Shown here: piece after piece, positions 1 to 64,000 of the stretch
How positions within the stretch are numbered: the stretch's first letter is position 1
How the letters are laid out: each line of letters opens with the position of its first letter
NCBI RefSeq assembly: GCF_028368995.1
Contig: NZ_JAQNDL010000001.1
Span: 2,624,001 to 2,688,000, forward strand
Reading direction: 5' to 3'
Length of the DNA stretch: 64,000 nt
Source of the DNA: Nannocystis bainbridge
Lineage (GTDB): Bacteria > Myxococcota_A > Polyangia > Nannocystales > Nannocystaceae
The notes under the pieces: model-generated
Seen by the model: the letters and a program-made list of their open reading frames with translations, nothing else
Databases searched by the model: none
Told to the model about the DNA's origin: nothing
Translations under genes and position numbers: made by a program

Positions 1-89
1 TGCGCTACGTCGCCTTGCCGCTGACGGGCCTCACGCTGCTGCTCGGCCTCGTGCTCGAGCTGAAGCAGCGCAACGCCAGGGCCGCGTGA
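1..89 (+). CDS. 3' end of a membrane protein (partial, runs off the window)
   Basis: Frame reads ...RYVALPLTGLTLLLGLVLELKQRNARAA-stop (TGA 87-89) with GC3-rich codons. Confidence 0.55.
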   Translation, partial: RYVALPLTGLTLLLGLVLELKQRNARAA

Positions 90-220
90 GGCCGTGAAGC
101 GAGCGCCCGCGACGCGCAACGCGCTGCGCGGCGCGGCTGACCGAGCGTGGTGATTTCGCCGTCCTCCGCGCGCGTGGCCGTGCAGGTGACCGCCCGGCGC
201 GGATCGGCTACCGTCGCCGC

Positions 221-2422
221 GTGGCTGAAGGCGAAGCGCTCCCGATCCCCGTCCCGCCCGAACTCGACCCGCCCGAATTGACGCGCGGGCCGCTGCTGCT
301 CGGGGTGCTGCTCGGGATCGTGTTCGGCGCCTCGTCGATCTACCTCACCCTCAAGGTCGGCCTCACCGTCTCGGCGTCGATCCCCGTCGCGGTGCTGGCG
401 ATCACCGTCCTGCGCGCCCTCAGTCGCGCGCTCGGGACCCGCCGCTCGACCATCCTCGAGAACAACACCGTGCAGACGGCCGGCTCGGCCGGCGAGTCGA
501 TCGCGTTCGGCGTCGGCGTCACCATGCCGGCGCTGATGATCCTCGGCTACGACATGGACATCGGCCGCGTGATGCTGGTGGCCATCCTCGGCAGCATCCT
601 CGGCGTGCTGCTGTTCTCGCCGATGCGCCGGCCGATGATGGCCGACAAGACGCTGGCGTTCCCCGAGGGCACCGCCTGCGCCGAGGTGCTGAAGGTCGGC
701 GAGCGCGGCGGGTCGACCGCCCGCACCGTGTTCAGCGGCTTCTTCGTCGGCCTGTTCTACAAGCTGGCGATGGCGGGCGCGCACCTGTGGAAAGAGGTGC
801 CGACGTGGGTCTCGGGTGGGATCAAGACGGTCGCCACGCCGCAGGGCGACCTCACGGTGAGCACGCCGGGAGTACTGCCGGGCGGCTCGGTGGGCGCCGA
901 GATCTCGCCGGAGCTGCTCGGGGTCGGCTACATCGTCGGCCTGCGCGTCGGCGGGATCATGCTCGGCGGCGGCGTGCTGTCGTACCTGGTGCTGATCCCG
1001 ATGATCAAGTTCTTCGGCAGCGCCAGCCCCGACGCGCTGGTGTTCCCGGCGACCAAGCCGATCGCGTCGATGGGCATCGACGACATCCGCAACGCCTACG
1101 TGCTCTACATCGGCGCCGGCGCGGTCGCGGCCGGCGGCATCATCAGCATGGCGCGCTCGCTGCCGACGATCTTCACGTCGCTGCGCGCCGGCCTGTCGTC
1201 GCTCGGCAGCGGCAAGGGCAAGACCGAGGTGCTCCGCACCGAGCGCGAGCTGTCGATGAAGACAGTGCTGCTCGGCGCACTCGCGGTGATCGCGGCGATC
1301 AGCCTGTCGCCGTTCTTCCCGGTCGGCTTCCTCGGCGCGCTGCTGATGGGCCTGTTCGCGTTCCTGTTCGTCACCGTGTCGGGCCGCCTGACCGGCGAGA
1401 TCGGCTCGTCGTCGAACCCGATCTCCGGCATGACGGTGGCGACCCTGCTGCTGACCTGCCTGATCTTCCTCGCCGCCGACTGGGTCGGGCCCGAGCACCG
1501 CCTCGGCGCGCTCACCATCGCCGGCGTCGTCTGCGTGGCCGCCAGCGTCGGCGGGACCACGGCGCAGTCGCTGAAGACCGGCGCGCTGATCGGCGCGACC
1601 CCGCGGCGGCAGCAGATCACGATGATCATCGGCTCGGCCACCTCGGCGCTGGTGATCGGCTTCACGCTGCTGCTGCTCAACAACGCCAGCACCGTCTACA
1701 CCCTCAAGCACGAGGCCGCCGGGGTGCACGCGCCGGCCGACGTGCCGCTCGGCCCGGCCGAGCCGCTGCGCGGGCCCGAGGCGCTCGCCGATGCGGCCAG
1801 CTACCGGGTGCTGCAGCTGCCCAAGCCGCGCGACGGCATCCCGGCCGGAAAGTACCTGGTCGATGAGACAGGCGCGATCAAGTACCTGGTCGACCCCGGC
1901 ATCAACGGCCGCGTCAAGAAGCGCGACGACGACACGCCGGTGGTCAAGTACGACGCGCCCAAGGCGAGCCTGATGGCGCTCATCACCGACGGCATCCTGA
2001 CCCAGCAGCTGCCGTGGGTGCTCGTCATCCTCGGGGTGATGATCGCCGCCACGCTCGAGCTGGCAGGTGTCAGCGCGCTGCCGTTCGCCGTCGGCGTGTA
2101 CCTGCCGATCGCCGCCAGCGCGCCGATCTTCGTCGGCGGCCTCGTGCGTCACTTCGCCGACCGCGCCCGCCAGCGCCGGCGCGTGTCCGCGGGCATGGCC
2201 GCCGAGAGCGAGCTCGAGGCCGAGTCGAGCCCGGGCGTGCTGATGTCGAGCGGCCTCATCGCCGGCGGGGCGATCGCCGGCATCGGCCTGGCCCTGCTGG
2301 CGCTCGCGCCGTCGGTGCAGCACGCGATCAACTTCGGCGAGACCGCGGAGCTCGGCGACCTCGGCTCGCTGATCCCGTTCGGCCTGCTCGTCGCCGGCCT
2401 GGTGGTGATGGCGCGCCGCTGA
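221..2422 (+). CDS. OPT/YSL family oligopeptide transporter
   Basis: 733 aa polytopic protein with OPT motifs LKVGLTVSASIP, ENNTVQTAGSAGES, FPEGTACAEVL, SNPISGMT, LKTGALIGATPRRQQ. Confidence 0.93.
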   Translation: MAEGEALPIPVPPELDPPELTRGPLLLGVLLGIVFGASSIYLTLKVGLTVSASIPVAVLAITVLRALSRALGTRRSTILENNTVQTAGSAGESIAFGVGVTMPALMILGYDMDIGRVMLVAILGSILGVLLFSPMRRPMMADKTLAFPEGTACAEVLKVGERGGSTARTVFSGFFVGLFYKLAMAGAHLWKEVPTWVSGGIKTVATPQGDLTVSTPGVLPGGSVGAEISPELLGVGYIVGLRVGGIMLGGGVLSYLVLIPMIKFFGSASPDALVFPATKPIASMGIDDIRNAYVLYIGAGAVAAGGIISMARSLPTIFTSLRAGLSSLGSGKGKTEVLRTERELSMKTVLLGALAVIAAISLSPFFPVGFLGALLMGLFAFLFVTVSGRLTGEIGSSSNPISGMTVATLLLTCLIFLAADWVGPEHRLGALTIAGVVCVAASVGGTTAQSLKTGALIGATPRRQQITMIIGSATSALVIGFTLLLLNNASTVYTLKHEAAGVHAPADVPLGPAEPLRGPEALADAASYRVLQLPKPRDGIPAGKYLVDETGAIKYLVDPGINGRVKKRDDDTPVVKYDAPKASLMALITDGILTQQLPWVLVILGVMIAATLELAGVSALPFAVGVYLPIAASAPIFVGGLVRHFADRARQRRRVSAGMAAESELEAESSPGVLMSSGLIAGGAIAGIGLALLALAPSVQHAINFGETAELGDLGSLIPFGLLVAGLVVMARR

Positions 2423-2430
2423 TGCTCGCC

Positions 2431-2475
2431 GCGGGCCTGCCCGGCAGGCCCGCCGTTCGCCCGCGGCGCCGCGGG
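2431..2475. terminator. GC-rich hairpins between convergent genes (possible terminator)
   Basis: GCGGGCCTGC-CCG-GCAGGCCCGC (2431-2453) plus palindrome CCCGCGGCGCCGCGGG (2460-2475); no U-tract. Confidence 0.35.
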
Positions 2476-3258
2476 TCACACCGGCAGCTGATAGCGCCAG
2501 TGTGACAGCGGGTCGCGGCGGATGAACACGTGCATGCCGCCCTCGCCGGCCGCGACGGTGAAGATCGAGCGGTCGACGCTCCACTCGTAGCCGAGAGTGG
2601 TCACGTCGACATGAATCAAGAGCCATGTCGGAAAGGGCAGGCGCCACAAAAAATCGCGGACGAACTCGGGGAGGCTGGCGAACTTGCCGGCGTAGACCGG
2701 GAGCGCCTCGTTGACGCCGTTGTCGCCGAAGCGCGCCCGCAGGAGCCCGCGCACGTGCTCGGCCTGCTGCGCCTCGTCCTCGCCGCCCTCGTCGCCGAGG
2801 CGGAAGGCGTACAGCGTGCCCTCGCGCTCGACGGTCCAGAAGTGCCGCTGCAGGTGCATGTCGAGGCCGATGCCGGCCAGGTCGGTGCGCGGGTGGATCT
2901 GCCCGGTGAAGCCGAGCGCGCCGCGGGCGAACGCCGCAAAATCGCTGTAGGCCCCGAAGTAGGCGCCGACGTAGGAGAACGGCCGCGCCGGCTCGGGCAC
3001 GCCCGGGTCGCTGGGCCGCGCCAGTCGATTGCCGCGCCGCAGCACCCGCGCGTTGCTCAGCTCGCGGTGGTGGCTGCGAAAGCGATCGACGAGCGCGTCG
3101 ACCTCGTCGAACAGCCGCGCGACGTCGGGGTCGCCCTCGCTGACGGCCGCGCGCTGCAGTGACGCGACGGCGGTCTTGACCAGCTCCTGGGCAAACCCCG
3201 CGGCGGTGATGCGGACGTCGCGGGTGATCTCGTGTCGAGTCCGCTGCCTGAAGTCCAT
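2476..3258 (-). CDS. Hypothetical protein with two ArdA-C-terminal-like repeats
   Basis: Start MDFRQ at 3258 has upstream TATGAT and GAGG; repeats YFGAYSDFAAFAR...DLAGIGLD...YAF and YAGKFASLPEFVR...VDVTTLGYE...HVF. Confidence 0.65.
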   Translation of the reverse strand: MDFRQRTRHEITRDVRITAAGFAQELVKTAVASLQRAAVSEGDPDVARLFDEVDALVDRFRSHHRELSNARVLRRGNRLARPSDPGVPEPARPFSYVGAYFGAYSDFAAFARGALGFTGQIHPRTDLAGIGLDMHLQRHFWTVEREGTLYAFRLGDEGGEDEAQQAEHVRGLLRARFGDNGVNEALPVYAGKFASLPEFVRDFLWRLPFPTWLLIHVDVTTLGYEWSVDRSIFTVAAGEGGMHVFIRRDPLSHWRYQLPV

Positions 3259-3582
3259 GCGTGGCCTCGCTCTGCACGCGATCATACCCGAGCTCGCCAT
3301 GTCCCCACAAGTCCCCTTCCGTATTCTTCAGTCCCCTCCAGTGCCCATGCGTCCCGCCTCGGCCGCACGCGACTTGGGCCCGGACGCCTCCCCGACACGA
3401 GCGTCAAAAAACGTCCAAAGCGGCCGGGGCAGCAGCCAAGGCCGCGAGTGCGCGAAACCACTTTTCATCCGCGCACGAAGTCGGATATGTTGGTGGGTCG
3501 CGCGCGTGGGGCCCGACGTGCTCACGGGTCCGCGCCGAAGCTCGCGCGGCGAGCGACGCCGAGAAGCTGGTAACGTGGGCCC

Positions 3583-4320
3583 GTGGCGCTCACCGACGAA
3601 CAAGCGTGGACTCTGACCTCGGCCGGCCTCGTCGCGCTGGCCGACGGCGTGCTCAAGGGCGGCGAGGCGACGCGGATCCTGGCGCTGGCCAGCGAGCAGC
3701 TGGCGGCCGAGGAGCAGGACGCGTGGATCGATCGGCTCGCCGACGCGACGGCGCTGTGGGATCACGCGCGCCGGTTGCCGCGCCCGCCGGCCGAGCGAGC
3801 CCCCGACATCCTGCGCCGCGCCTGGTCGATCGCGCTGGTCGACGGCGAGGGCAGCGCGGAGGAGGCGGAGGTGCTGGGCCGCGTCGGCGAGCTGCTGGCG
3901 GTCGACCGCGAGCAGCTGACGGCGTGGCGCAAGGCGTGGACCGGCGAGGCGAGCGAGCTGGCGCAGTACGTGGCCGCGTTCGCGGCGCTGATGCTGCACC
4001 GCCGCGCCGACGCGGCGCGCGAGCCGAGGCAGGCGATCGATGACGCCGGCCGGTCCGAGTTCCGCGCGCTGCTGGCCCAGCTGCCGCTCACCGAGTCGCG
4101 CCGCAACCGGGCCCTGCGGCTGATCGATCAGGAGCCGACGCTCGACGAACTCGCCGGCGCGCTGCAGCTGGCCGACCCGGCCCGCCGCGGCCAGGCGCTC
4201 GAGGAGATCGCCCGGCTGATCCGCGGCAGCAACCACGGCGCCGTCGGCCGCCAGCTGTTCCTCGCCCTCGCCGCCCGCATGGCGGTCCCCGAGGACGTGG
4301 CGCGCGTGATCCTCGGCTGA
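3583..4320 (+). CDS. TerB-like (tellurite resistance fold) protein
   Basis: LVALADGVLKGGE and AWSIALVDGEGSAEEAEVLGRVGELL are TerB-type helices; GTG start 6 nt after TAACGT. Confidence 0.7.
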   Translation: MALTDEQAWTLTSAGLVALADGVLKGGEATRILALASEQLAAEEQDAWIDRLADATALWDHARRLPRPPAERAPDILRRAWSIALVDGEGSAEEAEVLGRVGELLAVDREQLTAWRKAWTGEASELAQYVAAFAALMLHRRADAAREPRQAIDDAGRSEFRALLAQLPLTESRRNRALRLIDQEPTLDELAGALQLADPARRGQALEEIARLIRGSNHGAVGRQLFLALAARMAVPEDVARVILG

Positions 4321-4327
4321 GGCGACC

Positions 4328-4389
4328 TGTCCCCGGGGACATCCTCCGACGGAGTTATGGAAATTTGCTTGGGCCTGTCCCGAAGGACA
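4328..4389. repeat. Two perfect TGTCC-N4-GGACA palindromes
   Basis: TGTCCCCGGGGACA 4328-4341 and TGTCCCGAAGGACA 4376-4389 in a convergent gap. Confidence 0.9.
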
Positions 4390-4503
4390 GGCCCATGGCG
4401 GCTGCCAGGCTCGACCGCACGACCGAGCGCGTCACCTTCCGCGCAGGACGCGGACTCCGCCGTCCGCGCATTCACGGACTGCGTGCTCACGCGGGCGAGC
4501 GGC

Positions 4504-4968
4504 TCAGATCATCGGCCGGTTGGGAGCGGCGGGCAGCTGCTCGAGCATCCGCTCCAGGCGCGTCAGGTGGTCCTGAGAGTGGTCGAGCAGGCCCTGGATC
4601 TCCCGCAGGATGTCGGCGTCCAGCTGCGGGTCCGACAGCAGCTTGGCGTAGCCCTCGTAGCCGACGACTTCGCCGCGGTGCAGCACGCGCAGCGGGACCT
4701 CGTCGTTGACGATCGAGGCCAGGCGCTCGAGGCCGGTCGTCAGCGAGCCCCAGGCGCCCGAGCTCTCGGGCTCGAGCCCGCCGTGCTGGCGGATGATCGC
4801 GCCGAGCCGGTTGACCGCGCTGACGTGGTCCTCGCGCAGGCGGACCAGCTCGGCCTCCTCATTTTGACCGGCGAACTTCTGCAGCGCGCGGTCGTAAGCT
4901 TCGATCGCGGACAGCTCGCCGCGGTATTGCGACATGAGCGAGTCCATGAGCGGCTTGGATAGTGCCAT
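4504..4968 (-). CDS. Ferritin-like DUF2383/PA2169-family protein
   Basis: MALSKPL..YRGELSAIEAYDRAL..LREDH..L..GG..ESSGAWG..LHRGE..YAKLL four-helix pattern; the upstream part of the listed ORF looks non-coding. Confidence 0.8.
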   Translation of the reverse strand: MALSKPLMDSLMSQYRGELSAIEAYDRALQKFAGQNEEAELVRLREDHVSAVNRLGAIIRQHGGLEPESSGAWGSLTTGLERLASIVNDEVPLRVLHRGEVVGYEGYAKLLSDPQLDADILREIQGLLDHSQDHLTRLERMLEQLPAAPNRPMI

Positions 4969-5088
4969 GGGCGGGTCCTCCGAACGCAACCGTGACCGAC
5001 GACACCGCGCTGTCAAGCGCCCGGGCAGCGGCCCCGGCGCCGCCAGCGGACGCGACCGTGGCGCGAACGGCTGGCGCGGCGGCGCGGA

Positions 5089-5130
5089 TGTCTCTTTGCA
5101 CATGTCCTCACGGACATGCCTCTTGGGACA
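5089..5130. repeat. Three-unit 14-bp array of the TGTCC-N4-GGACA family
   Basis: TGTCTCTTTGCACA / TGTCCTCACGGACA / TGCCTCTTGGGACA. Confidence 0.85.
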
Positions 5131-5388
5131 TCCAGGAGCACGAGCGCCCCGCGCGTGGCCGCGCCGAGCCGGACGCGTCACTGGGGCGACTGGCCCGGTG
5201 GCGGCCTCGGCTTCACACTGAACGGGATGGAGGCGCTCTTGGCCATGCTGCTGATGCCGCTGCTGCTGGTGGCGCCGCTGGGCGAGGCGCTCGAGCGGCG
5301 GCGCGACCGGCTGCACGACCGTGAGGTCGAGCGGGCCTGGGGCCAGACCTGGATGCGGGTGCACGGGCCGCGCGCGTGGGCCTTCGGC

Positions 5389-6186
5389 TCAGGGTGCTGC
5401 AGGCTTCACGAAGCGCACCACGAAGCGATCGGCCGTGCCGCGCTTCCCCGCCGCCGCCGCGGCCGTCGGCGCCGCGTTCCAGTCGCGCGGGTCGTCCGGG
5501 TTGCGGAGAAATTCCGCCGACCCCGCGCGCTCGAAACCCGCCTGTAGCACCTCGTCGACGACCGTCGACTCCTCGACGCGGTGCAGCGACTCGGCCTCGC
5601 CGGCGCCCGCCCCTGCGCGCGCGCTGTGATCGACGATGACGTAGAACCCGCCGGGGCGCAGCGCGGCGAAGATGGCCTGGTTCATGCGCGCGCGGTCGGT
5701 GCCCATCCAGAAGGTGTCGTGATAGAAGAGCACGTTGATCACGCCGTCGAGCTCGCGGGCCTCGGACGGCAGCGGATCGTCGAACTCGCGGTCGACGCGG
5801 ACCACGTTGCGCAGCTCCGGCGTCGCCAGCCGCTCGGTCCACGCCGGCTCCACGAACCGCGTCGTCACGAATTTGTTGTTCTGCGCATACACCACGCCGT
5901 CAGGCCCGACCGCACGCGCCAGCAAGAAGGTGGTGTAGCCGCGCCCCGCACCGAGGTCGGCGAGCCGCATGCCCGGGCGCAGGGCCAGGAACCGCAGCAG
6001 CTCCTCGGGCCTCCGCCCCGCGTCGAGCTCCCGCTCCGCGGGCGGCCGGGCCGGGTCCTCGACGATCGCCCGGATCGCCGCGTCGTCGAGCCCGGGGCCC
6101 GCGTCGGGCGCCCGGATCACGGCCGGCTCGGCTGCCGGATGGCAGGCAATCAGCGCGAGGAGGAGGAGCGCGGCGCGGCGGAGCAT
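5389..6186 (-). CDS. Class I SAM-dependent methyltransferase, predicted lipoprotein
   Basis: Lipobox LIAC; R-P-E-L-F pattern, LADLGAGRGYTT, FYHD, LRPGGFYVIVDH, LHRV, LRNPDDPR, DRFV. Confidence 0.88.
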   Translation of the reverse strand: MLRRAALLLLALIACHPAAEPAVIRAPDAGPGLDDAAIRAIVEDPARPPAERELDAGRRPEELLRFLALRPGMRLADLGAGRGYTTFLLARAVGPDGVVYAQNNKFVTTRFVEPAWTERLATPELRNVVRVDREFDDPLPSEARELDGVINVLFYHDTFWMGTDRARMNQAIFAALRPGGFYVIVDHSARAGAGAGEAESLHRVEESTVVDEVLQAGFERAGSAEFLRNPDDPRDWNAAPTAAAAAGKRGTADRFVVRFVKPAAP

Positions 6187-6709
6187 CGCGCGCAACCTAG
6201 CACCGCGCGCGCACGCGGTCACAATTGTCGCGCGCGTGAGCCCCGGCCCGGGGGCTCACAGCGGCATGCGACAACCGATCGCCACGGCCAGGACCGCGGT
6301 GACGGCGATCACGATCGCCAACCTCCGCAGCACCCGGCCGCGCGAACAAAAGAACATGTCCGAAGGGACACCCACGGCTCTGCGCGGGAGATCGACCCCG
6401 GAGGTCCTGCCGGCAGAAATTTCCGGGGCCTTCACCAGCCGCCGCGCTCGGCCGGCCGACCTGCGCGGCTCACCGCGGCATGTCCCCAGGGACATGTTCG
6501 ATCGACCCCGTGGAGGACCGGCGCCTGAGGACCGACGACGAGCGAGCGCGCGCACCCCCGGCAACGCGCGACGCGGGGGCGGCCATTCCCCGGGCGGCCT
6601 CCGGGTCCGCGTGGTCTCACGCCCGCCGGGACGACGCGCGGGGACGCGGACGTGCGAAGCTCCGCGCGTGCCTGGCCTGCCCGTCTGGACCCGCCTCTGC
6701 CCTGTCGAC

Positions 6710-8380
6710 GTGTTGCGTCACCCGGTCATCGCCGGCGTCGCCGAGCTGCTGGCCGGCCAGGACGTGCAGGCCGCGCTGCACGAGGGTCAGCGCGCGGGCA
6801 CCTACCCCACCGATGTCGTCGCCGCGCTGCGGCGGATCGGCGTCGCTCGCCTTTTCACCGACGAGGCCGAGGTGTTCCACCTCTGCGGCCTCAACGCGAT
6901 CGCGGCGGCCGTCGACGGTTCGCTGGCGATCACCCTCGGCGTCAACGCCCTCGCGCTGTTGCCCGTGCACCTCGGCGCCAGCCCCGAGCTGCGCGCCCGC
7001 ACCTTCAAAAAGATCAACGACGGCGCGTTCGCGGCGATGCTGCTGACCGAGCTCGATCACGGCTCCAACCTGCTGCGCAACGAGGCCGCCGCCGCGCCGC
7101 ACCCCGAGGGCGGCTACCGCCTGACCGGCGAGAAGCACCTCATCAACGGCGCCACCCGCCACGACGTGCTCGTCTCGTTGATGCGGACCGCCCGCGGCGG
7201 CGCGGTCGCGTTCGGCGACTTCTCGGTGTTCTGCGTCGACCGCGACGACAGCGTCGAGGCCCTGCCGCGCTGGTCGACCCTGCCGGCGCGCGCGGCCGAC
7301 ATCGCCGGGGTCCGGTTCCACGGCACACATGTCCCCGAGGACAGCCTCGTCGGCAAGCTCGGCGACGGCTTCAGCCTGGTCCAGCGCACCCTCACCCTGT
7401 CGCGCGGCGGGATCAGCGGGCTCGCGTCCGGCTGCGCCTCGGGGGCGCTGGCGCTGGCGCTGCACTACGCCCACACCCGCGACGTCTACGGCGCCCCGAT
7501 CGTCGGCCTCGACGCGATCGCCGATCACCTCGTCGTGCACGCCGAGCTCGACCTCGTCGCCGCGGCGATGGCGGTCAAGGCCGCGGTGGCCGCCAACGCG
7601 CTCGGCATCGGCGCGGCGATCTACACCGCCGCGGCCAAGCTGGCCTGCTGCGCCCTGGCCGAGGAGGCGGTCGAGCAGGGCCGCCGCGTCGTCTCGAGTC
7701 GCGCGCTGCTGGCCGATCGCCCTTATGAGAAGTTCGTCCGCGACGTCACCCTCTACGGGGTGTTCGACGGCACCAGCCACCTGATGCTGACCGACCTGAG
7801 CCTGCGCCTGCCGCAGATCGTCAAGGCCCGCGACGAGGTCGAGCCGACGCTGCCGCGGGTCGCCGCGATGTTCGCCGCGCCCCCGCGTCCGCTCGCGGCG
7901 CTCGGCGACGCGCGTGCCCCGGTGCGTCACCTCGATCTTTCGGCCCATGCCCGGGCCCTCGACGCGATCGACGGCGGCGTCGGCTTCACCGCCTTCGTCG
8001 CCCTCGCCGACGCCGTCGTCGCCCTCGGCCGCGGCCTCCGCGGGCACAAGGCGTGGAACGACCAGGGCGTGCGGTTCGCCCTCGCCGAGGCGCTGGCGTG
8101 GATCGAGTGCGCCTTCGCCACGGCCGAGCTGGCCGACCCGGCCCGGCGCGCGGCCCTCGGCGCGCCCGCCTTGCCTTCGGGACAGGCTGTCCCGCGGGAC
8201 ATCCTCGTCGGCGCCCTCGCCGGCCTCGGCCTGCGCGCCCGCGCCCGCCTGCTCGAGGTCACCGCGCTCGCCGGCCTGCCTGTCCCGACGGACATGTCGC
8301 AGGTCGAGGCCGACCTCGTGGCCGCCCGCGCCGCCGCCCGCCCGGGCGCGCGCGCGTGGGTCCGCGCCCTGACCCCGTGA
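6710..8380 (+). CDS. Acyl-CoA dehydrogenase family protein
   Basis: LLTELDHGSN, YRLTGEKHLING, LVGKLGDGF, R-VYGAPI, VRD--LYGVFDGT; start placed at GTG 6710. Confidence 0.88.
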   Translation: MLRHPVIAGVAELLAGQDVQAALHEGQRAGTYPTDVVAALRRIGVARLFTDEAEVFHLCGLNAIAAAVDGSLAITLGVNALALLPVHLGASPELRARTFKKINDGAFAAMLLTELDHGSNLLRNEAAAAPHPEGGYRLTGEKHLINGATRHDVLVSLMRTARGGAVAFGDFSVFCVDRDDSVEALPRWSTLPARAADIAGVRFHGTHVPEDSLVGKLGDGFSLVQRTLTLSRGGISGLASGCASGALALALHYAHTRDVYGAPIVGLDAIADHLVVHAELDLVAAAMAVKAAVAANALGIGAAIYTAAAKLACCALAEEAVEQGRRVVSSRALLADRPYEKFVRDVTLYGVFDGTSHLMLTDLSLRLPQIVKARDEVEPTLPRVAAMFAAPPRPLAALGDARAPVRHLDLSAHARALDAIDGGVGFTAFVALADAVVALGRGLRGHKAWNDQGVRFALAEALAWIECAFATAELADPARRAALGAPALPSGQAVPRDILVGALAGLGLRARARLLEVTALAGLPVPTDMSQVEADLVAARAAARPGARAWVRALTP

Positions 8381-8602
8381 CGCCGCTCGCGGCCTCGGGC
8401 TGACCTGTCCCTGCGGACAGCTACCACTGCGCTCCCGCGCCGCCCTCCCGCGCGATCGGCCCCGCCGCCCTGCGCACACTGTGCGGCCCCTCGGGTTAGC
8501 TGTCGCTATTCCGGTGTGACTTCCATGAAGCGACTGAGCGACTGCTGCCGCGGCCTGCGACGGCGCGGCCGTCCGGCCCGTGGTAGCGTCGTCGCCGCGA
8601 CG

Positions 8603-9535
8603 ATGCACTACCGACTCGAGCACCGGCGGCCCATCGACACCGCGATCGCGCAGCTGCGCTTCTCGCCCGACGGCGAGCGCCTGGCGCTGCTGACCGGCGA
8701 CAAGAAGAACAGCGTGCAGCTGCTGCAGTGCAGCGACCTCGCGCCGCTCGGGGCCCCGCGCTTCCTCCGTCACGACCTCGCCTTCGCCGGCGACGGCGCG
8801 CTGTTCGTCGCCGGTAAGACCATCCAGCGCCACGAGCTCGCCGAGGCCGGCGTCGGCAAGGCGACCCTCTCGATCGACGGCGACAAGAAGGGCCTCACGC
8901 AGATCGCCGCCTCGCCCGACGGCCGCTGGCTGGCGCTGCACAAGCACCTCGACGATCTCGAGCTGTGGTACCTCGGCGATGCGCAGCCGACCCGGCGCGC
9001 CAGCGTGCGCGCCAGCGTGCTCGTCGAGCTCGGCTTCCGGCCCGACAGCGGCCAGCTATGGTTCACCAGCCGGGTCTCGAGCCCGCTCCAGCTGCAGACG
9101 ATCGACCTCGATCCGGCCGGCTCCGATCTACGACCGACGCCGATCCGGCCGCTGCCCGGGGTGTTCGTCTACAGCCCCGTGCGCGCGGCCCCGGGCGGCC
9201 TCGTGGCCGTGAGCGACCAGCACGCCGACCTCGTGCTGCTCGAATGGGGCGCCGCCGAGCCGCGCCCGCTCGGCCTGCGCGCGCTGTGGGGCGACCGCTT
9301 CCCCGAGGACCTGGCCGTCTCGCCCGACGGCAGCCACGTCGCAGTCACCGCCCGCGACTCCGACACCCACCTGCGCGTCAGCGCGGCCGCCCTCGCCGGC
9401 GACGCCGAGCCGTTCACGTTCCGCTGGGAGGGCCGGACCACCAGCACCGCGGTGGCCCTGACCGCCGGCGGCGCCCGCCTGGCCGTGGCCCGCCGCACCT
9501 CGCCGAGCACGCTCTACATGTTTTTAAAGACATGA
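8603..9535 (+). CDS. WD40/beta-propeller repeat protein
   Basis: Repeated LRFSPDGERLA, IAASPDGRWLA, LGFRPDSGQL, LAVSPDGSHVA blades. Confidence 0.8.
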   Translation: MHYRLEHRRPIDTAIAQLRFSPDGERLALLTGDKKNSVQLLQCSDLAPLGAPRFLRHDLAFAGDGALFVAGKTIQRHELAEAGVGKATLSIDGDKKGLTQIAASPDGRWLALHKHLDDLELWYLGDAQPTRRASVRASVLVELGFRPDSGQLWFTSRVSSPLQLQTIDLDPAGSDLRPTPIRPLPGVFVYSPVRAAPGGLVAVSDQHADLVLLEWGAAEPRPLGLRALWGDRFPEDLAVSPDGSHVAVTARDSDTHLRVSAAALAGDAEPFTFRWEGRTTSTAVALTAGGARLAVARRTSPSTLYMFLKT

Positions 9536-9588
9536 CCCAAAGGACAGGGTCATTACGACATGTTTTCGAGAACATGTCCTGACAGACA
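9519..9588. repeat. Five-unit 14-bp phased array
   Basis: TGTTTTTAAAGACA / TGACCCAAAGGACA / GGGTCATTACGACA / TGTTTTCGAGAACA / TGTCCTGACAGACA between convergent genes; overlaps the last codons of the upstream gene. Confidence 0.85.
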
Positions 9589-9600
9589 CTCTTCAAATCA

Positions 9601-11046
9601 TTACCCGAGCTCGGGTCCGGGGCGTTCGGCGACCTCGCGGGCCAGCTTGCCGAGGGTGCGGACCGCGTGGGCCAGCAGGTCGGACCACGGGTAGCCGCAG
9701 CTCATGCGGATGCAGTTGGCGAACCGCGGCTTGGCCGAGAAGATCGGCCCGGGCGCGACGCTGATGCCGTGGGCCAGGGCGCGCGCGTGCAGCTCGAGCG
9801 CCGGCGTGCCCGGCGGCAGCTCGACCCACAGCACGAAGCCGCCGGCCGGGCGCGACACCCGGGTGCCGGCGGGGAAGTGCTCGGCGATCGCCGCGCTGAC
9901 CTGCTCGACCTGGGCCTGCAGCTTGCGCCGCATCGCCCGCAGGTGGTGCTCGTAGCCGCCGTTCTCGACGAAGTCGGCGATCGCCAGCTGCGGCAGCGTC
10001 GGCGTCGCCACGCTGTTGGCGAACTTGAGCTGCTCGACCTGCTCGCGGAACCGGCCCGGCATCGCGTAGCCGACCCGGTAGCCGGGCGCCAGCGTCTTGG
10101 TGAACGACGAGCACAGCATCACCAGCCCGGCCTCGTCGAACGCCTTGGCCGGGCGCGGCATCGCCTGGCCGAAGTAAAGCTCGCCGTAGATGTCGTCCTC
10201 GATCAGCGGGATGTCGCGGCGCGCCAGCATCTCGACCAGCCGCTGCTTGGCCGCGTCGCGCATCGACGCTCCGAGCGGCTGGCTGACCACCGGCAAGCAC
10301 AGCACCGCCTTGATCTTGTGGGCCGCCAGCGCCTCCTCGAGCGCGTCGAGATCCATCCCGGTGCCCGGCTGGCACGGGATCTCGAGCGCGCGGATCCGCA
10401 GGCCCTCGATCAGCTGCAGCAGGCCGAAGTACAGCGGGCTCTCGATCGCCACCGTGTCGCCCGGCTGGGCCACCACGCGCAGGCACAGGCCCAGCGCCTC
10501 CATCGCGCCGACGGTGGTGACCACGTCGTCGGCCGTGACGGCGCAGCCGCGTTCGACCGCGCGGCGGGCGATCTGTCGCCGCAGCGCCGGGCAGCCGGGC
10601 GGCGGATCGTAGGACACGCCGACAGCCCCCGACGCGCGGGCGATCCGCGCCAGGGTGGCGTTGAGGCGGTCGGTCGGCAGCAGCTCCGGGCTCGGCGTGG
10701 CCGCCCCGAACGGCACGATGTGCGGGTCGCGGGTGGCCCCGTAGACCTTGGCCACCAGGCTCGCCACCGACACCTTCGAGGCCGTCGTCGAGGTCCGCGG
10801 CGCCCGCGGCTCGGGCAGCGTCGCGCAGCGCCGGCGCACGTAGTGGCCCGACTGCGGCCGCGCCTCGATCAGGCCGCTGCCCTCGAGGTGCTGGTAGGCC
10901 TGGATCACCGTCGACACGCTGACGCCCTGCTGCTTGCTCAGGCGCCGCACCGACGGCACGCGGTCGCCCGGGCGCAGCGCCCCGCGCTCGATGAGCCCGG
11001 CCACGTGGGCCGCCACCCGCTCGTAGAGCAACGCCCCCGCGTCCAC
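9601..11046 (-). CDS. MocR/GabR-type GntR regulator with PLP aminotransferase domain
   Basis: N-terminal wHTH (LYERVA..GALRPGDRVPSVRRLS..VSVSTVIQAY..LE..G.IEARPQSG); IEDDIYGEL and SSFTKTLAPGYRVG. Confidence 0.95.
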   Translation of the reverse strand: MDAGALLYERVAAHVAGLIERGALRPGDRVPSVRRLSKQQGVSVSTVIQAYQHLEGSGLIEARPQSGHYVRRRCATLPEPRAPRTSTTASKVSVASLVAKVYGATRDPHIVPFGAATPSPELLPTDRLNATLARIARASGAVGVSYDPPPGCPALRRQIARRAVERGCAVTADDVVTTVGAMEALGLCLRVVAQPGDTVAIESPLYFGLLQLIEGLRIRALEIPCQPGTGMDLDALEEALAAHKIKAVLCLPVVSQPLGASMRDAAKQRLVEMLARRDIPLIEDDIYGELYFGQAMPRPAKAFDEAGLVMLCSSFTKTLAPGYRVGYAMPGRFREQVEQLKFANSVATPTLPQLAIADFVENGGYEHHLRAMRRKLQAQVEQVSAAIAEHFPAGTRVSRPAGGFVLWVELPPGTPALELHARALAHGISVAPGPIFSAKPRFANCIRMSCGYPWSDLLAHAVRTLGKLAREVAERPGPELG

Positions 11047-11079
11047 GACACCAGCCTACCTCGCCGCGGCGGGTGGGAC

Positions 11080-11168
11080 CAGCACAGCCCGGCCGGCGCC
11101 CGGCCGGCACAGTTGCAGCGAACTGCAACTGTACCGGTACCATCTCGGTCCTTCTGCATCTGTTACGG
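11080..11168. promoter_or_regulatory. Probable MocR operator region in the divergent promoter
   Basis: Recurrent CACAG/ACTGT/CTGTACCGGTAC/TCTGT elements, including the inverted repeat ACAGTTGCAG-CGAA-CTGCAACTGT (11109-11132). Confidence 0.5.
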
Positions 11169-11195
11169 TCGGGGTCGCCGGCCCATGCTGTGGCC

Positions 11196-12140
11196 ATGGC
11201 TTCCTCCTCCGGCGTCTGGATCGCCCCGCCCGTGCGGATCGCCTGGGACCGGGCCGCCGCCTCCGCGACCCGCCCGGCGCGCGCGAGGCCGCCGATGATG
11301 ATCGTCGCGGCGATGCTCGCGGTGTATTTCCTGTGGGGCTCGACCTACCTGGCGATCCGCGTCGCGCTCGAGACGATCCCGCCGTTCTCGCTCGGGGCCA
11401 TGCGGTTCCTGATCGCCGGCGGCGGGCTCTACGCGGCGCTGCGCCTGTTCGGCGCGCCCAAGCCGACCGCCGCCGAGTGGCGCACCTCGTTCCTCACCGG
11501 CGCGCTGCTGTTCGTGGCCGGCAACGGCTTCGTGGTGCTCGGCGAGCAGTGGGTCAGCTCCGGCCTGGTCGCGCTGGTGGTCGGGACCATGCCGCTGTGG
11601 GCCGCCCTGTTCGGCCGCGCCGCCGGGCAGCCGCCGACCACCCGCGAGTGGCTGGGCCTCGGCCTCGGCTTCGCCGGCGTCGCCATCCTTCAGCTCGGCG
11701 GCGAGCTCGCGGGCGCCGGCCTCGGCGCGCTGCTGGTCCTGCTCGCCCCGGTCTGCTGGGCCCTCGGCGTGGTCCTCGGCCGCTCTCGCCCGCTGCCGGC
11801 CGGGCCGATGGCCGCCGCCACCCAGATGCTGGCCGGCGGCGTGATGATGGCCGGCATCGCCGCCCTGCTGGGCGAGGCACCGGCTGTCCCTTCGGCCAGG
11901 TCCATGGCGGCCGTGCTCCACCTGGTCGTCAGCGGCTCGCTGATCGGCTTCACCGCCTACGGCTACCTGCTGCGCCGGACCCGGCCCGCCGTCGCCAACA
12001 GCTACGCCTACGTCAACCCGGTGGTCGCCATCGTGCTCGGCGCCGCTCTGGCCAGCGAGCCGGTCGGCCCGCTGACCTGGCTGGCGACCGCGGTGATCCT
12101 GTCCGGCGTGGTCGTCATCGGCCTCGGCGGCAAGCGCTGA
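11196..12140 (+). CDS. yedA: DMT/EamA drug-metabolite exporter, YedA-like
   Basis: VYFLWGSTYLAIR, RFLIAGG, GSLIGFTAYGYLL, SYAYVNPVVA; divergent from the MocR regulator. Confidence 0.88.
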   Translation: MASSSGVWIAPPVRIAWDRAAASATRPARARPPMMIVAAMLAVYFLWGSTYLAIRVALETIPPFSLGAMRFLIAGGGLYAALRLFGAPKPTAAEWRTSFLTGALLFVAGNGFVVLGEQWVSSGLVALVVGTMPLWAALFGRAAGQPPTTREWLGLGLGFAGVAILQLGGELAGAGLGALLVLLAPVCWALGVVLGRSRPLPAGPMAAATQMLAGGVMMAGIAALLGEAPAVPSARSMAAVLHLVVSGSLIGFTAYGYLLRRTRPAVANSYAYVNPVVAIVLGAALASEPVGPLTWLATAVILSGVVVIGLGGKR

Positions 12141-12144
12141 TGCA

Positions 12145-12192
12145 TGTCCTTCAGGGCATGTCCTCGAGGACATGCCACCTCGGGGCCATGTC
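12145..12192. repeat. 14-bp phased array (2-3 units)
   Basis: TGTCCTTCAGGGCA / TGTCCTCGAGGACA / degenerate unit; CATG at 12143, 12157, 12171; convergent gap. Confidence 0.85.
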
Positions 12193-12194
12193 TT

Positions 12195-12602
12195 TCAGCT
12201 CCGCGGCCCGTCGTAAACCTGGACGCTGACGCGGATCTGCCCCGAGTTGTCCTCGTGGTTCGAGTCCCAATAATAAAACAGCAGCGTGCCCTCGGTCAGG
12301 ATCGTCATGCTCAGGTGGGTGCCGACGCCGAAGAACGTGGCGCCGCCGTCGAGGCTGCCGACCAGCGCGCCGTACAAGAACGCCTGGGCGCCGCGGCCGA
12401 ACAGCCCGTAGTCGCCGCCCAGCGGGTTGCCGAGGCCGTTCGCGTTCGAGGTCCGGTCGGCCACGCCGGCGCTCCACGTGTCCTCGGGATCGACGTGGAT
12501 CACCAGCAGCTGCCCCGGCGACAGCGCGATCGCGGTGTCGAGGGCGGCCCCGCCCGAGATGCTGTGCTTCCTCGCGTCCACCACGAATGCGCCCTGCGCC
12601 AT
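12195..12602 (-). CDS. LecA/PA-IL-like beta-sandwich lectin
   Basis: 135 aa; DTxIxL..GQ..W....ANG, YGALVGSL, FxVG, GTLLFYYWDSNHEDNSG. Confidence 0.65.
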   Translation of the reverse strand: MAQGAFVVDARKHSISGGAALDTAIALSPGQLLVIHVDPEDTWSAGVADRTSNANGLGNPLGGDYGLFGRGAQAFLYGALVGSLDGGATFFGVGTHLSMTILTEGTLLFYYWDSNHEDNSGQIRVSVQVYDGPRS

Positions 12603-12776
12603 GAACCCCTCCCGACCCTGCGGTCGTCGCGGTTCGTGGACCGGGACCTCGCGACCGTCAAGCCGGCCTCGCGTCGCGCCCGGCGAACGCCGACCCGGCG
12701 CGCGCGAGCCGTCGCCGCCGCGCGGCTCGGCGGCGTGCGGGGCCGCCGTGACGCGCACGAGCGCGCGCCGACGACA

Positions 12777-12824
12777 TGTCCCGCAGGACATGTGATGCGC
12801 AGTTACGACCTGTCCCGCGGGACA
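12777..12824. repeat. Two perfect TGTCC-N4-GGACA palindromes
   Basis: 12777-12790 and 12811-12824, just downstream of the hydrolase stop. Confidence 0.9.
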
Positions 12825-12837
12825 GGCCGCCGCGGCG

Positions 12838-13665
12838 TCACGCCGCCTCGTCTTCCAGCAGGCGGAAGTTGCGGCGGGCCAGCTCGAGGTTGTCGTTGTC
12901 CCACGGGTGGAAGCTCGGGCGCAGGTACTCGCGCAGCCCGCGGAGGAACACCCGGCGGATGATCGGCTCGCGCTGCTGCGTCGCTCGCAGCTGGCGCAGC
13001 GCCTCGCGCAGGCTCAGGTCCTTCTCCTGGCGCATCAGCATCACCGCGCCCGCCAGCCAGAACGCCCCCAGCAGCGTCGTCGCCAGCGCCATCCCGGCCA
13101 TCCGCAGCGCATAGCTCGGGCGCACCTGCTTCAGCACGTCGAAGGCCACCGCCTTGTGCTCGATCTCCTCGGCCGCGTGCCAGCGGAGCAGCCGCTGCAT
13201 CTTCGGGTGCACCACCGCCAGCGTGCCCTGGTCCGTCAGCGCCCCCTCGGCCATGATCGCCGTGTAGTGCTCGAGCGCCGCCGTCACCGACAGGCGCAGC
13301 GCCGGCGGGCTGATGCGCTCGATGAAGTCGAACGCCACGCGCTTGTACACCCGCAGGAACGTGTCGATGTCGTAGCCCTGGCCGCGCAAGATCTCGAACA
13401 CGCGCTCGTGCTCGTGCGCGTGGCGGCCCTCCTGGCCGAAGAACCCGCGGATCTGCTCGCGCAGCGTCGGGTCGTCGATCGCGCCCATGTAGTGGCGGAC
13501 GGCCCGCACGAAGAAGCGCTCGCCCATCGGGAAGATCAGGTGCAGCGCGTTGCCGATGGCCGTCGACACCGGCAGCCCGGCCATCCAGTGGCGCGGCAGA
13601 TCGTCGAGGTCGAATTCCATCGCTCGCGGCTTGATGGGTCCCAGGTCGGCGGGGGCGTGCTGCAT
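12838..13665 (-). CDS. Predicted metal-dependent hydrolase (COG3687-type)
   Basis: FPMGERFFVRAV, FFGQEGRHAHEH, ALEHYTA, WHAAEEIEHKAVAFDV. Confidence 0.9.
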   Translation of the reverse strand: MQHAPADLGPIKPRAMEFDLDDLPRHWMAGLPVSTAIGNALHLIFPMGERFFVRAVRHYMGAIDDPTLREQIRGFFGQEGRHAHEHERVFEILRGQGYDIDTFLRVYKRVAFDFIERISPPALRLSVTAALEHYTAIMAEGALTDQGTLAVVHPKMQRLLRWHAAEEIEHKAVAFDVLKQVRPSYALRMAGMALATTLLGAFWLAGAVMLMRQEKDLSLREALRQLRATQQREPIIRRVFLRGLREYLRPSFHPWDNDNLELARRNFRLLEDEAA

Positions 13666-13782
13666 CGAGAACCTCCTGTGCGCATCGAGCGTACCGCCTA
13701 TTGAATCAGAGTCAATAGCCGCTCGGAACCCTCTGTGGCGGGTCTCAGCGCCCCCGTCACAGCACAGCGCGCGAAACCGCCC

Positions 13783-15168
13783 TCAGTCGTCGAAGGTCGG
13801 ATGCACGATCCACAGGCTCGGCCAGAGCGACGGTTCGACCCGCGCGAGGTCGACGGACGGATCGATCATCAACTGCGGCCTGCGCCCGTTGAGCGACACC
13901 AGCGCGACCACGCGGACCTCGATCGCCGCGTGCCCGCGCGCCCGCAGGTCGTCGGCGAGGAAGCGGGCGTACTGCAGGATCATCTCTGGCCGGCCGCTCA
14001 TCTCCTGGCGCTGCCAGCCCGGCAGACGTCCGGCCAGGTCGATCTTCCACGACGCGCCGAGCTCGGGATCACTGGCGAAGAAGCGGACGTAGCCGTTCTT
14101 GTCGCGCAGCTTCATGCGCCACGCGAACTTGTGGCCCTCCTCGGTCCACGCCACGTCGCCCGGATAAAGCCAGTGGCGCAGCGGGAACAGCAGCTGCCAG
14201 CCGACATAAAGCCCCAGGGCCACCAGCGTCGCCCGCTGCGCGCGCCCGAGGTGAGCCGGCGGACCGGCGACGATCGGCGCCGGCGACGGCGGCGCGCCGA
14301 CGCGGGCCGCGACGCGGTTCCACAGCCGGCGCGGCCAGTCCGGTTCGAAGAAGATCGTGGTCGCCGCGATCATCACCCACGGGAAGATGCCGATCGAGAA
14401 CACCGCCGCGTTGATCAGGTGGAAGCTCAGCGCCAGCACGTAGGCGAGCGCGCGCGTCGGTCGCCACAGCAGCGCCGGCACCACCAGCAGATCGAACCCG
14501 AGCCCGCCCCAGCTGAAGAAGTACGGCGCCCACCACTCGCGCAGCAGCGGCCCGGCGAGCGGCAGGTCGGCGCTCTCGGCCAGCCACGTGCGCATCGGCT
14601 CGCCGCGCAGCCAGTCGGGGTTCAGCTTGGCCAGCCCGGCGTAGAAGTACGGGATCCCGATCTGCGCCCGCAGCAGCCACAGCGCCCACGCCGGGGCCGT
14701 ATCGGCGCGCAGCCGCGGCCGCAGCCAGGCGTCGACCGACGCGGCCCGGTGCGCCGGCACGAACATCATCAAGAAGCTGACCAGCGCCAGCAGATAGATG
14801 TGATTGAGGTAACAGCTCTGCTCGAGCAGGAACACGTACGAGATGCCGACGAAGAACACCGCCGCGGCCGTGCGGTACCACAGCCCGATCGTCACGCACA
14901 GCGCCGCCAGCCCGAGCACCCCGAACACCACGTGCATGCCGTCGCCGGCGAGCGGCCGCACCCAGTCGAGGGCGAAGAACGTGAAGTGGAACTCCGGCTC
15001 GATGTAGAGCGGGCCGATGTCGGGCAGGTCGCGCCACACCTCGACGAACATCAGGAGGCCGAACAGCACCCGGAAGCACGCCAGCGAGGCGATGTCGACG
15101 GTGGCGAACAGCCGGCGCGAGGCGAGCGGCAACAGCGAGGCGACGGGCCTGGGCATGGCCGGCGGCAT
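13783..15168 (-). CDS. HTTM-domain vitamin K-dependent gamma-carboxylase-like protein
   Basis: DIASLACFRVLFG, YLNHIYL, YFYAGLAKLNPDW, FHLIN..F.IGIFP, WTEEGHKFAWRMKL, P-MILQYA, SLNGR..Q.MIDP.VDL. Confidence 0.9.
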   Translation of the reverse strand: MPPAMPRPVASLLPLASRRLFATVDIASLACFRVLFGLLMFVEVWRDLPDIGPLYIEPEFHFTFFALDWVRPLAGDGMHVVFGVLGLAALCVTIGLWYRTAAAVFFVGISYVFLLEQSCYLNHIYLLALVSFLMMFVPAHRAASVDAWLRPRLRADTAPAWALWLLRAQIGIPYFYAGLAKLNPDWLRGEPMRTWLAESADLPLAGPLLREWWAPYFFSWGGLGFDLLVVPALLWRPTRALAYVLALSFHLINAAVFSIGIFPWVMIAATTIFFEPDWPRRLWNRVAARVGAPPSPAPIVAGPPAHLGRAQRATLVALGLYVGWQLLFPLRHWLYPGDVAWTEEGHKFAWRMKLRDKNGYVRFFASDPELGASWKIDLAGRLPGWQRQEMSGRPEMILQYARFLADDLRARGHAAIEVRVVALVSLNGRRPQLMIDPSVDLARVEPSLWPSLWIVHPTFDD

Positions 15169-15403
15169 AGCGCCGATCGTCGGCGACGCAGCCCGCCCGC
15201 TCCGCGCCCGCCCTCGCGCGCGTACATCCTCGCCTTCGCGCCCGCGCGAGCTGCCCGGCGGGGCCGCCATCCGAGCGAGCGTCCGCCGAATGCTCGCTCG
15301 CCTGGTGCCATGATTCGCGACTGAGCCCGCTTGATGCCGCCCTCGACCCGACGCATAGAAGCTACCGGTCCGCCACTGGCAAATGGGTGGAGGAGGAGTT
15401 GTC

Positions 15404-15772
15404 ATGCGAATGAGAATCAACGAATACACCTGGATTCATACGACGATCTTCGCGCTCGCGGCCGCATTCGCGACGACCGCGTGCGACGAGACTGAGGCGA
15501 TCGACGAGGAGGCGCTGGCCGTCGAGCCGGTCGACGAAGACGAACCCGAGGCGGGTCAGGTCGACGGCCAGACGGTCGACGAGCTGACCGACGACGAGGA
15601 GGAGGTCAGCGCCGACGAGGAGCGCCGCCGCGGGCACGACGACGACGACGGCTGGGGCCGCCGGCGTCACGGCCACGACGACGACGACGGCTGGGGCCGT
15701 CGGCGCCGCCACGACGACGACGGCTGGGGCCGCCGCCGCCACGGCGGTCGCGACGGGTGGGGTCGCCACTAG
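15404..15772 (+). CDS. Acidic lipoprotein/precursor peptide with repeated HDDDDGWG-RRR cores
   Basis: Strong SD AGGAGGAG at 15391-15398; signal peptide with lipobox TTAC; Glu/Asp-rich linker; four GWG-R repeats. Confidence 0.85.
   Translation: MRMRINEYTWIHTTIFALAAAFATTACDETEAIDEEALAVEPVDEDEPEAGQVDGQTVDELTDDEEEVSADEERRRGHDDDDGWGRRRHGHDDDDGWGRRRRHDDDGWGRRRHGGRDGWGRH
15635..15769 (+). repeat. Coding tandem repeat (CAC GAC GAC GAC [GAC] GGC TGG GGC CGx CGx CGx)
   Basis: Three near-perfect units plus one degenerate unit. Confidence 0.9.
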
Positions 15773-15847
15773 ACGAACGCTGCGGCCGACCGCGCCCGCG
15801 ATCTCCATCGCGGGCGCGGCCGGCCGTCGCCTCGTCGGAGACACCGC

Positions 15848-16360
15848 ATGATCCTCCGGACCCGCATCTTGCTGCTCGGCGCCGCCGCCTTCCACCTCGC
15901 GCTCGTCGTGCTCGGCGGGCTCGGCTTCTGCCTGTGGGGCGCCGGCCCGCTCGGGCCGCTCTTGACGTATTACGCCGCGCTGACCGGGGCCGACAGCGGC
16001 TACGGTTTCTACGCGCCCTCGGTCGGCGACCCGCCGACCCTGACGCTGACGATCGTCGACGACGAAGGCCGCGCCCGCCTCGAGAGCCTCGCGCCGCGGA
16101 TCACCCGCGAGGCCGACATCCGCGTCGAGGACCTCATCGAGGTGTTCCACAACCGCCGCATCGACGAGGCCGTGCGCGCCCGCCTGGCCGCCTCGTGGGC
16201 CGCGGAGCTGTTCTCGCGCCACCCGTCGGCGCGCAGCGTCACCGTCGACATGGGCTTTCATCGCGTGCCCTCGCTGGTGGCCGCCAGCCGCGGCGCCCCC
16301 ACCCGCTGGCGCTCGGTCTACCGGGCCCGCGTGGTCCGCCCGGGCGGAGGTGAACCATGA
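15848..16360 (+). CDS. SdpA/DUF5819-like HTTM-partner protein
   Basis: 170 aa with N-terminal hydrophobic anchor and YGFYAP motif (compare W.FFAP); its stop overlaps the next start (ATGA). Confidence 0.6.
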   Translation: MILRTRILLLGAAAFHLALVVLGGLGFCLWGAGPLGPLLTYYAALTGADSGYGFYAPSVGDPPTLTLTIVDDEGRARLESLAPRITREADIRVEDLIEVFHNRRIDEAVRARLAASWAAELFSRHPSARSVTVDMGFHRVPSLVAASRGAPTRWRSVYRARVVRPGGGEP

Positions 16361-17340
16361 AGGCTCGACTTCACGCGCTCGCCCGCGCGGTCGATCGCTT
16401 CTGCTTCGCGCCCGCGCGCCCGGCCCCGCTGGTGGCCCTGCGCATCGGCCTCGCGGCGGTCCTGCTGGCCCAGGCGCTGCAGATCGCGCCGCTCTATCAC
16501 GCGCTCTATCACCACCGCGGCCTGCTGCGCGGCCCGCTCAAGGACAGCTTCGTGTCCGGCCACCTGCCGCGGCTCGGCGAGCTGCTGGCGTCGCCGTTCG
16601 AGTCGCAGGTCCTGGCGGTCCTCGGCGCGCTCTACGTCGCCAGCCTGGTCGGCATGCTGCTCGGCTGGCGCACCCGCGCCAGCACCTGCGCCGCCTGGCT
16701 GCTGCACTTCGTGTTCATGCGCCTGGCCCCGCACACCAACTACGGCGCCGACGACTTCGCCAACATCTTCCTGTTCTATTCGACCGTCGCCCCCGGCGGC
16801 GCCGCGCTGTCGCTCGACCGGCGGGCCGGTCGGGCGCATGACCTCCCGACCGCCGGCACGCGCCTGGCGATCCGCGTGATGCAGCTCCACCTCTGTCTCG
16901 CCTATCTGCTGTCCGGCCTGGAAAAGGCGCTCGGGCAGCAATGGCGTGACGGCGAGGCGATCTGGCGCTCGCTCGTGGCCCAGGGCTACGCGCTGCTGGA
17001 CTTCACCTGGCTGGCCCACGTGCCGTGGCTGGCGACCGTGGCCGGCTGGTCGGTGCTGGTCGTCGAGATCGGCTACGCGGTGTTTGTCTGGCCGGCGGTC
17101 ACGCGCCGCGGGTGGGTGGCCGCGGTCGCGGCGATGCACGCCGGCATCGGGGTCTTCATGGGCCTCCACGTGTTCGCGGGCGTGATGATCGTCCTGACGG
17201 TGTCGATGTTCGGGATCAGCGCAGAGCCCGCTAAATCCGTCGGAGAACTTCGAAATCGGCCGCGCGACTTCTTGCCCGCGCCGGCCGCGTCTTCGGGTAC
17301 CGTGGACCGTGGCCAGGGCGCCCCGCCGCGAACCGGATGA
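16357..17340 (+). CDS. HTTM-domain membrane protein (SdpB-like)
   Basis: LVALRIGL, LLGWRTR, YGADD, ALSLD, MQLHLCLAYLLSGLEK..G..WRDG, EIGY, MHAGIGVFMGL. Confidence 0.85.
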   Translation: MKARLHALARAVDRFCFAPARPAPLVALRIGLAAVLLAQALQIAPLYHALYHHRGLLRGPLKDSFVSGHLPRLGELLASPFESQVLAVLGALYVASLVGMLLGWRTRASTCAAWLLHFVFMRLAPHTNYGADDFANIFLFYSTVAPGGAALSLDRRAGRAHDLPTAGTRLAIRVMQLHLCLAYLLSGLEKALGQQWRDGEAIWRSLVAQGYALLDFTWLAHVPWLATVAGWSVLVVEIGYAVFVWPAVTRRGWVAAVAAMHAGIGVFMGLHVFAGVMIVLTVSMFGISAEPAKSVGELRNRPRDFLPAPAASSGTVDRGQGAPPRTG

Positions 17341-17938
17341 GACCCGCGAACGCGCGCGGCTGCAGGTCGACGAGCGTCGGGCCCAGCTCGTCGCGCTGGG
17401 CCTGCGCCTGTTCAGCGAGCGCAGCTACGACGAGCTGTCGATCGACGACATCGCCAGCGCGGCCGGGATCTCCAAGGGGCTGCTCTATCACTATTTCTCG
17501 AGCAAGCGCGATTTCTACGCCGCGACCGTGCGCAGCGCCGCCGAGTCGCTGCTCGCCCGCACCGACCCGGCCGGGCACGGCCCCGACCCCGAGGCGCTGC
17601 TGGCCGCGCTCGACCAATATCTACAGTTCGCCGAGGAGCACGCCAGCGCCTACGTGGCCCTGATGCGCAGCGGCGTCGGCCACGACGCCGAGGTCGCGGC
17701 GATCGTCGAGGACACGCGCGCCCGCTTCGTCGCCCGCCTGGCCGGCCGCCTCGGCCTGTCCGAGATGCCGCCGCGCGTGCGCCTGGCCCTGCGCGGGTGG
17801 GTCGGCTGCGTCGAGGGCTCGAGCCTCGACTGGCTGGCTCGCCGCGACCTCCCCCGCGAAGATCTGCGCGACCTGCTGGCGCAGCTGCTGCTCGCCACGC
17901 TGATGGCCGTCGAAGCCACCCCGCAAGCGGCCGAGTGA
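17309..17938 (+). CDS. TetR/AcrR family regulator
   Basis: RRAQLVALGLRLFSERSYDELSIDDIASAAGISKGLLYHYFSSK. Confidence 0.93.
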   Translation: MARAPRREPDETRERARLQVDERRAQLVALGLRLFSERSYDELSIDDIASAAGISKGLLYHYFSSKRDFYAATVRSAAESLLARTDPAGHGPDPEALLAALDQYLQFAEEHASAYVALMRSGVGHDAEVAAIVEDTRARFVARLAGRLGLSEMPPRVRLALRGWVGCVEGSSLDWLARRDLPREDLRDLLAQLLLATLMAVEATPQAAE

Positions 17939-18096
17939 CAGTCACCGCGATCGGCGGTCGCGCGATTCGTCGCCGCCGCCGCGCACCCAAGAATAAATGC
18001 AGGCCCGACGAGGGCGAGCCGCAGCTCGCCCCCGCCGGACCTGCCGGGCGAGCGTGACACTGGTCGTCTCGGTCACGCCCGCCGCATCCCTTCACC

Positions 18097-18444
18097 TCAA
18101 TCGCGCTCGCCGAAGCAGCGGTGCTCGACCCCGCCGCGGCCGCGACAGAACTGCTTCGCGCGCCGGACGCAGAGGTCGCGGTTGCCCCGGATACGGACCT
18201 TGTCGGTCACTCGGTGATAGCGATTGCCGCGCTCGCAGCGGGCCAGGCAGTAGCCGCGCACGTGGAAATCGTCGTCGTCGTAACACTCCCACCGCGAGGC
18301 CTCGCTCGGGTCCACCTCGTCGGTGAACTCGTCGATCGAGACGTCGGCCAGGGCGGCCGCCGCCTCTTCGGCCAGCGCCTCGACCGGCTGCTCGGGCGCC
18401 GCAAGAGCGGCCCACGCACTGAACAGTGCATTGAAAATCATCAT
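18097..18444 (-). CDS. Small secreted pre-pro Cys-rich (6 Cys) cationic peptide
   Basis: SD GAGAGGAG; short hydrophobic N-terminus, acidic pro-region, Arg-rich C-terminal domain with six Cys. Confidence 0.75.
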   Translation of the reverse strand: MMIFNALFSAWAALAAPEQPVEALAEEAAAALADVSIDEFTDEVDPSEASRWECYDDDDFHVRGYCLARCERGNRYHRVTDKVRIRGNRDLCVRRAKQFCRGRGGVEHRCFGERD

Positions 18445-18623
18445 GACACCTTCTCCTCTCACGATCGAATGTTCGCATCCACGCGCAACGTGGCACCCGT
18501 CGCGTCCAATGCGACGGGTGCCGGGAACCATGAGCCTGGTCCGCGCCGCCGTCGAGCAGGCTCTGCCGCGAAATTATGCGCCGGGCGGGCCGCCCGCGGC
18601 GGGCGGGCGGCAGTATGTACATA

Positions 18624-18637
18624 TGTCCATCAGGACA
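18624..18637. repeat. Perfect TGTCC-N4-GGACA palindrome (extended ATATGTCC-ATCA-GGACATAT)
   Basis: Seen directly, downstream of the ABC transporter stop. Confidence 0.9.
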
Positions 18638-18686
18638 TATTGATCATATGCGCGGGTCTGCACATTGGCCCGCGCGCGGCCGACCG

Positions 18687-21266
18687 TCAGCGCTCGCGGT
18701 CGCGCCGCGCCAGCACCACCGCCGCGATGCCGACGCACAGCGCCGTGTACGCCAGCAGCACGCCCCAGACCTCGAGCACGTGCGCGGTCGAGGGGTCGTA
18801 ATCGACGGTCGGGTAGACGGGGCAGCTCAGCGGGTTGCCGGGGATCGTGCAAGCGGCGAAGTCCCGCGGCGGCTGCAAATGGGTGACCGAGCCGAACGCC
18901 TCCATGGCCCAGCGCGCGCTGGTGACGTACGACAGCGGCGCGAGCCCGGCCGGCAAGGACACCAGCGCCATCGCCAGCAGCAGCTGCGGCACGAGCACCA
19001 GCGGCACCACGCTCATCGCCCGGTCGGAGGTCGTCGAGGTGCTCGACAGCAGGAGGCCCATGCCGAGCCCCGACAGAGAGCTCAAGAAGGTGGTGACCAG
19101 CAGGCTGCCGAAGAACCCCAGCCCCGCGACCCCGCGCACCACCGACACCGGCCCGTTCGCGGTGAAGGTCGTCACCGCCGCCGAGAAGTCGACCTTGGCC
19201 GCCAGCACCGTCAGCAGCACGATCGACTGCACGAGGCAGATCGCCGCCAGCACCACGAACTTGGCCAGCAGGTACGGGCCGATCCGCAGGTTCGCCAGCC
19301 GCTCGCGGCGGTAGATGGCCCGCTCTTTGGTCAGCTCGCGCGCCGAGCACAGGATCCCGCACCACACCGCGACCAGGGCGACGAGGAACAGCACCAGGCG
19401 CCCGTGCGAGCTCTGGAGGTCCTGCAGCGCGCCCTGGCGAGCCACGAGCACCAGGATCGCGCCGATGATCGGGGCCTGCAGCAGCAAGGTCGCCAGGTTG
19501 CGCCGGTCGACCGCCAGCAGCCGAATGTTGCGGCGGACCAGGATCACCCACTGCTGCCACGCCGACACCCGCGCCGTCTCCGGCCGGTCCTCCGGCGTGG
19601 TGCCGCCGACCTTCATCGCCGTCATCGTCATCGACGACCGGCTCTGCGTGCTGTGCAGCTTGCTCGGCTTGACCGCGGGCCCGCGCGCCTCGCCGGCCAG
19701 ACGCTCGACGATGTAGCGCGTGCGGGCGTCCGAGCGGCGGAACCGCAGCTCCCACAGCTCGGCCAGCGACGGCTCGCCGCGCTCGTGGGCCTCGCGCCAG
19801 CGGGCGTACTCGCTGCGCAGCTCGCCGAGCACCAGCGGGTGCGACTCGTGGGCGTCGCCCTCGACCTTGGTGTAGATGTCGGCGAAGTCGCCGCTGCGGA
19901 CCCCGAAGTGCTGCAGCGCCTCGGCCGGCGGCCCGAACCACACCAGCCGCGCGTCGGCCATGAACGCGATGTGATCGCATTGATGGATGTTGGCGGTCGC
20001 GTGGGTGACCATCACGATCGTGCGCCCGCCGTCGGCCAGCCGGCGCAGCGTGTACATCAGCCGCTTCTCGAGCCCGGGGTCGAGCCCCGAGGTCGGCTCG
20101 TCGAGGAAGAACAGGCTCGGGTCGGCCAGCAGCTCGGCGGCGATCGAGACCCGCTTGCGCTGGCCGCCCGACAGCTGGCTGATGCGCGTGGTCCGGCGGT
20201 CTTCGATGTCGACGTCGGCCAGCACCCGCTCGACCCGCGCCGCGATCTCGGCGTCGCCGGTGTCCTCGGGCAGGCGCAGCTGGGCGGTGAAGCGCAGCGC
20301 CTCGTCGACGGTGAGCGTCTGGTGGAGGATGTCGCTCTGCGGGACGTAGCCGACCTGGCCGCGGTAGGCGGCGAAGTTCGCGTAGTAGTCGTCGCCGTTG
20401 ACCAGCACGTCGCCCTCGCTGGCCCGGCTGAAGCCCGACAGCGCGCCGAGCAGCGTCGACTTGCCCGCGCCCGAGCCGCCGACGATCGCCACGAACTCGC
20501 GCGGCAAGATCGCCAGCGACACGCGGTCGAGGATCACCTTGCCGCCGCCGACCACCCGCACGAGCCGCCGCGCCTTGAGCTCGATCGCCCCGCGGTGGTC
20601 GTACGAATCGAGCGAGCGCCCGTCGTAGGCCAGCTTGAACGGCCCCACCTGAATGATGTCACCACGCGCCAGCTTCTTGCTGAGCTGGACCCGCTCGCCG
20701 TTGACGAAGGTGCCGTTGGCGCTGCCGAGGTCGCGCACCTCGTGGCCATCCGCCAATGCCCGTACGGTCGCGTGCCGCCGCGACACCAGCAAGCTCGCCA
20801 GCGTCAGCTCGCAGCCCTCGCGGCCGATCGTGACCTCGGGCTGGTCGAGCCGACAGCGCGGCACCGACTCGTCCGGCGGCGCCATCGTCCGCGCCAGCCG
20901 CTGGTAGGTCATCGTCACGAAGCTGCCGGTGTACGGATCGCCGACCCGCAGCACGTCGCCGTGGCGCAGCTCGTGCTCGGACACCTGGTGTCCGTTGAAC
21001 ATCAGGCTGCACGGCCCGCCGAGGTCGCGGACGCGATAGCCGTCACCGACGCCGGTCGGCTCGAACCGCAGCTGATGCGCCGCGACGAACTCGGCCTTGA
21101 CGACGATCCGGTTGTCGTCGGCGCGACCGAGGCGGAACGGCTTGCCGTCGAGCGGGTACGGCACCTCGCGCTTGTTCGGCTCGCGCACCACCAGCCGCGA
21201 CGCTTGCAGCCGCACGGCCCAGGTCACTTCCGGCGACGGTTCGTCGCTGTCGGGCGTCAGCTCCAC
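18687..21266 (-). CDS. FHA-domain ABC transporter (2xFHA + ATPase + ABC-2 membrane), Rv1747-like
   Basis: FHA motifs (IGR..VSRRHA..DLGSANGTFVNG); Walker A GGSGAGKS, LSGGQRKR, LDEPTSGLD; C-terminal TM domain; start uncertain (GTG 21266). Confidence 0.93.
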   Translation of the reverse strand: MELTPDSDEPSPEVTWAVRLQASRLVVREPNKREVPYPLDGKPFRLGRADDNRIVVKAEFVAAHQLRFEPTGVGDGYRVRDLGGPCSLMFNGHQVSEHELRHGDVLRVGDPYTGSFVTMTYQRLARTMAPPDESVPRCRLDQPEVTIGREGCELTLASLLVSRRHATVRALADGHEVRDLGSANGTFVNGERVQLSKKLARGDIIQVGPFKLAYDGRSLDSYDHRGAIELKARRLVRVVGGGKVILDRVSLAILPREFVAIVGGSGAGKSTLLGALSGFSRASEGDVLVNGDDYYANFAAYRGQVGYVPQSDILHQTLTVDEALRFTAQLRLPEDTGDAEIAARVERVLADVDIEDRRTTRISQLSGGQRKRVSIAAELLADPSLFFLDEPTSGLDPGLEKRLMYTLRRLADGGRTIVMVTHATANIHQCDHIAFMADARLVWFGPPAEALQHFGVRSGDFADIYTKVEGDAHESHPLVLGELRSEYARWREAHERGEPSLAELWELRFRRSDARTRYIVERLAGEARGPAVKPSKLHSTQSRSSMTMTAMKVGGTTPEDRPETARVSAWQQWVILVRRNIRLLAVDRRNLATLLLQAPIIGAILVLVARQGALQDLQSSHGRLVLFLVALVAVWCGILCSARELTKERAIYRRERLANLRIGPYLLAKFVVLAAICLVQSIVLLTVLAAKVDFSAAVTTFTANGPVSVVRGVAGLGFFGSLLVTTFLSSLSGLGMGLLLSSTSTTSDRAMSVVPLVLVPQLLLAMALVSLPAGLAPLSYVTSARWAMEAFGSVTHLQPPRDFAACTIPGNPLSCPVYPTVDYDPSTAHVLEVWGVLLAYTALCVGIAAVVLARRDRER

Positions 21267-21352
21267 GCAAGCCTTGTATTTGCAGGATCCAGCCGGCACC
21301 CGCGAATGTCAACGTTTCTGGGCAATTTCCCCACGATGTGTATGCTTGGGGC

Positions 21353-21925
21353 ATGACCACGAGGACCCAGATCTGTCAGACCCAGTCCCGCGTGCAGGCC
21401 CGGTCGGCCGTGAGCCTTGTTCCTCGCGGGCTCGTCCTCGCCGCCGCGCTCGTCGCCGTCGCCTGCGACGACTCCGCCGAGCAGCGTAAACCTGGCCCGA
21501 CGCCGGCGGTCCCCGCGGTCGACCGCACCAAGGACACGCCGCCGGCCGAGCCCAAGCCGACGCGCCCTGCCACCGGCGCCGACACGCCGACGAGCCCGAC
21601 CGCGACCGACCCGAAGCCCTCCACCGGCTCGCCCACCGACGTCGCCGCGGTCGTGCGCACCTACAGCGGCTGCTACAGCGATTGCGTCTCCGAGAAGAAG
21701 GCGACCAACCGCGAGACCTGCAAGCTGACCTGCGACGACGCCGCCGAGGCCGCGATCGAGAGCATGCCCGGCGGTCCGTCGAAGGAGAAGTTCAAGGCCG
21801 CGGCCGCCAGCTTCACCGGCTGCGTCAACTCCTGCTTCGCCGACAAGAGCCTCAACACGACCAACCGCGCCACCTGCGTGTTGACCTGCCAGGACGCCGC
21901 CGAGGTCGCCGCGATCGGCAAGTGA
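21353..21925 (+). CDS. Lipoprotein with Pro/Thr linker and duplicated Cys-rich helical repeat
   Basis: Lipobox AVAC; two C-x3-C...TNR.TC.LTC repeats; TATGCT 6 nt upstream of the ATG. Confidence 0.8.
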   Translation: MTTRTQICQTQSRVQARSAVSLVPRGLVLAAALVAVACDDSAEQRKPGPTPAVPAVDRTKDTPPAEPKPTRPATGADTPTSPTATDPKPSTGSPTDVAAVVRTYSGCYSDCVSEKKATNRETCKLTCDDAAEAAIESMPGGPSKEKFKAAAASFTGCVNSCFADKSLNTTNRATCVLTCQDAAEVAAIGK

Positions 21926-21942
21926 CCTCCGGCGCAGCGCGC

Positions 21943-22938
21943 TCAAAACCGCGCCATCACGCCCAATCCGGTCGGCAGCACCCGCGCGCTCCGGACCGAC
22001 CGCGGCGCGCGATTGCGCACCAGCGCGACGATCCCCAGCGTCAACAGCACCGCCCCCGACACCGCCAGCGCCGCCCCGCCCCAGCCGGTGTTGAAGAGCC
22101 AGCGGCAGTCGCCGTCGGCGTCGACCTCGGCGCCCGTGCAGCGCTTCTTGAACGGCAGGTCGTCGAGCGCGAGCAAGGCCACGCCCGCGCCGAACAGCAG
22201 CACGCCGCCGCCGACCGCCGCCCCGCCGAGCGCCCGCTGCCGCGGGCTGCCAGGGGTGCGCTGCAGCGGGATCACGAGGTCCTCGCGCGCGCCGGCGACG
22301 AACGTCAGCTCGCGCTCCTCGGCGACGAAGCCCGGCATGGTCACGCGGATCTTCCGCGCCCCGGCGAGCAGCGGCCGCTCGAGCGGAGTGGTGCCGACGA
22401 GCTCACCGTCGACGTGGACCCGCGCGCCGCTCGGCCGGGTGTCGAGGATCAACATCGGCGGGCCTTGCCCGAGCGCGGCCAGCCGCGTCTGCAACAGGGC
22501 GCCCTGCGAATCCAGCAGGTCGGCGACCTCGCCGACGCCGCAGATCTCGCACCGCTCCTGCGACTTGAAGAGCACCGCGCCGGAGCCCGCGTCGACCAGC
22601 TCGAGCTCGAGCAAGAAGTCGCGGCTCTTCATCGTGATCGACGTGCGCACCAGGTGCGTCGCGCCCGCCTCGCGCAACCGCTCGAGCGCATCGCCGGCGC
22701 GGTCGGCCGCGTCCTGCTCGACCAGCGCGAAGCTGCCACGCCCGAGCCCGCGCCGCAGGCCCACGACCCAACCCTTGCGCGTGGCCTCGTCGACCTGCCC
22801 CTCGAGCTTGAGCGGCACCACGGCGATCCGCACCGATTCGGCCGGCGTCGCCGCGTTTTCGGCCGGCGCGGCCCTCACCACCCCGGCGGGCGGCATCGCC
22901 AGCAGCCACCCGAGAAGCACGCAAAGCGGGACCCGCAC
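21943..22938 (-). CDS. PEGA domain-containing membrane protein
   Basis: Signal peptide; LDTRPSGARVHVDGELVGTTPL..L.AG...IRVT.PG; C-terminal hydrophobic hairpin. Confidence 0.88.
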   Translation of the reverse strand: MRVPLCVLLGWLLAMPPAGVVRAAPAENAATPAESVRIAVVPLKLEGQVDEATRKGWVVGLRRGLGRGSFALVEQDAADRAGDALERLREAGATHLVRTSITMKSRDFLLELELVDAGSGAVLFKSQERCEICGVGEVADLLDSQGALLQTRLAALGQGPPMLILDTRPSGARVHVDGELVGTTPLERPLLAGARKIRVTMPGFVAEERELTFVAGAREDLVIPLQRTPGSPRQRALGGAAVGGGVLLFGAGVALLALDDLPFKKRCTGAEVDADGDCRWLFNTGWGGAALAVSGAVLLTLGIVALVRNRAPRSVRSARVLPTGLGVMARF

Positions 22939-23014
22939 CCCCGTACCCTAGCATCAACGCCCGCGCCCCAGTGCGCCCGCGGGGGCGTGCCCGCACCGCG
23001 CGAAATCGCGCACC

Positions 23015-25531
23015 GTGGTTCTCACCCCTTGTCCTGGCCCCCCTTGGCCGCCCACACTCGAAGCGCCCGCCCGGATGCCCGCGCCGCCCCGAGACCTGAT
23101 CCCGGCCCCGCTCGTGCCCGCCCCGCCGCGCGGCCCCGCGGGCCTTGCCGCGGCCGTCGACTCCTGGACGATCTCGTTCGACGAGCCGCCGGCGCCCGAT
23201 CGCCCTGACGACCGCGCCGTCACGCGCAAGGACCACCTCGGGCAGGCGCCACCGCCGGTCCGCCAGGACGACCGCGCCGTCACTCGCAAGGAGCTCAGCG
23301 GCCCGCGGCCCGACGCCATCACCCGCAAGGACGCAGGCCCGGGCGACGAGGCCCGCCCCGAACCAGTGCGCCCGCTCGCCGGCAAGACCGGTCGCGGCGG
23401 CCCCGGCCGCGTCATCACGCGCAGCGGCGCCGCGCAGGGCAACGCCGACAGCAAGCAGGTCCGCCTGTTGCCCGGCCGCCGGGTCCCCGGGACCCGCTAC
23501 CGCCTGATCCGCTGGCTCGGCGAGGGCGGCATGGGCGTCGTCTACGAGGCCGAGCACGAGGACATCGAGCGCCGCGTGGCCCTCAAGATCCTCCGCCACG
23601 AGGCCAGCGAAGACCCGCAGCAGGCGGCCCACTTCCGCGACGAGGCCCGCGCCGCCAGCCGGATCGGCTCGCCCAACATCGTCGAGATCTTCGACTTCGG
23701 CGAGCTGCCCGACGGCCGCCTGATGTTCGCGATGGAGCTGCTGAACGGCCACGGCCTCGACAGCGAGCTCGACAAGTGTCCGATGGACCAGGCGCGGATG
23801 ATCGGGATCCTGCGCCAGGTCTGCAAGGGCCTGGCGGCGGCGCACGAGGTCGGGATCATCCACCGCGACGTCAAGCCCGACAACATCATTTTGGTCGGCC
23901 ACAACGGCAAGGCCGATTGGGTCAAGGTCGTCGATTTCGGCATCGCCACCGTGCACGCCGAGACCGACGCCGGGGCCGCCGGCACGCCGCACTACATGGC
24001 ACCCGAGCAGGTGCTGGGCCAGAGCTTCGACGGCCGCCTCGACATGTACTCGTTCGGCTGCACCGCCTACGAGCTGCTGGTCGGCAAGCCGCCGTTCGTG
24101 GCGCCGACGATCGAGGAGATCCTCGAGCATCAGCTGGCCAAGACGCCGACGCCGCCGTCGGAGCTGTGTCCGCCGGGCTCGGTGCACCCGGCGCTCGAGG
24201 CGGTGATCCTGCGCTGCCTCGAGAAGGAGCCGGACCACCGCTACCGCGACATGCGGGACGTCGAGGCCGCCCTGTGCGAGGCCCAGATCGCCGCCGGCCT
24301 GCACACCGCCTACGACGACCTCGCGCTGCCCGAGGTCGACGCCGACCGCTACGAGCGGCTGCGCCGCGACATGCCGCAGCCGGGCATGATCCGCCAGCGA
24401 CGGCGGTGGCTGTGGCCGGCGATCGCCGGCGCCAGCACCTTGCTGGCGCTGCTGCTGGCGCTCGCGCTATGGAACCTGCGCCGCGCGCCCGCGCCGGAGG
24501 AGCAGCTCGCCGTCGACACCCTCGTCAACGACGCGCGGGCCGCCGGCGCCCGCGCCTACTGGGTCTACCCGCCCGAGGACGAGCCCCAGCTGACCGCGCT
24601 GCTGAAGATCCGCGCGCTCGAGGAGCTGCGCGGCGGGGCCCGCTCGCTGGCCAACGGCAAGGCGATCGAGCTGCGCGAGGAGTTCGCGCAGACGCTGGTC
24701 CGGCTCGGCGATCAGTACTGGGAGATGGACGGCGGCAAGCCGTTCGCCCGCGACTACTACATCCAGGCGGTGCTGTTCGACCCGAACGACGTCCGCGCCC
24801 GCGAGCGCTCCGGCGTGACCCCGGGCTTCATCTCCGACCTCGAGGACCGGGCCCTCAGCGGCGGCTTCACCCCGGCCGAGCTGCGCAACACCGGCGTGCT
24901 GGTGGCGCTCGCCGAGGAGGACACGAGCAAGCGCGACAGGGCGCTGCTCGACCTCGTCGACGGCGCCGACAACACGTCGCTGGTGATCGCCGCGTCGGCC
25001 GAGAAGCTGGTCCAGTCGACCCAGGCGCGGCCGAAGGGCGGGCGCCGTGCGAACGAGGCCCGGCCCGAGACGACCGCCGCCGAGCCCGGCGCGCCGCAGC
25101 CGTCCGCGGCCCAGCCCGAGCCCGAGCCGAGCACGCCGAGCAAGCCACCCGCGGCCGGCAGCAAGCGCGACGTCAAACAGTCGACCACGCTGGCCAAGGA
25201 CGCCCGCTCCGCCCTGGCCTCCGGCGACCGCAAGCGGGCCGAGACGCTCTTCCACCAGGCGCTGGCCGCCGACAACCGCAACGCGGTGGCGCTGATCGGC
25301 CTGTCGGACCTCGAGTTCGACAAGGGCGCCCACCAGCGCGCCGCCGACTACGCCGAAAAGGCGATCGCCGCCGCGCCGAAGACCGCCCTCTACCACCTCA
25401 AGCTCGGCGACGCCTACTTCAAGCTGCTGCGCTACGCCGACGCCCGCCGCGCCTACGACAAGGCCAAGGAGCTCGGCTCCCGCGACGCCGACGAGCGCCT
25501 CACCAAGCTCAAGGCCAAGCTCGGCAAGTAG
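23015..25531 (+). CDS. Ser/Thr protein kinase with TM segment and C-terminal TPR
   Basis: LGEGGMGVVY, VALK, HRDVKPDN, DFG, GTPHYMAPE; TM after RRRW; TPR helices; start uncertain. Confidence 0.93.
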   Translation: MVLTPCPGPPWPPTLEAPARMPAPPRDLIPAPLVPAPPRGPAGLAAAVDSWTISFDEPPAPDRPDDRAVTRKDHLGQAPPPVRQDDRAVTRKELSGPRPDAITRKDAGPGDEARPEPVRPLAGKTGRGGPGRVITRSGAAQGNADSKQVRLLPGRRVPGTRYRLIRWLGEGGMGVVYEAEHEDIERRVALKILRHEASEDPQQAAHFRDEARAASRIGSPNIVEIFDFGELPDGRLMFAMELLNGHGLDSELDKCPMDQARMIGILRQVCKGLAAAHEVGIIHRDVKPDNIILVGHNGKADWVKVVDFGIATVHAETDAGAAGTPHYMAPEQVLGQSFDGRLDMYSFGCTAYELLVGKPPFVAPTIEEILEHQLAKTPTPPSELCPPGSVHPALEAVILRCLEKEPDHRYRDMRDVEAALCEAQIAAGLHTAYDDLALPEVDADRYERLRRDMPQPGMIRQRRRWLWPAIAGASTLLALLLALALWNLRRAPAPEEQLAVDTLVNDARAAGARAYWVYPPEDEPQLTALLKIRALEELRGGARSLANGKAIELREEFAQTLVRLGDQYWEMDGGKPFARDYYIQAVLFDPNDVRARERSGVTPGFISDLEDRALSGGFTPAELRNTGVLVALAEEDTSKRDRALLDLVDGADNTSLVIAASAEKLVQSTQARPKGGRRANEARPETTAAEPGAPQPSAAQPEPEPSTPSKPPAAGSKRDVKQSTTLAKDARSALASGDRKRAETLFHQALAADNRNAVALIGLSDLEFDKGAHQRAADYAEKAIAAAPKTALYHLKLGDAYFKLLRYADARRAYDKAKELGSRDADERLTKLKAKLGK

Positions 25532-25537
25532 GCCGGA

Positions 25538-25584
25538 TGTCCCTCGGGACATGCCCGCTCGGGCATGTCCATGAGGACATGTCC
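25538..25584. repeat. 14-bp phased array (3.5 units)
   Basis: TGTCCCTCGGGACA / TGCCCGCTCGGGCA / TGTCCATGAGGACA / TGTCC between convergent stops. Confidence 0.9.
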
Positions 25585-25591
25585 CGCGGCG

Positions 25592-26506
25592 CTACTCGCC
25601 GACCTCGACCCGCCGGACCAGCATCGTGAAGCTCTCGAGCGCGTGGCAGCAGGTGTTGTACTGCGCCCGCTCGACGTCGATGGCGAAGCTCTCGCCGCCG
25701 CCGATCGCCAGCTCGCCGCGGTGGCCGGAGAACAGGCTCAGGGCCTGGCCTTCGAGCGTGAAGTCGAGCTGGTACGAGGTCTCGAGCGCGTCGAAATGGA
25801 CCGGGCCGCACGCCTCGGTGAGCTCGATGGCGATCGGCGCGAACACCTCGGGGATGAGGCCGCCGACCCGCGGCGCGAACCCGGCCGCCAGCAGGGCGTC
25901 GTCGGCGGCGGCGCGCAGCTCGAGCTGCTTCTCCGAGTAGACCTCGAGGTTCTCGAAGCGCGAGGCCAGCTGCACGTTGTCGCCCGCGGCCCACGCGACC
26001 TCGCCCTCGGGCGCGGCCGGCAAGATCAGCTTCGCGCTGCGCGGCACGTCGCCGTCGAGGCAGGTCAGCGTCGTGACCGACTTGCCCGCCTCCGTCGCCA
26101 CCGCGCCGACCGTGCACGGCAGGTCGACGTCGTGGTGGCCGTCCGAGTCGTCGATCTCCACCACGAATTCGGCCAGCGCCGCCGGGTCGCTCTCCGAGCA
26201 AGCGGCCGGCAGCTCGCCCTCGGTCTCTCCCTCTGTCTCTCCCTCTGTCGCGCCCTCCGTCGCGCCCTCCGTCGCACCCTCCGTCGCGCCCTCCGTCGGA
26301 TCGACGCCCGTATCGGTCGGCTCGGTCGCGCCTTCGGTCGCCCCTTCGGTCGCCCCTTCGGTCGCCCCTTCGGTCACGCCCTCGGTCGCTCCTTCGGTCT
26401 CCTGCGGCGCCGTCTGCGACGAGCCTTCCTGCGCGGTGGAGCACGCCATCGCACCGCAGCACAAACCCGTGAACACCCAGTAATTAAAGCCACGAAACGC
26501 AATCAT
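25592..26506 (-). CDS. Lipoprotein with TEGA-repeat stalk
   Basis: Lipobox AMAC; (TEGA)n repeats; Cys-containing C-terminal domain. Confidence 0.8.
   Translation of the reverse strand: MIAFRGFNYWVFTGLCCGAMACSTAQEGSSQTAPQETEGATEGVTEGATEGATEGATEGATEPTDTGVDPTEGATEGATEGATEGATEGETEGETEGELPAACSESDPAALAEFVVEIDDSDGHHDVDLPCTVGAVATEAGKSVTTLTCLDGDVPRSAKLILPAAPEGEVAWAAGDNVQLASRFENLEVYSEKQLELRAAADDALLAAGFAPRVGGLIPEVFAPIAIELTEACGPVHFDALETSYQLDFTLEGQALSLFSGHRGELAIGGGESFAIDVERAQYNTCCHALESFTMLVRRVEVGE
26219..26400 (-). repeat. 12-bp coding tandem repeat (TEGA/TEGE)
   Basis: ccctccgtcgcg / ccttcggtcgcc units in two blocks. Confidence 0.85.
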
Positions 26507-26636
26507 GCTGCCGGTGTAGCACAGGCGCGAGGGCCCGCAAAAGCCTGCAGCCGACGGTCACGCGATTTCTCGAGCGAGACATGCCCGCACGGTATGTCAC
26601 TCGCGCCATGACACGCCGGACATAGTGAACCATCGC

Positions 26637-26984
26637 TGTCTCGGAGAACATGTCTCCCGGGACATGTTATTCGCGCGCCGCCCTGGCGCACGCGCGCGCG
26701 CGCGCTCGCCTGTACGCACGAGCAGCGACCTCGATGCACATGTCTCTCGGGACATGTCTCGCGCGCCGTCCTGGCGCACGCGTGCGCGACCGGACGCACG
26801 AGCAGGCGACCTCGATGCACCTGTCTCTCGGGACATATGACTCGCGCGCCATCCTGGCGCTCTCGCGCCATCCTCGCGCACGCGTGCGCGCTCCATCCAC
26901 ATGTCTCTCGGGACATCCACCCCTGGCGCTCGAGCACCTCGCGTCTCGCCGCGCGCCTCGCCTTGCGACCTGTCCCCGAGGACA
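26637..26984. repeat. Intergenic 70-90-bp tandem repeat, each unit carrying TGTCY-N4-GGACA
   Basis: Cores at 26651, 26741, 26822, 26902, 26971; shared flanks GCGACCTCGATGCAC and TCGCGCGCC..CCTGGCGC. Confidence 0.85.
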
Positions 26985-27134
26985 TCCTCTCCGCCTCGCC
27001 CCTCCTCCCCTGCGCCCGGACCGCACCCGCGTGCGGCCCGTCGCACCGCCCAGGCCGCCCCGGTTGCCCTTCCGCACGCCCCTCCGGCCGCCTGCCGCGG
27101 CCTCCCCGCCTCGCGCGCTGCTACACTCGCGCGC

Positions 27135-28031
27135 GTGACCGCAGCTCCGGCCCCGTGGCTCGTCGTGCGTCGCCTCGGCGGACTCGTCCGCTTCAGCCAC
27201 ACCGTCTTCGGCCTGCCGTTCGCGCTCGCCGCGGTCGCGCTCGCCCACCGGCACGCGCTCGCGCACGGCGGGCCCGGCCTCGACCTCGGGCGCCTCGCGC
27301 TGATCGTGCTCGCCTTCACGGCTGCGCGCACCGCCGCCATGGGCTTCAACCGGATCGTCGACCGCCGGATCGACGCCGCCAACCCGCGCACCGCCATGCG
27401 CGAGCTGCCCGCCGGCCTGGTCTCGCTGCGCGCCGCCGTCCTGCTGACCGTCGTCGCCTCTGTGGCCTTCCTCGGCTGCGCCTGGCTGCTCGGGCCCGTG
27501 CCCCTGTTGCTGTCGCCGGCCTGCCTGCTGGTCGTGCTCGCCTACAGCTATTTCAAGCGCTTCTCGTGGGCGGCCCACCTGGTGCTCGGCGTCGCGCTGG
27601 CGCTGGCGCCCGGAGGCGCGTGGGTGGCCGTCACCGGCGATCTCGCCGCGCCCGCGACCCCGCTGTGGCTGATGCTCGCGGTCGCCACCTGGGTCGCCGG
27701 CTTCGACATCCTCTACAGTCTGCAGGACGAAGCCTTCGATCGCGAGCAGCGGCTGCACTCGATCCCCGTCCGCTTCGGCACCGTCGGCGCCCTCGTCTTC
27801 AGCGGCCTCCTCCACGTCGCCACCGTCGCCGCGCTGATGGTCGTGCACGTGCGCGAGGGCCTCGGCGTCGTCCACGGCGTCGGCGTGGCCCTGATCGCGG
27901 CGATCCTCGTCTACGAGCACGCGATCGTGCGCCCCGGCGATCTCAGCCGGATCGACAAGGCGTTCTTCGATCTCAACGGCTACATCAGCCTGGCTTACCT
28001 CGCCTGCGCCCTGATCGCCACGCTGCTGTAG
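27135..28031 (+). CDS. UbiA-family prenyltransferase (4-hydroxybenzoate octaprenyltransferase/MqnP-like)
   Basis: FSHTVFGLPFAL, ARTAAMGFNRIVDRRIDAANPRTAMRELP, YSYFKRF, GFDILYSLQD, AFFDLNG. Confidence 0.92.
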   Translation: MTAAPAPWLVVRRLGGLVRFSHTVFGLPFALAAVALAHRHALAHGGPGLDLGRLALIVLAFTAARTAAMGFNRIVDRRIDAANPRTAMRELPAGLVSLRAAVLLTVVASVAFLGCAWLLGPVPLLLSPACLLVVLAYSYFKRFSWAAHLVLGVALALAPGGAWVAVTGDLAAPATPLWLMLAVATWVAGFDILYSLQDEAFDREQRLHSIPVRFGTVGALVFSGLLHVATVAALMVVHVREGLGVVHGVGVALIAAILVYEHAIVRPGDLSRIDKAFFDLNGYISLAYLACALIATLL

Positions 28032-28091
28032 CCACACGGCGAATTCGCGGCTGCCCACGACAGCCCCGCGCTGGCTCGAGCGCCTCCCCTC

Positions 28092-28562
28092 GTGCGACGC
28101 TCTGGCCATGCCGAAGCGCCGCAGCGGACCGCCGCAGCGATTCCGTCGCTGCACGACCAGGAGCTGACCGGCGGGCCGCTCGAGCAGGCAGTCCGCCTCG
28201 TCGTCTGTCCCCGCTGCGACGGCTGCGCCCGCTTCGTCACCGACTACGTCGGCGATCCGCCGCCGACGCGCAAGCGCCGGATGTACTGCCGCGCCTGCAG
28301 CTTCGTGCAAGACGAGCCGACCAGCGCCGAGCCGTGGCTGCGCACGATGTGCTGCGGCCACGTGCTGTGGGCCCACGACGCCGAGCACCTGCAATTGCTC
28401 GAGGACGACGTGCGCAGCCCGCTGCGCGAGCGCCTCCGCATCCGCCTGGGCGAACGGGCGCTGCTGGCTCGCCTGCCGCGCTGGCTCATCCTCGCCCGCC
28501 ACCGCGACGAGGTCTTGCGAGCCCTCGCCCGCCTGCGCCGCATGATGGTCGCTGAAGCCTGA
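28092..28562 (+). CDS. Zinc-ribbon hypothetical protein
   Basis: VVCPRC and CRACS pairs; WL..CCGHVLWA...HL..L and RLPRW....HR motifs. Confidence 0.7.
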   Translation: MRRSGHAEAPQRTAAAIPSLHDQELTGGPLEQAVRLVVCPRCDGCARFVTDYVGDPPPTRKRRMYCRACSFVQDEPTSAEPWLRTMCCGHVLWAHDAEHLQLLEDDVRSPLRERLRIRLGERALLARLPRWLILARHRDEVLRALARLRRMMVAEA

Positions 28563-29074
28563 CCCTCGCGCTCGCTGCGTCGCAACATGTCCATCGGGAC
28601 ATCTGCAACGATTCCCGTGCGCGACCTGGTGCGCCGGCGAATAAACCAGCGCTCGCCGTTGGGAAGAATGGATGCACCGGCACCCGATGTCATCCTTCGG
28701 CCTCACTGTCAGTTCCTCTCCCACGCGCGAATCACCGCCCGAGAGCGCCCGGCTCGCGAAAGCGCGTGGTCACGAGCCTCGGATCTCGAAAGATCCGCGC
28801 GCGTGGCCCCGCATCGTTCATCGCAGAAAAGGTGACGAGAGCGGCCGGTTCGCGCCAGGAGTCGCATGCACCGTTACTCCGGCCGCTCTCGTCGGGAGCG
28901 TGTGGCCCACCGTGTCCCGGAGGACAGCGGTGGCCACCTTCGAATCCTTGCACGAAGGGGACGAGACGCGGCGAGCTCGCAAGGAGGTCCTGGTCAAGCG
29001 AGCTCGCCGCGCTCATCGAAGGGGGTCGGGCCAGCCAGCGGCGATCGCGGCCGGGCCCGCAGTCGGTCCTGCGA

Positions 29075-29875
29075 TTACTCGCAGAAGAAGAAGCCGGCGT
29101 AGATGTCGCCGTCGCAGAACAGCGCGCCGCCGAGGTTACAAGCCGCCTGGCAGTGGGCCATCAGGCCGGCCTGGCAGGCCGCCATCTCGTGAAGGCTGCA
29201 GTCCTCGCCGAGCTCGACGATGCACGCCGCCTCGACCGCCACCGGCGAGCACTTGGCGAGGCACTCGAGGCCCAGGTCGACCGCGCACTCCACGTTGGCC
29301 CCGAGGTTCACGTCGAGGCAGATGTCGAGGTCGAGGTCGACGTCCGCATCGAGGTCGACGTCGAAGCAGGCGTCGAGCAGCCCGTCGAGGTCGATGTCGA
29401 TGTCGATGCCGAGGTCGATGTCGATGCCGAGGTCGTCGCCGCAGCCCGCCGACCCGAGGAACACGCCGTCGCAGAACAGCGCGCCGTCAGCCTCGATCTC
29501 CGCCTCGCAGTGGGCCGTCACGTCGGCCACGCAGTCGAGGAACGCGTCGAGGCCACAATCGACGCCGAGCTCGGCGATGCACGCGGCTTCGACGCTGAGC
29601 GGATTGCAGTAAAGCTCGGCCTCGAGGTCCTTGACGATCGCGCAATCAGCTCCGAGACCGACCTCGATGTCGAAGCACTTGCCGAGGTCGAGGTCGATGT
29701 CGCCGTCGAGGTCGATGTCGATGTCGAGGTCGAGCCCCAATCCTCCCCAGCCCGGGAAGCCGCCGCCACAGCCGTTCTCGCAGCCGTGGGCGTCGGCAGA
29801 GGGGGTCGTGACGACGATCCCGGCGGTGGTGGCGAACGCGGCGGCGACGAAGATGGAAGAGATGATGCGGGTCAT
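29075..29875 (-). CDS. Secreted Cys/Asp-rich repeat protein
   Basis: SD GGAAGG; signal peptide ending ADA; (D-I/L)n tracts; duplicated VEAACI.ELG.DC...AHC....GALFCDG module. Confidence 0.8.
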   Translation of the reverse strand: MTRIISSIFVAAAFATTAGIVVTTPSADAHGCENGCGGGFPGWGGLGLDLDIDIDLDGDIDLDLGKCFDIEVGLGADCAIVKDLEAELYCNPLSVEAACIAELGVDCGLDAFLDCVADVTAHCEAEIEADGALFCDGVFLGSAGCGDDLGIDIDLGIDIDIDLDGLLDACFDVDLDADVDLDLDICLDVNLGANVECAVDLGLECLAKCSPVAVEAACIVELGEDCSLHEMAACQAGLMAHCQAACNLGGALFCDGDIYAGFFFCE

Positions 29876-30690
29876 GGTGAGCCTTCCTTCCGGTGTCGGA
29901 AAGTGTGTAGATCGCTGGTAGATGGGGGTCTACGCGGCGAGGAGACCATCGAGTCGCCGCGGAGGATCCCGGCAGGCGACATTGACGAGGCAACCATGGG
30001 GCGCACGTCGATCGGGGCAAGCAAAAAATCGTGGGTGGACGATGCGCCCCGGGGTCCAATGGCCGCGTGGTCGGTTCGCTACACCGCCGTCAGAGCCGCT
30101 GCAGAGGCTCTTTCGGCCAAATTGATAGATCCGAGTGCAACGCGACAAAGGCCGGGCCGAGCCCGGTCTCAGGCCGGCGGGTTGCGGAAGCCGCGCTGCG
30201 AATTCCAGCGTTTGGGCGGCAATTGCTGGCGAATTGGCACGATAGCAGTCCGCGCGAACGACCAATTCATTGCCAGCACCTGCAAACTGTAGGCAACGGT
30301 AGCCACGTGGCCGGCGCCGTCCATCGCCGATTCGGCGCCATGCCACGCACGAGTCCGCCAGTGTGATGATTCCGGGCTCATCCAGCCGAATCGCGGTATG
30401 CCGCCGCTTCACGACCGATTCGGCCGATGAGCCCGGCCCCGCTCCGCCTTGCATATCCGAGGATTGATCAGGGGCCACCCGAGCGAGGGTGAGGACAATT
30501 CATTGGCCCGATCGCGGGACACTCCCGACATTTGGCCTCGACGGCCGCGCTCGCCGATAAACCACGTTCACACGGGCGTAGCAGCGCCTGGAACACGTTT
30601 CTATCGACGATGACGTCTCCCCGGCGCAGCGGCTCGGCCCGGTGCTGTCAAATGCAGGTGCTACGATATGTCTCTTCCGACATATGGTTA

Positions 30691-33315
30691 TTATCGCGGG
30701 GCTCGCAGCACGTACTCCCGCTCGAGCGTCTTGCCGCGGCGCTCGATCGTCAGCGTCAGCCGCCCGCGGGACAGCACCGCGTCGGTGTCCCACAGGAAGT
30801 CCTGGCCCACCGGCACGCCGTCGACGGCGACGATCTGGTCGCGGGTGCGGAGATCGAGCCGGCGCATCACGTCGCTGCCGTACGCGCCTCCGACCCGGAA
30901 CCCGACCAGCTCACCGTCCTTGCCGTCCGGCCTGAACCATCCGCCCTCGAGCAGCGCCTCCGGATCGATGTCCCCGGCGACGATGGCAGGATCGATCTCG
31001 CAGCGGCTGTGGTCGTAGGTGCAGCGCACCCCCTCGGCGAGCTCCGGCGTGTTCGCGACGACGGTGCCGGCCGAGAAGTCGAGGTACCCGCGCTCGCCCG
31101 GGCTGCGGCGGTCGGGCTCGTCGGCGCTCGCGGTCCGCAGCGCCTGCGCGCCGGCCACGTCGCCGACGTACTCGAGCAGCGCCGCCTGCTGTTCACGCAG
31201 CCACCCGCGCCGCGCCGCGTCGGTCTCGCCGCGCAGCGCGCTCGTGAACTCGTGGAGCGCCACGCGCACCGGCTCGCACGCGGACCGCGTGTCCTCGACC
31301 GAGGCGCAGCCGCCCGCGGGCACCACGTGGCGCACGTGCGCCGCCGCGACGATCGCCAGGTCGGCGGCCAGGCGGCGCCGCAGTCGGTGCTCCGCCGGCA
31401 GCTTGGCCAGCGCCGCGCGCAGGCCGTCCCACGCCGCCAGCCGTGCGTGGTCGCTGTGCGGCCCGGCCTCGAGCAGCTCGGCCTCGGCGGCCCACGCCCG
31501 CGCCGCGACATCGGCGAACCCGGCCGTCGCGCTCGCCTCCGCGACCGTGCGCAACGCCTTGAGGGCGCGCGTGCGCGGCGGCGGCTTGCGCTCGAGATGA
31601 ACGATGCGCTCGCCCGAGCGCGGATCGTTGTACGTGAACTTGTTCGGCTCGTCCGACGGATCGTGAAATTGGAGGACGCCGACAGCGAGGTCGATCTCGG
31701 CGTTGACGCGCGCGTCACCCAGCAACATCGCCGACGCCAGCGCTTCCATGTTCTTGCCCATCTCCGGCTGCCGCGCCGCCGCCAAAGCCCGCGGCGCGTA
31801 ACCGGCGGCCAACAGCAAGCGCGCGCGCCAGCCCGCGCGCCGGGTCGCCGCGAAGCCCTGGCTGGTGAGCGTGTTGTAGAGCGACGGCTCCGCGCAGTCG
31901 GCGAGGTCGGGCAAGAACTCCGCCGCGTGTCCGACCAGCGCCGCGCTCTCGCGGGCCCCCTCCGCCACCACCGTCGCAAGATCGTCGAGCGCGCCGAGGC
32001 GGTCTTCGAGGCACGTGTTGGTCCAGTTGTAGGCGTCCTTGGTCGCCGACGGCGTCGCCGACACCTCGCGCCAGCGCGCCGCGTAGGCGTCGAGCGCCGT
32101 CACCAGGATGTCGACCTCCACCCGTACCTGCGGCAGCGCCGCCCGCAGCGTCCGCTCCCGCTCCCCGTTCCACACCTCGTCGATGCTCTTGCCCGGCCGC
32201 TCGTCGAGCTCGAAGGTCACCGTCTCCGGCAAGACCGCCGCCGCCGGCGTCGGCGGGTCGCCGGCGAAATACTGATATGCCCCGAAGGACATGGCCGCAG
32301 AGACAGCCACGCCGGCGACCGCCAGCCCCGGCCGCCACACCCGTCGCCCGGCGGCCCGGGTCAGCGCAGCCAGCAGCGCTTCCATCGATCCGAACCGGGC
32401 CTCCGGATCGGTCTGCAGCCCGCGCTCCAGCACCGCCTGCAGCGCCCGCGGCAGCGGCCGCGTCGGCTTGACCATCGCCTTGCGCTCGAACGCCTCGCAC
32501 AGCTGGGCCACGTTGTCGCCGCGGAACGGCCGGTGCCCGTGCAACGCCTCGAACAACACCACGCAGAACGCGAACTGATCGCTGCGCGCGCTGGCCTGAC
32601 GGCCCTGCAGCTGCTCCGGGGCCATGTACGCCGGCGTCCCGAGCACCGCGCCGGTGCGTGTCATCGGCTCGGCCAGGGCCGCCGCGTGGTCCTCGGTGGT
32701 CTGCTCGGCCTCGGCGATCGCGTCCTCGCCGAGCCGGGCCAGGCCGAAGTCGGAGATACGGATCCGCCCGCCGCCGACGAGCACGTTGGCCGGCTTGAAG
32801 TCGCGGTGCACCAGCCCCGCCGCGTGCGCCGCCGCCAGCCCGCGCCCGGCCTGCAGCAAGACCTCGACGATCTCCTGCCAGCGCCGCGGCCCGGCCCTGA
32901 GCCAGTCGCCGAGGGTCCCGCCGCCCTCGTACTCCATCGCGATCCACACCTGCTCCGCGTGCACCCCGGCGTCGAACACCGCGAGCACGTTCGGGTGCTG
33001 CAGCCGCGCCATCGCCTGCGCCTCGCGCAGCAGTCGCTGCTGCCCCCGCGGCCCGAGCTGGCCCGGGTGCAGCAGCTTGAGCGCGACCGTGCGGTCGAGC
33101 TGCGGGTCGCGGGCCGCGTACACCACCCCCATCCCGCCGGCGCCGACCACCCGCAGCACTTGGAACCGGGCGATCGTGCTCGGCTCGTGCGGCTCGTCGA
33201 ACAGCGCCGCCGCGACCTGCCGGCGGATCTGCTCGAGCGGGCGCAGTGGTTCGTGGTCGGGCGCGTGCAACGTGTCGGAGCTCGGGGTCAAATCTTCGAA
33301 GGCGACGGCGGTCAT
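30691..33315 (-). CDS. Ser/Thr protein kinase with TM and C-terminal GspC-type PDZ-like domain
   Basis: VGAGGMGVVY, HRDFKPANV, DFG, GTPAYMAPE; C-terminal GFRV..GS....L.LRT.DQIVAVDG...LTIERRG. Confidence 0.9.
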   Translation of the reverse strand: MTAVAFEDLTPSSDTLHAPDHEPLRPLEQIRRQVAAALFDEPHEPSTIARFQVLRVVGAGGMGVVYAARDPQLDRTVALKLLHPGQLGPRGQQRLLREAQAMARLQHPNVLAVFDAGVHAEQVWIAMEYEGGGTLGDWLRAGPRRWQEIVEVLLQAGRGLAAAHAAGLVHRDFKPANVLVGGGRIRISDFGLARLGEDAIAEAEQTTEDHAAALAEPMTRTGAVLGTPAYMAPEQLQGRQASARSDQFAFCVVLFEALHGHRPFRGDNVAQLCEAFERKAMVKPTRPLPRALQAVLERGLQTDPEARFGSMEALLAALTRAAGRRVWRPGLAVAGVAVSAAMSFGAYQYFAGDPPTPAAAVLPETVTFELDERPGKSIDEVWNGERERTLRAALPQVRVEVDILVTALDAYAARWREVSATPSATKDAYNWTNTCLEDRLGALDDLATVVAEGARESAALVGHAAEFLPDLADCAEPSLYNTLTSQGFAATRRAGWRARLLLAAGYAPRALAAARQPEMGKNMEALASAMLLGDARVNAEIDLAVGVLQFHDPSDEPNKFTYNDPRSGERIVHLERKPPPRTRALKALRTVAEASATAGFADVAARAWAAEAELLEAGPHSDHARLAAWDGLRAALAKLPAEHRLRRRLAADLAIVAAAHVRHVVPAGGCASVEDTRSACEPVRVALHEFTSALRGETDAARRGWLREQQAALLEYVGDVAGAQALRTASADEPDRRSPGERGYLDFSAGTVVANTPELAEGVRCTYDHSRCEIDPAIVAGDIDPEALLEGGWFRPDGKDGELVGFRVGGAYGSDVMRRLDLRTRDQIVAVDGVPVGQDFLWDTDAVLSRGRLTLTIERRGKTLEREYVLRAPR

Positions 33316-33414
33316 GGGAGGCTCTCTCCCGCGACGTTCCTCGAGCATGCCGCTCGATCACGACCGCGGACGATTTTTTTCACCGCCCGCGGCCGACCCG
33401 ACTACCATTCCCCC

Positions 33415-34026
33415 GTGGAGACCGACGAGGCGCTGGTGGCCGCGTGGCGCGGCGGGGACAAGCGGGCCGGCAGCCGGCTGTTCGCCCGCCACTTCGAGCC
33501 GATCGCCCGCTTCTTCTACAGCAAGGTCCAGACCGGCGTGGAGGACCTCGTGCAGCGCACCTTCCTCGCCCTCGTCGAGCGCAGCGACAGGCTGCCCGAG
33601 GGCGTGCCGGTCCGCGCCTACTTGTTCGGGATCGCGCGCCACCTGCTGCTCCGCCGCTTCCGCGACCAGTACCGCGACGGCATCTTCGACGGCGACACCG
33701 TCTCGGTCGCCGACCTCGGCGAGTCGCCCAGCGCGCTGATCGACCGCCGCGAGCACCTGCAGCTCCTCTACCAGGCCCTGCGCGCGCTGCCGCTCGAGCT
33801 GCAGATCGTCGTCGAGCTGTTCTACTGGGAGGGCTTCACCGCCCCGGCCATCGCCGCCGCGCTGGAGCTGCCCGAGGGCACCGTGCGCAGCCGCCTCCGC
33901 CGCGCCCGCGAGCTGCTCGGCGACCGCATCGCCGCCCTCGCCCCCGCCCCCGAGCTGGCCGCCGCGACCATGAACGACCTCGAGCGCTGGGCCCGCGAGC
34001 TGCGCGACCAGCTCGGCAAAGGTTGA
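33415..34026 (+). CDS. ECF RNA polymerase sigma factor
   Basis: DEALVAAWRGGD, EDLVQRTF, RAYLFGIAR, LELPEGTVRSRLRRAR; GTG 6 nt after TACCAT; divergent from the kinase. Confidence 0.92.
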   Translation: METDEALVAAWRGGDKRAGSRLFARHFEPIARFFYSKVQTGVEDLVQRTFLALVERSDRLPEGVPVRAYLFGIARHLLLRRFRDQYRDGIFDGDTVSVADLGESPSALIDRREHLQLLYQALRALPLELQIVVELFYWEGFTAPAIAAALELPEGTVRSRLRRARELLGDRIAALAPAPELAAATMNDLERWARELRDQLGKG

Positions 34027-34029
34027 GCC

Positions 34030-34099
34030 TGTCCCTCGGAGCATGCCCTCCAGGACATGCCCCGGAGAGCATGTCCGCCAGGGCATGTCCCCGCGGCCA
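34030..34099. repeat. Five-unit 14-bp phased array
   Basis: TGTCCCTCGGAGCA / TGCCCTCCAGGACA / TGCCCCGGAGAGCA / TGTCCGCCAGGGCA / TGTCCCCGCGGCCA fills almost the whole convergent gap. Confidence 0.9.
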
Positions 34100-34102
34100 G
34101 CC

Positions 34103-37100
34103 TCACTCCTCGCGCGAGGTCTCGCGCCGGCGCGAGGCCGCCGCGATCAGGCGGAAGAACAGCGGCGTGGCGAAGATCGCCAGCACCGTCGCCGCCAGCA
34201 TCCCGCCGAGCACGCCGGTGCCGATCGCCCGCTGGCTGTTCGAGCTGGCCCCGGTGGCGATCGCCAGCGGGACCACGCCGAGGATGAACGCCAGCGAGGT
34301 CATCACGATCGGGCGGAAGCGCAGGCGGCACGCCTCGATCGCCGCGGCCTGGACCGAGCGGCCCTCGGCGACCAGCTCCTTGGCGACCTCGATGATGAGG
34401 ATCGCGTTCTTGGCGGTCAGGCCGATGATCGTGATGAGGCCGACCTTGAAGTAGACGTCGTTGGGCAGCTCGCGCCACAGGATGGCGAGCACCGAGCCGA
34501 GCACGCCGGTGGGGATGACGAGCAGGACGGCGAGCGGGATCGACCAGCTCTCGTAGAGCGCGGCGAGGCACAGGAACACGCACACGAGCGACAGCGCGAG
34601 CAAGTAGACCGCCTGGCTGCCCGACAGCTTCTCCTGCAGCGACTGCCCGGTCCACGCGTAGTCGAAGCCCGCCGGCAGCTGGCCGGCGAGGCGCTCCATC
34701 TCCGCCATCGCGTCGCCGCTGGCGCGCCCCGGCGCCGCGCTGCCGCTGAACTTGATGCTCTGGTAGCCGTTGAAGCTGACCACCTGCGACGGCCCCATCG
34801 TCCACGCCACCTCGGCGAACGCCCGCATCGGCACCATCTTGCCCTCGGCGTTGCGCACGAACAGCTCGAGCAGGTCCTCGGAATTCATCCGCCGGGCCGC
34901 GTCGGCCTGCACGATCACCCGCTGCATCCGCGCCTGGTTGGGGAAGTCGTTGACGTACGCCGAGCCCAGGCTGGTCGACAGCGTGTGGTTGATCGCCGCG
35001 AACCCGACCCCGAGCGCGCTGGCCTTGTCGCGGTCGATCCGCAGCTCGATCTGCGGCGCCGTCGGCAGGCCCTCGACGTACACGTTCGCCAGCACCGGGC
35101 TCTGCGAAGCGGCCGCCAACAGTTGGTCGCGCGCCGCCGCCAGGGCCGCGTAGCCCCGCTGCGCCTTGTCCTGCAGGCGAAAGCTGAACCCGCTCGAATT
35201 GCCGAGCGACTCGATCGCAGGCGGCGCGAGGGCGAACGCCATCGCGTCCGGCAGGCCGCCGAGCGCGGCGTTGGCCCGCCCGCCCACGGCCTCGGCGGAG
35301 TCCTCGGGCCCGCGCGCCGCCCAGTCGTCGAGCATGACGAACGCGAGCGCGGCGTTCTGCCCCTGCCCCGAGAACCCGAACCCGGCGATCGTCGAGGTGC
35401 TGGCCACCGCCGGCTCGCTGGCGAAGTACGCCTCGATGCGCTCGATGACGTCCAGCGTGCGCCCCTGCGACGCCTCGGGCGGGGTCTGCACGTCGATGAT
35501 CAGGTAGCCCTGATCCTCGGTCGGCAGGAAGCTCGACGGCAACCGCTGATAGCACCACGCCAGCGCGCCGAGCAGCGCGACATAGACCACGAGGAACCGC
35601 GCCGGCCGGCGCACCACCCCGCCGACGCCGGCGCGGTAGCCGTTCGTCAGCGCCTCGAAGCCGCGGTTGAACCACGCGAACGGCCCGCGCCGCGCTCGCC
35701 CGTGGCCCGCCTTGGCCGGCCGCAGCAAGGTGCCGCACAGCGCCGGCGTCAGCGACAGCGCCAGGAACGCCGAGAACGCGATCGAAGTCGCCATCGACAC
35801 CGCGAACTGACGATAGATGACGCCGACCGAGCCGGGGAAGAACGCCATCGGCAGGAACACCGCGACCAGCACCACCGTGATGCCGACGATCGCCCCGGTG
35901 ATCTGGCCCATCGCCTTGCGCGTCGCCTCGCGCGGCGGAAGCCCCTCCTCGGCCATGATGCGCTCGACGTTCTCGACCACCACGATCGCGTCGTCGACGA
36001 GGATGCCGATCGCCAGCACCATGCCGAACATGGTCAGCACGTTGATCGAGAACCCGGCCAGCAGCAGCGCCGCGCAGGTCCCGAGCAGCGCCACCGGCAC
36101 CACGATCGCGGGGATCACGGTGTAGCGGAGGTCCTGCAGGAACAGGAACATCACCGCGAACACCAGGCCCATCGCCTCGAGCAGGGTGACGACGACCTGG
36201 CGGATCGAGACCTCGACGAACGGCGTGGTGTCGTAGGGCACCGAGATCTCGACGTTGGCCGGCATCGTGCGCGTCAGCTCGGCGATCTTCGCGTGCACGC
36301 CGGTGGCCGTGGCCAGCGCGTTGCCGCCGGGCGCCAGCTGGATGCCGATGCCCGCCGCCGGCTTGCCGTCGAGGCGCGACTGCATGAAGTAGCTCTGGCC
36401 GCCGAGCTCGACGTCGGCGACGTCGCGCAGGCGCACGAACGAGCCGTCGAGGTTGGCGCGCAGGACGATCTGCTCGAACTCCTGCACGGTCCCGAGCTGG
36501 CCCTTCACCACCACGTTGGCGGCGATCCGCTGGCCCTCGACGGCCGGCGGCGCGCCGACGATGCCGGACGCGATCTGAGCGTTCTGGGCCTCGATCGCGC
36601 TGGTGACGTCGGCGGCGGTGAGGCCGAGGCCGACCAGGCGCGACGGATCGATCCACACCCGCAGCGCCTTCTCGGTCGAGAACAGCTGCGCGCGACCCAC
36701 GCCCGGCACGCGCCGCAGCTCGCCGACGATCCGCCGCGCCGCCAGGTCACCGAGCTCGATCTCCGACAGGCTGCCGTCGGTCGCTCGCACCGTGACAAAC
36801 TGCATGATCGCGGTGGTCGCCTCCTCGATCTGCAGGCCCTGCTGCGCCACCACCCGGGGCAGCCGCGCCTCGACCCGCTTGAGCCGGTTCTGCACCGCTA
36901 CCGTCGCCTTGGCCGGGTCATAGCCGGGCGCGAACGAGATCATGATCTGCGTCGTCCCCGAGGCGTCGCTGGTCGACTCGAAGTACATCACCCCGGGGAT
37001 GCCGTTGAGCTCCTCCTCGAGGATGCGCGTGACGCCCTCGAACAGCCGCTCGGCGGGCGCGCCCGGATAATTCGCGGTCACCGAGACCGTCACCGGCGCG

Positions 37101-37213
37101 ACGCTCGGGTACTGCGAGATCGGCAGGTACGTCAGCGAGATCGCCCCCGCCAGCATGATGAACAGCGAGATGGCCCAGGCGAAGATCGGGCGGTCGATGA
37201 AGAAGGAGATCAT
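34103..37213 (-). CDS. HAE1 RND efflux permease (AcrB/MexB family)
   Basis: FFIDRPIFAW, YPSVAP, AIGILVDDAIVVVENVER, LAALYESW, GLTAKNAILI, RFRPIVMTS. Confidence 0.96.
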   Translation of the reverse strand: MISFFIDRPIFAWAISLFIMLAGAISLTYLPISQYPSVAPVTVSVTANYPGAPAERLFEGVTRILEEELNGIPGVMYFESTSDASGTTQIMISFAPGYDPAKATVAVQNRLKRVEARLPRVVAQQGLQIEEATTAIMQFVTVRATDGSLSEIELGDLAARRIVGELRRVPGVGRAQLFSTEKALRVWIDPSRLVGLGLTAADVTSAIEAQNAQIASGIVGAPPAVEGQRIAANVVVKGQLGTVQEFEQIVLRANLDGSFVRLRDVADVELGGQSYFMQSRLDGKPAAGIGIQLAPGGNALATATGVHAKIAELTRTMPANVEISVPYDTTPFVEVSIRQVVVTLLEAMGLVFAVMFLFLQDLRYTVIPAIVVPVALLGTCAALLLAGFSINVLTMFGMVLAIGILVDDAIVVVENVERIMAEEGLPPREATRKAMGQITGAIVGITVVLVAVFLPMAFFPGSVGVIYRQFAVSMATSIAFSAFLALSLTPALCGTLLRPAKAGHGRARRGPFAWFNRGFEALTNGYRAGVGGVVRRPARFLVVYVALLGALAWCYQRLPSSFLPTEDQGYLIIDVQTPPEASQGRTLDVIERIEAYFASEPAVASTSTIAGFGFSGQGQNAALAFVMLDDWAARGPEDSAEAVGGRANAALGGLPDAMAFALAPPAIESLGNSSGFSFRLQDKAQRGYAALAAARDQLLAAASQSPVLANVYVEGLPTAPQIELRIDRDKASALGVGFAAINHTLSTSLGSAYVNDFPNQARMQRVIVQADAARRMNSEDLLELFVRNAEGKMVPMRAFAEVAWTMGPSQVVSFNGYQSIKFSGSAAPGRASGDAMAEMERLAGQLPAGFDYAWTGQSLQEKLSGSQAVYLLALSLVCVFLCLAALYESWSIPLAVLLVIPTGVLGSVLAILWRELPNDVYFKVGLITIIGLTAKNAILIIEVAKELVAEGRSVQAAAIEACRLRFRPIVMTSLAFILGVVPLAIATGASSNSQRAIGTGVLGGMLAATVLAIFATPLFFRLIAAASRRRETSREE

Positions 37214-37240
37214 GCCAATGCCCTCGAGCGAACGATGCGT

Positions 37241-38419
37241 TCAGCGCTGCGCGGTGGTCGGCGCTGCCTTCGACTCAGTCGTCGGCGGCGCTGCCTTCGT
37301 CTCAGTCGTCGGTGCGACCCATGGCACCGCCCTCGCGCTGCCGCCGGGGTGGATCTTCTGGAACCCCTCGACGACCAGCTGCTCGCCTGGCGCCAGCCCG
37401 TCCTCGACGATCCAGCCGTGCTCGGTCAGCGGCCCGGTGCGCAGTGGTTTGAGCGCGACCTTGCCGGCGTCGTCGACCACGAACGCCTGCGCCTCGCCGG
37501 CGCTGCTGCGCTGGATCGCCTGTGGCGGGACCACCACCGCCTCGGTGTCGCGCCCGCGAGCCAGGCGCACGCGCACGTACGTGCCCGGCAGCAGCGCCCC
37601 GTCCGGGTTGGGGAACGTCGCCCGCATCGTCACCTGCGCGGTGCCCGGGTCGACGTTGACGTCGGTGAACAGCAGCCTTCCGACATCCGGATGGCGGCTG
37701 CCGTCGGCGCGCAAGATCTCGACCTCGGCGCCCTCGCGGTCGCTCGCATCGAGCATGCCCGCCGGCTGCACGAAATCGACGTAGATCGGATCGATCTGCT
37801 GAATGGTCGCCAGGTGCGTCGCCGAGCCGTCGCCGACCAGCGCGCCCTCGGTCACCAGGGTGCGACCGATGCGTCCGCCGATCGGCGCGCGCACCGTCGC
37901 GTGGTCGAGGTCGATGCGGGCGCGGACCAGCCGGGCCTTGGCCGACGCGTAGTCGGCCTCGGCCTGCTTGAGCGCCGCGTCGGCGACGTCGTGCTGGGCC
38001 GTGCTCACCGTCTGCCGCTCGAGCAGCGTCAACTGGCGCTTCTCGTGCCGGCGCGCCTGCTCGAGCGTCGCCACCGCGCGCTCGAGCGCGGCCGACCGCT
38101 CGTCGCGGTCCGCCCGGTACACCGCGGGCTCGAGGCGGAACAGCACGTCACCCTGGCGCACGTCGCTGCCCTCCTCGAACACCCGCTCGAGCACGATGCC
38201 CGAGACGCGCGCCCGCACCTCGGCGACCCGCGACGCCACCAATCGTCCCGGCAGCTCGCGCACGCGAGGCACCGTGCGCGACGCGACGACGATCGTCGAC
38301 ACCTCGGGCGGCGGCGGCTCGCCCGCGGGAGCTACTTCGGCCGCCGCCGGCTCGCACGCGACGAACAGGACGAGCAGCGCCAAACACTGGACGAACGAGG
38401 AGAAGGAGCACGCTTGCAT
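37241..38419 (-). CDS. RND periplasmic adaptor (AcrA-like lipoprotein)
   Basis: Lipobox FVAC; AEVRARVSG, VRAPIGG, FPNPDGALLPG; start approximate. Confidence 0.93.
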   Translation of the reverse strand: MQACSFSSFVQCLALLVLFVACEPAAAEVAPAGEPPPPEVSTIVVASRTVPRVRELPGRLVASRVAEVRARVSGIVLERVFEEGSDVRQGDVLFRLEPAVYRADRDERSAALERAVATLEQARRHEKRQLTLLERQTVSTAQHDVADAALKQAEADYASAKARLVRARIDLDHATVRAPIGGRIGRTLVTEGALVGDGSATHLATIQQIDPIYVDFVQPAGMLDASDREGAEVEILRADGSRHPDVGRLLFTDVNVDPGTAQVTMRATFPNPDGALLPGTYVRVRLARGRDTEAVVVPPQAIQRSSAGEAQAFVVDDAGKVALKPLRTGPLTEHGWIVEDGLAPGEQLVVEGFQKIHPGGSARAVPWVAPTTETKAAPPTTESKAAPTTAQR

Positions 38420-38540
38420 GATGGGCACCGCTCGCGCCCGCGACCTCCGTCCGGACAATGTCCGGACAGCAGCGCGGCGCGCATTCGTAGGAGTCAGTCG
38501 GGGACGATCGCAGACGCGGTGACGCGGCGTCGGGACGTCG

Positions 38541-39101
38541 TCACCGCTTTCGGGTGAGTTCGATCATCTGGTGGATCAGGGCTGGGCGGTCGATCGGGGG
38601 CTCACCGTCCTGAGCCAGCAGATCTGCCAACCATACGCCGTCGGTCGCGTAGCGGACGAGTTGCAGCTCGGGGTCGCCGTCGGTGTCGTGGTGACGCACG
38701 AGGCGCGCCTTGTACCATTGACCCCAGGCCCGCCGCAGGTCCGGGTCGGTGACCGTCGACATCGAGAGCGCCGCGCACGGACACGGGCCGTTGAGGTCGC
38801 CGCGCACGGTGCTGCGGACATACGCCCGGGTGAAGCTCCCGTACGCGACGGGATCCTTCGCCATCGCCTCGTCGATCTCGGCGTCGAGGGTGCGCAGCTG
38901 CTCGGCGAACAGCGCCGCGGTCAGCTTCTGCTTGCTGGCGAAATGATGTAAGAGTCCGCCCTTCGTCACCCCCGCGGCGTCGGCGACGGCCTGCACGGTG
39001 AGGTTGGCGAGGCCCCGGTCGACCAGGATCTGGGCCGCGCACTCGAGCAGCTTCTGCCGCACGACATCGGGCTCCTTCTTGCGCTGGTTGGCGAGCGACA
39101 C
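38541..39101 (-). CDS. TetR family regulator of the RND pump
   Basis: LTVQAVADAAGVTKGGLLHHFASK; start placed at GTG 39101. Confidence 0.9.
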   Translation of the reverse strand: MSLANQRKKEPDVVRQKLLECAAQILVDRGLANLTVQAVADAAGVTKGGLLHHFASKQKLTAALFAEQLRTLDAEIDEAMAKDPVAYGSFTRAYVRSTVRGDLNGPCPCAALSMSTVTDPDLRRAWGQWYKARLVRHHDTDGDPELQLVRYATDGVWLADLLAQDGEPPIDRPALIHQMIELTRKR

Positions 39102-39113
39102 GGGCGGCGAAAC

Positions 39114-39131
39114 ATACCGGCTGGTCGGTAT
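39114..39131. promoter_or_regulatory. Probable TetR operator overlapping the -10
   Basis: Inverted repeat ATACCG-GCTGGT-CGGTAT overlapping minus-strand TATGTT just upstream of tetR. Confidence 0.65.
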
Positions 39132-39323
39132 CTTCGCAAGCAAAGACGCGCCCCGCGCGATGCGTTCGGTCGCAGTCAGACGCACAACAGGAGGCATGAT
39201 AACGCCGTTCCTGCCACCCGTGCCCACTCCCTGCTTGGTCCTCCTGCGGCCTTCGCGCCAGTCAAACGAGGCGTGACTTCGCCCCTCGGGGCCGAGGCCG
39301 GCAGCCGCGCGGGCACTCCGACA

Positions 39324-39410
39324 TGGCGCTCACGATATGTCCGCAAGCACATGTCCCTTCGCACAGCCATGGACCTGCCGCGGAGAGCTCGTCACATGTC
39401 TCTCGGGACA
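39324..39410. repeat. Degenerate 14-bp array plus a single unit
   Basis: TGTCCGCAAGCACA / TGTCCCTTCGCACA (39338-39365) and TGTCTCTCGGGACA (39397-39410), downstream of the kinase stop. Confidence 0.75.
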
Positions 39411-39433
39411 GTTCGAACGGCGCTACCACCCCG

Positions 39434-40867
39434 TCACAGCGTGAGGAATTGCGGCCCGTCCTTCGCGCCGCGCAGGCGCCTCGCCGCGCAGCGGTGCCAG
39501 GCGTCGTCGTCGCGCAGCGGCTCGTAGTCGACGGCGATCAGCCGGCCGCCGCGGACATCGAGCACCACCGGCCCCGAAGGCGCGCCCGGGCAGCGGCGCA
39601 ATCGTTCGACCAGCGAGCCCCGCGGCCGACCTGTCGACGACGGCGCCACCGGTTGCTGCGCGGCCACGGATCGCACGTCGGGCACGCGCACGACCACCGG
39701 CATGGGCGCGGGACTCGGCGCCGGATCGTCGCTCACGGGCAATTGCGCCGGCACGACCGGTGTCACGCTCCACCACAGCGACCCGGCGAATATCAGCAGC
39801 ACCACCAATGGCGACCACCGCAGCGCGCGCCAGATCGGTAGCATCGCCTTCGCGGGCGTCGCCGGCGGCGGCGAGACCGGGTGCGACGATTCGCCGGCCT
39901 CACGGTCGGCCGCGGGTGGCCGCGCCGTCGCCACCTCCGGCAGCGGCTTCGAAGGCATCAACACCCGTCGCAGCTCGCGCGCGAACGTCAGCGCGGAGCT
40001 CGGCCGCTTGGAGGGATCGGTGCCGAGGGCGCGCTGCAGCAGGTCTTGCAGCTCGAACGGCACGCGCGTGCCGAGCCGCGACAGCGGGATCGGCGGGGTG
40101 CCGCCCGCGATCTCGGCCTGCTGCTGTTGCGCGGTGCGACCGTGCCACGGCAGCCGCCCCGTGATCAGCTTATAAAGCGTCACCCCGAGCGCGAACACCT
40201 CCGAGGCCTCCGAGAACGGCGAGATCGTGATCTCCTTGCCCGCCTGCGCGTACACCTCCGGCGCGCAATACCCGGGCGTGTGGGCGATCCACGCCGTCGG
40301 CTCCGACAGCTGTGACACGATCGGAGCCGCGAGCGGCCGCTGACGCACCAGCCCGAGATCGATGAGCACCACTCGCTCGTCGTCGCCGCCGCCGATGACC
40401 ATGAAGTTGTCGGGCTTGATGTCACGATGGAACCACCCCGCCGCGTGCAGGCTCGCCACCGCCTCGGCCGCCTTGGCCATCAGCTCGACCGCGCGCCGCC
40501 AGTACATCGGCCGGCCGTCGGCGAGCCCCTGCAGGCTCTTGCCGTCGAGCCACTCCATCACCAGGTATTCGACCTTGGCCTCGAGGCGGAAGTCGAGCAC
40601 GCGCACCACGTGAGGGTCGCGCAGGCGAAAGCCGAGGATCGCCTCGGTCTTGAAGTGCGCGAAGCAATAGTCGTCGTCGCGGGCGACGTTCTGCGGGGCG
40701 CCATCGAGGCCGACCGCGCGCCGCACCTTGACCGCGACCGGCGTCTCCAGCTCCTCGTGCCAGCCCTCGTAGAGATCGGCGAAGCCCCCGGTCGCGACGT
40801 GGCGCTTGAGCCGGTAGACGCCGCCCAGCGTGCGTCCCACGAGCGCCTTCGGATCCGGCCTGACCAT
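39434..40867 (-). CDS. Ser/Thr protein kinase with TM and short Cys-containing C-terminus
   Basis: ATGGFADLY, VAVK, HRDIKPDN, DLG, HTPGYCAPE. Confidence 0.88.
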   Translation of the reverse strand: MVRPDPKALVGRTLGGVYRLKRHVATGGFADLYEGWHEELETPVAVKVRRAVGLDGAPQNVARDDDYCFAHFKTEAILGFRLRDPHVVRVLDFRLEAKVEYLVMEWLDGKSLQGLADGRPMYWRRAVELMAKAAEAVASLHAAGWFHRDIKPDNFMVIGGGDDERVVLIDLGLVRQRPLAAPIVSQLSEPTAWIAHTPGYCAPEVYAQAGKEITISPFSEASEVFALGVTLYKLITGRLPWHGRTAQQQQAEIAGGTPPIPLSRLGTRVPFELQDLLQRALGTDPSKRPSSALTFARELRRVLMPSKPLPEVATARPPAADREAGESSHPVSPPPATPAKAMLPIWRALRWSPLVVLLIFAGSLWWSVTPVVPAQLPVSDDPAPSPAPMPVVVRVPDVRSVAAQQPVAPSSTGRPRGSLVERLRRCPGAPSGPVVLDVRGGRLIAVDYEPLRDDDAWHRCAARRLRGAKDGPQFLTL

Positions 40868-41010
40868 GGCGTCTCATAGCACGGCCGCAGGTCTGCGGTA
40901 TACGAGGGCCCGTGACGCCTCGCCCGGCAAGACGATGTACACGCACATGTTTCCCCGGGGCTGCAAGTTCTTGGTATACGAAGGCAGCTTCGGCGCACGG
41001 GGGCGAGACG

Positions 41011-41796
41011 ATGTACACGCACACGTTGTTGATCTTCATGCTGGTCGGGCCCCCTGACACCTGTCCCGAAGTTCTACTGCCGGTGTGCGACGCCGCCGAC
41101 CGTCCGCTCGAGGCCGCCGAGCTCGCCGCCCCGATCGCCCGCGACGCGTCCGTCGCGCCGCAAGAGCGACGCTTCGCCGCGGCCCTCGCCGCCGGCGCGT
41201 GGATCCGCCACGGCACGCCCGCGACCCGCTGCAAGGCCAAGGAGCTGCTGGGCGAATATTTCGCCGACCCGGCCCTGCCGCGCTCGCCGGCGCTCGAGCG
41301 TCACCGCCGTGACGTCGAGGCCGACCGCTGTGAAACGGCCCCCGACGCGTCGGCAGCGACGACCACGGCGTCGCCCCCGCCTCCGCCGCCGCCCCGGGCA
41401 CCTGCCCCCGAGGCCAGGCCACCCGCGGCGACCCACGACCGCAGCGCGAAGGTCCGCCTCGTCGCCGGCGGCACGCTGCTCGGCACCGGCGTCGGCCTCG
41501 CGGCGGCCACCCTCGGCGCCCTCGCGGTGATGGGCCATCAGCTCTCGACCGCCCGCGAGATCACGGCGCGAGTGACCGCAGAGGACCGCGACATGACGCG
41601 AGAAGAGGTGCTGCAGTTCCGCCTGGCGTACGGGGTCGCGGACGTGGCGCGATGGGTCTCGCTGGGCGTCGGCCTCGCCAGCGCGGCCACGCTTGCCGCC
41701 GCGATCCCGCTGTTCGTGTCGGCGAAGCGGCGGCTGCGGGCCGGGCCGTACGTGCGCGGCGCAGCGGCCGGTGTCATGTTCAGCGGGTCGTTCTGA
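41011..41796 (+). CDS. Hypothetical membrane protein
   Basis: Pro-rich linker and two C-terminal hydrophobic segments ending GVMFSGSF; precedes the lipoprotein gene by 14 nt. Confidence 0.7.
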   Translation: MYTHTLLIFMLVGPPDTCPEVLLPVCDAADRPLEAAELAAPIARDASVAPQERRFAAALAAGAWIRHGTPATRCKAKELLGEYFADPALPRSPALERHRRDVEADRCETAPDASAATTTASPPPPPPPRAPAPEARPPAATHDRSAKVRLVAGGTLLGTGVGLAAATLGALAVMGHQLSTAREITARVTAEDRDMTREEVLQFRLAYGVADVARWVSLGVGLASAATLAAAIPLFVSAKRRLRAGPYVRGAAAGVMFSGSF

Positions 41797-41810
41797 TCGG
41801 AGCCGCGGAC

Positions 41811-43430
41811 ATGTCCCGAAGTACACTTCTGCTCCCGCTCGCGCTCGCGGCCGCCGGCTGCTTCGGACAGGTGTGGGCCGAGGGCTCGGCGCTGTTCCCC
41901 GCCGAGACCGAGGCCGACACCGACACCGACGCGACCACGACGACCGCGACGACCTCGGCCCCGGGCGAGGGCCCGGACGAGCCGATCCAGACCGCGACGG
42001 GCGAACCACCGGACGAGACCACCGGCCCGATCGGCTCGTCGACGACGCTGCCCGACCCGGTCGAAACGCCGCCGCAGATCCTCGCCTTCACGGTCGAGCC
42101 CGACACGCTCCACGAGGCCGGCGACGCGCAGGTGAGCGCGCTCGTCAGCGAGGACACGGTGGCGCTGCAGCTGCTCGTCGACGGGGAAGAGGTGTGGGCC
42201 GGTCCGCCGGAGGCGTTCGCGTGGAGCTTCGCGGCGACCTCGCAGGCCGCGTCCGAGGGCACCTACACGCTCGAGCTGATCGCCCGCGATGGCGAGGGCC
42301 TCAGCGCCAGCGCGACGGCGATGCTGTGGGTGTCGCTGCCGCCGACCGGCGCTGAAAAGTGCGCGAAGGACCTCGGTGCGGGCCTGCTGACCGCCGCTCG
42401 CTACACCGACGAGGCGCTGATCGTGGTCGGCACGCTGGCCGGCGCCGCGACCGTGTGGCGCCTCGATCCCGACAACTGCCAGCCGCAAGCCGGGTTCCCG
42501 TGGACGATCGCGCAGTGGACGGCCCTGCAGCAGGCGCTTCCCGCGTCGCAAGCGGTCGGCGTGGCGGTCGACGCCGACGGCCGCATGGCGATCGCCGCCA
42601 ACGTCGGCACCGGCCTCGCGCGCCAGCCCTACCTCGCGGTGCTGTCGCCCGCGGGCGCGCTGCAGTGGGAGCGCCTCGGTCCGCAAAAACAGACGTACAG
42701 CGGGATCGCGGCGGCGGAAGATCGCTTCGTGGTGATCGGCGAGACGCTGGTCGGCGAGGAACCGGCGCGCTTCGACGGGCTGGTCGAGAGCTTCGACGCG
42801 AAGGGCACCATGCTGTGGTCGGATGTGCTGGCCGCGCCGCTGCCCGGCGATGACTTCGTGGATAACACCAACAAACTCGACGAGCACCCACGCGCGATCT
42901 CATGGGACGAGGGTCGACAAGCGCTGGTGATCGTGGGCGAGCGTCGGGTCGAGAAATCGCCGCCCACGGAGTGGACCCGAGCGTTCTCGGCGCAGTACAC
43001 GCTGAACGGCGCCATCGTCGGCAGCTGGACCTCGAAGGGTCTCGAAGGCGATGAAGACGGCCTCTTCGCGGTTGCGAGGTGCGGCGCGAGCCACGTCGCG
43101 GGAGGCTGGGTTCGCACCGGCCCGAACAGCCACGCGCCCGTGACGCGCTGGCTCGATGCCCAGGGCAACGGCGACAAGCGTCGCCTCGACAACCTGGCGA
43201 ACGCGAGGATCCAAGGCATCGCGTGCGACCGGGAGCTCAAGATCACGGCCGCCGCCGTCTCGAACTCGGCCGCTCACTCGCTGGTCTTCAAGGGCAGCGA
43301 CGATTCGTTCGCCGACAACGAGTTGTTCGAAGATGCGACGTTGATGGCAGTCGACTGCGATGCACGCGGCTTCTGTGCCGCCGTCGGCCTCCAGGGCGAC
43401 CAGGCCTGGGTCCGCGTACAACACCCGTGA
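41811..43430 (+). CDS. Lipoprotein family A, copy 1 (Thr stalk, Ig-like, beta-propeller-like)
   Basis: Lipobox AAGC; clear paralogue of 44807-46426 (PQAGFP, AAPLPGDD, DEHPRA, DCD.RGFCA, AWVRV.HP). Confidence 0.85.
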   Translation: MSRSTLLLPLALAAAGCFGQVWAEGSALFPAETEADTDTDATTTTATTSAPGEGPDEPIQTATGEPPDETTGPIGSSTTLPDPVETPPQILAFTVEPDTLHEAGDAQVSALVSEDTVALQLLVDGEEVWAGPPEAFAWSFAATSQAASEGTYTLELIARDGEGLSASATAMLWVSLPPTGAEKCAKDLGAGLLTAARYTDEALIVVGTLAGAATVWRLDPDNCQPQAGFPWTIAQWTALQQALPASQAVGVAVDADGRMAIAANVGTGLARQPYLAVLSPAGALQWERLGPQKQTYSGIAAAEDRFVVIGETLVGEEPARFDGLVESFDAKGTMLWSDVLAAPLPGDDFVDNTNKLDEHPRAISWDEGRQALVIVGERRVEKSPPTEWTRAFSAQYTLNGAIVGSWTSKGLEGDEDGLFAVARCGASHVAGGWVRTGPNSHAPVTRWLDAQGNGDKRRLDNLANARIQGIACDRELKITAAAVSNSAAHSLVFKGSDDSFADNELFEDATLMAVDCDARGFCAAVGLQGDQAWVRVQHP

Positions 43431-43444
43431 CGGCGGCACGCCAA

Positions 43445-44560
43445 CTATCGGGGGATGAACTTGTTGCACAGCGGCGCCAGCTGGGCCGCTGTCTCCTTGA
43501 AGAACGGGCCGTAGGACGGGGCACAGATCGACTCGAGCCTGCCGTGCTCGAGGTAGTCGTCCATGAACAGCCGAATGCGGTGGGACGGCCCCGCAGGCTC
43601 GCCGGGAAAGCACACGCTCGGCGAGACGTCACCGTCGGTGATGATGGCGAGCCCGAACACGGCGTCCCTGTCGCCGCCCTTGACCTCGTAGATGGCCTTG
43701 CTCCACTGGTACGGCCCCCCCGCCGATTTTTGATCGTACATGGTCTGGATGACCACCAGCAGCAGCAGCGCGTCGTCTCGCAAGAAACCTTCGTTGCAGC
43801 CGCCAGGGCCGTTCAGCTCGACACCCGTCTCGATCAGCGGACGGTCCACCGCCGCGAGGATCGAGTCGAAGGCGACCGGAGTAGAGCTGTTGTAGCCGAC
43901 GCGGCCGAGGCAGTCGAACGCGGCCAGCAGGTCCGGCTCCTCGTCGGTGATGTAGCGATTACCCCCTGCGAGCTTGCAGCGACGACCCGAGGAGCCCAGC
44001 TCACTGGCGAACGTCTCGCCCGCGCCCAACGTGTAGTCGCACTCGTCGATCTTGGCGCCGCACAGCTCGGGCACGCCGTTCGGATCACAGTCGGCGGGAT
44101 CTTTACACAATGAACAATCGTCCATCGACCACGTGTACGAAGAATCGGTGACGAGGACGTGCAGATCGAACCCGCCGAGCTCCTCCTCGAGCGCCTTCAC
44201 GAACTCGGGGAACGCCGCGATCAACCGCGACTGATACGGCTCCATCGTGTGATGCGTAGAGATCGCGAAGATGATGTCGAGCTTGCCCTGACAGCCGACC
44301 GGCGCGACGTCACCGAAATCCGGCAGAAGCCCGCCAGTGGTCACGTGCGGCTCCGACGTCGCGGTCGACGCCTCGTCACTCGTGCTCGTCGTCGTCGTGC
44401 TCGAAGTCGGGGCAAGCGTCGTGCTGCTCGTGCTCGAGGACGGCGCCCCGCTCGAAGCCTCTCCGCCGCTCGCGCTGCCGAAAGCCCCCGGCCCGGCGTT
44501 GAACTCGGCGTGGCAGCCGAAGAGGACCATGACGGCGGCGAAAGCGAGGTGGCGCGACAT
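43445..44560 (-). CDS. Lipoprotein family B, copy 1 (Cys-rich, degenerate vWA-like)
   Basis: Lipobox LFGC; GCQGKLDIIFAIS, GGCNEGFLRDDALLLLV, C..FIPR. Confidence 0.85.
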   Translation of the reverse strand: MSRHLAFAAVMVLFGCHAEFNAGPGAFGSASGGEASSGAPSSSTSSTTLAPTSSTTTTSTSDEASTATSEPHVTTGGLLPDFGDVAPVGCQGKLDIIFAISTHHTMEPYQSRLIAAFPEFVKALEEELGGFDLHVLVTDSSYTWSMDDCSLCKDPADCDPNGVPELCGAKIDECDYTLGAGETFASELGSSGRRCKLAGGNRYITDEEPDLLAAFDCLGRVGYNSSTPVAFDSILAAVDRPLIETGVELNGPGGCNEGFLRDDALLLLVVIQTMYDQKSAGGPYQWSKAIYEVKGGDRDAVFGLAIITDGDVSPSVCFPGEPAGPSHRIRLFMDDYLEHGRLESICAPSYGPFFKETAAQLAPLCNKFIPR

Positions 44561-44806
44561 CGCGCGTAAGGCTACCGGCCTGCTGTCGCGCGTGCTACCC
44601 ATTTGGCAGATCTTCGCGCCTCCATCTGAAGCAATTTATTTCGTTGCGTAGGCAAGGAACGACCTCGCCACGCAAGGTCGGCCTCGCCGCCGCGCTCGTG
44701 CGACGTGCCCGCACCGACTTCGACCGCCTCGCGGCTCGGCGAGTGCGTGCGCGGCGGTCCCGCCGGTATCATCTTTGCGCCGCGCCTTCGAACCGCGGCC
44801 GAGGAC

Positions 44807-46426
44807 ATGTCCCGAAGAACTCTTCTGCTCCCGCTCTTGCTCGCCGCCTGCTTCGAAGAGGTGTGGAAGGAAGGCTCGGACAAGTTCCCGGACACCGACA
44901 GCGGCGGCGCCTCGGGCACCTCGACGACCACGCTCGTCCCCGGCGGCGACGCGAGCAGCGGCACGCAGACGGTCACGAGCGAACCGCCGACCACGCTCGG
45001 GACGGCCGAGCCGTCGAGCACGACCACGGGCGCCCTCGAGAACGAGCCGCCGCAGATCATCAGCCTCCAGCTCGAGCCCGCCAGCCTCGACCAGGCCGGC
45101 GACGCGGAGGTGCTCGCGGTCGTCAGCAGCGATGTCGTGAAGCTGCGGCTCGAGGTCGACGACGAACAGGTCTGGACCGGCAAGCCCGCCGAGTTCGCGT
45201 GGACCTTCACGGCCACCTCGAAGGCCGCGTCGCAGGGCAAGCACTCGTTCGTGCTGTACGCCGAGGACGACGAGGGCCTCTCGGCCATGAAGTCGACGAC
45301 GCTGTGGGTGATGCTGCCCGAGACCGGCGCCGAGAAGTGTGAGTTCGAGGAGCCGAGCCACGACGGCTGGCTGACGGCCACGGCCTACGGCGCCGACGCG
45401 CTGATCGTCGCCGGCACGCTGGTGACCTCGCAGCTCGAGGCGACGCTGTGGCGCCTCGATCCGGAGTCGTGCGCACCGCAGGCCGGCTTCCCCCGCCAGA
45501 TCTCCCAGTGGACCGCGCTCGTCGAGGACTGGGAGCCCTCGCAAGCCGTCGGCGTGGCGATCGACGACGCCGGCCGCACGGCCCTCGCCGCCAACATCGG
45601 CGACGGCCTCGACCGCAGACCATACGTCGCAGTGTTCGCGCCCGACGGCGAACTCCTGGGCGAGCACCTCGGCAAGGAAGTAGGCGATACGTACAGCGGC
45701 ATCACGGCCGTGCCCGACGGTTTTTTCGTGGTCGGCGACACCCGCGTGAGCACCAACCCCCTGCGCTACGACGGCCTCATCGAGGGCTTCGACGCGGCGG
45801 GGTCGAAGATCTGGCACGACACGATCGCAGCGCCTCTGCCCGGCGACGACTGGAACGATCAATTCAATGTCTTCGACGAACACCCGCGCGCGGTGGTCTG
45901 GTCCGACGACCTGGACGCGCTGATCGTGGTCGGCGAGCGCGCTGTCCTGGAGGACAAGGACCCGCGGCAACGAGCCTTCTCGATCCAGTACACGCTCAAA
46001 GACGGGCTCGTGGAAGCCTGGACTTCCAGCGGCCTCGACGCTCCCCAGGACGGCCTCGTCGCTGTCACGGTCTGCGGAGACGAATGGGTGGCGGGCGGCT
46101 GGATTCAGGAGGATCAGAACCCGCGGTCCCCCGCAGCTCGCTGGCTCGGCCCGACAGGGAACGGGGGTGCCAAGCGGCGCCTGGATCCGCTCAAGGGCGC
46201 GACCTTCCACGGGTTGGCTTGCGACCGTGAGAACAAGTTCACCACCGCAGCCAGCACGGGCGTCAACGCCTCCGTGCTCGGTTTCCGGTCGAGTGACGAT
46301 CCCTTCCTTTTCAAGCAGGACTTCGGCCAGGCAGCGTTGACTGCGGCCGATTGCGACTCTCGCGGTTTCTGTGCCGTTGCAGGCGCACGCGGGGCGCGTG
46401 CCTGGGTGCGCGTGCACCACCCGTGA
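44807..46426 (+). CDS. Lipoprotein family A, copy 2
   Basis: MSRRTLLL..LAAC; paralogue of 41811-43430. Confidence 0.85.
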   Translation: MSRRTLLLPLLLAACFEEVWKEGSDKFPDTDSGGASGTSTTTLVPGGDASSGTQTVTSEPPTTLGTAEPSSTTTGALENEPPQIISLQLEPASLDQAGDAEVLAVVSSDVVKLRLEVDDEQVWTGKPAEFAWTFTATSKAASQGKHSFVLYAEDDEGLSAMKSTTLWVMLPETGAEKCEFEEPSHDGWLTATAYGADALIVAGTLVTSQLEATLWRLDPESCAPQAGFPRQISQWTALVEDWEPSQAVGVAIDDAGRTALAANIGDGLDRRPYVAVFAPDGELLGEHLGKEVGDTYSGITAVPDGFFVVGDTRVSTNPLRYDGLIEGFDAAGSKIWHDTIAAPLPGDDWNDQFNVFDEHPRAVVWSDDLDALIVVGERAVLEDKDPRQRAFSIQYTLKDGLVEAWTSSGLDAPQDGLVAVTVCGDEWVAGGWIQEDQNPRSPAARWLGPTGNGGAKRRLDPLKGATFHGLACDRENKFTTAASTGVNASVLGFRSSDDPFLFKQDFGQAALTAADCDSRGFCAVAGARGARAWVRVHHP

Positions 46427-46692
46427 TCCGACCGCGACGGACGGCGCAGACTGAGCTCCCACGCTCGTCGCGTCACTCACGGTCGACAGGACCCCGCAGG
46501 CCCCGCAGGAAGCACCCGGTCAGACGATTTCAGCCGCTGGCGCCGCGACAGGCGCTCGGATCCGTGGGTCTCCGGGCGGTGCCGATGCAGCGCGCTCTCA
46601 CGACCGAGGCCATGCGTTGCGAGGTTGGCGATGCCGCCCTCTCGCTCGCCGCCACTCGACCTCCCAGAAGCGAGTAACTGCGACCGTGCGAA

Positions 46693-47811
46693 TCAGCGTG
46701 GGATGAACTGATCGCACAGCGGCGCGAGCTGGGCCGCCACATCCTTAAAAAACTGCCCGTAGGCGGGCGCGCAGATCGACGCCATGTTGCCGTGCTTGAG
46801 CTGGTCCTCCATGAACAGCCGCATCCGGTTGGTATTTCCCTGCGGACCATCGGGCGCACACAAGCTCGGCACGAGGTCGTTGTCCGCGGTGATCGCCAGA
46901 GCGATCACTGCGTCCTCGTCCCCGCCCTTCACCGCGTACAGCGCCTTGCGCCACTGGTAGGGCCCGCCAAGCGACGCATATTCGTAGGAATCCTGGATGA
47001 TGACGAGCAGCAGCAACGCATCGTCGCGAAAGAACCCCTCGTTGCAGCCTCCCGGCGCGTTCAGCTCGATGCCCGACTCGATGAGCGGGTGGTCCAGCGC
47101 CGCCAGGATCGAGTCGAACGGCATCGGCGTCGCCACGCCGTAGCCCACCCGCGCGAGGCACGTGAACGCCTCCACCAGGTCCTCTTCTTCGTCGGTGATG
47201 TAGCGACGCCCGCCTGCCAGCTCGCAGCGACGCCCGGACGAGCCGATCCCGCTGCTGAACGTCTCGCCGGCGCCCATCGTCTTGTCGCACGCGTCGAGCT
47301 TCGCCCCGCACTGGCTCGGCTCTCCGTTCGGATCGCAGTCGTCGGGGTCCTTGCATTGCGAGCAGTCGCTCATCCCCCACACGAACGACGAGTCGGTCAC
47401 GAGGATGTGCAGGTCGAACCCGCCGAGCTCCTCTTCCAGAGCCTGCGCGAACTCGGGGAACGCCGCGATCAGCCGCGGCTGGTACTCCTTCATCGGGTAC
47501 TCCGTCGAGATCGCGAAGATGATGTCGATCTTGCCCTGGCAGCCCATCGGCGCCACGTCCCCGAAGTCGGGCAGCGCTCCACCGCTGCCTGTCACGCTCG
47601 CGTCGCTCGTGCTCGAGGTCGTCGATGTCGTCGAGGTCGTCACGTCGACCGCGCTCGTCGAGGACGTCGTAGTCAATGTCGTCGATGTCGAAGGGTTCGC
47701 GCTGCCCGTCCCCACCTCGCTGCTCGCGGTCCCGAACGGCGAGCCATCCGGCGCAGCGGCGTTGCAGCCAACAAAGTAGAGAGCAGCGACGGAGCCGATG
47801 AGGCGCGACAT
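46693..47811 (-). CDS. Lipoprotein family B, copy 2
   Basis: 372 aa, lipobox FVGC; near-identical to 48333-49451. Confidence 0.88.
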   Translation of the reverse strand: MSRLIGSVAALYFVGCNAAAPDGSPFGTASSEVGTGSANPSTSTTLTTTSSTSAVDVTTSTTSTTSSTSDASVTGSGGALPDFGDVAPMGCQGKIDIIFAISTEYPMKEYQPRLIAAFPEFAQALEEELGGFDLHILVTDSSFVWGMSDCSQCKDPDDCDPNGEPSQCGAKLDACDKTMGAGETFSSGIGSSGRRCELAGGRRYITDEEEDLVEAFTCLARVGYGVATPMPFDSILAALDHPLIESGIELNAPGGCNEGFFRDDALLLLVIIQDSYEYASLGGPYQWRKALYAVKGGDEDAVIALAITADNDLVPSLCAPDGPQGNTNRMRLFMEDQLKHGNMASICAPAYGQFFKDVAAQLAPLCDQFIPR

Positions 47812-48332
47812 CGCGCTCGAAGCTACCGACCGTGCGCCACGATCGCTACTCGTTTGGCGCGTTTCGGGCCCCGAGACGGCCGTCTATAAAATTGCGTTTG
47901 CGACGAAGCAGTCGCTGCATAACCTTGCAGCGACCGTCTGCTGGATCCTTGCGACGAGCACGCCGCAATCTAAACATTTGCTCCTCCGCTGCGCCAACCA
48001 TTCAGCACCGGGCTGCTTCAGCCGAGCGGCGGCGAAACTCGAAAACAAGAAAACACCGTCGAGCAGTGCACCAGCGCGTCCCACTGGGCGCCCGGTGACT
48101 GCGGTTGCGGATGCTCCAACGGAGCTACAAGCGGACGATAGCGCTCGATGTCCCCAACGCGCCGAGCCCGGTTGTGATGCAACGTTAGCGAGCTCCCACG
48201 CTCGCAGCGCGTCACTCACGGTCGACAGGATCGGGAGCCCCCGCAGGCCCCGCAGGAAGCACCCGGGCAGGCGATTTCAGCCGCTGGCGCCGCTACTGGG
48301 CTCCTTGGAAGCTGGCGGGCCAGGCGCTCGGA

Positions 48333-49451
48333 TCAGCGAGGGATGAACTGATCGCACAGCGGCCCGAGCTTGGCCGCCACATCCTTAAAAAACTGCCCGT
48401 AGGCGGGCGCGCAGATCGACGCCATGTTGCCGTGCTTGAGTTGGTCTTCCATGAACAGCCGCATGCGGTTGGTATACCCCTGCGGGCCGTCGGGCGCACA
48501 CAGGCTGGGTACGATGTCATTGTCCGCGGTGATCGCCAGCGCGATCACCGCGTCCTCGTCCCCGCCCTTCACCTCGTACAGCGCCTTGCGCCACTGGTAC
48601 GGCCCGCCCAGGGACACATACTCGTACGAGTTTTGAATGATGACGAGCAGCAGCAACGCATCGTCGCGAAAGAACCCCTCGTTGCAGCCGCCCGGCGCGT
48701 TCAGCTCGATCCCCGTCTCGATGAGCGGGTGGTCCAGCGCCGCCAGGATCGAGTCGAACGGCATCGGCGTCGCCACGGCGTAGCCCACCCGCGCGAGGCA
48801 CGTGAACGCCTCCACCAGGTCCTCTTCTTCGTCGGTGATGTAGCGACGTCCGCCTGCCAGCTCGCAGCGACGCCCGGACGAGCCGATCCCGCTGCTGAAC
48901 GTCTCGCCGGCGCCCATCGTCGTGTCGCACGCGTCGAGCTTCGCCCCGCACTGGCTCGGCTCTCCGTTCGGATCGCAGTCGTCGGGGTCCTTGCATTGCG
49001 AGCAGTCGCTCATCCCCCACACGAACGACGAGTCGGTCACGAGGATGTGCAGGTCGAACCCGCCGAGCTCCTCTTCCAGAGCCTGCGCGAACTCGGGGAA
49101 CGCCGCGATCAGCCGCGGCTGGTACTCCTTCATCGGGTACTCCGTCGAGATCGCGAAGATGATGTCGATCTTGCCCTGGCAGCCCATCGGCGCCACGTCC
49201 CCGAAGTCGGGCAGCGCTCCACCGCTGCCTGTCACGCTCGCGTCGCTCGTGCTCGAGGTCGTCGATGTCGTCGAGGTCGTCACGTCGACCGCGCTCGTCG
49301 AGGACGTCGTCGTCGATGTCGTCGATGTCGAAGGGTTCGCGCTGCCCGTCCCCACCTCGCTGCTCGCGGTCCCGAACGGCGAGCCATCCGGCGCAGCGGC
49401 GTTGCAGCCAACAAAGTAGAGAGCAGCGACGGAGCCGATGAGGCGCGACAT
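48333..49451 (-). CDS. Lipoprotein family B, copy 3
   Basis: 372 aa; about 11 substitutions relative to copy 2, mostly C-terminal. Confidence 0.88.
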   Translation of the reverse strand: MSRLIGSVAALYFVGCNAAAPDGSPFGTASSEVGTGSANPSTSTTSTTTSSTSAVDVTTSTTSTTSSTSDASVTGSGGALPDFGDVAPMGCQGKIDIIFAISTEYPMKEYQPRLIAAFPEFAQALEEELGGFDLHILVTDSSFVWGMSDCSQCKDPDDCDPNGEPSQCGAKLDACDTTMGAGETFSSGIGSSGRRCELAGGRRYITDEEEDLVEAFTCLARVGYAVATPMPFDSILAALDHPLIETGIELNAPGGCNEGFFRDDALLLLVIIQNSYEYVSLGGPYQWRKALYEVKGGDEDAVIALAITADNDIVPSLCAPDGPQGYTNRMRLFMEDQLKHGNMASICAPAYGQFFKDVAAKLGPLCDQFIPR

Positions 49452-49760
49452 CGCGCTCGAAGCTACCGACCGTGCGCCACGATCGCTACTCGTTTGGCGC
49501 GCACGCGCTCGCGCGGGGCCCTTTTTATAAAATTGCGTTTGCGACGAATGAGTCGCTGCATAACCTTGCAGCGACCGCCCAGCGTTTTATCGAACCACGC
49601 TCGCTGTAATCTAAATATTTGCGCCTTCGCTGACCATTGCGGCACACGCCACGCCCGCCCGCGGCCCTCGCATCAGCGATGTACCGTAAGGCTCAATTCG
49701 ATGACCGCGAAAGCAGGGTCATCGCTGTTACGAATTTGCGAGCCGTTCGCGGAACTCGCC

Positions 49761-50021
49761 CTACACGCGAATCAGTGGATCGGCGTGGGCCACGAGTTGG
49801 GCCGCAGCATCTTCAAGAAGCTGCCCGCCGGCCGGCCCTCGGATCGACGCCATGTTGCTCGCGTCGCTCGTCGAGGTCGACCTCGACAGCTCGCCCGGCG
49901 ACAGCGAAGTCGCCGCGCTGCTCGTCGCCGCCTCGCTGCCCCGCGGACGAACGACGCCCATCCTGGTACTGCGGCAAGAGCACAGGGCGCAGGGCGCAGC
50001 GGCGACGGTGACGCACGACAT
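49761..50021 (-). pseudogene. Internally deleted remnant of lipoprotein family B (copy 4)
   Basis: 86-aa ORF joins the N-terminal ...STSTSDAS directly to NMASIRGPAGGQLLEDAAAQL (compare NMASICAPAYGQFFKDVAAQL); the upstream GCTACCGA..CGCTACTCGTTTG..TTATAA..TTGCGT block is conserved. Confidence 0.8.
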
Positions 50022-50179
50022 GGACCCTGCGAGGCTACCGATCGCGCACCGGCAACGCTACTCGTTTGCGGCCCACACAGCGTCGCTCTTATAACGTTGC
50101 GTGCGCAACTACCTCCGCAGCGAGGCCGCCGCCCGACCCGTTTATACAGTTGCGCCTGCAATCACCGTTGCAGTCGCGC

Positions 50180-50623
50180 TCACGGCCGCCGGTTTTGCTT
50201 CCCGTTGGCGATCTTCAGCCGCAGCTCGAGCGTCTCCCAGTCCATCTTAAAATCCGGGACCTTGAGCTCGAGCGCCTCCTCGAGCGCCAGCAGCGTCGCG
50301 TAGAACACCAGCGGCGCCGTGGTCCCGCGGCTGCTCGTCGACACTCGCTTCAGCGTGACCACGAGCGCCCCCAGGTCGACGCGCCCCAGGCGGTGTAGCG
50401 CCTTCTCCTCGACGAAGCGGACCGCCGCCTCGATCGTGCTGCCGTGGGCCACCTCCCAGCCGCCGGCCGGCTCCTCGAGCTCGACCGTGAACGCATGCCG
50501 CTCGGCGGGCCGGACCTCGAGCGAGAGATCGACATAAAACCAGTGCCGGCCGAGCTCGCGCTGGACCCGTCCTCGGCCCCGCCGCCACGGCTGCGGCTGC
50601 GGGTCGCTCGGCTCGTCATGCAT
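50180..50623 (-). CDS. Hypothetical protein, stand-alone EF-G domain IV/S5-D2-like fold
   Basis: FYVDLSLEVRPAE..F...IEAAV...LVVTL....S..TT....YAT..AL pattern. Confidence 0.5.
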   Translation of the reverse strand: MHDEPSDPQPQPWRRGRGRVQRELGRHWFYVDLSLEVRPAERHAFTVELEEPAGGWEVAHGSTIEAAVRFVEEKALHRLGRVDLGALVVTLKRVSTSSRGTTAPLVFYATLLALEEALELKVPDFKMDWETLELRLKIANGKQNRRP

Positions 50624-50904
50624 GGGCCCTCGCGCTCGGATGTGCCACGCTCGCAGCCTACCCGAAACCGGCGCCGCCCCGCCCACGGCGCCGCTGGTGT
50701 GCTCGTCGGCGACGCCCGGGCCGACGAAATTTAGACCTGTCCCTCGGGCCATGTCCACGAGCGCGACCTCGCCCCGCGACGCGCTGTTCCCCCCCGCGCG
50801 ACCGCTTCGCCGCCCCCTGCAGGCCCCGCAGACCGACCTGCTCGCCTCCCTCGAGCGCCGCGCCACGCCTCCCCTCCGGCCGCCCGCGCGCGTAGACTCG
50901 CGCC

Positions 50905-51804
50905 GTGAAGGACCACCTCGGCGAGCTCGCGGCGCTCGGCACGGCCGTGTGCTGGGCGCTCGGCTCGCTCGCCTTCACGCGGGCCGGGCGGCGGATCGGC
51001 AGCTTGCCGCTCAACGTCATCCGCATGGCGCTCGCGCTGGTGTTCGCCGCGGTCGCCGGCCTCGCGCTGCGCGGGCGGGCCCTGCCGACCGACGCGACGG
51101 CGGACCAGTGGTGGTGGCTGGGGCTGTCCGGCTTCGTCGGCTATTTCCTCGGCGACCTGTGTCAGTTCCGGGCGTTCATCGAGATCGGTCCGCGCCTGAC
51201 GCTGCTGCTCATGGCGCTCGCTCCGCCGCTGACGGCCGTGATCGATTTCGCGGTGCTCGGCCAGCGGCTCGCCCCACTGTCGCTGACGGGCATGGCGATC
51301 ACCCTCGCGGGTGTCGCTTGGGTCCTGTCCGAAAGGACACCCGCAGGGGCGACGCCGGGGCCGGCCACGCCGCGGTTGCGGGGGATCTTGCTCGGGCTCG
51401 GGGGCGCGCTCGGGCAGGCGGTGGGGCTGGTGCTGAGCAAGCGCGGGATGGTCGGCTGCGAGCCGCTGGCGGGGGCGCAGATCCGGATGCTCGTCGGGCT
51501 CGGCTGCTTCGTCGCCCTGGTGCTGGCGACCTCGACCACGCCGCGCCTGCGAGCCGCCCTGCGCGACCGCGGCGCCCTCGGCTACGCCACCATCGGCGCG
51601 CTGCTCGGCCCCTTCCTCGGCGTCTCGCTGGCCCTGTTCGCGCTCCAGCGCACCTCCGCCGGGGTCGCAGCCAGCCTGCTCAGCACCTCGCCGATCTTCA
51701 TCATCCCGCTGGCCGCGCGCCTCGAGGGCGAGCGCGTCGGCGTGCGCGGGCTGCTCGGGGCCGTGGTCGCGGTCACCGGCGTGGCCCTGCTGTTCGCCGG
51801 CTGA
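50905..51804 (+). CDS. DMT/EamA family transporter
   Basis: GELAALGTAVCWA, SGFVGYFLGD, about ten TM segments. Confidence 0.92.
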   Translation: MKDHLGELAALGTAVCWALGSLAFTRAGRRIGSLPLNVIRMALALVFAAVAGLALRGRALPTDATADQWWWLGLSGFVGYFLGDLCQFRAFIEIGPRLTLLLMALAPPLTAVIDFAVLGQRLAPLSLTGMAITLAGVAWVLSERTPAGATPGPATPRLRGILLGLGGALGQAVGLVLSKRGMVGCEPLAGAQIRMLVGLGCFVALVLATSTTPRLRAALRDRGALGYATIGALLGPFLGVSLALFALQRTSAGVAASLLSTSPIFIIPLAARLEGERVGVRGLLGAVVAVTGVALLFAG

Positions 51805-51981
51805 GGCCCGCGTTCGCCAGTGGACCGTCGCCCGCGGCCCCCGCATGACGCCCGCGAAATCCTCGGAGCCCACCGCGGTCATCGGCCGAACCGCTGTCGG
51901 CCCGCCGGCACAATTCTCTCGTCGCCGGCGGCGCCGCGGGGCATTGCCCCTCGCCCGGTCCCCGCACAAAATTCACCCGCC

Positions 51982-52527
51982 ATGAGCACTCCCGACGCCG
52001 TCCTCGACTTCTGGTTCTCGCCGCCGGTCCGGCCCAAGTGGTTCGTCCGCTCCGACGACCTCGACCGGGACATCCGCGACCAGTTCGGCGAGCTGCACGC
52101 GCGGGCCGCCAGCGGCGCCCTCGACGGCTGGGCCGCCTCGTCGCGCGGCGCCCTCGCCCTCGTCATCCTGCTCGATCAGTTCCCGCGCAACATGTTCCGC
52201 GGCACCCCCGAGGCGTTCGCCACCGACGCCAAGGCCCGCGACGTCGCCAACGCCGCCCTGTCCGCCGGCCTCGAGCACGACCTGACCCAGGAGGAGCGGC
52301 TGTTCCTCTACCTGCCGCTCGAGCACAGCGAAGATCTGGCCGACCAGGAGCGCTGCGTCGAGTTGATGCGCGCCCTCGACGAGACGCCGATGTGGCTCGA
52401 CTACGCGATCCGCCACCGCGACATCATCGCCCGCTTCGGCCGCTTCCCCCACCGCAACTCCGTCCTCGGCCGCGAGAGCACCGGCGAGGAGTGTGAGTTC
52501 CTGATCCAGCCAGGCTCGTCGTTCTGA
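51982..52527 (+). CDS. DUF924 family protein
   Basis: VLDFWF..WF, LLDQFPRNMFRG, FLYLPLEHSE, RFGRFPHRN.LGREST. Confidence 0.93.
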   Translation: MSTPDAVLDFWFSPPVRPKWFVRSDDLDRDIRDQFGELHARAASGALDGWAASSRGALALVILLDQFPRNMFRGTPEAFATDAKARDVANAALSAGLEHDLTQEERLFLYLPLEHSEDLADQERCVELMRALDETPMWLDYAIRHRDIIARFGRFPHRNSVLGRESTGEECEFLIQPGSSF

Positions 52528-52533
52528 CGCGGC

Positions 52534-52617
52534 TGTGCTCCGGGACATGTCCGCCAGGGCATGTCTGAACGGGCATGGTTGATCGGGCATGTCCGAGAGG
52601 ACATGCCCGATGGTTCA
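52534..52617. repeat. Six-unit 14-bp phased array
   Basis: CATG at 52546, 52560, 52574, 52588, 52602; two more units at 52668-52695; convergent gap. Confidence 0.9.
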
Positions 52618-52678
52618 TTCACCGCGACGGGCCGGCTTCGCCCGACCCGGCTGGACGGTCAGCGACATGGCCTTTCGG

Positions 52679-53635
52679 TCATGTCCACTGGAACACGCGG
52701 CCGCGCTCGCCGTCCCAGCACCAGGGGGTCGCCGCGTCGAGCAGCGCCCCGCCGAGCCAGCGGGCCGGGGTGGCCCAGCGCGCGCGACCGGCCAGGGTCG
52801 CCAGGCCGGCCTCGGTGATCTCCGCCGTCAGCGCGCGCGGGTCCTCGCCAATGAGGCGCACCAGCGGCGCCTCGCCTCCGGCCAGCCGGCGCAGGCGGGC
52901 CAGCACCAGCAGGTCGGTGAGCCACGGGCGGGCCTCGGCGCGGCCGCAGGCCGCCAGCAGCTCCCCCACGTCGGCGCGGCCGCTGGCCAGCGCGGCCAGC
53001 AGCTGGCGCTCGGTGCGAGCCAGGCCGTCCTCACGACCTGGCCATTCGGCCAGGCTCAGCGCCAGCGCGGCGCGCAGCGCCGGCCAGACGACGAACGCCG
53101 CCGGATCGTCGACCAGCGCCTGCAGCCGCATCGGCGCCGGCGCGCGGTAGGCCGCCCAGGCGTGCACGGCCAGGGCGATCGCGGCCGGGTCGATGCGCTC
53201 GCGGGCCGCGAACGCCTGCGCCAGCGCGGCCTCGCCGAGCTCGCCCACGCTGCAGCCCGGGCGGACGGGGTCGTCGTCGGCGGTGACCCATGACAGCCGC
53301 GCTCCGGTCGGACCGAGCCGGGCGATCAGGGCCAGGGCCACCGCCTGGCAGAACCACTCGTTACCTGTCCAAAGGACCAGCTCGTCGCGCGCCGCCGCGG
53401 CCGCCAGCGCCTCGTCCTGGGCCCGCAGGCCGGCGCAGATCCGCGGCACGGCGTCGAGGTCGCCGATGTGGTCGGCCAGCCAGTCGGCGCGGATCTGGCG
53501 AAACGTCTCGTCGTCGACCTCCGCCGGGACCGGGCCCTCGCACAGCACCTCCGACCACTCGAGCCGCTCCCCGGGGACGCCGGCCTCGGCGAGCCGGGCC
53601 AGCAGCAAAGATCCGCCATGGACATGGATCGGCAC
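52679..53635 (-). CDS. DUF1835-like hypothetical protein
   Basis: W.EVLCEGPVP, R..W, ELVLW....FCQ, P..DGL..TE..LL, RWLGG......W.WD; GTG 6 nt after TATGCT. Confidence 0.8.
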   Translation of the reverse strand: MPIHVHGGSLLLARLAEAGVPGERLEWSEVLCEGPVPAEVDDETFRQIRADWLADHIGDLDAVPRICAGLRAQDEALAAAAARDELVLWTGNEWFCQAVALALIARLGPTGARLSWVTADDDPVRPGCSVGELGEAALAQAFAARERIDPAAIALAVHAWAAYRAPAPMRLQALVDDPAAFVVWPALRAALALSLAEWPGREDGLARTERQLLAALASGRADVGELLAACGRAEARPWLTDLLVLARLRRLAGGEAPLVRLIGEDPRALTAEITEAGLATLAGRARWATPARWLGGALLDAATPWCWDGERGRVFQWT

Positions 53636-53776
53636 GCGCGAAGCATAGTGAACTCGCGCGCCCGCGCCCACCTCCACGCGGCGGACGGGCCACGGCCGAG
53701 CTCGCCGGCCTCGGTGCATGCACACCGAACTGGAGCCGGCGTCTCACCCGGGGAGCATGTCCCCCGGAGCGTGTCC

Positions 53777-56473
53777 TCAGTGCAGGCGGACCCGGCCCAT
53801 CATCAGCAGCAGCGCCGGCAGCACCAGGAGGCTGGCGAGCAGGCAGCTGGCGATGCCCATGACCATCACCGAGCCGAAGCTCTGCATGCCGCCGTAGTCG
53901 CTGAGGGTCAGCGAGGCGAAGCTGGCGATGGTGGTGAGGGCCGACAGCACCACCGCGCTGCCGGTGCCGCGGACCAGGTCGTCGAGGCGGGCGTGGCTGT
54001 GGTGCTGCTCGCTCTCCTGGCAGCGGTGCATCAGGTGGACGCCGAACGCGGTGCCGATGCCGATGACGAGCGGCAGCGAGACGATGTTGGCGACGTCGAA
54101 GGTGCGACCGACGGCGGCCATCAGCCCGAGCATCCACAGCCACCCGAGCACCGTCGGCACCAGCGCCAGCGCGCCGTCGCGGAGCGAGCGGAGCTGGAGG
54201 GTCACGACCGCGAGGATCAGCAGCGCCGCCCACAGCGCGGCCCGGCGGAAGCCGGCCACGATCATCGACGAGTGCAGCTCGATGTTGATCGCCAGGCCCG
54301 AGGCGTCGGGCGAGATGGCGGTGACGGCGTCGCGGAAGGCCGCCGCCGACTTCGACTCCCACGGCGACACGCCAGGAATCACGAACATCGCCAGGCCGCC
54401 GCCGTCGCGGGCGACGAAGCGGGTGCGGAACAGCGGCGGCAGGTCGCCCGGGGCGTAGCTGCCGCGCGCGGCCACGTTCTTGCCGGTGGTCCAGGCCCGG
54501 CCGAGCAGGTCGGCCATCTGCGGCTCGGCAGCGGCCAGCCGCTCGCGCTCCGCCGGCCCGGCCTTGTCGAGCCGCTCGCGCAGGGCGCGGAAGCTGGCCT
54601 GCGCCGCGTCGACCGCCTCGGTCGGCTGCCCGCCCTGCTGCAGAGCGAAGCGGACCTCGTCGAGCGCGTCGACGATCGCCTTGATCTTCGGCAGCAGCTC
54701 CTCCGGCGTGGTCTTGCGCGCGGCCAGCTTGGCGAAGTCGGGCAGCGGCCCGAGCTTGTCGATCGCCCGCAATTGCTCGAGCCGCGCGGCGTCGAGCGGC
54801 GGCAGCAGGTCGGTCGCCGTCTGCACCCCCGCGACCTCCGGCAGGGCCCGCAGCGCCTCGGCCTTGGCCCGCGCCGACTCGAGGTCGTCGGCCGCCACGT
54901 TGGCGTAGACCGGGCTCATAAGCGGGTCGCCCTCGAGCGCCTCGAGCGCGCGCACGGCCTCGCTGTTGCGCGGCAGGAAGTCGAAGTAGCGGCCGTTGAA
55001 GGCGATGCGCGACAGCCCCCAGCCGCCGCCGACAGCCGCCACCACCGCGAGAATGACGATGAACACCCGCGCGCTGGCGACGAAGCCGACCAGCCGGTGG
55101 ACCATCGGCGGCTCCTTCTTGACCGCCGCCAGCCCGGTCTTGCCGGCCAGGACCAGCAGCGAAGGCAACACGAACAGCGTCGCCAGGACCACGAACAGCA
55201 GGCCGATCGCGGTGATCACCCCGAGCTCGGCGTAGGCCGTGAAGTCGGAGCCCAGCGTGGTGAGGAACGCCAGCACCGTCACCAGCGCGCCGACCAGGAT
55301 CGGCGGCCCGGTGTGCAGCAGCGCCTCGCGGATCGCCGCCGTGACCGCCGAGCCCTTGCGCCGCTGCTCGTTGAAGCGGTGCATCATGTGCACGCCGAAA
55401 TCGATCCCGAGCCCGAGCAGCGTCGACACGAAGCTCGAGGTGATCAGGTTGAGGTAGCCGTAGATCCAGTAGACCGCGCCGAGCGTCAGCGCCAGCCCGG
55501 CCAGCAGCGGCACCAGGCTCAGCACCGTCTGCCGCAGCGACCGCAGCATCACCAGACACAGCACCACGATCGCCACGCCCGACCACACGCTCGACTGGAT
55601 GAGCCCGAGGCTGACGAGGTCTTGCTCCTCGCTGGCGAGCGCCGGCAGGCCGGTGATCGCGGCGGTGACGCCGACCGGCGCGCCCGCGACCGCCTCGTCG
55701 CGGATCTCCCGGATCTTCGCGATCATCGGCGCGAAGTCGCTGACCTCGTTGCCGATGAACTCGGGGAACACGCTGACGACGTGGTGCTGGCCGTCGACCG
55801 TCTGGAGGTAACCGGCCTCGTCGCGCCCGCGCACCGGCGCCTCGCCGGCCTGCGCCTGCATGGCCGCGCGCATGAGATCTTCGCCGGCGAGGTAGCGGTC
55901 GAACGTGCCCGCCAGCCCGCCCAGCTGCTTGAGGCCCTCGGCCGCGCGCGCCGGATCTTGCGGCGCGGCCTCGCCGTCGAGCCCCGCCTGCAGCTGCCCC
56001 TCGATCGCCCCGAACCACGCCGGCAGACCGCCCTCGACCAGCGGCGCGAGCGCGACGTCGGGCGGCAGGCCACCTGTCACTTGAGACAGGATCTCCGGGC
56101 GCTGGAGCAGCAGCACCTCCGCGACCTCGCTCGGACCTACGCGGGCGAGCACGCGGCCGTGCAGCTCCGGCACCGCCTCGAACCCGGCGATCAGGCGGTC
56201 GACGACCGCGCGGCGGTCCTCGGGCCGCTCGCCCGAGACCACCAGCACCGGCGCGTCGGGGTTGCCGAAGCGCTCGAAGAACCGCAGCATCCGCGCCTGG
56301 TCGGGGTTGTCGTCCGACACCAAGCCGTAGCGCGACGTCGACACTCGCAGCTGCGGCAGCGTCACCGCCGAGGCGGCCACCAACACACCCGCGACCGCCA
56401 GTACGAGCCCGGGGCGGCCCAGGCTGATGTCGGCGATGCGGGAGAAAAACCGGTGCGGGAGGGATTCGGGCAT
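53777..56473 (-). CDS. MMPL/HpnN-like RND lipid transporter
   Basis: TGLPAL..EE, LLGLGIDFGVH..RF.E, and second repeat LVIGIGTAFGVH; SALTTIASFASL. Confidence 0.9.
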   Translation of the reverse strand: MPESLPHRFFSRIADISLGRPGLVLAVAGVLVAASAVTLPQLRVSTSRYGLVSDDNPDQARMLRFFERFGNPDAPVLVVSGERPEDRRAVVDRLIAGFEAVPELHGRVLARVGPSEVAEVLLLQRPEILSQVTGGLPPDVALAPLVEGGLPAWFGAIEGQLQAGLDGEAAPQDPARAAEGLKQLGGLAGTFDRYLAGEDLMRAAMQAQAGEAPVRGRDEAGYLQTVDGQHHVVSVFPEFIGNEVSDFAPMIAKIREIRDEAVAGAPVGVTAAITGLPALASEEQDLVSLGLIQSSVWSGVAIVVLCLVMLRSLRQTVLSLVPLLAGLALTLGAVYWIYGYLNLITSSFVSTLLGLGIDFGVHMMHRFNEQRRKGSAVTAAIREALLHTGPPILVGALVTVLAFLTTLGSDFTAYAELGVITAIGLLFVVLATLFVLPSLLVLAGKTGLAAVKKEPPMVHRLVGFVASARVFIVILAVVAAVGGGWGLSRIAFNGRYFDFLPRNSEAVRALEALEGDPLMSPVYANVAADDLESARAKAEALRALPEVAGVQTATDLLPPLDAARLEQLRAIDKLGPLPDFAKLAARKTTPEELLPKIKAIVDALDEVRFALQQGGQPTEAVDAAQASFRALRERLDKAGPAERERLAAAEPQMADLLGRAWTTGKNVAARGSYAPGDLPPLFRTRFVARDGGGLAMFVIPGVSPWESKSAAAFRDAVTAISPDASGLAINIELHSSMIVAGFRRAALWAALLILAVVTLQLRSLRDGALALVPTVLGWLWMLGLMAAVGRTFDVANIVSLPLVIGIGTAFGVHLMHRCQESEQHHSHARLDDLVRGTGSAVVLSALTTIASFASLTLSDYGGMQSFGSVMVMGIASCLLASLLVLPALLLMMGRVRLH

Positions 56474-56665
56474 CGACGGACCGCCCTGAGCTATACTCGG
56501 GCCCTGCTCTGGGCAACTTATCCAGGTTTTTTGCCCGCGCCGCGCGCCCCCAAGTGTGACGCGGAGCACATGTCGCCCCCTAACGCCGCGGGGCCCCACG
56601 TGAAAGCCCGTTCGGGCGGTCCGGCCGCGCGCGTGAGCGGGCCTCGTGGACGGTTCGGCTCGCGG

Positions 56666-57190
56666 GTGGCCCAGCGAGCGATCCTCCTGCTCGGCCTGCT
56701 CGCGGCCGGGTGCGGCTTCACCAGCAAGGATCGCCGCGCCGTCGAGGGCGTGCTGAGCGAGCAGGCCGAGGCGTGGAACCACGGCGACCTCGAGGGTTTC
56801 CTGCGCGCCTACGAACCGTCGGAGGCGCTGGTGTTCACCAGTGGTGGCGCGATCCGGCGCGGCTTCGTCGCCGCTCGCGCTCGCTATCTCGAGCGCTATG
56901 GCGCGCGCGGGATCGAGTCGATGGGCCACCTCGAATTCACGGTCGTCGACGTCCGCGGCATCGGCCGCGACGCCGCGGTGGTCCTCGGGCGCTGGCGTCT
57001 CACGCAGACGGAAGCGGCCGGCGCGGGTGTCTTCACGCTGGTGCTCCAGCGCGACGCTCGCGGCTGGACCATCGTCCACGACCACACCTCTGTCGACAGC
57101 GCCGGCCCACCTCCCGCGGCCGGCGCCGACACGTCCGCGTCCACGTCGTCGCGAAAACAGTCGCACACGGACAGTCGCCCTGAGCTATAG
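56666..57190 (+). CDS. NTF2-like (YybH/DUF4440) lipoprotein
   Basis: Lipobox AAGC; Q.EAWNHGDLEGFL, GVFTLV, WTIVHDHTS; alternative start at 56570. Confidence 0.85.
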   Translation: MAQRAILLLGLLAAGCGFTSKDRRAVEGVLSEQAEAWNHGDLEGFLRAYEPSEALVFTSGGAIRRGFVAARARYLERYGARGIESMGHLEFTVVDVRGIGRDAAVVLGRWRLTQTEAAGAGVFTLVLQRDARGWTIVHDHTSVDSAGPPPAAGADTSASTSSRKQSHTDSRPEL

Positions 57191-57234
57191 TCGCGGTCGA
57201 CCTTAAACCTCTGTTTTCGCGCGGGAGAGTGGTG

Positions 57235-58545
57235 ATGCGACGTTTTTCGGGTGTTCTGTTCTTGGCAACTTTCGGGCTCGTGGGCGGCTGTGGCGACAAC
57301 GGTAGCGACACGCAGGGCGCGACCGGCAACATGATGACGACGACGTTGCCGCCGCTGACGACGACCGACCCGGGCACCAGCACCGGCACGGTCACGGACA
57401 CCGAGCCGACCACCACCGAGGGCACCGTCAGCGCCACCGACTCGAGCACCGCGCCGACCACCACCGAGGGCCCGACCAGCACCACCGAGCCGGTCGACAC
57501 CACCGCGGGTCCGACCACCGAGCCGCTGACGACGACCACGCTGTCGACGATGGGCACCACCGGCGACACGCCGTGTCAGGAGATCTCCGTCACCGTCCAG
57601 CCGGTCAAGCCGAACACCATGCTCGTGCTCGACAAGTCGGGCTCGATGCTGCAGAAGTGGGACGCCGACGCCGACCCCGCCACGCCCGACGTGACCCGCT
57701 GGTACAGCCTCTACGGGGTCGTCAACCAGGTCCTGACCGACTTCAACGGCAGCTTCAACTTCGGCATGAACCTGTTCCCGTCGAAGAGCGCGCTCGGCGA
57801 GTACAAGAACACCGCCTGCCTCGTCAACGACATGGTCGAGGTGCCGGTCGCCGAGAACAACAAGGACGCGATCATCGCGGTCCTGCCGGGCCAGAGCAAC
57901 ATGACGATCGCCGGCGGCACCCCGACCGCGCTCGGCATGACGGCCGCGCTGACCCACCTCAAGTCGCTCGACCCGACGGTGCCGCGCATCGTCATGCTCG
58001 TCACCGACGGCGCCGCCAACTGCAGCACCACCGCCGACACGCTGACCAAGCTGTTCGAGGAGTACGACGCCAACCTGGCCCCGATCGTCGGCGACGCCTT
58101 CACGGTCGACAGCATCCCGACCTACGTCATCGGCATCGCCATCGACAACGCGCCGAACCCGAACGTCCAGGACGGCAACCCCAACATGATCAACCCGTAC
58201 GAGAAGCTCAACGAGCTGGCGACGCTCGGCGGGACGGCCAAGGCGGGCGACGAGAAGTTCTACAGCGCCAAGAACGCCATCGAGCTCAGCGACGCGCTCA
58301 ACGCCATCGTCGCCGACGCGCAGAGCTGCATCATCCCGCTCGACTCGCCGCCGGCGTTCCCCGACAAGACGATCGTCAAGCTCGGCGCCACCGAGGTGCC
58401 GCTGATCGCCGACTGCGCCACCGAGAACGGCTGGCACTACGTCGAGCCGATGCCGTACATGGCGATCGAGCTGTGCGGCACCGCCTGCGGCGACCTCAAG
58501 ATCGCCGGCGAAGCCGACGTCGAGTACTACTGCGACGCCGGCTGA
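57235..58545 (+). CDS. vWA-domain Cys-rich lipoprotein (CglB-like family)
   Basis: Lipobox VGGC; Thr stalk; intact MIDAS DKSGS, GGTPT, LVTDG; C-terminal IELCGTAC. Confidence 0.88.
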   Translation: MRRFSGVLFLATFGLVGGCGDNGSDTQGATGNMMTTTLPPLTTTDPGTSTGTVTDTEPTTTEGTVSATDSSTAPTTTEGPTSTTEPVDTTAGPTTEPLTTTTLSTMGTTGDTPCQEISVTVQPVKPNTMLVLDKSGSMLQKWDADADPATPDVTRWYSLYGVVNQVLTDFNGSFNFGMNLFPSKSALGEYKNTACLVNDMVEVPVAENNKDAIIAVLPGQSNMTIAGGTPTALGMTAALTHLKSLDPTVPRIVMLVTDGAANCSTTADTLTKLFEEYDANLAPIVGDAFTVDSIPTYVIGIAIDNAPNPNVQDGNPNMINPYEKLNELATLGGTAKAGDEKFYSAKNAIELSDALNAIVADAQSCIIPLDSPPAFPDKTIVKLGATEVPLIADCATENGWHYVEPMPYMAIELCGTACGDLKIAGEADVEYYCDAG

Positions 58546-58777
58546 TCGTGTTGCCGCCGCAGCCACGAGCCGCACGCCCCCCGGGCGCGCGGCTCGTCTG
58601 CTTTCTGCGCCATGACCTCGCACCTCGGCCCGGCGCGCGGCCCTGAGCCGCACCCTCGGCGCGCGGCTCGTCCGCTCTCTGCCCCCCGACCCGGCGGGCC
58701 GACCTCACGACCCGCGCGAGCCCTGCTCAGTGAGCCGAAGAGGCCGACGGGCGCGGCCCGCCGCGCTCCCGGCCGAG

Positions 58778-58833
58778 TGTCCCGCAGGACATGCCCCATC
58801 AAGCATGTCCTCGACGCCATGTCCCCCAGGACA
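58778..58833. repeat. Four-unit 14-bp phased array
   Basis: TGTCCCGCAGGACA / TGCCCCATCAAGCA / TGTCCTCGACGCCA / TGTCCCCCAGGACA; convergent gap. Confidence 0.9.
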
Positions 58834-58842
58834 TGCCCCTTA

Positions 58843-60363
58843 TCAGCCGGCTTCGACTTCGTCGGTGATCCCGGCCAGCGCGCGGGCCAGCGCCTTTTTG
58901 TCCTCGACCTGCATCTGCCGGGCGATCTGGATCCGCTGGGCCTGCGGCGAGCCGGCCCCGTGCATCGACTCCGTCAAGTAGCCGACGGCGTTGCGCCCCA
59001 TCGTCAGGTTCTCGATCAGCCGCAGCGCCCGCGCCCGCGCCTCGGCTGACACCCCGTCGCGCCCGCGCAGGTATTTTTTCAACAGCGGCCCGATCTCCGG
59101 GTCGGCGAAGTCGTGCTCCGACGGCAGCGTCGCCAGCAGCCCGCCGGCCAGGTCCTGGGCCAGGCGGGCCAGCTCGTAGGGGAAGCGGGTGACGTTGTGC
59201 TTGCACACGTTGGCCAGCAGCGGGTCGTTCTGCCAGTTGCCCGCCGGCGTGGCCGTCGACTCGTGCGACGCCGCGATCCCGGCGCCGTAGATCGTCTCGT
59301 TGAGGTGGGCCATCTCGACCAGCTTGTCGCGCACGTGCGAGACCTGCGGCACCCCGTTGTAGTCGGCGATCAGCGCCGCCGCGCCGATCAGCACGTCGCC
59401 GACCCCCGCCTTGCACACGTAGCTGCGGCGGTGGTACGCGGTGAACCGCTCGACCAGGTCGGCCGCGAACTCGAACTCGCCGTCCATGAAGATCAGCTCG
59501 TCCGGCACGAACACGTCGTCGAGGATGATGAGCGCCTCCTGGCCGCCGTAGCGAGCGTTGCCGACGTCGACCGACCCGCCCTCGAGCGCCCGCGTGTCGC
59601 ACGACTGGCGCCCGACCACGAAGGTCAGCCCCGGGTGGTCGACCGGCAGCGCGCACACGATCGCGTGGTCGCGGTCGCGCGGCCCGAGCCGCATCGTCGG
59701 CATCACCACGATCCAGTGCGAGTTGATGCACCCGGTCTGGTGCGCCTTGGCCCCGCGGATCACCACCCCGCCCGGCTCGCGCCGGACCACCCGCACGAAC
59801 ATGTCGGGGTCGCTCTGCTCGTGCGGCGCCTTGCCGCGGTCGCCCTTGACGTCGGTCATCGCCCCGCCGACCACCAGGTTCTGCCGCTGCATCGCCCGCA
59901 CGAACGCGCGCAGGCGGCTGTGGTAGGGCGTCCCGCGCGCCTGGTCGATGAGCCAGGTGGTGGTGTGCAGCGCGTTGATCGCGTCCATGCCGACGCAGCG
60001 CTGGAAGCACGTGCCCGTCAGCTGGCCGAGCCGGCGCTGCATCTTGTTCTGCTGCACGACGTCGGCCGCCGACTCGGTGACGTGGAGGAAGCGGTTGACC
60101 CGCTCGCCGGTCGCGGCGACGGTCGCCGTCGCCAGCTCGGGCCGCTCGAGCGCGAGGTCGTAGGTACGCGCGACCGCCTCGATCGACGGCCGCAAGATCG
60201 GGTGGTCGACCGGCTCCGCCACCCGCTTGCCGAGCAGGAACACCCGCAGCTCGCGCCCGCGCAGGCTGGCGACGTAGTCGGCGCCGCTGACGATCGGCGG
60301 TCGCGGCGGCAGCCACGGAGGGGACGGCTCGGTCTCGCTGGACGATGCGGCGGCGCCGGACAT
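58843..60363 (-). CDS. abfD: 4-hydroxybutyryl-CoA dehydratase/vinylacetyl-CoA delta-isomerase (HpaB-fold family)
   Basis: TCFQRCVGMD, AMTDVKGDR, GAKAHQTG, YHRRSYVCK, ESMHGAGSPQAQ; Fe-S ligand pattern present. Confidence 0.85.
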   Translation of the reverse strand: MSGAAASSSETEPSPPWLPPRPPIVSGADYVASLRGRELRVFLLGKRVAEPVDHPILRPSIEAVARTYDLALERPELATATVAATGERVNRFLHVTESAADVVQQNKMQRRLGQLTGTCFQRCVGMDAINALHTTTWLIDQARGTPYHSRLRAFVRAMQRQNLVVGGAMTDVKGDRGKAPHEQSDPDMFVRVVRREPGGVVIRGAKAHQTGCINSHWIVVMPTMRLGPRDRDHAIVCALPVDHPGLTFVVGRQSCDTRALEGGSVDVGNARYGGQEALIILDDVFVPDELIFMDGEFEFAADLVERFTAYHRRSYVCKAGVGDVLIGAAALIADYNGVPQVSHVRDKLVEMAHLNETIYGAGIAASHESTATPAGNWQNDPLLANVCKHNVTRFPYELARLAQDLAGGLLATLPSEHDFADPEIGPLLKKYLRGRDGVSAEARARALRLIENLTMGRNAVGYLTESMHGAGSPQAQRIQIARQMQVEDKKALARALAGITDEVEAG

Positions 60364-60406
60364 GACGGCAGGATAACCCGAGCCGCCCGCCGCCCGCACG
60401 CGGCGC

Positions 60407-61582
60407 CTAGGCCGGGTTCGGCAGCGTCGCCGCTTGCGCCCGTCGCGGCAGGGTGCAGGTGAAGGTCGTGCCGCGCTCGGCGCTCGAGCACACGTCGATC
60501 GTGCCGCCGTGCGCGAGCACGATCTGGCGCGAGATGTGGAGCCCGAGCCCCAGCGAGGCCCGCGTCGGCAGCGACGGGTCGCCGCAGTGGAACGCCTCGA
60601 AGATCGAGCCGCGCCGGTCCGGGGGGATCGGCGGGCCCCAGTTGTGCACCTCGATCACCACCACGTCGCCGTCGACGTCGACTCGCGTGGTCACCCGCAC
60701 CACCGTGCCGGCGGGGCTGAACTTGAGCGCGTTCGTCAGCAGGTTCGAGAGCACCTGGGCGATCCGGTCGGGGTCGACGCGGGCCTCGATCGGGTCTTCG
60801 CAGGCGTACTCGATGATGCGCTCGGGGAACATGGCGGCGACCTCGTCGATGGCCTCGCGCACGAGCACCCGCAGCGACACGACCTGCGGCCTGACGGGGA
60901 TCCGGCCCGACTTGCGCTCGTGGGTGTAGTCGAGCAGATCGTTGATGAGCCGGGTCGCCCGCTGCGCGCCGGTCTGGATCCGCAGCAACAGCCGCTCGGT
61001 CCGCTGCTCGACCGCGCCGCGCCGCGCCGCCGCCTCGGCCGCCAGCAAGATCGCAGCCAGCGGGCTGCGCAGGTCGTGCGAGACGATCGCGATCAACTGC
61101 CGCTCGAATTCGCTGGCGCGCTCGCGCTCGGCGGCGCCGGCCTCCAGGTCGCGCTCGTGCTCGCAGAAGAACTGGTCGACGGCCTCGGCGATGCCGACGG
61201 CGAACGCGGCGCACAGGGCCCGCACGTCGGCGATCCGCAGCGGCAGGCCCGACGCTTCGACGACGTCGAGCAGCACCTCGCGCAGCAGGTCGTACTCGAT
61301 CACCAGCGTGCGCAGGTCGAAGCCCACCCGGTAGCGCTGGCGGCCGTGCTCGCGGGCGATGTCGCTGGCGCCGTCAGGCATCCGGCGCAGCGCCGCGGCC
61401 ACCTCCTGGAGGAACTCGGGCAGGCTGTCGCGCAGCGCCGACTTGCTGAGCCGGGCGCCGGCGGGCGCCGTGGCCCGCATGCGCTCGGACCAGCGCTCGA
61501 TGATGGCGTCGCGCTGGCGCTCCAGCAGCTCGGCGAGCGCATCGGCCTGCGGCGAGAGGGGCGTCATGGTCCCATCGAACAT
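60407..61582 (-). CDS. Sensor histidine kinase with RsbRD-N-like input domain
   Basis: I.ERW...REHGRQRY.VGF; SHDLRSPL, NLLTNALKF, GLGLHI, HGG. Confidence 0.92.
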   Translation of the reverse strand: MFDGTMTPLSPQADALAELLERQRDAIIERWSERMRATAPAGARLSKSALRDSLPEFLQEVAAALRRMPDGASDIAREHGRQRYRVGFDLRTLVIEYDLLREVLLDVVEASGLPLRIADVRALCAAFAVGIAEAVDQFFCEHERDLEAGAAERERASEFERQLIAIVSHDLRSPLAAILLAAEAAARRGAVEQRTERLLLRIQTGAQRATRLINDLLDYTHERKSGRIPVRPQVVSLRVLVREAIDEVAAMFPERIIEYACEDPIEARVDPDRIAQVLSNLLTNALKFSPAGTVVRVTTRVDVDGDVVVIEVHNWGPPIPPDRRGSIFEAFHCGDPSLPTRASLGLGLHISRQIVLAHGGTIDVCSSAERGTTFTCTLPRRAQAATLPNPA

Positions 61583-61727
61583 AGCCCAGGTCTCTCTCCC
61601 GCGATTCGGACCCGGGCGGCCCCCCGCCCGCCGTGTCACGGAAGCTCGGCCGCACCCGAGGCGCGCCGCCGCCGCCGGGCGCCGCGCTCGCCAGCAGCGC
61701 TGGAGCCCGGGCGCCGTGCTCGCCGCG

Positions 61728-63038
61728 TCAGCGCTGGAACGCGTAGACCGAGCCGAGCGCCAGCAGCTGCGTCAGCGCGTCGAGGGCCGTCTGGACCTCG
61801 CGCAGCAGCTGTGGGTCGGCCAGGTCGTCGGGCGTGAGGCGGTCGCGGTAGTGCTTCTCGACCCAGGCGACCAGCGCCGCCTCGAGCGCGTCGTCGACGA
61901 TCACCCGCCCGCCGAGCGCCGCCTCCTCGCGCTCGTCGAGCGGCACCCGCAGGCGCAGCGACGCCGGGCCGCCGCCGTGGCGCAGCGCCGGCCGCAGGTC
62001 GACCTCGCGGATCTGGGCCACGTGGCCGTCGGCCACCAGGCGATCGAGGTAGCCGCGGGCCGCCGCGTTCTCGCGGCTCTCGGCGGCCACCAGCAGACCG
62101 AGCTGTCCGTCGGGACAGGTGTAGAACTGCCCGCCGAACACGCTGCTGCCGACCGCGTCCTGCAGCGGCAGGTCGGCGGCGCGGGCCAGCGCGACCTGCA
62201 GCGCCGAGCCGAGCCGCCGCCGCAGCTCGGTCAGCACGTTGCCGACGTCGCGCAGCGCCAGCTCGTGGATCAGCAGCAGCGAGCCGTGAGCCAGCGCCAG
62301 CGTGTCCGAGTGCGAGGCGCCACCGTCGAGGCCGTCCGGGTGCTGCTGCGGGAACAGCACCCGCGCCGGGTCGAGCTGCAGCAGCCGCACCTGCGCCTGC
62401 GAGGCCTCGACCGTCTGCCGCGCCGGGAACCGCGAGGCCGCGTGGCGGGCGTACGCACCGCGGCCCCACGCGAACACGTGGACCGCCGGCCGCTCGCCGA
62501 CCTGCAGCCGCAGCGTGTTGGCCGCGCCCTCGTCGCCGAGCTGGTGCACCGCCGGCAGCGCCGCGTGCACGGCGAAGCGCGCCTCGTCGCGGAAGATCGC
62601 CGACAGCACCGAGTGGGTCGTCTCGGCCTCCTGCGCGCGGTGCAGCATGTGCTGCAGGTTGGCGACGACGATGTGCACGCGGCCGTCGCGCGTGTCGCTG
62701 CTCGGCGCCACCGTCGCCGCGTTGGCGGCCCACATCGACGACGGGTTGCTGCACAGGCGCAGCCACATGCCGTCGCCCTCGGCCGCGGCGCGCAGGACCC
62801 GCTCGTCGTCGCCGGTGAAGCCGATCCGGCGCAGCCAGTCGACGTTCGGCCGCGGCTGCGGCGGCAGCACCGCCTGCTTGAGCCCGAGCGAGCGGGCCAG
62901 CCGGATCTTCGCCAGACCGGCGAGCGCCGCCGCTTTCGGGTTGGTGGTCGAGCCGGCGCGCTGACTCGGCGCGACGCCGGCGGCGAGCCCATCGTTGTAG
63001 GTCGGCCCGATCAGCCCGTCGAAGTTGACCTCGCCCAT
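61728..63038 (-). CDS. astB: N-succinylarginine dihydrolase homologue (catalytic Cys replaced by Ser)
   Basis: EVNFDGLIGPT, MWAANAATV, DEGAAN, FPARQT.EAS, QQHP, GGGPASLRLRV, YRDRL, LGSVY.FQ. Confidence 0.88.
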   Translation of the reverse strand: MGEVNFDGLIGPTYNDGLAAGVAPSQRAGSTTNPKAAALAGLAKIRLARSLGLKQAVLPPQPRPNVDWLRRIGFTGDDERVLRAAAEGDGMWLRLCSNPSSMWAANAATVAPSSDTRDGRVHIVVANLQHMLHRAQEAETTHSVLSAIFRDEARFAVHAALPAVHQLGDEGAANTLRLQVGERPAVHVFAWGRGAYARHAASRFPARQTVEASQAQVRLLQLDPARVLFPQQHPDGLDGGASHSDTLALAHGSLLLIHELALRDVGNVLTELRRRLGSALQVALARAADLPLQDAVGSSVFGGQFYTCPDGQLGLLVAAESRENAAARGYLDRLVADGHVAQIREVDLRPALRHGGGPASLRLRVPLDEREEAALGGRVIVDDALEAALVAWVEKHYRDRLTPDDLADPQLLREVQTALDALTQLLALGSVYAFQR

Positions 63039-63108
63039 GCCCTCGCGGTTTTGGCACCACCCGGGGCCGTGGCGCAAGCGCCGGCGCGCGCGGTATAGTG
63101 GCCGCGCG

Positions 63109-63615
63109 TTGACGCAGCTCGGCAGCATCTTCGAACCCGAGGCGCCCGGACCCCGCGGCCGCGACCTCCACGCCGACGTCACGGTCCCCGCCTGGGCGCT
63201 CGGCCTCCCCTTCCCGTTCGAGGTCCGCGTCCCGCTCGACCTGGCCGCCGAGGGCGGATACGCGCGCCGCACCGTGTCCTCGCTCGACAGCGACGACCGC
63301 GTGCGCCTGTCGCTGCCTGCCGACTTCCCCACCGGCGGGGTCCTGCGCCTGCGCGGCCAGGGCGAGGCGCTCGACGGCGGCCGCCCCGGCGATCTCCTGG
63401 TCCACGTCGAGGTCGACCCGCGCCGCGGCGAACCGCCGCCCGAGGTCAAGCTGGCCCTGGCGGCGATGCCGAGCCCCGCGCCGCCCGCCGCCGCCGACGA
63501 GGCCACCGCCCTCGCCTACCGCCTGCCGGCCCAGAGCCCCGCGCTCGACGCCAACACCCTGACCTGGATGGCCGCCCTGCTGGCCCTGGTCGCCGCGGCG
63601 ATGATGTTCGGCTGA
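63109..63615 (+). CDS. DnaJ C-terminal-domain protein with C-terminal TM anchor, no J domain
   Basis: RGRDLHADV, LP....G.VLRLRGQG...GGRPGDLLVHV; TATAGT upstream of the TTG. Confidence 0.72.
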   Translation: MTQLGSIFEPEAPGPRGRDLHADVTVPAWALGLPFPFEVRVPLDLAAEGGYARRTVSSLDSDDRVRLSLPADFPTGGVLRLRGQGEALDGGRPGDLLVHVEVDPRRGEPPPEVKLALAAMPSPAPPAAADEATALAYRLPAQSPALDANTLTWMAALLALVAAAMMFG

Positions 63616-63618
63616 GCC

Positions 63619-63716
63619 TGGCGGCCAGGACATGTCTTCAGGCGCATGTCCTCGGGGACATGGCGCCGAGGACATTCCCCATGCGACATGTCCCGAGCGA
63701 CCTGTCGCAAGCGACA
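63619..63716. repeat. Seven-unit 14-bp phased array
   Basis: Units start at 63619, 63633, 63647, 63661, 63675, 63689, 63703; convergent gap. Confidence 0.9.
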
Positions 63717-63732
63717 GATCGGCGCCGTCCGC

Positions 63733-64000
63733 TCACGACCCGAAGTAGAAGCCGACGTACAGCCCGAGGTACAGCGTGTGCGACATCGGCCGGCCCTTGG
63801 CCGCCGGCATGAAGCCGATGTAGCCGAGCTCCGGGCCGAGCGAGAAGCCGCCGCCGCGGGTCGGCCGTCGCTTCGCCGCCCCGGGGAAGAACTCGTAGCG
63901 GACCGCGGCGGTGAACACCGCCCCGCCGAAGCCCGAGCGGTCGGTCCGGCCGCGCTCGCGCACCGCCCCGCCGCCGGCGCCGAAACCCGCGCGCAGCGAC
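63733..64000 (-). CDS. C-terminus of a probable outer-membrane beta-barrel protein (partial)
   Basis: Alternating aromatic beta-strands ending LYLGLYVGFYFGS. Confidence 0.6.
   Translation of the reverse strand, partial: SLRAGFGAGGGAVRERGRTDRSGFGGAVFTAAVRYEFFPGAAKRRPTRGGGFSLGPELGYIGFMPAAKGRPMSHTLYLGLYVGFYFGS

Follow-up and report, generated by a model that had tools for sequence, protein, structure and literature searches.

Why does a single 14-bp interrupted palindrome, TGTCC-N4-GGACA, recur throughout this 64,000-nt stretch of the Nannocystis genome (the window), and what might recognize it? We counted 25 perfect copies in the window, compared to a mean of 0.04 and a maximum of 1 in 100 dinucleotide-preserving shuffles of it. 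All 24 start coordinates listed in an earlier note on this DNA proved to be perfect matches, and a 25th copy, at 45943, was added. The dozens of near copies it described were also recovered: 45 sites match with at most one mismatch, while 1.48 are expected. The earlier note had proposed a chromosomal signal, and indeed the enrichment is not confined to the window, as the motif is found on all five contigs of the 11-Mb genome, with 1987 perfect copies. Among all palindromes of the form 5-mer, N4 and reverse complement in the genome, TGTCC-N4-GGACA ranks first by count. Each of the other spacers, N0–N3 and N5–N12, yields only 0–16 copies (16 for N3, 5 for N5 and 3 for N6), and one-mismatch N4 units number 4258 versus 137–267 in the spacer controls. 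Besides the perfect copies, the genome contains about 8000 degenerate units above background. The 4-nt spacer is fixed in length and nearly free in sequence, as claimed earlier, with a symmetric Y-Y-R-R bias besides. The over-representation is confirmed and is stronger than first noted. Our literature searches found no earlier description of a TGTCC-N4-GGACA element.

The units and arrays of the window are the following (window coordinates; + and − give the strand):

4328–4341 and 4376–4389: two perfect units in a convergent spacer, 8 and 56 bp past the end of a TerB-like gene (3583–4320, +); the second lies within a 10-bp stem of a predicted RNA fold.
5103–5116: perfect unit in the 5′ part of the longest ORF (4504–5364, −); ambiguous context.
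6357–6494: two perfect units (6357, 6481), probably 5′ non-coding, which precede the acyl-CoA dehydrogenase domains encoded by ORF 5969–8380; the Pfam match begins at residue 356 of this ORF.
7330–7343: perfect unit in the acyl-CoA dehydrogenase coding sequence, in the interval between middle and C-terminal domain.
8188–8419: three perfect units, two (8188, 8281) in the C-terminal tail of ORF 5969–8380 and one (8406) 26 bp past its stop.
9533–9588: two one-mismatch units in a convergent spacer (stops 9535, +, and 9601, −).
12142–12198: array of 14-bp period (Tandem Repeats Finder, TRF: period 14, 3.9 copies) with one unit with one mismatch (12145) and one perfect (12159), from 5 bp past the stop of an EamA gene (11073–12140, +).
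12777–12824: two perfect units beyond the stop (12838) of a metal-hydrolase gene (12838–13665, −), at distances of 48 and 14 bp.
18624–18637: perfect unit 50 bp beyond the stop (18687) of an FHA-ABC transporter gene (−).
25538–25591: array filling the entire 60-bp convergent spacer (stops 25531, +, and 25592, −), in the order perfect unit, TGCCC-N4-GGGCA, perfect unit, half unit; RNA fold −41.6 kcal/mol, z −4.95.
26640–26984: tandem repeat of 80–90 bp, four copies, in the divergent region upstream of a UbiA gene, with one TGTCT-N4-GGACA per copy (26651, 26741, 26822, 26902), then a perfect unit (26971).
28588–28601: perfect unit 26 bp past the stop of ORF 28092–28562 (+).
28913–28926: perfect unit 149 bp from the stop (29075) of ORF 29075–29875 (−), sharing a convergent spacer with the unit at 28588.
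34044–34099: in-phase array of one-mismatch units (34044, 34072, 34086; repeat period 28), 4–59 bp downstream of the stop (34103) of an AcrB-type gene (−).
39338–39410: three one-mismatch units, 24–96 bp beyond the stop (39434) of a Ser/Thr kinase gene (−).
45943–45956: perfect unit, the one absent from the first list, inside ORF 44705–46426 (+).
51326–51339: perfect unit inside an EamA gene (50905–51804, +).
52534–52603: in-phase array of two units with one mismatch each (52534, 52548) and a perfect one (52590), 7–76 bp past the stop of a DUF924 gene (51820–52527, +), in a convergent spacer; 13-bp stem in the predicted fold.
58778–58839: array that includes perfect units at 58778 and 58820 and ends 4 bp beyond the hpaB stop (58843, −); four named Nannocystis genomes have an array at the corresponding place, with conserved CATG cores and divergent spacers (one locus, five genomes aligned).
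62104–62117: perfect unit inside an AstB gene (−), reading C-P-D-G-Q; a perfect copy lies near the corresponding position in three of four orthologous loci (correspondence from coordinates, not from an alignment).
63628–63716: array of 14-bp period (5.1 copies) with a perfect unit at 63647; it lies in a divergent region, bounded by the AstB start and an ORF starting at 63646.

The claim that copies cluster within about 50 bp of stop codons holds in part for the window: 13 of the 25 lie 7–63 bp downstream of a called stop, but six are inside called ORFs and six in 5′ or otherwise ambiguous non-coding DNA. Genome-wide, with gene positions from a crude caller of our own (GC3 plus longest ORF), units are depleted near gene starts and their density peaks directly after stop codons. 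Co-directional spacers contain 5.3 units per kb at 0–20 bp after the stop and about 0.7–1 per kb beyond 200 bp, and a unit is carried by 51% of convergent, 24–28% of co-directional and 16% of divergent spacers. About 40% of all units are intragenic, including 613 deep coding copies. Stop-proximal placement is typical of terminators and REPs too, which counts against a protein-binding site. According to this alternative, units and arrays in 3′-UTRs would form REP-like hairpins in RNA or single-stranded DNA, which stop 3′-to-5′ exonucleases or aid bidirectional termination. The density maximum just after stops and the occupancy of convergent junctions argue for it, and a palindrome would function in either orientation. 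Yet the 345 oriented copies show neither a T-run nor any asymmetry relative to transcription, canonical hairpin-plus-T terminators exist in the genome besides, and the many intragenic units, conserved at synonymous sites (see below), also tell against it.

The units occur singly or in gapless head-to-tail 14-bp tandem arrays (4102 singles, 1100 doubles, 289 triples, at most eight units). The junction palindrome GGACATGTCC is found 956 times. Arrays, junctions and the intragenic share of units had not been seen in the earlier note. The basic unit is the N4 palindrome: among its 1987 copies, 493 have no recognizable adjoining half-site, while only 33 of the 956 GGACATGTCC cores lack a partner. 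The array register is rigid, since there are 3736 CATG–CATG distances of 14 bp compared to 72 of 13 bp and 262 of 15 bp; the multiples 28, 42 and 56 bp account for 2073, 1586 and 751. Independent hairpins would need no such exact abutment. An array at C3:1085845 consists of eight near-identical units and exemplifies recent identical duplication, and some units are carried inside 36-, 48- and 80–90-bp minisatellites.

Conservation was measured on one species pair, the present genome (G000) and a congener (G005), over 1.15 Mb of which 87% aligned. Of 60 aligned coding perfect copies, 43 are also perfect in the G005 ortholog, whereas flank identity (0.857, raised to the tenth power) predicts about 13. 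Third codon positions have an identity of 0.935 for the core (n=832), compared to 0.811 for the flanks (n=3941) and 0.699 for the spacer (n=256); for singles only, spacer and flanks are at 0.758 and 0.820. In non-coding DNA, 27 of 67 aligned perfect copies stay perfect versus about 3 expected, and singles show identities of 0.885 (core), 0.759 (flank) and 0.731 (spacer). Thus, the 10 core bases are under purifying selection and the spacer drifts. Among 427 orthologous spacers, 92 are occupied in both species, 33 in G000 only and 23 in G005 only. In the 9 of 23 lineage-specific cases whose alignments were read, units were gained or lost by point changes, or the entire spacer was replaced; neither clean insertions nor target duplications were seen. 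These results bear on the notion that the motif is a non-functional by-product, either a selfish micro-repeat spread by a mobile or slippage mechanism or the outcome of word-biased repair. Array unit number does vary between species, and the recent duplications and minisatellites mentioned above point the same way. Conservation alone would also be compatible with biased repair. However, conservation of the core, unlike that of the spacer, far exceeds the level of flanking and synonymous sites, a 14-bp insertion cannot go in frame into the genes that contain deep coding copies, and neither the alignments read nor the gene content, in which a Y1 transposase gene was not found, speak for mobility. 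We regard such an origin as highly improbable.

Variation within the units also bears on the hairpin. Arrays and some single units are predicted to form RNA hairpins of very high stability (−24 to −43 kcal/mol, z −2.7 to −5.0), and at least three extra stem pairs are present in 21% of non-coding copies versus 10.8% with shuffled flanks, although this extension may merely reflect arrays reaching out on both sides. On the other hand, the middle pair of the 5-bp stem has 1889 one-sided variants, nearly as many as there are perfect copies, whereas the second pair (G:C) has only 64 variants genome-wide. Conservation is lowest at the central pair and highest at the outermost ones; in non-coding units, the outer TG/CA reach 0.87–0.93 between species. 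In 199 orthologous non-coding units, 120 one-sided changes break a pair and 13 are compensatory. Flank complementarity is near chance (0.54 at −1/+14 and 0.40 at −2/+15, each versus 0.45 expected). A small excess of compensatory or symmetric doubles points the other way, as TGCCC-N4-GGGCA has 146 copies versus about 86 expected from independent halves. The motif matches no Rfam family, and no RAYT / Y1 transposase gene (PF01797) was found in the genome, which supports the view that this is not a RAYT-linked REP. Hairpin-type constraint is lacking, and we consider a REP-like hairpin unlikely.

The earlier reading of the motif as a dimeric-protein site fits this pattern better than a hairpin does: mismatches on one side only are frequent and hardly ever compensated, conservation is highest at the outer TG/CA, and the spacing is rigid. 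We therefore favour, with about as much belief as doubt, a selection-maintained double-stranded DNA signal, most likely recognized by a sequence-specific DNA-binding protein of two-fold symmetry (a homodimer). Each 14-bp unit would hold one dimer, with half-site centres 9 bp apart, and adjoining dimers would pack side by side, perhaps cooperatively, on gapless arrays, giving conserved CA|TG junctions. The sites are tolerated and conserved within genes, and they accumulate and grow into arrays directly after stops and between convergent genes. The stop-proximal sites are probably gene-end boundary elements, which might serve as topological or transcriptional insulators or as anchor points of a nucleoid protein. 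Against this, a protein with about 10,000 sites would have to be very abundant, and if arrays blocked RNA polymerase, the conserved intragenic copies would be awkward. Dimeric regulators provide precedents. The FNR box, TTGAT-N4-ATCAA, is a 5-N4-5 operator of a dimeric helix-turn-helix regulator, and MetJ met-boxes are tandem palindromic boxes cooperatively bound by rows of dimers. The Nannocystis motif shares with these operators the two 5-bp inverted half-sites around 4 free bp and the contiguous palindromic boxes, but they comprise tens of promoter sites, whereas its sites are start-depleted and stop-enriched and far more numerous.

As the earlier note supposed, the motif is lineage-specific: hyper-abundance is limited to the genus and two sister genera, the latter with a lower density, and 250 other genomes of the phylum showed none. 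A D12-class methyltransferase gene occurs in family genera both with and without the motif and is therefore uninformative. Another two-fold symmetric candidate is a type IIA topoisomerase (gyrase or topo IV), for which the motif would be a preferred gate-segment site where positive supercoils build up, with the free N4 between the scissile bonds. The 5-N4-5 symmetry would match the 4-bp stagger of its cut, the spacer is at least as variable as the flanks in both third-position comparisons, and units are enriched at 3′ ends and convergent junctions. According to passages of PMC6379681, the sites at which gyrase cleaves in E. coli have their symmetry centre in a 4-bp gap, and they are enriched both downstream of transcribed operons and in BIME-2/REP elements. 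The gyrase motif given there, however, is about 130 bp long, degenerate and indirectly read, with no sharp 10-base word, and the gyrase footprint is far longer than the 14-bp array period. Moreover, every sampled family genome, whether or not it has the motif, contains at least two GyrA/ParC-type genes (2–3 matches each), so there is no lineage-specific enzyme. A topoisomerase site is thus very unlikely.

Lineage restriction also suits a self-identity or exchange signal. DUS and USS of Neisseriaceae and Pasteurellaceae are genome-wide lineage-specific words in genes, with inverted pairs behind genes. By analogy, the motif, also found in and behind genes, could be a word preferred by uptake, recombination or repair machinery, collecting at gene ends where its cost would be lowest. 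It is conserved both within and outside coding sequence, genes of atypical codon usage are less often followed by it (5% versus 43% with a unit at most 80 bp after the stop), and its density in 50-kb bins rises with GC (Spearman 0.53), being about 3-fold lower in the lowest-GC tenth (12 units per 50 kb) than in the highest (39). But DUS and USS are asymmetric single words, whereas only the dimeric N4 arrangement is enriched here; the pentamer TGTCC by itself barely is (23769 observed, 20505 expected). Neither the phased arrays nor a positive post-stop peak, as opposed to mere promoter avoidance, would be predicted, and we judge an exchange signal distinctly improbable.

The motif resembles REP/BIME elements in placement and HIP1 in evolution. 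With the former it shares thousands of copies, the convergent and 3′-end location, frequent clustering and the capacity to form hairpins. REPs, however, have a Y1 transposase partner and, in the text available of PMC3733652, are extragenic, 20–40 bp long and tagged with GTAG or CGTC, whereas the Nannocystis unit is 14 bp long and often intragenic, and lacks the tag, the PF01797 gene and stem compensation. HIP1 (GCGATCGC) of cyanobacteria, as far as the accessible part of PMC5861425 goes, is over-represented within and between ORFs and conserved beyond neutral expectation, which would also suit an exchange signal; its function is described there as unresolved and possibly nucleoid-related. Both are short lineage-specific palindromes, over-represented by about two orders of magnitude and conserved inside and between ORFs. 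HIP1 is a contiguous 8-mer tied to orphan methyltransferases, whereas the Nannocystis word is interrupted, forms gapless 14-bp arrays and peaks after stop codons.

Perfect TGTCC-N4-GGACA sites number 25 in the window, compared to 0.04 expected from 100 dinucleotide-preserving shuffles. They comprise all 24 copies listed in an earlier note on this DNA and a further one at 45943. The dozens of near copies mentioned there are also found, as 45 sites have at most one mismatch (1.48 expected). The window (G000:C1:2624001-2688000) belongs to an assembly, termed G000, of 11.05 Mb, 71.5% G+C and five contigs, which contains 1987 perfect copies. Any other spacer length from N0 to N12 yields 0-16, so that the fixed 4-nt spacing holds genome-wide. 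TGTCC-N4-GGACA is the commonest of the 1024 possible palindromes consisting of a 5-mer, N4 and the reverse complement, and no other of them outnumbers its own N3, N5 and N6 versions a hundred-fold, as this one does. Imperfect units are in excess too, with 4258 one-mismatch units (137-267 in five spacer controls) and 7530 two-mismatch units (2615-4617 in the controls), from which we estimate roughly 10,000 real units or about one per kilobase. The bare pentamer TGTCC/GGACA, in contrast, is hardly enriched (23769 observed, 20505 expected), and CATGTCC is usually partnered, having a partner with at most two mismatches at 5222 of its 7160 occurrences. DUS and USS are single asymmetric words that are enriched by themselves; on its count, the pentamer was rejected as a word of the uptake type. 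Chromosome-organisation sites such as matS, parS and those of Noc or SlmA number tens of copies in one chromosomal domain. Unlike these, the roughly 10,000 units lie on all five contigs (151-225 perfect copies per Mb), with no restriction to ori or ter.

Units occur singly or in arrays, that is, gapless head-to-tail rows. Two abutting units create at their junction the 10-bp palindrome GGACATGTCC, which has CATG at its centre and is found 956 times in G000. CATG-to-CATG distances of 14 bp are seen 3736 times, compared to 72 for 13 bp and 262 for 15 bp, and the multiples 28, 42 and 56 bp are seen 2073, 1586 and 751 times. In-phase chaining gives 5637 arrays (singles included) with 7853 units in total: 4102 singles, 1100 doubles, 289 triples and 75, 49, 17, 3 and 2 arrays of four to eight units. 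In the window, Tandem Repeats Finder independently detects the following arrays:

12142-12198: period-14 array
52557-52593: period-14 array
58778-58839: period-14 array
63628-63716: period-14 array

Since 493 of the 1987 N4 units have no recognisable neighbouring half-site, and partner half-sites on both sides are missing at just 33 of the 956 copies of GGACATGTCC, the basic unit is the N4 palindrome and the 10-mer was rejected as the true unit. Beyond the unit the logo is weak, with R-C-(A/C) to its left and (T/G)-G-Y to its right, and the N4 spacer is almost free in sequence, yet shows a symmetric Y-Y-R-R bias. Units are also found inside longer minisatellites elsewhere in G000, with periods of 36 and 48 bp (C2:1217543-1217800 and C2:2323868-2324100) and one perfect unit per repeat, whose near-identical spacers suggest recent amplification. 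Moreover, a tandem repeat of 80-90 bp at 26640-26916 of the window, in the divergent region upstream of a UbiA-family gene, has about four copies, each with one TGTCT-N4-GGACA unit.

The window HpaB is 94-95% identical to proteins of four named Nannocystis genomes, and the gene content, rich in Ser/Thr kinases and in FHA, PEGA and HTTM domains, fits a myxobacterium. Ten out of ten same-genus genomes carry 114-2090 copies of the motif, with 1-6 copies of the controls. Two other genera of the family, with one genome each, have 87 and 161 copies, and the remaining 12 genera have 1-7. Outside the family, 16 genomes from other families of the class contain 0-8 copies, and the maximum among 250 further genomes of the phylum (178 genera) is 14. 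The lineage specificity proposed in the earlier note is thereby located: the genus is rich in the motif, two sister genera are so to a lesser degree, and hyper-abundance is absent elsewhere in the phylum sample. The array signature CATG-N10-CATG is present 2842-3736 times in five large same-genus genomes, 116-169 times in three small fragmented ones, and 203-339 and 88-415 times in the two sister genera.

Selection was measured in one species pair, G000 and its congener G005, and at one five-species locus. For the pair, 1.15 Mb of the G000 contig C1 was compared to the syntenic G005 sequence, and 87% aligned. The orthologs of the 60 perfect coding copies that could be aligned, out of 69, are perfect in 43 cases, whereas flank identity predicts about 13; the others have one mismatch (11), two (2), at least four (1) or an indel (3). 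Among coding units with up to one mismatch (224 of 252 aligned), third-codon-position identity is 0.935 in the ten core bases (n=832), 0.811 in the flanks (n=3941) and 0.699 in the spacer (n=256). Just 67 of the 151 perfect non-coding copies aligned, and 27 of them are perfect in the ortholog, compared to about three expected. Spacer identity over all non-coding units (0.56-0.60) is partly an artefact of out-of-register array alignment, and since single non-coding units show 0.731 in the spacer and 0.759 in the flank (core 0.885), we do not firmly claim that the spacer is hypermutable. Of 427 orthologous intergenic spacers, 279 are empty and 92 occupied in both genomes, 33 are occupied only in G000 and 23 only in G005. 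In 23 intergenic spacers one genome has a unit and the other has none even at two mismatches. Nine of these alignments were inspected; none shows a clean insertion or target duplication, and what they show is decay by point changes or a spacer replaced as a whole. Finally, an array lies at the same place 3' of hpaB in five aligned genomes; its CATG cores are invariant, its spacers divergent. The data show that the motif is a functional DNA-level word, read symmetrically and preserved even at synonymous sites, and we give hardly any credence to the view that it is a non-functional by-product.

Palindromes of this kind might instead work as REP-like hairpins in RNA. RNA folding of arrays and some singles does yield very stable hairpins (z -2.7 to -5.0). 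The stem is extended by at least three extra pairs in 21% of non-coding copies, compared to 10.8% with shuffled flanks. Coding copies show no such excess, and part of it may merely reflect arrays reaching out on both sides. One-sided mismatches, however, are frequent and uncompensated. When the other four pairs are kept perfect, the middle pair has 1889 one-sided variants, set against 1987 perfect copies, and the second pair (G:C) 64 variants in total; the positions thus carry very unequal information. The outermost TG/CA are the best-kept bases, while helix stability would demand the reverse. Complementarity of the flanks does not continue the stem beyond chance, the observed and chance values being 0.54 and 0.45 at -1/+14, 0.40 and 0.45 at -2/+15, and 0.40 and 0.39 at -3/+16. 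In 199 orthologous non-coding units of the two species, 120 one-sided pair-breaking changes were counted and only 13 compensatory doubles, besides 10 other doubles; a stem maintained by compensation, as looked for in a terminator, is not seen in these units. We therefore consider a hairpin function of the REP type unlikely. A classical Rho-independent terminator, with a GC-rich hairpin and a T-run on the transcribed strand, is ruled out, because the logo of 345 transcription-oriented copies shows no T-run (T is 0.07-0.29 at +17 to +38) and is symmetric, with no strand asymmetry. Searches against Rfam found no family at gathering score anywhere in the 64-kb window.

At 17999-18044 (minus strand) of the window, a GC-rich hairpin of 20 pairs with a T-rich tail behind it has the look of a canonical intrinsic terminator. 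A second hairpin-plus-T site lies behind a tRNA gene near G000:C1:2431100, which indicates that ordinary terminators are used in G000 as well.

As the data further show, the word tolerates a defect in one arm and demands exact spacing and an exact 14-bp register. The simplest mechanism, to which we assign about an even chance, involves a putative homodimeric sequence-specific protein, one dimer of which would occupy each unit, with neighbouring dimers packing cooperatively along the arrays.

To map the motif relative to genes we used our own crude caller (GC3 at least 0.78, longest ORF), which gave 7047 ORFs covering 81% of G000 and, because it takes the longest ORF, over-extends starts. Outside these ORFs lie 1052 of the 1987 perfect copies, inside them 934, and one is at a contig edge. 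Perfect copies per kb of intergenic spacer amount to 0.95 in convergent, 0.49 and 0.45 in co-directional and 0.22 in divergent spacers; the fractions occupied by units with up to one mismatch are 51%, 24-28% and 16%, respectively. The clustering near stop codons noted earlier is sharp. In co-directional spacers the position-normalised density reaches 5.3 per kb over the 20 bp that follow the stop, then declines steadily and amounts to about 0.7-1 per kb at distances above 200 bp. Relative to the following start, the profile is level at about 1.7-2 per kb, apart from the last 40 bp with about 0.9. The stop-side peak together with the flat start-side profile indicates a positive concentration at gene ends, beyond mere avoidance of promoters, and the peak and the convergent occupancy suggest a role as gene-end boundary. 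According to the same crude calls, 613 perfect copies are located 300 nt or more within an ORF, with a frame bias of 363/186/64 in favour of xxT-GTC-Cnn-nnG-GAC-Axx, and 44% of singles are coding, compared to 0-12% of arrays with at least four units. Since singles inside genes are conserved too, weaker sites may have a broader function in the chromosome.

Motif density rises with local G+C, from 12 units per 50 kb in the lowest tenth of bins to 39 in the highest (Spearman 0.53), and the fraction of genes with a unit within 80 bp past the stop rises from 5% to 43% with typical codon usage. We read these trends as native versus atypical DNA, not as expression. The codon adaptation index, with a ribosomal-protein cluster as reference, was discarded as an expression proxy: what it follows is mostly how far usage is of the typical high-GC3 kind, and even the reference genes have a mean of just 0.74. 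The ribosomal-protein/rpoBC/tuf supercluster (C2:2100800-2134400, 34 called minus-strand genes) holds just five units with up to one mismatch, three of which are intergenic or at an ORF edge, one in a 493-aa ORF and one between two small ORFs. In the window, three ORFs of similar size at 43445-49451 (385, 372 and 372 aa) have no Pfam match and an unusually low first-position G+C of 0.59-0.60. They are situated in the lowest-GC part of the window (0.673), which has few motif copies; this may be an acquired island.

In its placement, with convergent and 3'-end enrichment and a stop-proximal peak, the motif is closest to REP/BIME. PMC3733652 defines REPs as imperfect palindromes of 20-40 bp with a conserved GTAG or CGTC tag. 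The present unit, in contrast, is 14 bp long, its flanks (R-C-(A/C) and (T/G)-G-Y) contain neither tag, and its deep-coding copies and coding singles, as crudely called, are at odds with an extragenic-only element. Identity with RAYT/REP is ruled out, since a PF01797 search for the RAYT/Y1 transposase gave no match in G000 (completeness 90.5%) and matches in 6 of 14 control genomes. REP/BIME are associated with gyrase according to PMC6379681. A strong type IIA topoisomerase site would be marked by cleavage with a 4-bp stagger centred on it and by long phased flanks, and the motif is compatible with it in geometry only. Every sampled genome of the family has at least two GyrA/ParC-type genes, whether it has the motif or not, and the motif-bearing ones have no extra paralogue. 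This rules out a lineage-specific topoisomerase. We regard such a site as highly improbable.

In evolutionary behaviour the motif most resembles HIP1 as described in PMC5861425, with large over-representation and with presence and conservation both inside and between ORFs. The HIP1 word is GCGATCGC, with cognate orphan methyltransferases; TGTCC-N4-GGACA is a different word. A D12-class methyltransferase was dismissed as a lineage-specific partner and is uninformative, because its gene occurs in genera of the family regardless of whether they have the motif. We consider it very unlikely that the motif serves for self-identity or exchange in the manner of DUS or HIP1. It fails the defining tests of both HIP1 and REP/BIME membership, and we class it among the highly iterated genomic palindromes. 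A search of openly accessible article texts found no description of it or of a bacterial GGACATGTCC, and nothing relevant on palindromes or intergenic repeats of Nannocystis.

Where the earlier note read the motif as the site of an abundant lineage-specific nucleoid or termination factor, a more specific version would be a previously undescribed system, shared by Nannocystis and its closest kin, that marks gene ends. The 14-bp-phased post-stop arrays would be coated by a dimeric protein, abundant and particular to this lineage, which would form a boundary in both directions by working as a roadblock terminator or as a supercoil insulator. As a whole this proposal is distinctly unlikely. If true, bacteria would have an equivalent of terminators that work through a protein, such as mTERF or Reb1, and purifying selection would act on its roughly 10,000 sites, weaker intragenic singles included. 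The motif is in any case a clearly defined example, from outside the cyanobacteria, of a highly iterated palindrome maintained by selection, and it opens the long-standing question of the purpose of such words to study in a second, independent system. It offers handles missing from HIP1: the word is interrupted and dimer-like, the arrays are phased, and the peak next to stop codons is sharp. Moreover, motif density is a genus-level signature that may flag native versus recently acquired DNA and could aid the binning of Nannocystaceae contigs. As Nannocystis strains make natural products, the arrays, if insulating or terminating, could be a native bidirectional engineering part.

Other features of the window were also recorded. 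An element of about 50-70 bp at 8478-8549 overlaps the start of a WD40-like ORF (8516-9535) and recurs at five other places in G000 (90-98% identity) and at many in each of five congeners (up to 94% identity). Perhaps a set of paralogous genes has this promoter, leader or signal-peptide start in common. At 12838-15429, a gene for an HTTM/vitamin-K-dependent gamma-carboxylase-like protein (548 aa, with lumenal domain), a eukaryote-like enzyme in a myxobacterial host, adjoins one for a predicted metal-dependent hydrolase (PF10118). Finally, ORFs without Pfam match contain intragenic short-period tandem repeats of TCGAGGTCG-like units, with 12- or 18-bp units at 29302-29435 and 9- or 18-bp units at 49253-49330.

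Follow-up and report, generated by a model that had tools for sequence, protein, structure and literature searches.

The genome of Nannocystis bainbridge contains a 14-bp inverted-repeat module, TGYCC-N4-GGRCA, whose copies join head to tail so that each junction forms a GGRCATGYCC palindrome and the whole array keeps a strict 14-bp phase. These phased palindrome arrays are real, occur far beyond chance and hold genome-wide, and sequence comparison indicates that their family scarcely extends beyond a single genus of soil myxobacteria, Nannocystis (Myxococcota). We regard it as a REP/BIME-like family whose arrays, when transcribed, would form stacks of hairpins devoid of U-tracts and thereby define or shield 3′ ends on both strands, a reading that we judge to have an even chance of being right. 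Its nearest likeness is to the REP elements of E. coli, from which an unusual array architecture and the lack of a known mobilising enzyme set it apart.

Abundance and phasing of the module

Genome-wide, GACATGTC occurred in 2237 copies against ~75 expected (an estimate from base composition), and its copy-to-copy spacing was 14 bp in 223 cases, 28 bp in 69, 42 bp in 31 and 56 bp in 21, with any other spacing below 100 bp found in at most 8 cases each. Arrays of at least three units numbered 1081 in the 11-Mb genome and 5 in a reversed-sequence control, falling steadily with unit number (392, 306, 240, 102 and 30 arrays of 3 to 7 units). The exact module was present in 2828 copies, compared with 23-93 copies each for the same arms at 12 other spacings (N0 to N12); the spacer, or loop, is strictly 4 nt long, and spacers are AT-rich (~52% A+T versus ~28% genome-wide). 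Arrays start and stop on half-units, which identifies the module as the hairpin TGYCC-N4-GGRCA.

The original prediction, made on a 64,000-nt window of this genome (coordinates below are counted from its first base; arrays and intergenic modules carry no strand), had listed seven arrays, all of which were recovered in place or a few bases off. All seven lie within convergent gaps and fill them nearly completely, and on both strands their predicted RNA folds, mostly stems with 4-nt loops, were stabler than those of shuffled sequences (14 of 14 folds, z -2.6 to -6.5). TRF reported a period of 14 at 12142-12198, 52557-52593, 58778-58839, 63628-63662 and 63645-63716, and a period of 28 at 34039-34093. 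The first array (9517..9590; z -2.6 on the + strand and -2.8 on the − strand) is AT-rich and degenerate, with 5-6 units and CATG or CAGG at 9517, 9531, 9545, 9559 and 9573; it is present as described but not wholly intergenic, as the + ORF reaches into its first units, the array beginning within the last codons before the stop at 9533-9535, with the − gene stop at 9601-9603. The second (12140..12193; z -3.7/-3.2) fills the entire 54-bp gap between stops at 12138-12140 and 12195-12197 and comprises four units, the last 2 bp off phase, rather than the two or three first counted. The third (25538..25584; z -4.5/-4.4), a half-unit followed by three units between stops at 25529-25531 and 25592-25594, includes the perfect 10-bp hairpin GGACATGCCC-gctc-GGGCATGTCC.

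The fourth array (34025..34090, five units; z -4.2/-5.4) overlaps with its first unit the TGA stop of an ECF sigma-factor gene, an AcrB-family gene converging from the right. In the fifth (52543..52608, five units; z -6.5/-4.0), CATG recurs at 52546, 52560, 52574, 52588 and 52602, in the exact phase that had been noted, and the predicted fold has two 13-bp hairpins with 4-nt loops; the same gap holds a separate doublet, CGACATGGCC-tttc-GGTCATGTCC (52663..52686), which overlaps the stop of the − gene (52679-52681). The sixth (58778..58838; z -5.8/-6.0), a half-unit followed by four units, adjoins the stop of an HpaB-like − gene at 58843-58845, and the seventh (63628..63721; z -3.8/-5.5) has seven units, the last two degenerate with CCTG and CAGA centres, between stops at 63613-63615 and 63733-63735. 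Single modules occur as well: two at 4328..4389 in the convergent gap 4321-4503, the second of which is a 10-bp hairpin, GGGCCTGTCC-cgaa-GGACAGGCCC, with a lower stem unlike the array consensus; one at 28588..28601, directly past the stop of the + gene in the convergent gap 28563-29074, where a TCGCATGTCC-N4-GGACATCTGC module is present in 4 of 4 relatives; and two at 12777..12824 in a tandem (−,−) gap. Independent gene calls returned the same 14 convergent junctions as the original count, and nine of them, again in line with that count, carry the motif (4321, 9536, 12141, 25532, 28563, 34027, 52528, 58546 and 63616).

Placement and inheritance of the arrays

With gap classes assigned by our own codon-statistics gene caller, arrays of at least three units occurred in 483 of 1509 convergent gaps (32%), 351 of 5231 tandem gaps (6.7%) and 24 of 1507 divergent gaps (1.6%), and in 424 of the 982 convergent gaps of 50-300 bp (43%). 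This genome-wide count strongly supports the proposed link between arrays and gene orientation, which equal frequencies in divergent or tandem gaps would have contradicted, and arrays were also longer in convergent than in tandem gaps (4.48 versus 4.10 units, p = 9e-8). The further claim that every array of at least four units lies between two stop codons is true of the window but not of the genome, where, of 689 such arrays, 390 are in convergent, 222 in tandem and 8 in divergent gaps and 69 lie inside ORFs. The median distance from stop to array was 18-20 bp, and tandem-gap arrays lay 19 bp past the upstream stop and 176 bp before the next start (medians).

Roughly a third of the exact modules (1003 of 2828, ~35%) lie in coding DNA, where they are enriched 13-84x over the same arms at other spacings and show a strong frame preference (537/381/85). 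Some arrays are translated in frame, with an in-frame period of 42 bp, equal to three units and 14 residues, as in an IucA/IucC synthetase gene whose array is present in 7 genomes. The acyl-CoA dehydrogenase gene of the window (6668-8380) contains a + strand module at 7330..7343, identical in 5 of 5 genomes compared, within the native codons ACA CAT GTC CCC GAG GAC A, encoding the peptide T-H-V-P-E-D. Two further + strand modules in this gene (8188-8201 and 8281-8294) have conserved arms and variable 4-nt spacers among 5 genomes, and the spacer variation at 8281-8294 alters the encoded residue. Orthologues of this gene were absent at E <= 1e-60, a threshold that may be too strict, from 30 other genomes of the family, two of them from the same genus.

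In orthologous gaps of 4 relatives, the array was retained in 26 of 26 assessable cases, and the 14 convergent junctions showed no array gain or loss across 5 genomes, with 79% arm identity versus 46% spacer identity in non-coding DNA (p = 7e-16). The arrays are thus old and vertically inherited: from species to species they mark the same gene ends, even as their spacers drift. Copy number shifts through slippage, which was directly seen; the argument that recent slippage does not explain the arrays fails for some of them, one of which has ~13 identical 14-mers in succession. Sister genera have 1-5 single ACATGTCC-N4-GGACATGT palindromes per genome, and in several the site precedes a secreted-protein gene, within AT-rich sequence, a placement that looks operator-like from its sequence context. 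No match to the RAYT transposase family (IS200/IS605-type Y1, PF01797) was found in this genome (90.5% complete, 5 contigs), while 6 of 14 well-known genomes searched as a control had matches, and neither the genes adjoining the five largest arrays nor those adjoining the sister-genus sites included a recurrent transposase, nuclease or regulator.

The module was absent from the literature searched on Nannocystis, Myxococcus and myxobacterial repeats or terminators, a search that lay outside most subscription journals, and the matches listed for the 10-mer string concerned p53 response elements or other eukaryote topics. The four sequencing runs compared consisted of Logan contigs with 90-99% likeness, which seem to come from relatives and to be DNA, probably, and so carry no information on transcript ends.

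Transcript-level and competing readings

In the transcript-level reading, slippage would duplicate whole modules in tandem into head-to-tail arrays and, because each new junction is then a GGRCATGYCC palindrome, the phase would come out at exactly 14 bp. The arrays would work in the transcript: given that the unit is palindromic, either strand could fold into a stack of stable hairpins, with neighbouring units predicted to pair into 9-13-bp stems with 4-nt loops, and since both strands fold and the U-tract is absent, they would act as 3′-end structures in both directions. Their role may be that of a barrier to 3′-to-5′ exonucleases, of a factor-assisted terminator or of both, as for REP/BIME in E. 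coli, where a preprint describes a REP element (REP325) as a partial Rho-dependent terminator and mRNA stabiliser (bioRxiv 10.64898/2026.03.23.713779). A run of 5-bp tetraloop hairpins protecting 3′ ends had been offered as an alternative to a protein filament, and it is the better fit of the two in four respects, namely the half-unit array ends, the 4-nt loop, the ~19-nt distance from the stop and an excess of G/U at stem positions on the sense strand, but it lacks compensatory pairing change. Furthermore, a 3′-end RNA role leaves unexplained the ~1000 intragenic modules and the isolated 10-mer palindromes, which also occur and are unable to fold on their own. Given that the arm sequence, and not just its pairing, is conserved and that the module is enriched in coding DNA, we infer a sequence-specific partner or drive, which would recognise the arms.

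The predicted absence of hairpin+U terminators held for 6 of the 7 window arrays, with one weak match at 12162-12185; tandem-gap arrays were followed by no U-tract, the T fraction being 0.07-0.33 at all 24 nt downstream, and the window had 0 Rfam matches at gathering thresholds. A study on mycobacterial RNA polymerase reports that this enzyme needs the U-tract at intrinsic terminators (PMC3993855), so hairpins alone may not terminate. Best-window folding energy did not discriminate between gap classes in this GC-rich genome.

The sense-strand G/U excess at stem positions of tandem-gap arrays survived stratification by local GC skew: the shares of G at position 3 versus C at position 8 were 0.709 and 0.451 in the two skew strata, which under skew alone would be mirror images summing to 1.0, as they nearly were in the adjacent spacers (0.602 and 0.377). 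Within the arrays of convergent gaps, G.U was favoured on the − strand in the half close to the − gene (270 versus 189), while the half close to the + gene was balanced (241 G.U and 237 A.C on the + strand), an asymmetry between halves with Fisher p = 0.005. The raw excess of G.U over A.C was rejected as proof of an RNA role, being mostly replication-type GC skew rather than transcription (327:82 versus 172:226). The residual sense-strand effect is modest, and transcription-coupled mutation bias could be its source.

The proposed covariation of half-sites did not bear out selection on pairing, as the pooled signal was weak (position 8 formed a Watson-Crick pair with position 3 of the following unit in 1450 of 2963 cases versus 1365 expected) and compensatory change does not keep up the pairing. 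Real arrays folded no better than their own units in permuted order, nor than arrays built from the units of other arrays (-29.4 versus -29.0 kcal/mol, p = 0.21, in a sample of 300 of the 415 eligible arrays), and perfect pairs in individual arrays are therefore anecdotes.

It is possible, though we find it somewhat improbable, that the motif is a selfish or drive-generated repeat that accumulates by a genome-wide bias with no function at individual sites, its arrays growing by the slippage that was directly seen. The bias might stem from natural transformation, through an uptake-signal-like preference, from biased repair or conversion or from a mobilising enzyme that has escaped recognition, and the motif would survive where it does least harm, past stop codons, in protein linkers and in tolerant codon contexts. 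Such a drive would account for the genus-specific thousands of copies, the large coding share with its frame preferences, the native-codon make-up of modules in a conserved enzyme motif, in-frame translated arrays in linkers and the depletion of promoter-bearing divergent gaps, as purifying selection would give. In addition, motif density falls in lower-GC bins (correlation 0.34-0.79 across contigs), which are probably foreign DNA. The overall pattern resembles that of Neisseria DUS, Haemophilus USS and cyanobacterial HIP1, but uptake signals lack symmetry and are not known to occur in phased arrays. Also against a drive, no RAYT was found and no transposase adjoined the arrays examined, and the retention of arrays in all assessable orthologous gaps and at all 14 junctions while their spacers turn over looks more like selection that favours their presence than like neutral survival. 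D12-class adenine methyltransferases (PF02086, the class searched) do not track the motif either, being ubiquitous among the relatives (34 of 41, with or without it).

We consider it unlikely that the arrays act at the DNA level, with a dimeric sequence-specific protein recognising TGYCC-N4-GGRCA and coating the phased arrays. Such a coat would block transcription from both sides, form a supercoil or topological boundary where genes converge or serve as a nucleoid-organising site. Conserved arms with a free, AT-rich spacer in a strict 5-4-5 geometry would suit such a protein, as would the operator-like single sites of the sister genera, the want of array-specific compensatory evolution, with within-unit palindromy not selected as pairing, and the enriched intragenic modules, conserved even with A/T-ending codons that are expectedly rare at this GC. 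However, no candidate protein emerged, with unrelated housekeeping or secreted-protein genes lying next to the largest arrays and the sister-genus sites; a strong DNA roadblock is hard to reconcile with in-frame arrays that persist in conserved genes across 7 genomes; and neither the sense-strand stem excess nor the half-array asymmetry is predicted by double-stranded DNA binding. The specific proposal of a cooperative filament or roadblock in which three units (42 bp) span four helical turns found no direct support, given the intragenic arrays and the lack of any preference for 3, 6 or other multiples of three units.

A broader version, which we hold doubtful, is that a putative genus-specific factor reads TGYCC-N4-GGRCA as DNA or as folded nucleic acid, assembles cooperatively on the phased arrays, marks the ends of transcription units and drives the spread into coding DNA. 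If true, a dedicated, sequence-coded marking of ends in these large myxobacterial genomes, by termination, insulation or 3′-end protection, would replace hairpin+U terminators, and sister genera with their 1-5 single sites would represent the ancestral state before expansion.

Known repeats and terminators

The closest likeness is to REP/BIME and REPINs of Enterobacteria and Pseudomonas, which are likewise short, GC-rich, lineage-specific palindromes in hundreds to thousands of copies. Like REP/BIME, the arrays cluster past gene ends and in convergent gaps, differ among strains in copy number and are predicted to form 3′-UTR hairpins without U-tracts. REPs measure ~35 bp, lie within clusters in alternating orientation with linkers between them and, where RAYT-associated, share a conserved 5′ GTAG-type tetranucleotide. 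By contrast, the unit of this family measures only 14 bp, joins its neighbours without a linker, has the consensus GGRCATGYCC plus N4 with no GTAG and is fully symmetric, so its orientation cannot alternate; there is no RAYT/Y1 transposase, one third of the modules are intragenic and positions are stable in 5 genomes. The family would thus represent REP-like biology without RAYT, in which the motif is kept up by something other than base-pair covariation.

Intrinsic and bidirectional terminators are likewise stable GC-rich hairpins ~19 nt past the stop, and symmetry allows both strands to be used. Unlike intrinsic terminators, whose U-tract is ~7-9 nt, the arrays have no U- or A-tract, repeat one fixed stem sequence at ~1000 loci and form multiple phased hairpins rather than a single one. 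For the question of how transcription units end in very GC-rich bacteria without hairpin+U terminators, the arrays offer ~1000 natural test sites with varying unit number and natural intragenic controls. Myxobacterial engineering might use them as compact terminators or insulators that serve both directions, for which they are candidates, and they are likely to cause breaks in assemblies and differences in copy number among strains.

Neisseria DUS, Pasteurellaceae USS and HIP1, the cyanobacterial highly iterated palindrome (PMC5861425), share with the module lineage specificity, shortness, tens-fold over-representation in coding and non-coding DNA, frame preferences and orthologous conservation. 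The motif here differs from them in being an inverted repeat with an obligatory 4-nt spacer that forms phased tandem arrays, ~10x denser in convergent than in divergent gaps (an estimate), and the comparison with D12-class methyltransferases gave no link to methylation. Inverted DUS pairs are located in terminators. Rickettsia palindromic elements (RPEs) lie in frame within ORFs and are translated, and MIRUs vary in tandem copy number; the arrays likewise include translated in-frame copies and, as in MIRU-type intergenic VNTRs, vary in tandem copy number between species. RPE and MIRU units are 40-150 bp rather than 14-bp palindromes, and the in-frame period of three units distinguishes the arrays from both, with repeats translated as 14-residue linker peptides. 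Together with REP-like biology that lacks a RAYT and a motif kept up by something other than base-pair covariation, these peptides open the origin and maintenance of interspersed repeats in bacteria to direct tests.

Module structure and position relative to genes

In the source genome of the window (G000, with the window at C1:2624001-2688000; 11.05 Mb in five contigs, C1-C5, 71-72% GC), GACATGTC occurred in 2237 copies versus ~75 estimated from base composition, and neighbouring copies were spaced by 14 bp (223 occurrences), 28 bp (69), 42 bp (31) or 56 bp (21), any other spacing below 100 bp being found at most eight times. Defining a unit as a match to the palindrome GGRCATGYCC with no more than two mismatches, and chaining units at 13-15 or 27-29 bp, we found 1081 arrays with at least three units and 689 with at least four, against 5 arrays of at least three units in the reversed genome. 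The arrays of at least three units amounted to 65 kb and lay on every contig. Arrays start with the 3' half-unit TGYCC and end with the 5' half-unit GGRCA. What is repeated is accordingly TGYCC-N4-GGRCA, an inverted repeat of 14 bp, and the 10-bp palindrome is the product of each module-module junction. Exact modules numbered 2828 at N4 and 23-93 at each of the 12 remaining spacings in the range N0 to N12, with 21 exact N4 modules in the reversed-genome control; the 4-nt spacers were AT-rich and almost free in sequence. Array density was lower in bins of lower GC. The 100-kb bins poor in modules (2-5 versus a mean of ~25) lay at C1:1.1-1.3 Mb, C1:0.5 Mb, C1:1.8 Mb, C2:1.8 Mb and C5:0.4 Mb, and most of them were also of lower GC (0.686-0.711); they may be acquired islands, or else stretches occupied by very long genes.

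Gap classes rest on our own simple gene caller, based on codon log-likelihoods, which predicted 8252 genes, with a coverage of 82-85% on each contig. On these calls the window contained 14 convergent junctions, nine of them carrying the motif, in agreement with the original prediction. All seven arrays that it had named were present, at the predicted positions or within a few bases of them, and the CATG phase reported for the array at 52.5 kb was exact; TRF recovered the periodicity in six of these arrays, as 14 bp except for one reported at 28 bp. Every one of the seven lay in a convergent gap, which it nearly filled. The further claim that each array of at least four units sits between two stop codons held within the window and broke down genome-wide, where the 689 such arrays comprised 390 in convergent gaps, 222 in tandem gaps, 69 in open frames and 8 in divergent gaps. 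Arrays of at least three units occupied 483 of 1509 convergent gaps (32%), 351 of 5231 tandem gaps (6.7%) and 24 of 1507 divergent gaps (1.6%); of the 982 convergent gaps measuring 50-300 bp, 424 held at least three units and another 148 held two. The median distance from stop codon to array start was 18-20 bp, and tandem-gap arrays lay 19 bp from the upstream stop and 176 bp from the next start. Arrays in convergent gaps were slightly longer than those in tandem gaps (4.48 versus 4.10 units). The genes adjoining the five largest arrays were ordinary.

Conservation and lineage distribution

The comparisons covered this single 64-kb window in four relatives and one additional gene. The window was syntenic with all four, array-flanking genes showing ~85-94% nucleotide identity. 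All 26 orthologous gaps that could be assessed kept an array, and the comparable array-free convergent gaps of G000, at 17939 and 21926, were array-free in every relative too. Unit numbers and spacers varied between species; in non-coding DNA, arm identity was 79% versus 46% for spacers (Fisher p = 7e-16), with the caveat that aligning repeats favours pairing arm with arm. Four more distantly related genomes within the genus had, at the position orthologous to the 25.5-kb site, at most a degenerate array, with the 14-bp phase retained.

The argument that units within an array differ, so that recent slippage does not explain them, has to be narrowed, as slippage is visible in some arrays. The largest array of G000 (C3:552674-552938; 2695-2960 of locus L130), with 20 units by our own count and ~13 identical tandem 14-mers, is a recent slippage expansion and likely a VNTR. 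The same-genus genome G007 carried ~25 units in the orthologue of gap 52528-52678 (within L095-L098), including a 42-bp higher-order repeat in three copies.

Of the 10 other same-genus genomes, 8 contained the two-unit pattern, as against 0 of 14 from the family's other genera and 0 of 16 from the class's other families. A one-genome-per-species scan of 185,579 species returned 78 loci, which by our own count from titles comprised 64 in Nannocystis records, 9 in one Nannocystaceae MAG and 2 in one Myxococcales MAG, the remaining three being single strays in unrelated records. Using the stricter module CATGTCC-N4-GGACATG for cross-genome counts, we found 369 copies in G000, 180-266 in each of five large same-genus genomes (G001, G003, G005, G007 and G010), 2-50 in the same-genus genomes of 4.5-9.1 Mb (G002, G004, G006, G008 and G009), 1-5 in five genomes of two sister genera and none in 45 other relatives.

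Sister-genus sites were single palindromes of 18-20 bp, one of them within a conserved part of the YceG gene. In the sister-genus genomes G011 and G043, single ACATGTCC-N4-GGACATGT palindromes lay within AT-rich stretches (loci L104, L106, L107 and L110). At L104, L106 and L110 the site immediately precedes an ORF for a secreted protein with a DUF4215 or CAP domain, and at L107 it lies in a divergent gap, ~200 bp upstream of a gene without annotation. These palindromes look like operator sites and could reflect how the family was organised ancestrally. At three sister-genus loci (L099, L108 and L109) the module (...CATGTCC-N4-GGACATG) lay within a YceG/MltG-like ORF, and the form GGTCATGTCCcctcGGACATG was common to two of the three.

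Possible transcript-level signals and likeness to REP/BIME elements

No T-tract followed the arrays, and the predicted lack of hairpin-plus-U terminators was borne out at six of the seven window arrays by a consensus terminator scan, which returned one weak match. Rfam gave no match in the window. A 20-bp GC-rich hairpin with a T-rich tail was present at 17999-18044 (minus strand), in a convergent gap that carries no array, the hairpin itself being conserved in five of five genomes compared; terminator-like hairpins of the classical kind thus occur alongside the arrays. The window also holds two paralogous genes of 316 residues each (46693-47643 and 48333-49283), both with an identical short hairpin and T-run within the 3'-terminal coding sequence (46755-46768 and 48395-48408), and the same region in relatives contained several paralogues of this family.

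Folded on either strand, each of the seven window arrays was more stable than its shuffles (14 folds, z -2.6 to -6.5), most folds having 9-13-bp stems between neighbouring units and 4-nt loops. Pairing within the unit was depleted, pairing across units was only slightly enriched, and real arrays folded no better than arrays assembled from other arrays' units; these results argue against structure-only selection.

Local GC skew in G000 is strong (median absolute 0.08 in 200-kb windows at array sites), and any test of strand asymmetry in this genome must control for it. Gene-oriented tandem-gap arrays had 499 G.U versus 308 A.C, with a ratio of 327:82 where the sense strand was G-rich and 172:226 where it was not, so that skew accounts for most of the excess. 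After skew stratification a sense-linked excess persisted in the stems, with shares of 0.709 and 0.451 for G at position 3 versus C at position 8, and 0.647 and 0.451 for T versus A, while adjoining spacers gave the mirror images that pure skew predicts (0.602/0.377 and 0.447/0.555); calculated by hand, the G/C shares departed from mirror symmetry by ~5 standard errors in stems and by <1 in spacers. Convergent arrays favoured G.U on the minus strand in the half closer to the minus-strand gene (270:189) and were balanced in the other half (241:237), the halves differing at Fisher p = 0.005. These signals are modest, and the convergent-half asymmetry is independent of the skew correction. They are consistent with selection on the transcript, and might also arise from transcription-coupled mutation bias.

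In anatomy and distribution the arrays most closely resemble REP/BIME-type elements: they are palindromes specific to one lineage that lack U-tracts and cluster at 3' ends and in convergent gaps. REP-type elements are reported to be partial terminators as well as mRNA stabilisers (10.64898/2026.03.23.713779), and we regard this as the likeliest way in which the arrays act, at roughly even odds. Unlike strict REPs, the arrays have neither a RAYT transposase, none being found in G000, nor the GTAG signature; they also differ in their short (14-bp), symmetric module, in their strict phase and in having one third of the module copies within genes.

Copies inside genes

Our own gene calls placed 1003 of the 2828 exact modules inside genes, where they were spread evenly along the gene and showed strong frame preferences (537/381/85). 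They were 13-84 times commoner than the same arms at other spacings, codon-phase-keeping spacings included. One module in an acyl-CoA dehydrogenase gene, read as codons ACA CAT GTC CCC GAG GAC A, was identical in five genomes; two further acyl-CoA dehydrogenase modules kept their arms with variable spacers, the encoded residue being altered at 8281-8294. The arms are fixed in sequence without compensatory covariation, and together with the excess in coding DNA this means that some sequence-specific recognition or drive must exist. Such recognition or drive keeps alive two readings besides the REP-like role: a drive that spreads the module with no function at each site, which we regard as rather improbable, and a DNA-binding protein acting on the arrays, which we regard as unlikely. 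The roadblock filament of the original prediction is weakened, given that arrays are conserved within genes and that unit numbers show no 3-unit periodicity.

Among the arrays of at least four units in open frames, 13 had at least six. In a siderophore-synthetase-like gene of the IucA/IucC family (G000:C4:163023-164892, loci L117/L119; orthologues L120-L125), the linker joining the IucA/IucC and FhuF-like domains held an in-frame array of 3-7 units, which was shared by seven same-genus genomes and is translated as 14-residue repeats such as DMS.ETFPSGHAP. Tandem repeats bearing no relation to the palindrome family also occurred inside predicted ORFs of the window, at 15624-15767 (period 33/39 bp), 26215-26399 (period 12) and 29302-29435 (period 12/18), and presumably encode repetitive protein segments.

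Follow-up and report, generated by a model that had tools for sequence, protein, structure and literature searches.

A conserved three-gene cassette in Nannocystis bainbridge encodes a repeat-rich secreted protein and a probable split GGCX-like membrane enzyme

In linaridin systems, the HTTM protein works with a small membrane partner protein; the precursors there are leader peptides that have no Sec signal, and the clusters carry hydrolase, decarboxylase, or methyltransferase genes. For sdpABC and yitPOM, a small protein (SdpA or YitP) and an HTTM protein (SdpB or YitO) are described as maturing a Sec-exported toxin precursor (SdpC or YitM), the N-terminal part of which is conserved while the C-terminal payload varies (PMC6818787). 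A DUF5819 protein and an adjacent HTTM protein have been predicted to form a split GGCX-like complex (bioRxiv 10.64898/2026.08.19.745780), and for GGCX itself, Lys218 is described as the general base and Phe299 as stacking on CO2 (PMC12647623).

The window analyzed here, a 64,000-nucleotide stretch of N. bainbridge DNA, contains four genes that a preliminary description had joined into one pathway with two enzymes, and the ORF listing and the sequence place all four where that description put them. The conserved unit, however, consists of three genes, which encode a secreted, repeat-rich small protein and a two-part membrane enzyme made up of p170 and an HTTM core; it is widespread and unannotated. 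In the best 80 of 175 cassette loci found in one-genome-per-species contigs, the p170 gene lay immediately 5′ of an HTTM homologue at 79, and the 80 loci are spread across at least six phyla (Myxococcota, Bdellovibrionota, Bacteroidota, Planctomycetota, Verrucomicrobiota, and Ignavibacteria, with other MAGs). The neighborhood census thus upheld the exported protein, the YGFYAP protein, and the coupled HTTM protein as a set, with a layout that would suit a precursor and a two-protein membrane maturation machine on the periplasmic side, whereas the VKGC-like gene fell outside it. The next commonest neighbor among the best 80 loci was a gene of ∼409 aa (15 of 80). Directly downstream of the HTTM gene is a TetR-family regulator gene (plus strand, 17309–17938; Pfam TetR_N 3.6e-16 and TetR_C_46 4.2e-19), the start codon of which is uncertain, so that it may overlap the end of the HTTM gene; among the best 80 of 175 loci it adjoins the cassette solely in Nannocystis (L012, L013, L014, and L016).

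The HTTM core (327 aa; plus strand, 16357–17340) has no lumenal domain, and its gene starts within the stop codon of p170 in an ATGA overlap. The protein returned no match to the Pfam HTTM model even at E ≤ 10. PF05090 was found in 85 of the 120 relatives listed (our own count), profile–profile alignment with the neighboring VKGC-like protein using hhalign gave an E value of 2.6e-5, and Foldseek searches with the AF2 model retrieved human GGCX chains only (15 chains, E ≤ 7.1e-5, TM 0.56–0.64), with the next unrelated match at E 0.43. On these grounds, its designation as a second, translationally coupled HTTM protein stands, and it carries the GGCX transmembrane fold and catalytic lysine. Alignment to GGCX pairs K190 with K218, W196 with the W223 region, H261 with H287, I264 with N290, and F273 with F299, and all 20 of the diverse HTTM-core sequences compared retain K190, W196, H261, and F273. 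The core has no equivalent of GGCX residues 374–418 and has Ile at the Asn290 position; truncated giant-virus homologues with the same features are interpreted, in the account given in PMC13486548, as epoxidases without carboxylase activity. The preliminary description had regarded the HTTM core and its partner as an SdpAB-like pair, which was not sustained, since p170 had no SdpA match by HMM and the HTTM core scored 21.2 bits against the SdpB model TIGR04033, far under its cut-off of 178.4.

The partner gene (plus strand, 15848–16360) was correctly described as encoding a small YGFYAP protein. Judged by its AF2 model (pLDDT 88.5), its linkage, and its predicted complex, p170 is a single-pass membrane protein of 170 aa, composed of an N-terminal helix with a conserved His, the YGFYAP motif at residues 52–57, and a β-β-α-α-β-β domain. 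It belongs to a family with 1,200 cluster representatives at E ≤ 0.001 and lies, like the precursors discussed below, outside known families: no Pfam or NCBIfam family was matched, the fold search gave no confident match, and neither in sequence nor in fold could p170 be related to SdpA, DUF5819, or the lumenal domain of GGCX. Identity with SdpA or DUF5819 was rejected, because the corresponding models (PF17418 and PF19136) matched 0 of 26 and 0 of 60 p170-family members and genome scans with both miss the p170 gene.

p170 and the HTTM core are predicted to bind as two subunits. Three runs gave ipSAE values of 0.88, 0.89, and 0.89, as against 0.00 for the best of 3 controls; of 157 solved complexes, 116 attain the ipSAE mark, as do 2 of 215 mismatched pairs, a calibration that is only rough here because the score comes from our own unpaired alignments. 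At least 97% of contacts agree among the runs (partner pLDDT 82), with p170 residues 13–21 predicted to lie on HTTM residues 170–181 and residues 50–62 on 185–209.

Such a pair might act without any vitamin-K-type chemistry and, as was first assumed for SdpAB, serve as a scaffold, as a chaperone, or in processing/export, from which a secreted peptide with antimicrobial or signaling activity would result. The absence of a lumenal domain and of an Asn290 equivalent from the HTTM core would fit such a role. Repeats in the precursors are flanked by RR or RRR, and many precursors have R or RR as their last residues; proteases could cut at such basic positions and free the repeat units. The part played by SdpAB in SDP production is, in the account of PMC6818787, still mechanistically undefined, and linaridin HTTM proteins are likewise presented without an established mechanism (PMC9927463). 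The four invariant residues, which are the equivalents of those for quinol deprotonation and CO2 stacking in GGCX, are nevertheless hard to explain on this reading, and in the best 80 of 175 loci the cassette has no conserved protease or transporter gene as a neighbor, so that we regard it as unlikely.

The candidate precursor or substrate gene (plus strand, 15404–15772) was delimited by its sequence, ribosome-binding site (GGAGGAGG), composition, and repeats. Its 122-aa exported product comprises a signal peptide ending in FATTAC, 52 residues of which 23 are Asp or Glu, and four (H)DDDGWGRRR(R) units, the last reflected in a DNA tandem repeat with a period of 33–39. The product had been called a Glu/Asp-rich lipopeptide: it is acidic, and a Cys stands at the predicted cleavage site of its signal peptide, but the lipobox is non-canonical (Thr at −3), which makes the lipid part plausible rather than established. 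Between this gene and the enzyme genes, MFE folding places a very stable intercistronic RNA hairpin (plus strand, 15772–15836; −54.7 kcal/mol for 15765–15850, z −6.43, with 0 of 200 shuffles as stable); the equivalent spacers of 47 related loci measure 58–269 nt and have a median z of −1.9, with 22 of 47 below −2.

Homologues of the precursor lie immediately 5′ of the p170 gene in all five Nannocystis loci, L015 included, and in Sorangium and other Myxococcota the corresponding position holds proteins that share the motif and differ in repeat type; the motif after the signal peptide reads AIDEEALAVE here and TTPIQDLALVEET in Sorangium. At 47 loci of this Myxococcota type, the gene 5′ of p170 encodes an 80–150-aa protein with a signal peptide, the motif [TV]P[IV]x[DE]LxL[VI][EA]E, and tandem repeats. 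Of these, 37 were retrieved with a strict motif-plus-repeat regular expression, and the other 10 (the five Nannocystis loci and L021, L032, L050, L051, and L062) were assigned by eye; the motif expression is matched by 46 of 47, the exception (L016) reading AIDERELAVES. The tail is a hypervariable tandem repeat rich in His, Gly, Tyr, Trp, and Arg, with a post-motif composition across the 47 loci of 19% His, 19% Gly, 9% Arg, 8.6% Tyr, 4.5% Trp, and no Cys. The acidic stretch, which the preliminary description took as the defining trait, is a peculiarity of Nannocystis, to which the long Glu/Asp-rich linker is restricted, whereas the family-wide traits are the short N-terminal motif and the aromatic/His/Gly/Arg repeats. 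Across phyla, the upstream proteins do not belong to a single homologous family: at the other 28 loci, different secreted families occupy the position (phmmer clusters of 21, 6, and 1), some with repeats, for instance (AGTNSNINIFR)n. Only Myxococcota-type loci have the EE-containing motif, so no single shared modification site is evident.

Repeat type is inherited together with enzyme lineage. Sorangium has five paralogous lineages of the cassette that differ from one another in repeat type, and they appear in a tree of 44 HTTM sequences as five well-supported paralog clades with one repeat class per clade. Repeat-class labels change 6 times on this tree, which is the lowest attainable number (shuffled labels change 29 times on average), although relatives on a tree share labels, so that the clean pattern is no proof of co-evolution.

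Tails of the type (HHG)n, (HHHHG)n, or (HGHW)n, which many precursors carry, have a classic metal-binding composition, one precursor has sub-threshold matches to the His-Xaa-Ser repeat protein and ZrgA zinc-uptake models, and outside Myxococcota the upstream proteins resemble folded proteins of 135–280 aa and not peptides. The small protein could accordingly work in the periplasm as a partner, perhaps a His-rich metal binder or buffer, of a quinone-linked redox module formed by p170 and the HTTM core, with no covalent modification. This appears rather improbable: the repeats of other paralog lineages, (PAAGYYR)n, (FPRFQ)n, and (AGTNSNINIFR)n, are free of His, the conserved part is a short N-terminal motif, as for a recognition element, with the tail free to vary, and the HTTM systems with a small partner described in PMC6818787 (Sdp and Yit) mature an exported precursor.

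On the minus strand, the full-length GGCX/VKGC-type gene (13783–15168) has an HTTM core and a lumenal domain. The ORF itself spans 13783–15429, with the conserved part beginning at the ATG at 15168. Pfam (HTTM, E 3.7e-89; VKGC_lumenal_dom, E 9.3e-40) and alignment with human GGCX (E 3e-47) agree with the earlier assignment, including the AGLAKL lysine, which aligns with AGVKKL of human GGCX and is thus the K218 equivalent. Equivalents of D263, N290, and F299 are also present. Even so, the gene is only a neighbor of the cassette: among the best 80 of 175 loci it is adjacent in 4, all close Nannocystis, and missing at 76; the N. radixulma locus (L015) has the acidic precursor, p170, and HTTM genes and no VKGC-like gene within 8 kb; and neither p170 nor HTTM-core genes were found within 1.5 kb of 32 other VKGC-like loci (29 from other Myxococcota genomes and the 3 further paralogs of this genome, which has four full-length paralogs in all). 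On our reading, it is an independent GGCX-type paralog that happens to adjoin the cassette in the genus Nannocystis. Between the VKGC-like gene and the precursor gene lies a 235-bp divergent intergenic region (15169–15403, from the coordinates), in which a consensus scan found no sigma-70-like promoter, the consensus being uninformative for this kind of organism. The two HTTM-type genes lie 700 bp apart, for which the chance is ∼0.02 by our own arithmetic (∼55 pairs × 4 kb/11 Mb, from ∼11 HTTM-type genes in 11.05 Mb); this leaves some room for a functional tie within Nannocystis.

Least likely of the alternatives is a four-gene pathway in which the VKGC-like protein, a better candidate carboxylase by its residues and lumenal domain, carboxylates the many Glu and Asp residues of the precursor and the p170–HTTM pair processes it: four Nannocystis species (L012, L013, L014, and L016) show synteny of these genes around a common control region, and the acidic linker occurs only in the genus with an adjacent VKGC-like gene, but the synteny extends to every flanking gene (78–94% identity), as expected from shared ancestry alone, and the distribution of the VKGC-like gene speaks against it.

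Our preferred reading is that a split, probably menaquinone-dependent GGCX-like enzyme matures its exported neighbor, with the VKGC-like gene a separate paralog; we consider this fairly probable. Gene order is what makes the upstream protein a candidate substrate, and we infer the substrate relationship, quinone dependence, chemistry, and role of the product as follows. The HTTM core and p170 would be the two subunits of a membrane enzyme that amounts to a split vitamin-K-dependent carboxylase, in which the p170 transmembrane helix packs on the core and the conserved YGFYAP loop reaches the catalytic K190 region. After export by Sec, the small upstream-encoded protein would be recognized through the short conserved motif behind its signal peptide, and the enzyme would mature it at the outer side of the inner membrane. 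GGCX-type chemistry is the most likely mechanism: K190 would deprotonate menaquinol, oxygenation would generate a strong base, and this base would activate a substrate C–H, with carboxylation of the conserved Glu of the motif, or another base-driven change in the repeat tail, as the outcome. The hypervariable His/Gly/Tyr/Trp/Arg tail may be the functional payload, for example in metal or mineral binding or antimicrobial activity. A quinone cofactor is plausible in this genome, in which two genes of the MqnA/MqnD family and four with VKOR domains exceed family cut-offs.

Linaridin clusters likewise place an HTTM-domain membrane protein (LinG/CypH-type) beside a ribosomal peptide, a likeness drawn by description only (PMC9927463); the cassette differs in having no hydrolase, decarboxylase, or methyltransferase genes in the neighbor census of the best 80 of 175 loci. 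With GGCX, the HTTM core shares the membrane fold and the Lys218, His287, and Phe299 equivalents, and the active side would face the extracytoplasmic compartment, where the exported partner arrives. In contrast to GGCX, the cassette enzyme comes in two parts, without the lumenal domain or the 374–418 region, Asn290 is replaced by Ile as described for the epoxidase-like giant-virus homologues (PMC13486548), and the candidate substrates have no propeptide or Gla-domain signature; the full-length GGCX-type member is the neighboring gene.

The Bacillus subtilis sdpABC and yitPOM operons, as described in PMC6818787, resemble the cassette in combining a ∼160–170-aa partner, a ∼320-aa HTTM-only protein, and a signal-peptide precursor, in having precursor paralogs with a conserved N terminus and a variable C-terminal payload, and in the occurrence of several paralogous operons per species group. 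Apart from the model scores given above, the cassette differs from sdpABC in its order (precursor–partner–HTTM, not A-B-C), in the absence of an evident immunity gene, and in its payload, a hydrophilic aromatic/His/Gly/Arg tandem repeat without Cys, whereas the Sdp toxin is hydrophobic and disulfide-bonded. The DUF5819–HTTM pair (bioRxiv 10.64898/2026.08.19.745780) also has adjacent genes, a confident predicted heterodimer (ipSAE 0.806 there and 0.89 here), and a hydrophobic/aromatic pair on the partner that touches the quinone-pocket region, and the conserved Lys/Trp/Phe stand at 189/195/273 in its HTTM protein and 190/196/273 in the cassette HTTM protein. p170 is unmatched by the DUF5819 model, and the cassette HTTM core has no DCC1-like C-terminal domain of the kind described for the DUF5819-linked protein. 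The DUF5819 work names no substrate, whereas the cassette has a conserved upstream exported candidate and so offers candidate substrates for bacterial vitamin-K-carboxylase-like enzymes.

Three consecutive genes on the forward strand of the window, whose G+C content is 72% and whose proteins have their closest relatives in Nannocystis, make up the cassette analysed here. The first (15404–15772) has a strong ribosome-binding site and encodes a 122-aa exported protein with a signal peptide, the candidate substrate or precursor. The second (15848–16360) encodes a 170-aa protein carrying the sequence YGFYAP, termed p170. The third (16357–17340), whose start overlaps the p170 stop codon as ATGA, encodes a 327-aa membrane protein, termed the HTTM core. 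A TetR regulator begins downstream on the same strand at 17309. On the reverse strand, beyond a divergent spacer of 235 bp (15169–15403), lie a full-length VKGC-like gene (13783–15168) and a metal-dependent hydrolase gene assigned by Pfam to PF10118 (12838–13665). A scan of 15100–17500 for promoters and terminators found none. Two further reverse-strand ORFs were noted nearby: a 198-aa ORF (12195–12791) with 78–86% identity in Nannocystis relatives and no Pfam or NCBIfam match, the C-terminal half of which may resemble PA-IL/LecA-type lectins, and an 870-aa ORF (18687–21299) in which an FHA-type N terminus would precede an ABC ATPase (GGSGAGKST) and a membrane domain.

The HTTM core was not matched by Pfam PF05090 at E ≤ 10 and was also missed by a genome-wide scan with that model. 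Because a profile of the protein gave no matches to PDB sequences at E ≤ 1, a fold search was used instead. The AF2 model (pLDDT 79.6) retrieved 15 human GGCX chains (E 5.6e-6 to 7.1e-5 over 274–325 columns; TM 0.56–0.64, query-normalised), with the next unrelated match at E 0.43. The preliminary description had called this a second HTTM protein, which is borne out by the GGCX-only fold match, by hhalign comparison with the neighbouring VKGC-like protein (E 2.6e-5, probability 74.8%) and by precomputed PF05090 matches in 85 of 120 relatives among those listed, by our count. Judged from the predicted model, the 327-aa protein has the GGCX transmembrane fold and would so be an HTTM protein despite the Pfam miss.

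Residue equivalences were obtained by chaining two alignments, from the HTTM core to the VKGC-like protein (through the Lys of AGLAKL) and from there to human GGCX. By this route K190 corresponds to Lys218, H261 to His287, I264 to Asn290 and F273 to Phe299. K190 (20/20 sequences), W196, F273 and H178 are invariant in the alignment of 20 HTTM-core homologues. The chain stops soon after the core, with no PF22777 lumenal domain, and the region 374–418, conserved and required for carboxylation in gamma-glutamyl carboxylase proper, is missing. Giant-virus homologues with an equal truncation and Ile at position 290 are interpreted as epoxidases without carboxylase activity (PMC13486548). Residue conservation supports a quinol-oxygenation half-reaction of the HTTM core well; the core may also carboxylate. 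As to menaquinone supply, the futalosine-type family PF02621 occurs twice in the 11.05-Mb, five-contig genome and the menA model stays below its cut-off there. The genome also contains four VKOR-domain genes and four full-length VKGC-like genes (loci L134–L137 and L001, L002 and L004), an equality that may be coincidental.

No match to p170 was found in Pfam or NCBIfam. Its family is large: at E thresholds of 0.001, 1e-10 and 1e-30, a profile search retrieved 1,200, 726 and 237 cluster representatives, almost all of them 150–200 aa long; all 32 matches in a named database are annotated 'hypothetical protein', and a search of the ESM Atlas returned only unnamed clusters of the same description. 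Fused forms of 337–2000 aa were not found, which is weak evidence. The AF2 model of p170 (pLDDT 88.5) consists of an N-terminal transmembrane helix (residues 2–24), in which His16 is nearly invariant, a motif loop, and a beta-beta-alpha-alpha-beta-beta domain. Since Arg residues precede the helix, the domain should, by the positive-inside rule, face the periplasm. Foldseek gave 0 matches to this model at E ≤ 0.001, and the top VIA-align match (Z 4.8) fell on the N-terminal helix. Kinship with the T-fold proteins dihydroneopterin aldolase and urate oxidase (Z 3.3–3.7) was rejected, the similarity being taken as a common beta-beta-alpha-alpha-beta-beta arrangement and not homology.

Prediction of a complex between p170 and the HTTM core gave ipSAE values of 0.88, 0.89 and 0.89, the best of three controls reaching 0.00. 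The ipSAE mark used is attained by 116 of 157 solved complexes versus 2 of 215 mismatched pairs, counts that hold roughly here because custom alignments were used. The runs agree in at least 97% of contacts, with a partner pLDDT of 82. In the predicted complex, the p170 helix packs against HTTM-core residues 170–181, beside the invariant H178, and the YGFYAP loop (p170 residues 50–62) lies against residues 185–209, spanning the invariant K190 and W196. Binding of p170 to the HTTM core near the quinone pocket is thus confidently predicted by the models.

To place the cassette across species, loci from one-genome-per-species contigs were drawn with the HTTM-core alignment, and the best 80 of 175 confirmed relatives were examined with 8 kb on each side. 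A p170 homologue directly upstream of the HTTM homologue was found at 69 of the 80 loci by tblastn, at nine more by motif-ORF search and at one (L065) by reading, 79/80 in all; L060 was the sole locus of the 80 without it. Myxobacterial cassettes come from Nannocystis, Sorangium, Byssovorax, Minicystis and other Myxococcota, and others were found in a Bdellovibrionaceae MAG, Chitinophaga, Aquimarina, Pedobacter, Saprospiraceae, Planctomycetia, Verrucomicrobiota, Ignavibacteria and other MAGs. When flanking ORFs were clustered all against all, no broadly shared gene emerged beyond the three of the cassette. The cassette is a real feature and combines an HTTM protein with a small partner protein and an exported candidate precursor.

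Several individual loci showed peculiarities. At 15 of 80 loci, 14 of them in Sorangium, a gene whose product of about 409 aa starts like a signal peptide lies some 2.6 kb upstream of HTTM (e.g. L037:5364–6593). In Nannocystis pusilla Na p29 (L016:8001–8974) the HTTM-core homologue was recovered in two tblastn pieces (8001–8369 and 8372–8974), which suggests a frameshift or sequencing error in the assembly. A 4.4-kb contig titled Amaricoccus sp. MAG (L017) carries a p170–HTTM pair 55–68% identical to the Nannocystis pair, together with a Gly/Trp/His/Asp repeat region interrupted by the contig end; its binning as an alphaproteobacterium seems questionable.

The position upstream of p170 is always occupied by a signal-peptide protein, yet these proteins are not one family (47 Myxococcota-type and 28 other loci). 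The Myxococcota-type loci comprise 5 from Nannocystis, 37 from Sorangium, Byssovorax L032, the 'Proteobacteria' MAGs L055 and L056 and the Bdellovibrionaceae MAG L062, while L058 and L059 fit more loosely; 37 of the 47 were caught by a strict motif-plus-repeat regular expression and 10 were assigned by eye. Their products are 80–150 aa long and begin with a signal peptide with an AxA-type site, directly followed by the motif [TV]P[IV]x[DE]LxL[VI][EA]E, usually in the form AASTTPIQDLALVEETS in Sorangium and AIDEE(D/A)LAVE in Nannocystis. The tandem-repeat tail, joined on by a short linker, is built of units such as PAAGYYR, HHG, HHHHG, GWHG/HWHG, YRPYGH, FGYRPYGG, FPRFQ and GHGYYGGHHG, or (H)DDDGWGRRR in Nannocystis. 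Composition after the motif is 19% His, 19% Gly, 9% Arg, 8.6% Tyr, 7.9% Pro and 4.5% Trp, with no Cys and almost no Lys, and a second conserved element, approximately LPTPVVSLxxxxR, closes 21 of the 47 products. In the 122-aa protein of the window, a signal peptide ending in FATTAC is followed by 52 residues with 23 Asp/Glu and then by four (H)DDDGWGRRR units; the emphasis that the preliminary description placed on this acidic stretch finds no support outside Nannocystis.

At the other 28 loci the upstream position holds a secreted protein of 132–349 aa with a DPxxYx[IL]-type element, and phmmer clustering divided these into groups of 21 and 6 and 1 singleton. Asn-rich repeats in 3 to about 11 copies were seen in a Planctomycetota MAG (L087:6373–7422) and in Pedobacter (L068:6950–7405), as (AGTNSNINIFR)n with unit variants (A)GTNSNINIF(R/K), and in a Riflebacteria MAG (L072:5019–5519), as (ASTVNNNNIFKT)n; this repeat type is quite unlike the myxobacterial ones. 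No curated Pfam or NCBIfam family matched any of 16 representative upstream-position proteins. Only compositional matches appeared: HxsA4 scored 31.9 bits, below its cut-off of 55, and an (HHG)n tract matched Collagen (27.7 bits versus a gathering score of 27.2), which was read as compositional.

Between the precursor and p170 genes of the window lies a hairpin (15772–15836) of −54.7 kcal/mol (z −6.43; 0/200 shuffles as stable). The corresponding spacers of the 47 Myxococcota-type loci are 58–269 nt long and lean towards structure only as a tendency, with a median z of −1.9, 22 values below −2 and 12 below −3 under mononucleotide shuffles. A precursor–hairpin–enzyme layout is common to many peptide operons, and the cassette spacer resembles it.

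A maximum likelihood tree was constructed from 44 HTTM cores of Myxococcota-type loci; of the 47 loci, L015 and L030 were excluded because their translated range contained a stop codon, and L016 was left out. Sorangium sequences form five clades with 97–100% support, each drawing on 5–10 Sorangium species and holding a single repeat class. The repeat-class labels require 6 changes on the tree, the minimum possible, versus a mean of 29 for shuffled labels. Up to four cassettes of different classes occur in one genome, as in So ce375 (L021, L035, L040 and L050). One repeat class per clade indicates that the cassette was duplicated before Sorangium diversified and that each enzyme lineage kept its repeat type; as related sequences share labels, this is stable linkage rather than co-evolution.

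The divergent VKGC-like gene was considered as a second enzyme of the same pathway. Its product is the full-length GGCX-type protein that had been claimed, with Pfam matches to HTTM (3.7e-89) and VKGC_lumenal_dom (PF22777; 9.3e-40), an E value of 3e-47 against human GGCX, and identical counterparts of Lys218, Asp263, Asn290 and Phe299 (numbering mapped from the alignment). When window proteins were searched by tblastn over the 80 loci, the VKGC-like, hydrolase, TetR and two more flanking genes were found only in L012, L013, L014 and L016, from close Nannocystis genomes with identical gene order and every gene 78–94% identical, a synteny that reflects plain shared ancestry. In Nannocystis radixulma (L015) the acidic precursor, p170 and the HTTM core occur without any VKGC-like gene within 8 kb. 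VKGC-like proteins were found in 46 of 201 sampled Myxococcota genomes, and no p170, HTTM-core or hydrolase gene lay within 1.5 kb at any of 29 Myxococcota VKGC-like loci or of 3 other full-length paralogs in this genome. The Metal_hydrol gene (12838–13665) was rejected as an operon partner of the VKGC-like gene, lying within 1.5 kb at 0 of 32 other VKGC-like loci. A pathway using both HTTM proteins is thus unsupported outside Nannocystis, the VKGC-like gene accompanying the cassette only in four close relatives, and a genus-specific action of the VKGC-like protein on the Glu/Asp-rich linker is possible. Also near the VKGC-like gene, a 144-aa reverse-strand ORF (18097–18531) would encode a further small, acidic exported protein: it starts like a signal peptide and contains a stretch rich in Glu/Asp as well as a C-terminal part rich in Cys. 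The ORF is 67–77% identical in four Nannocystis relatives and has no Pfam or NCBIfam family.

From these results we propose that the HTTM core and p170 would form a split GGCX-like enzyme working on the exported protein encoded upstream, which would be recognised through its N-terminal motif; the sequence and model evidence fits such an arrangement. The RiPP-type link of precursor and enzyme rests on gene order, the recognition-like motif and the co-inheritance of repeat class and enzyme clade. A bolder reading, which we consider improbable, would make the cassette the first bacterial 'Gla-protein' system: its two-subunit menaquinone-dependent enzyme would carboxylate the conserved hydrophobic-Glu-Glu motif (LALVEE) near the new N terminus of Sec-exported proteins, giving the hypervariable His/Gly/Tyr/Trp/Arg repeat tail a calcium, metal or surface anchor. 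On this reading Sorangium would keep up five enzyme–substrate lineages, in Bacteroidota, Planctomycetota and Verrucomicrobiota the split enzyme would serve different exported proteins, and the Nannocystis VKGC-like protein might also carboxylate the acidic linker.

To our knowledge, relatives of vitamin K carboxylase are common in bacteria, and almost none has a known substrate. For the split-enzyme arrangement, p170 would represent a third, unannotated family of small HTTM partner subunits, with 1,200 cluster representatives, in a confidently predicted complex. The cassettes offer hundreds of natural pairs of enzyme and candidate substrate that share a recognition-like motif and carry very different payloads, and so turn the question of how bacterial HTTM enzymes act on proteins into a directly testable one. 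In Sorangium, the (HHG)n, (GWHG)n, (PAAGYYR)n and (YRPYGH)n proteins make up a hitherto undescribed class of secreted, low-complexity products. Full-text literature on HTTM, SdpA and SdpB, on HTTM proteins in RiPPs or myxobacteria and on bacterial GGCX, with few subscription journals covered, contained no description of the cassette, p170 or the repeat proteins. What the cassette adds is a partner family and a class of candidate substrates, both previously undescribed. Even for the Sdp and linaridin HTTM proteins, no mechanism has been established (PMC6818787, PMC9927463).

By their defining models, the cassette belongs to neither SdpAB nor the DUF5819–HTTM pair. SdpA (PF17418) was absent from p170 (E ≤ 10), from 26 family members (E ≤ 1) and from 60 representatives (E ≤ 0.01), and a genome scan at E ≤ 10 gave just two unrelated weak places. 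DUF5819 (PF19136) gave five weak places genome-wide at E ≤ 1, none of them p170, and matched 0/26 and 0/60 family members. Against the SdpB model TIGR04033 the HTTM core scored 21.2 bits (E 1.9e-4; 20.6 bits in the genome scan), far below the cut-off of 178.4, and the 'SdpAB-like pair' of the preliminary description finds no support in these models. A further HTTM-type cluster in the genome (L133; G000:C1:4286500–4296500) encodes an 854-aa protein with a weak HTTM match (E 0.0037) and a 316-aa protein with a weak DUF5819 match (E 2.5e-4), whose gene shares a few bases with a 595-aa ORF that the SdpB model matches weakly; an FGE-sulfatase-domain protein adjoins.

In sdpABC/yitPOM, a Sec-exported precursor with a conserved N-terminal part and a variable payload needs both a small protein and an HTTM protein for its maturation (PMC6818787). 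The cassette likewise has an adjacent Sec-exported protein with a conserved N-terminal motif and a variable C-terminal tail (47 loci), although its gene order differs from that of sdpABC. For DUF5819 proteins and their HTTM neighbours, a 2026 preprint predicts the same picture of a complex, with conserved Lys189, Trp195 and Phe273 (bioRxiv 10.64898/2026.08.19.745780), to be set against K190, W196 and F273 here; p170 similarly combines an N-terminal transmembrane helix with an extracytoplasmic domain, and its predicted contacts with the HTTM core lie by the quinone pocket. Given these likenesses, the periplasmic, menaquinone-dependent maturation route first suggested for four genes is reasonable for the three of the conserved cassette. 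By analogy, the cassette would be functionally closest to sdpABC/yitPOM and also close to the DUF5819–HTTM pair.
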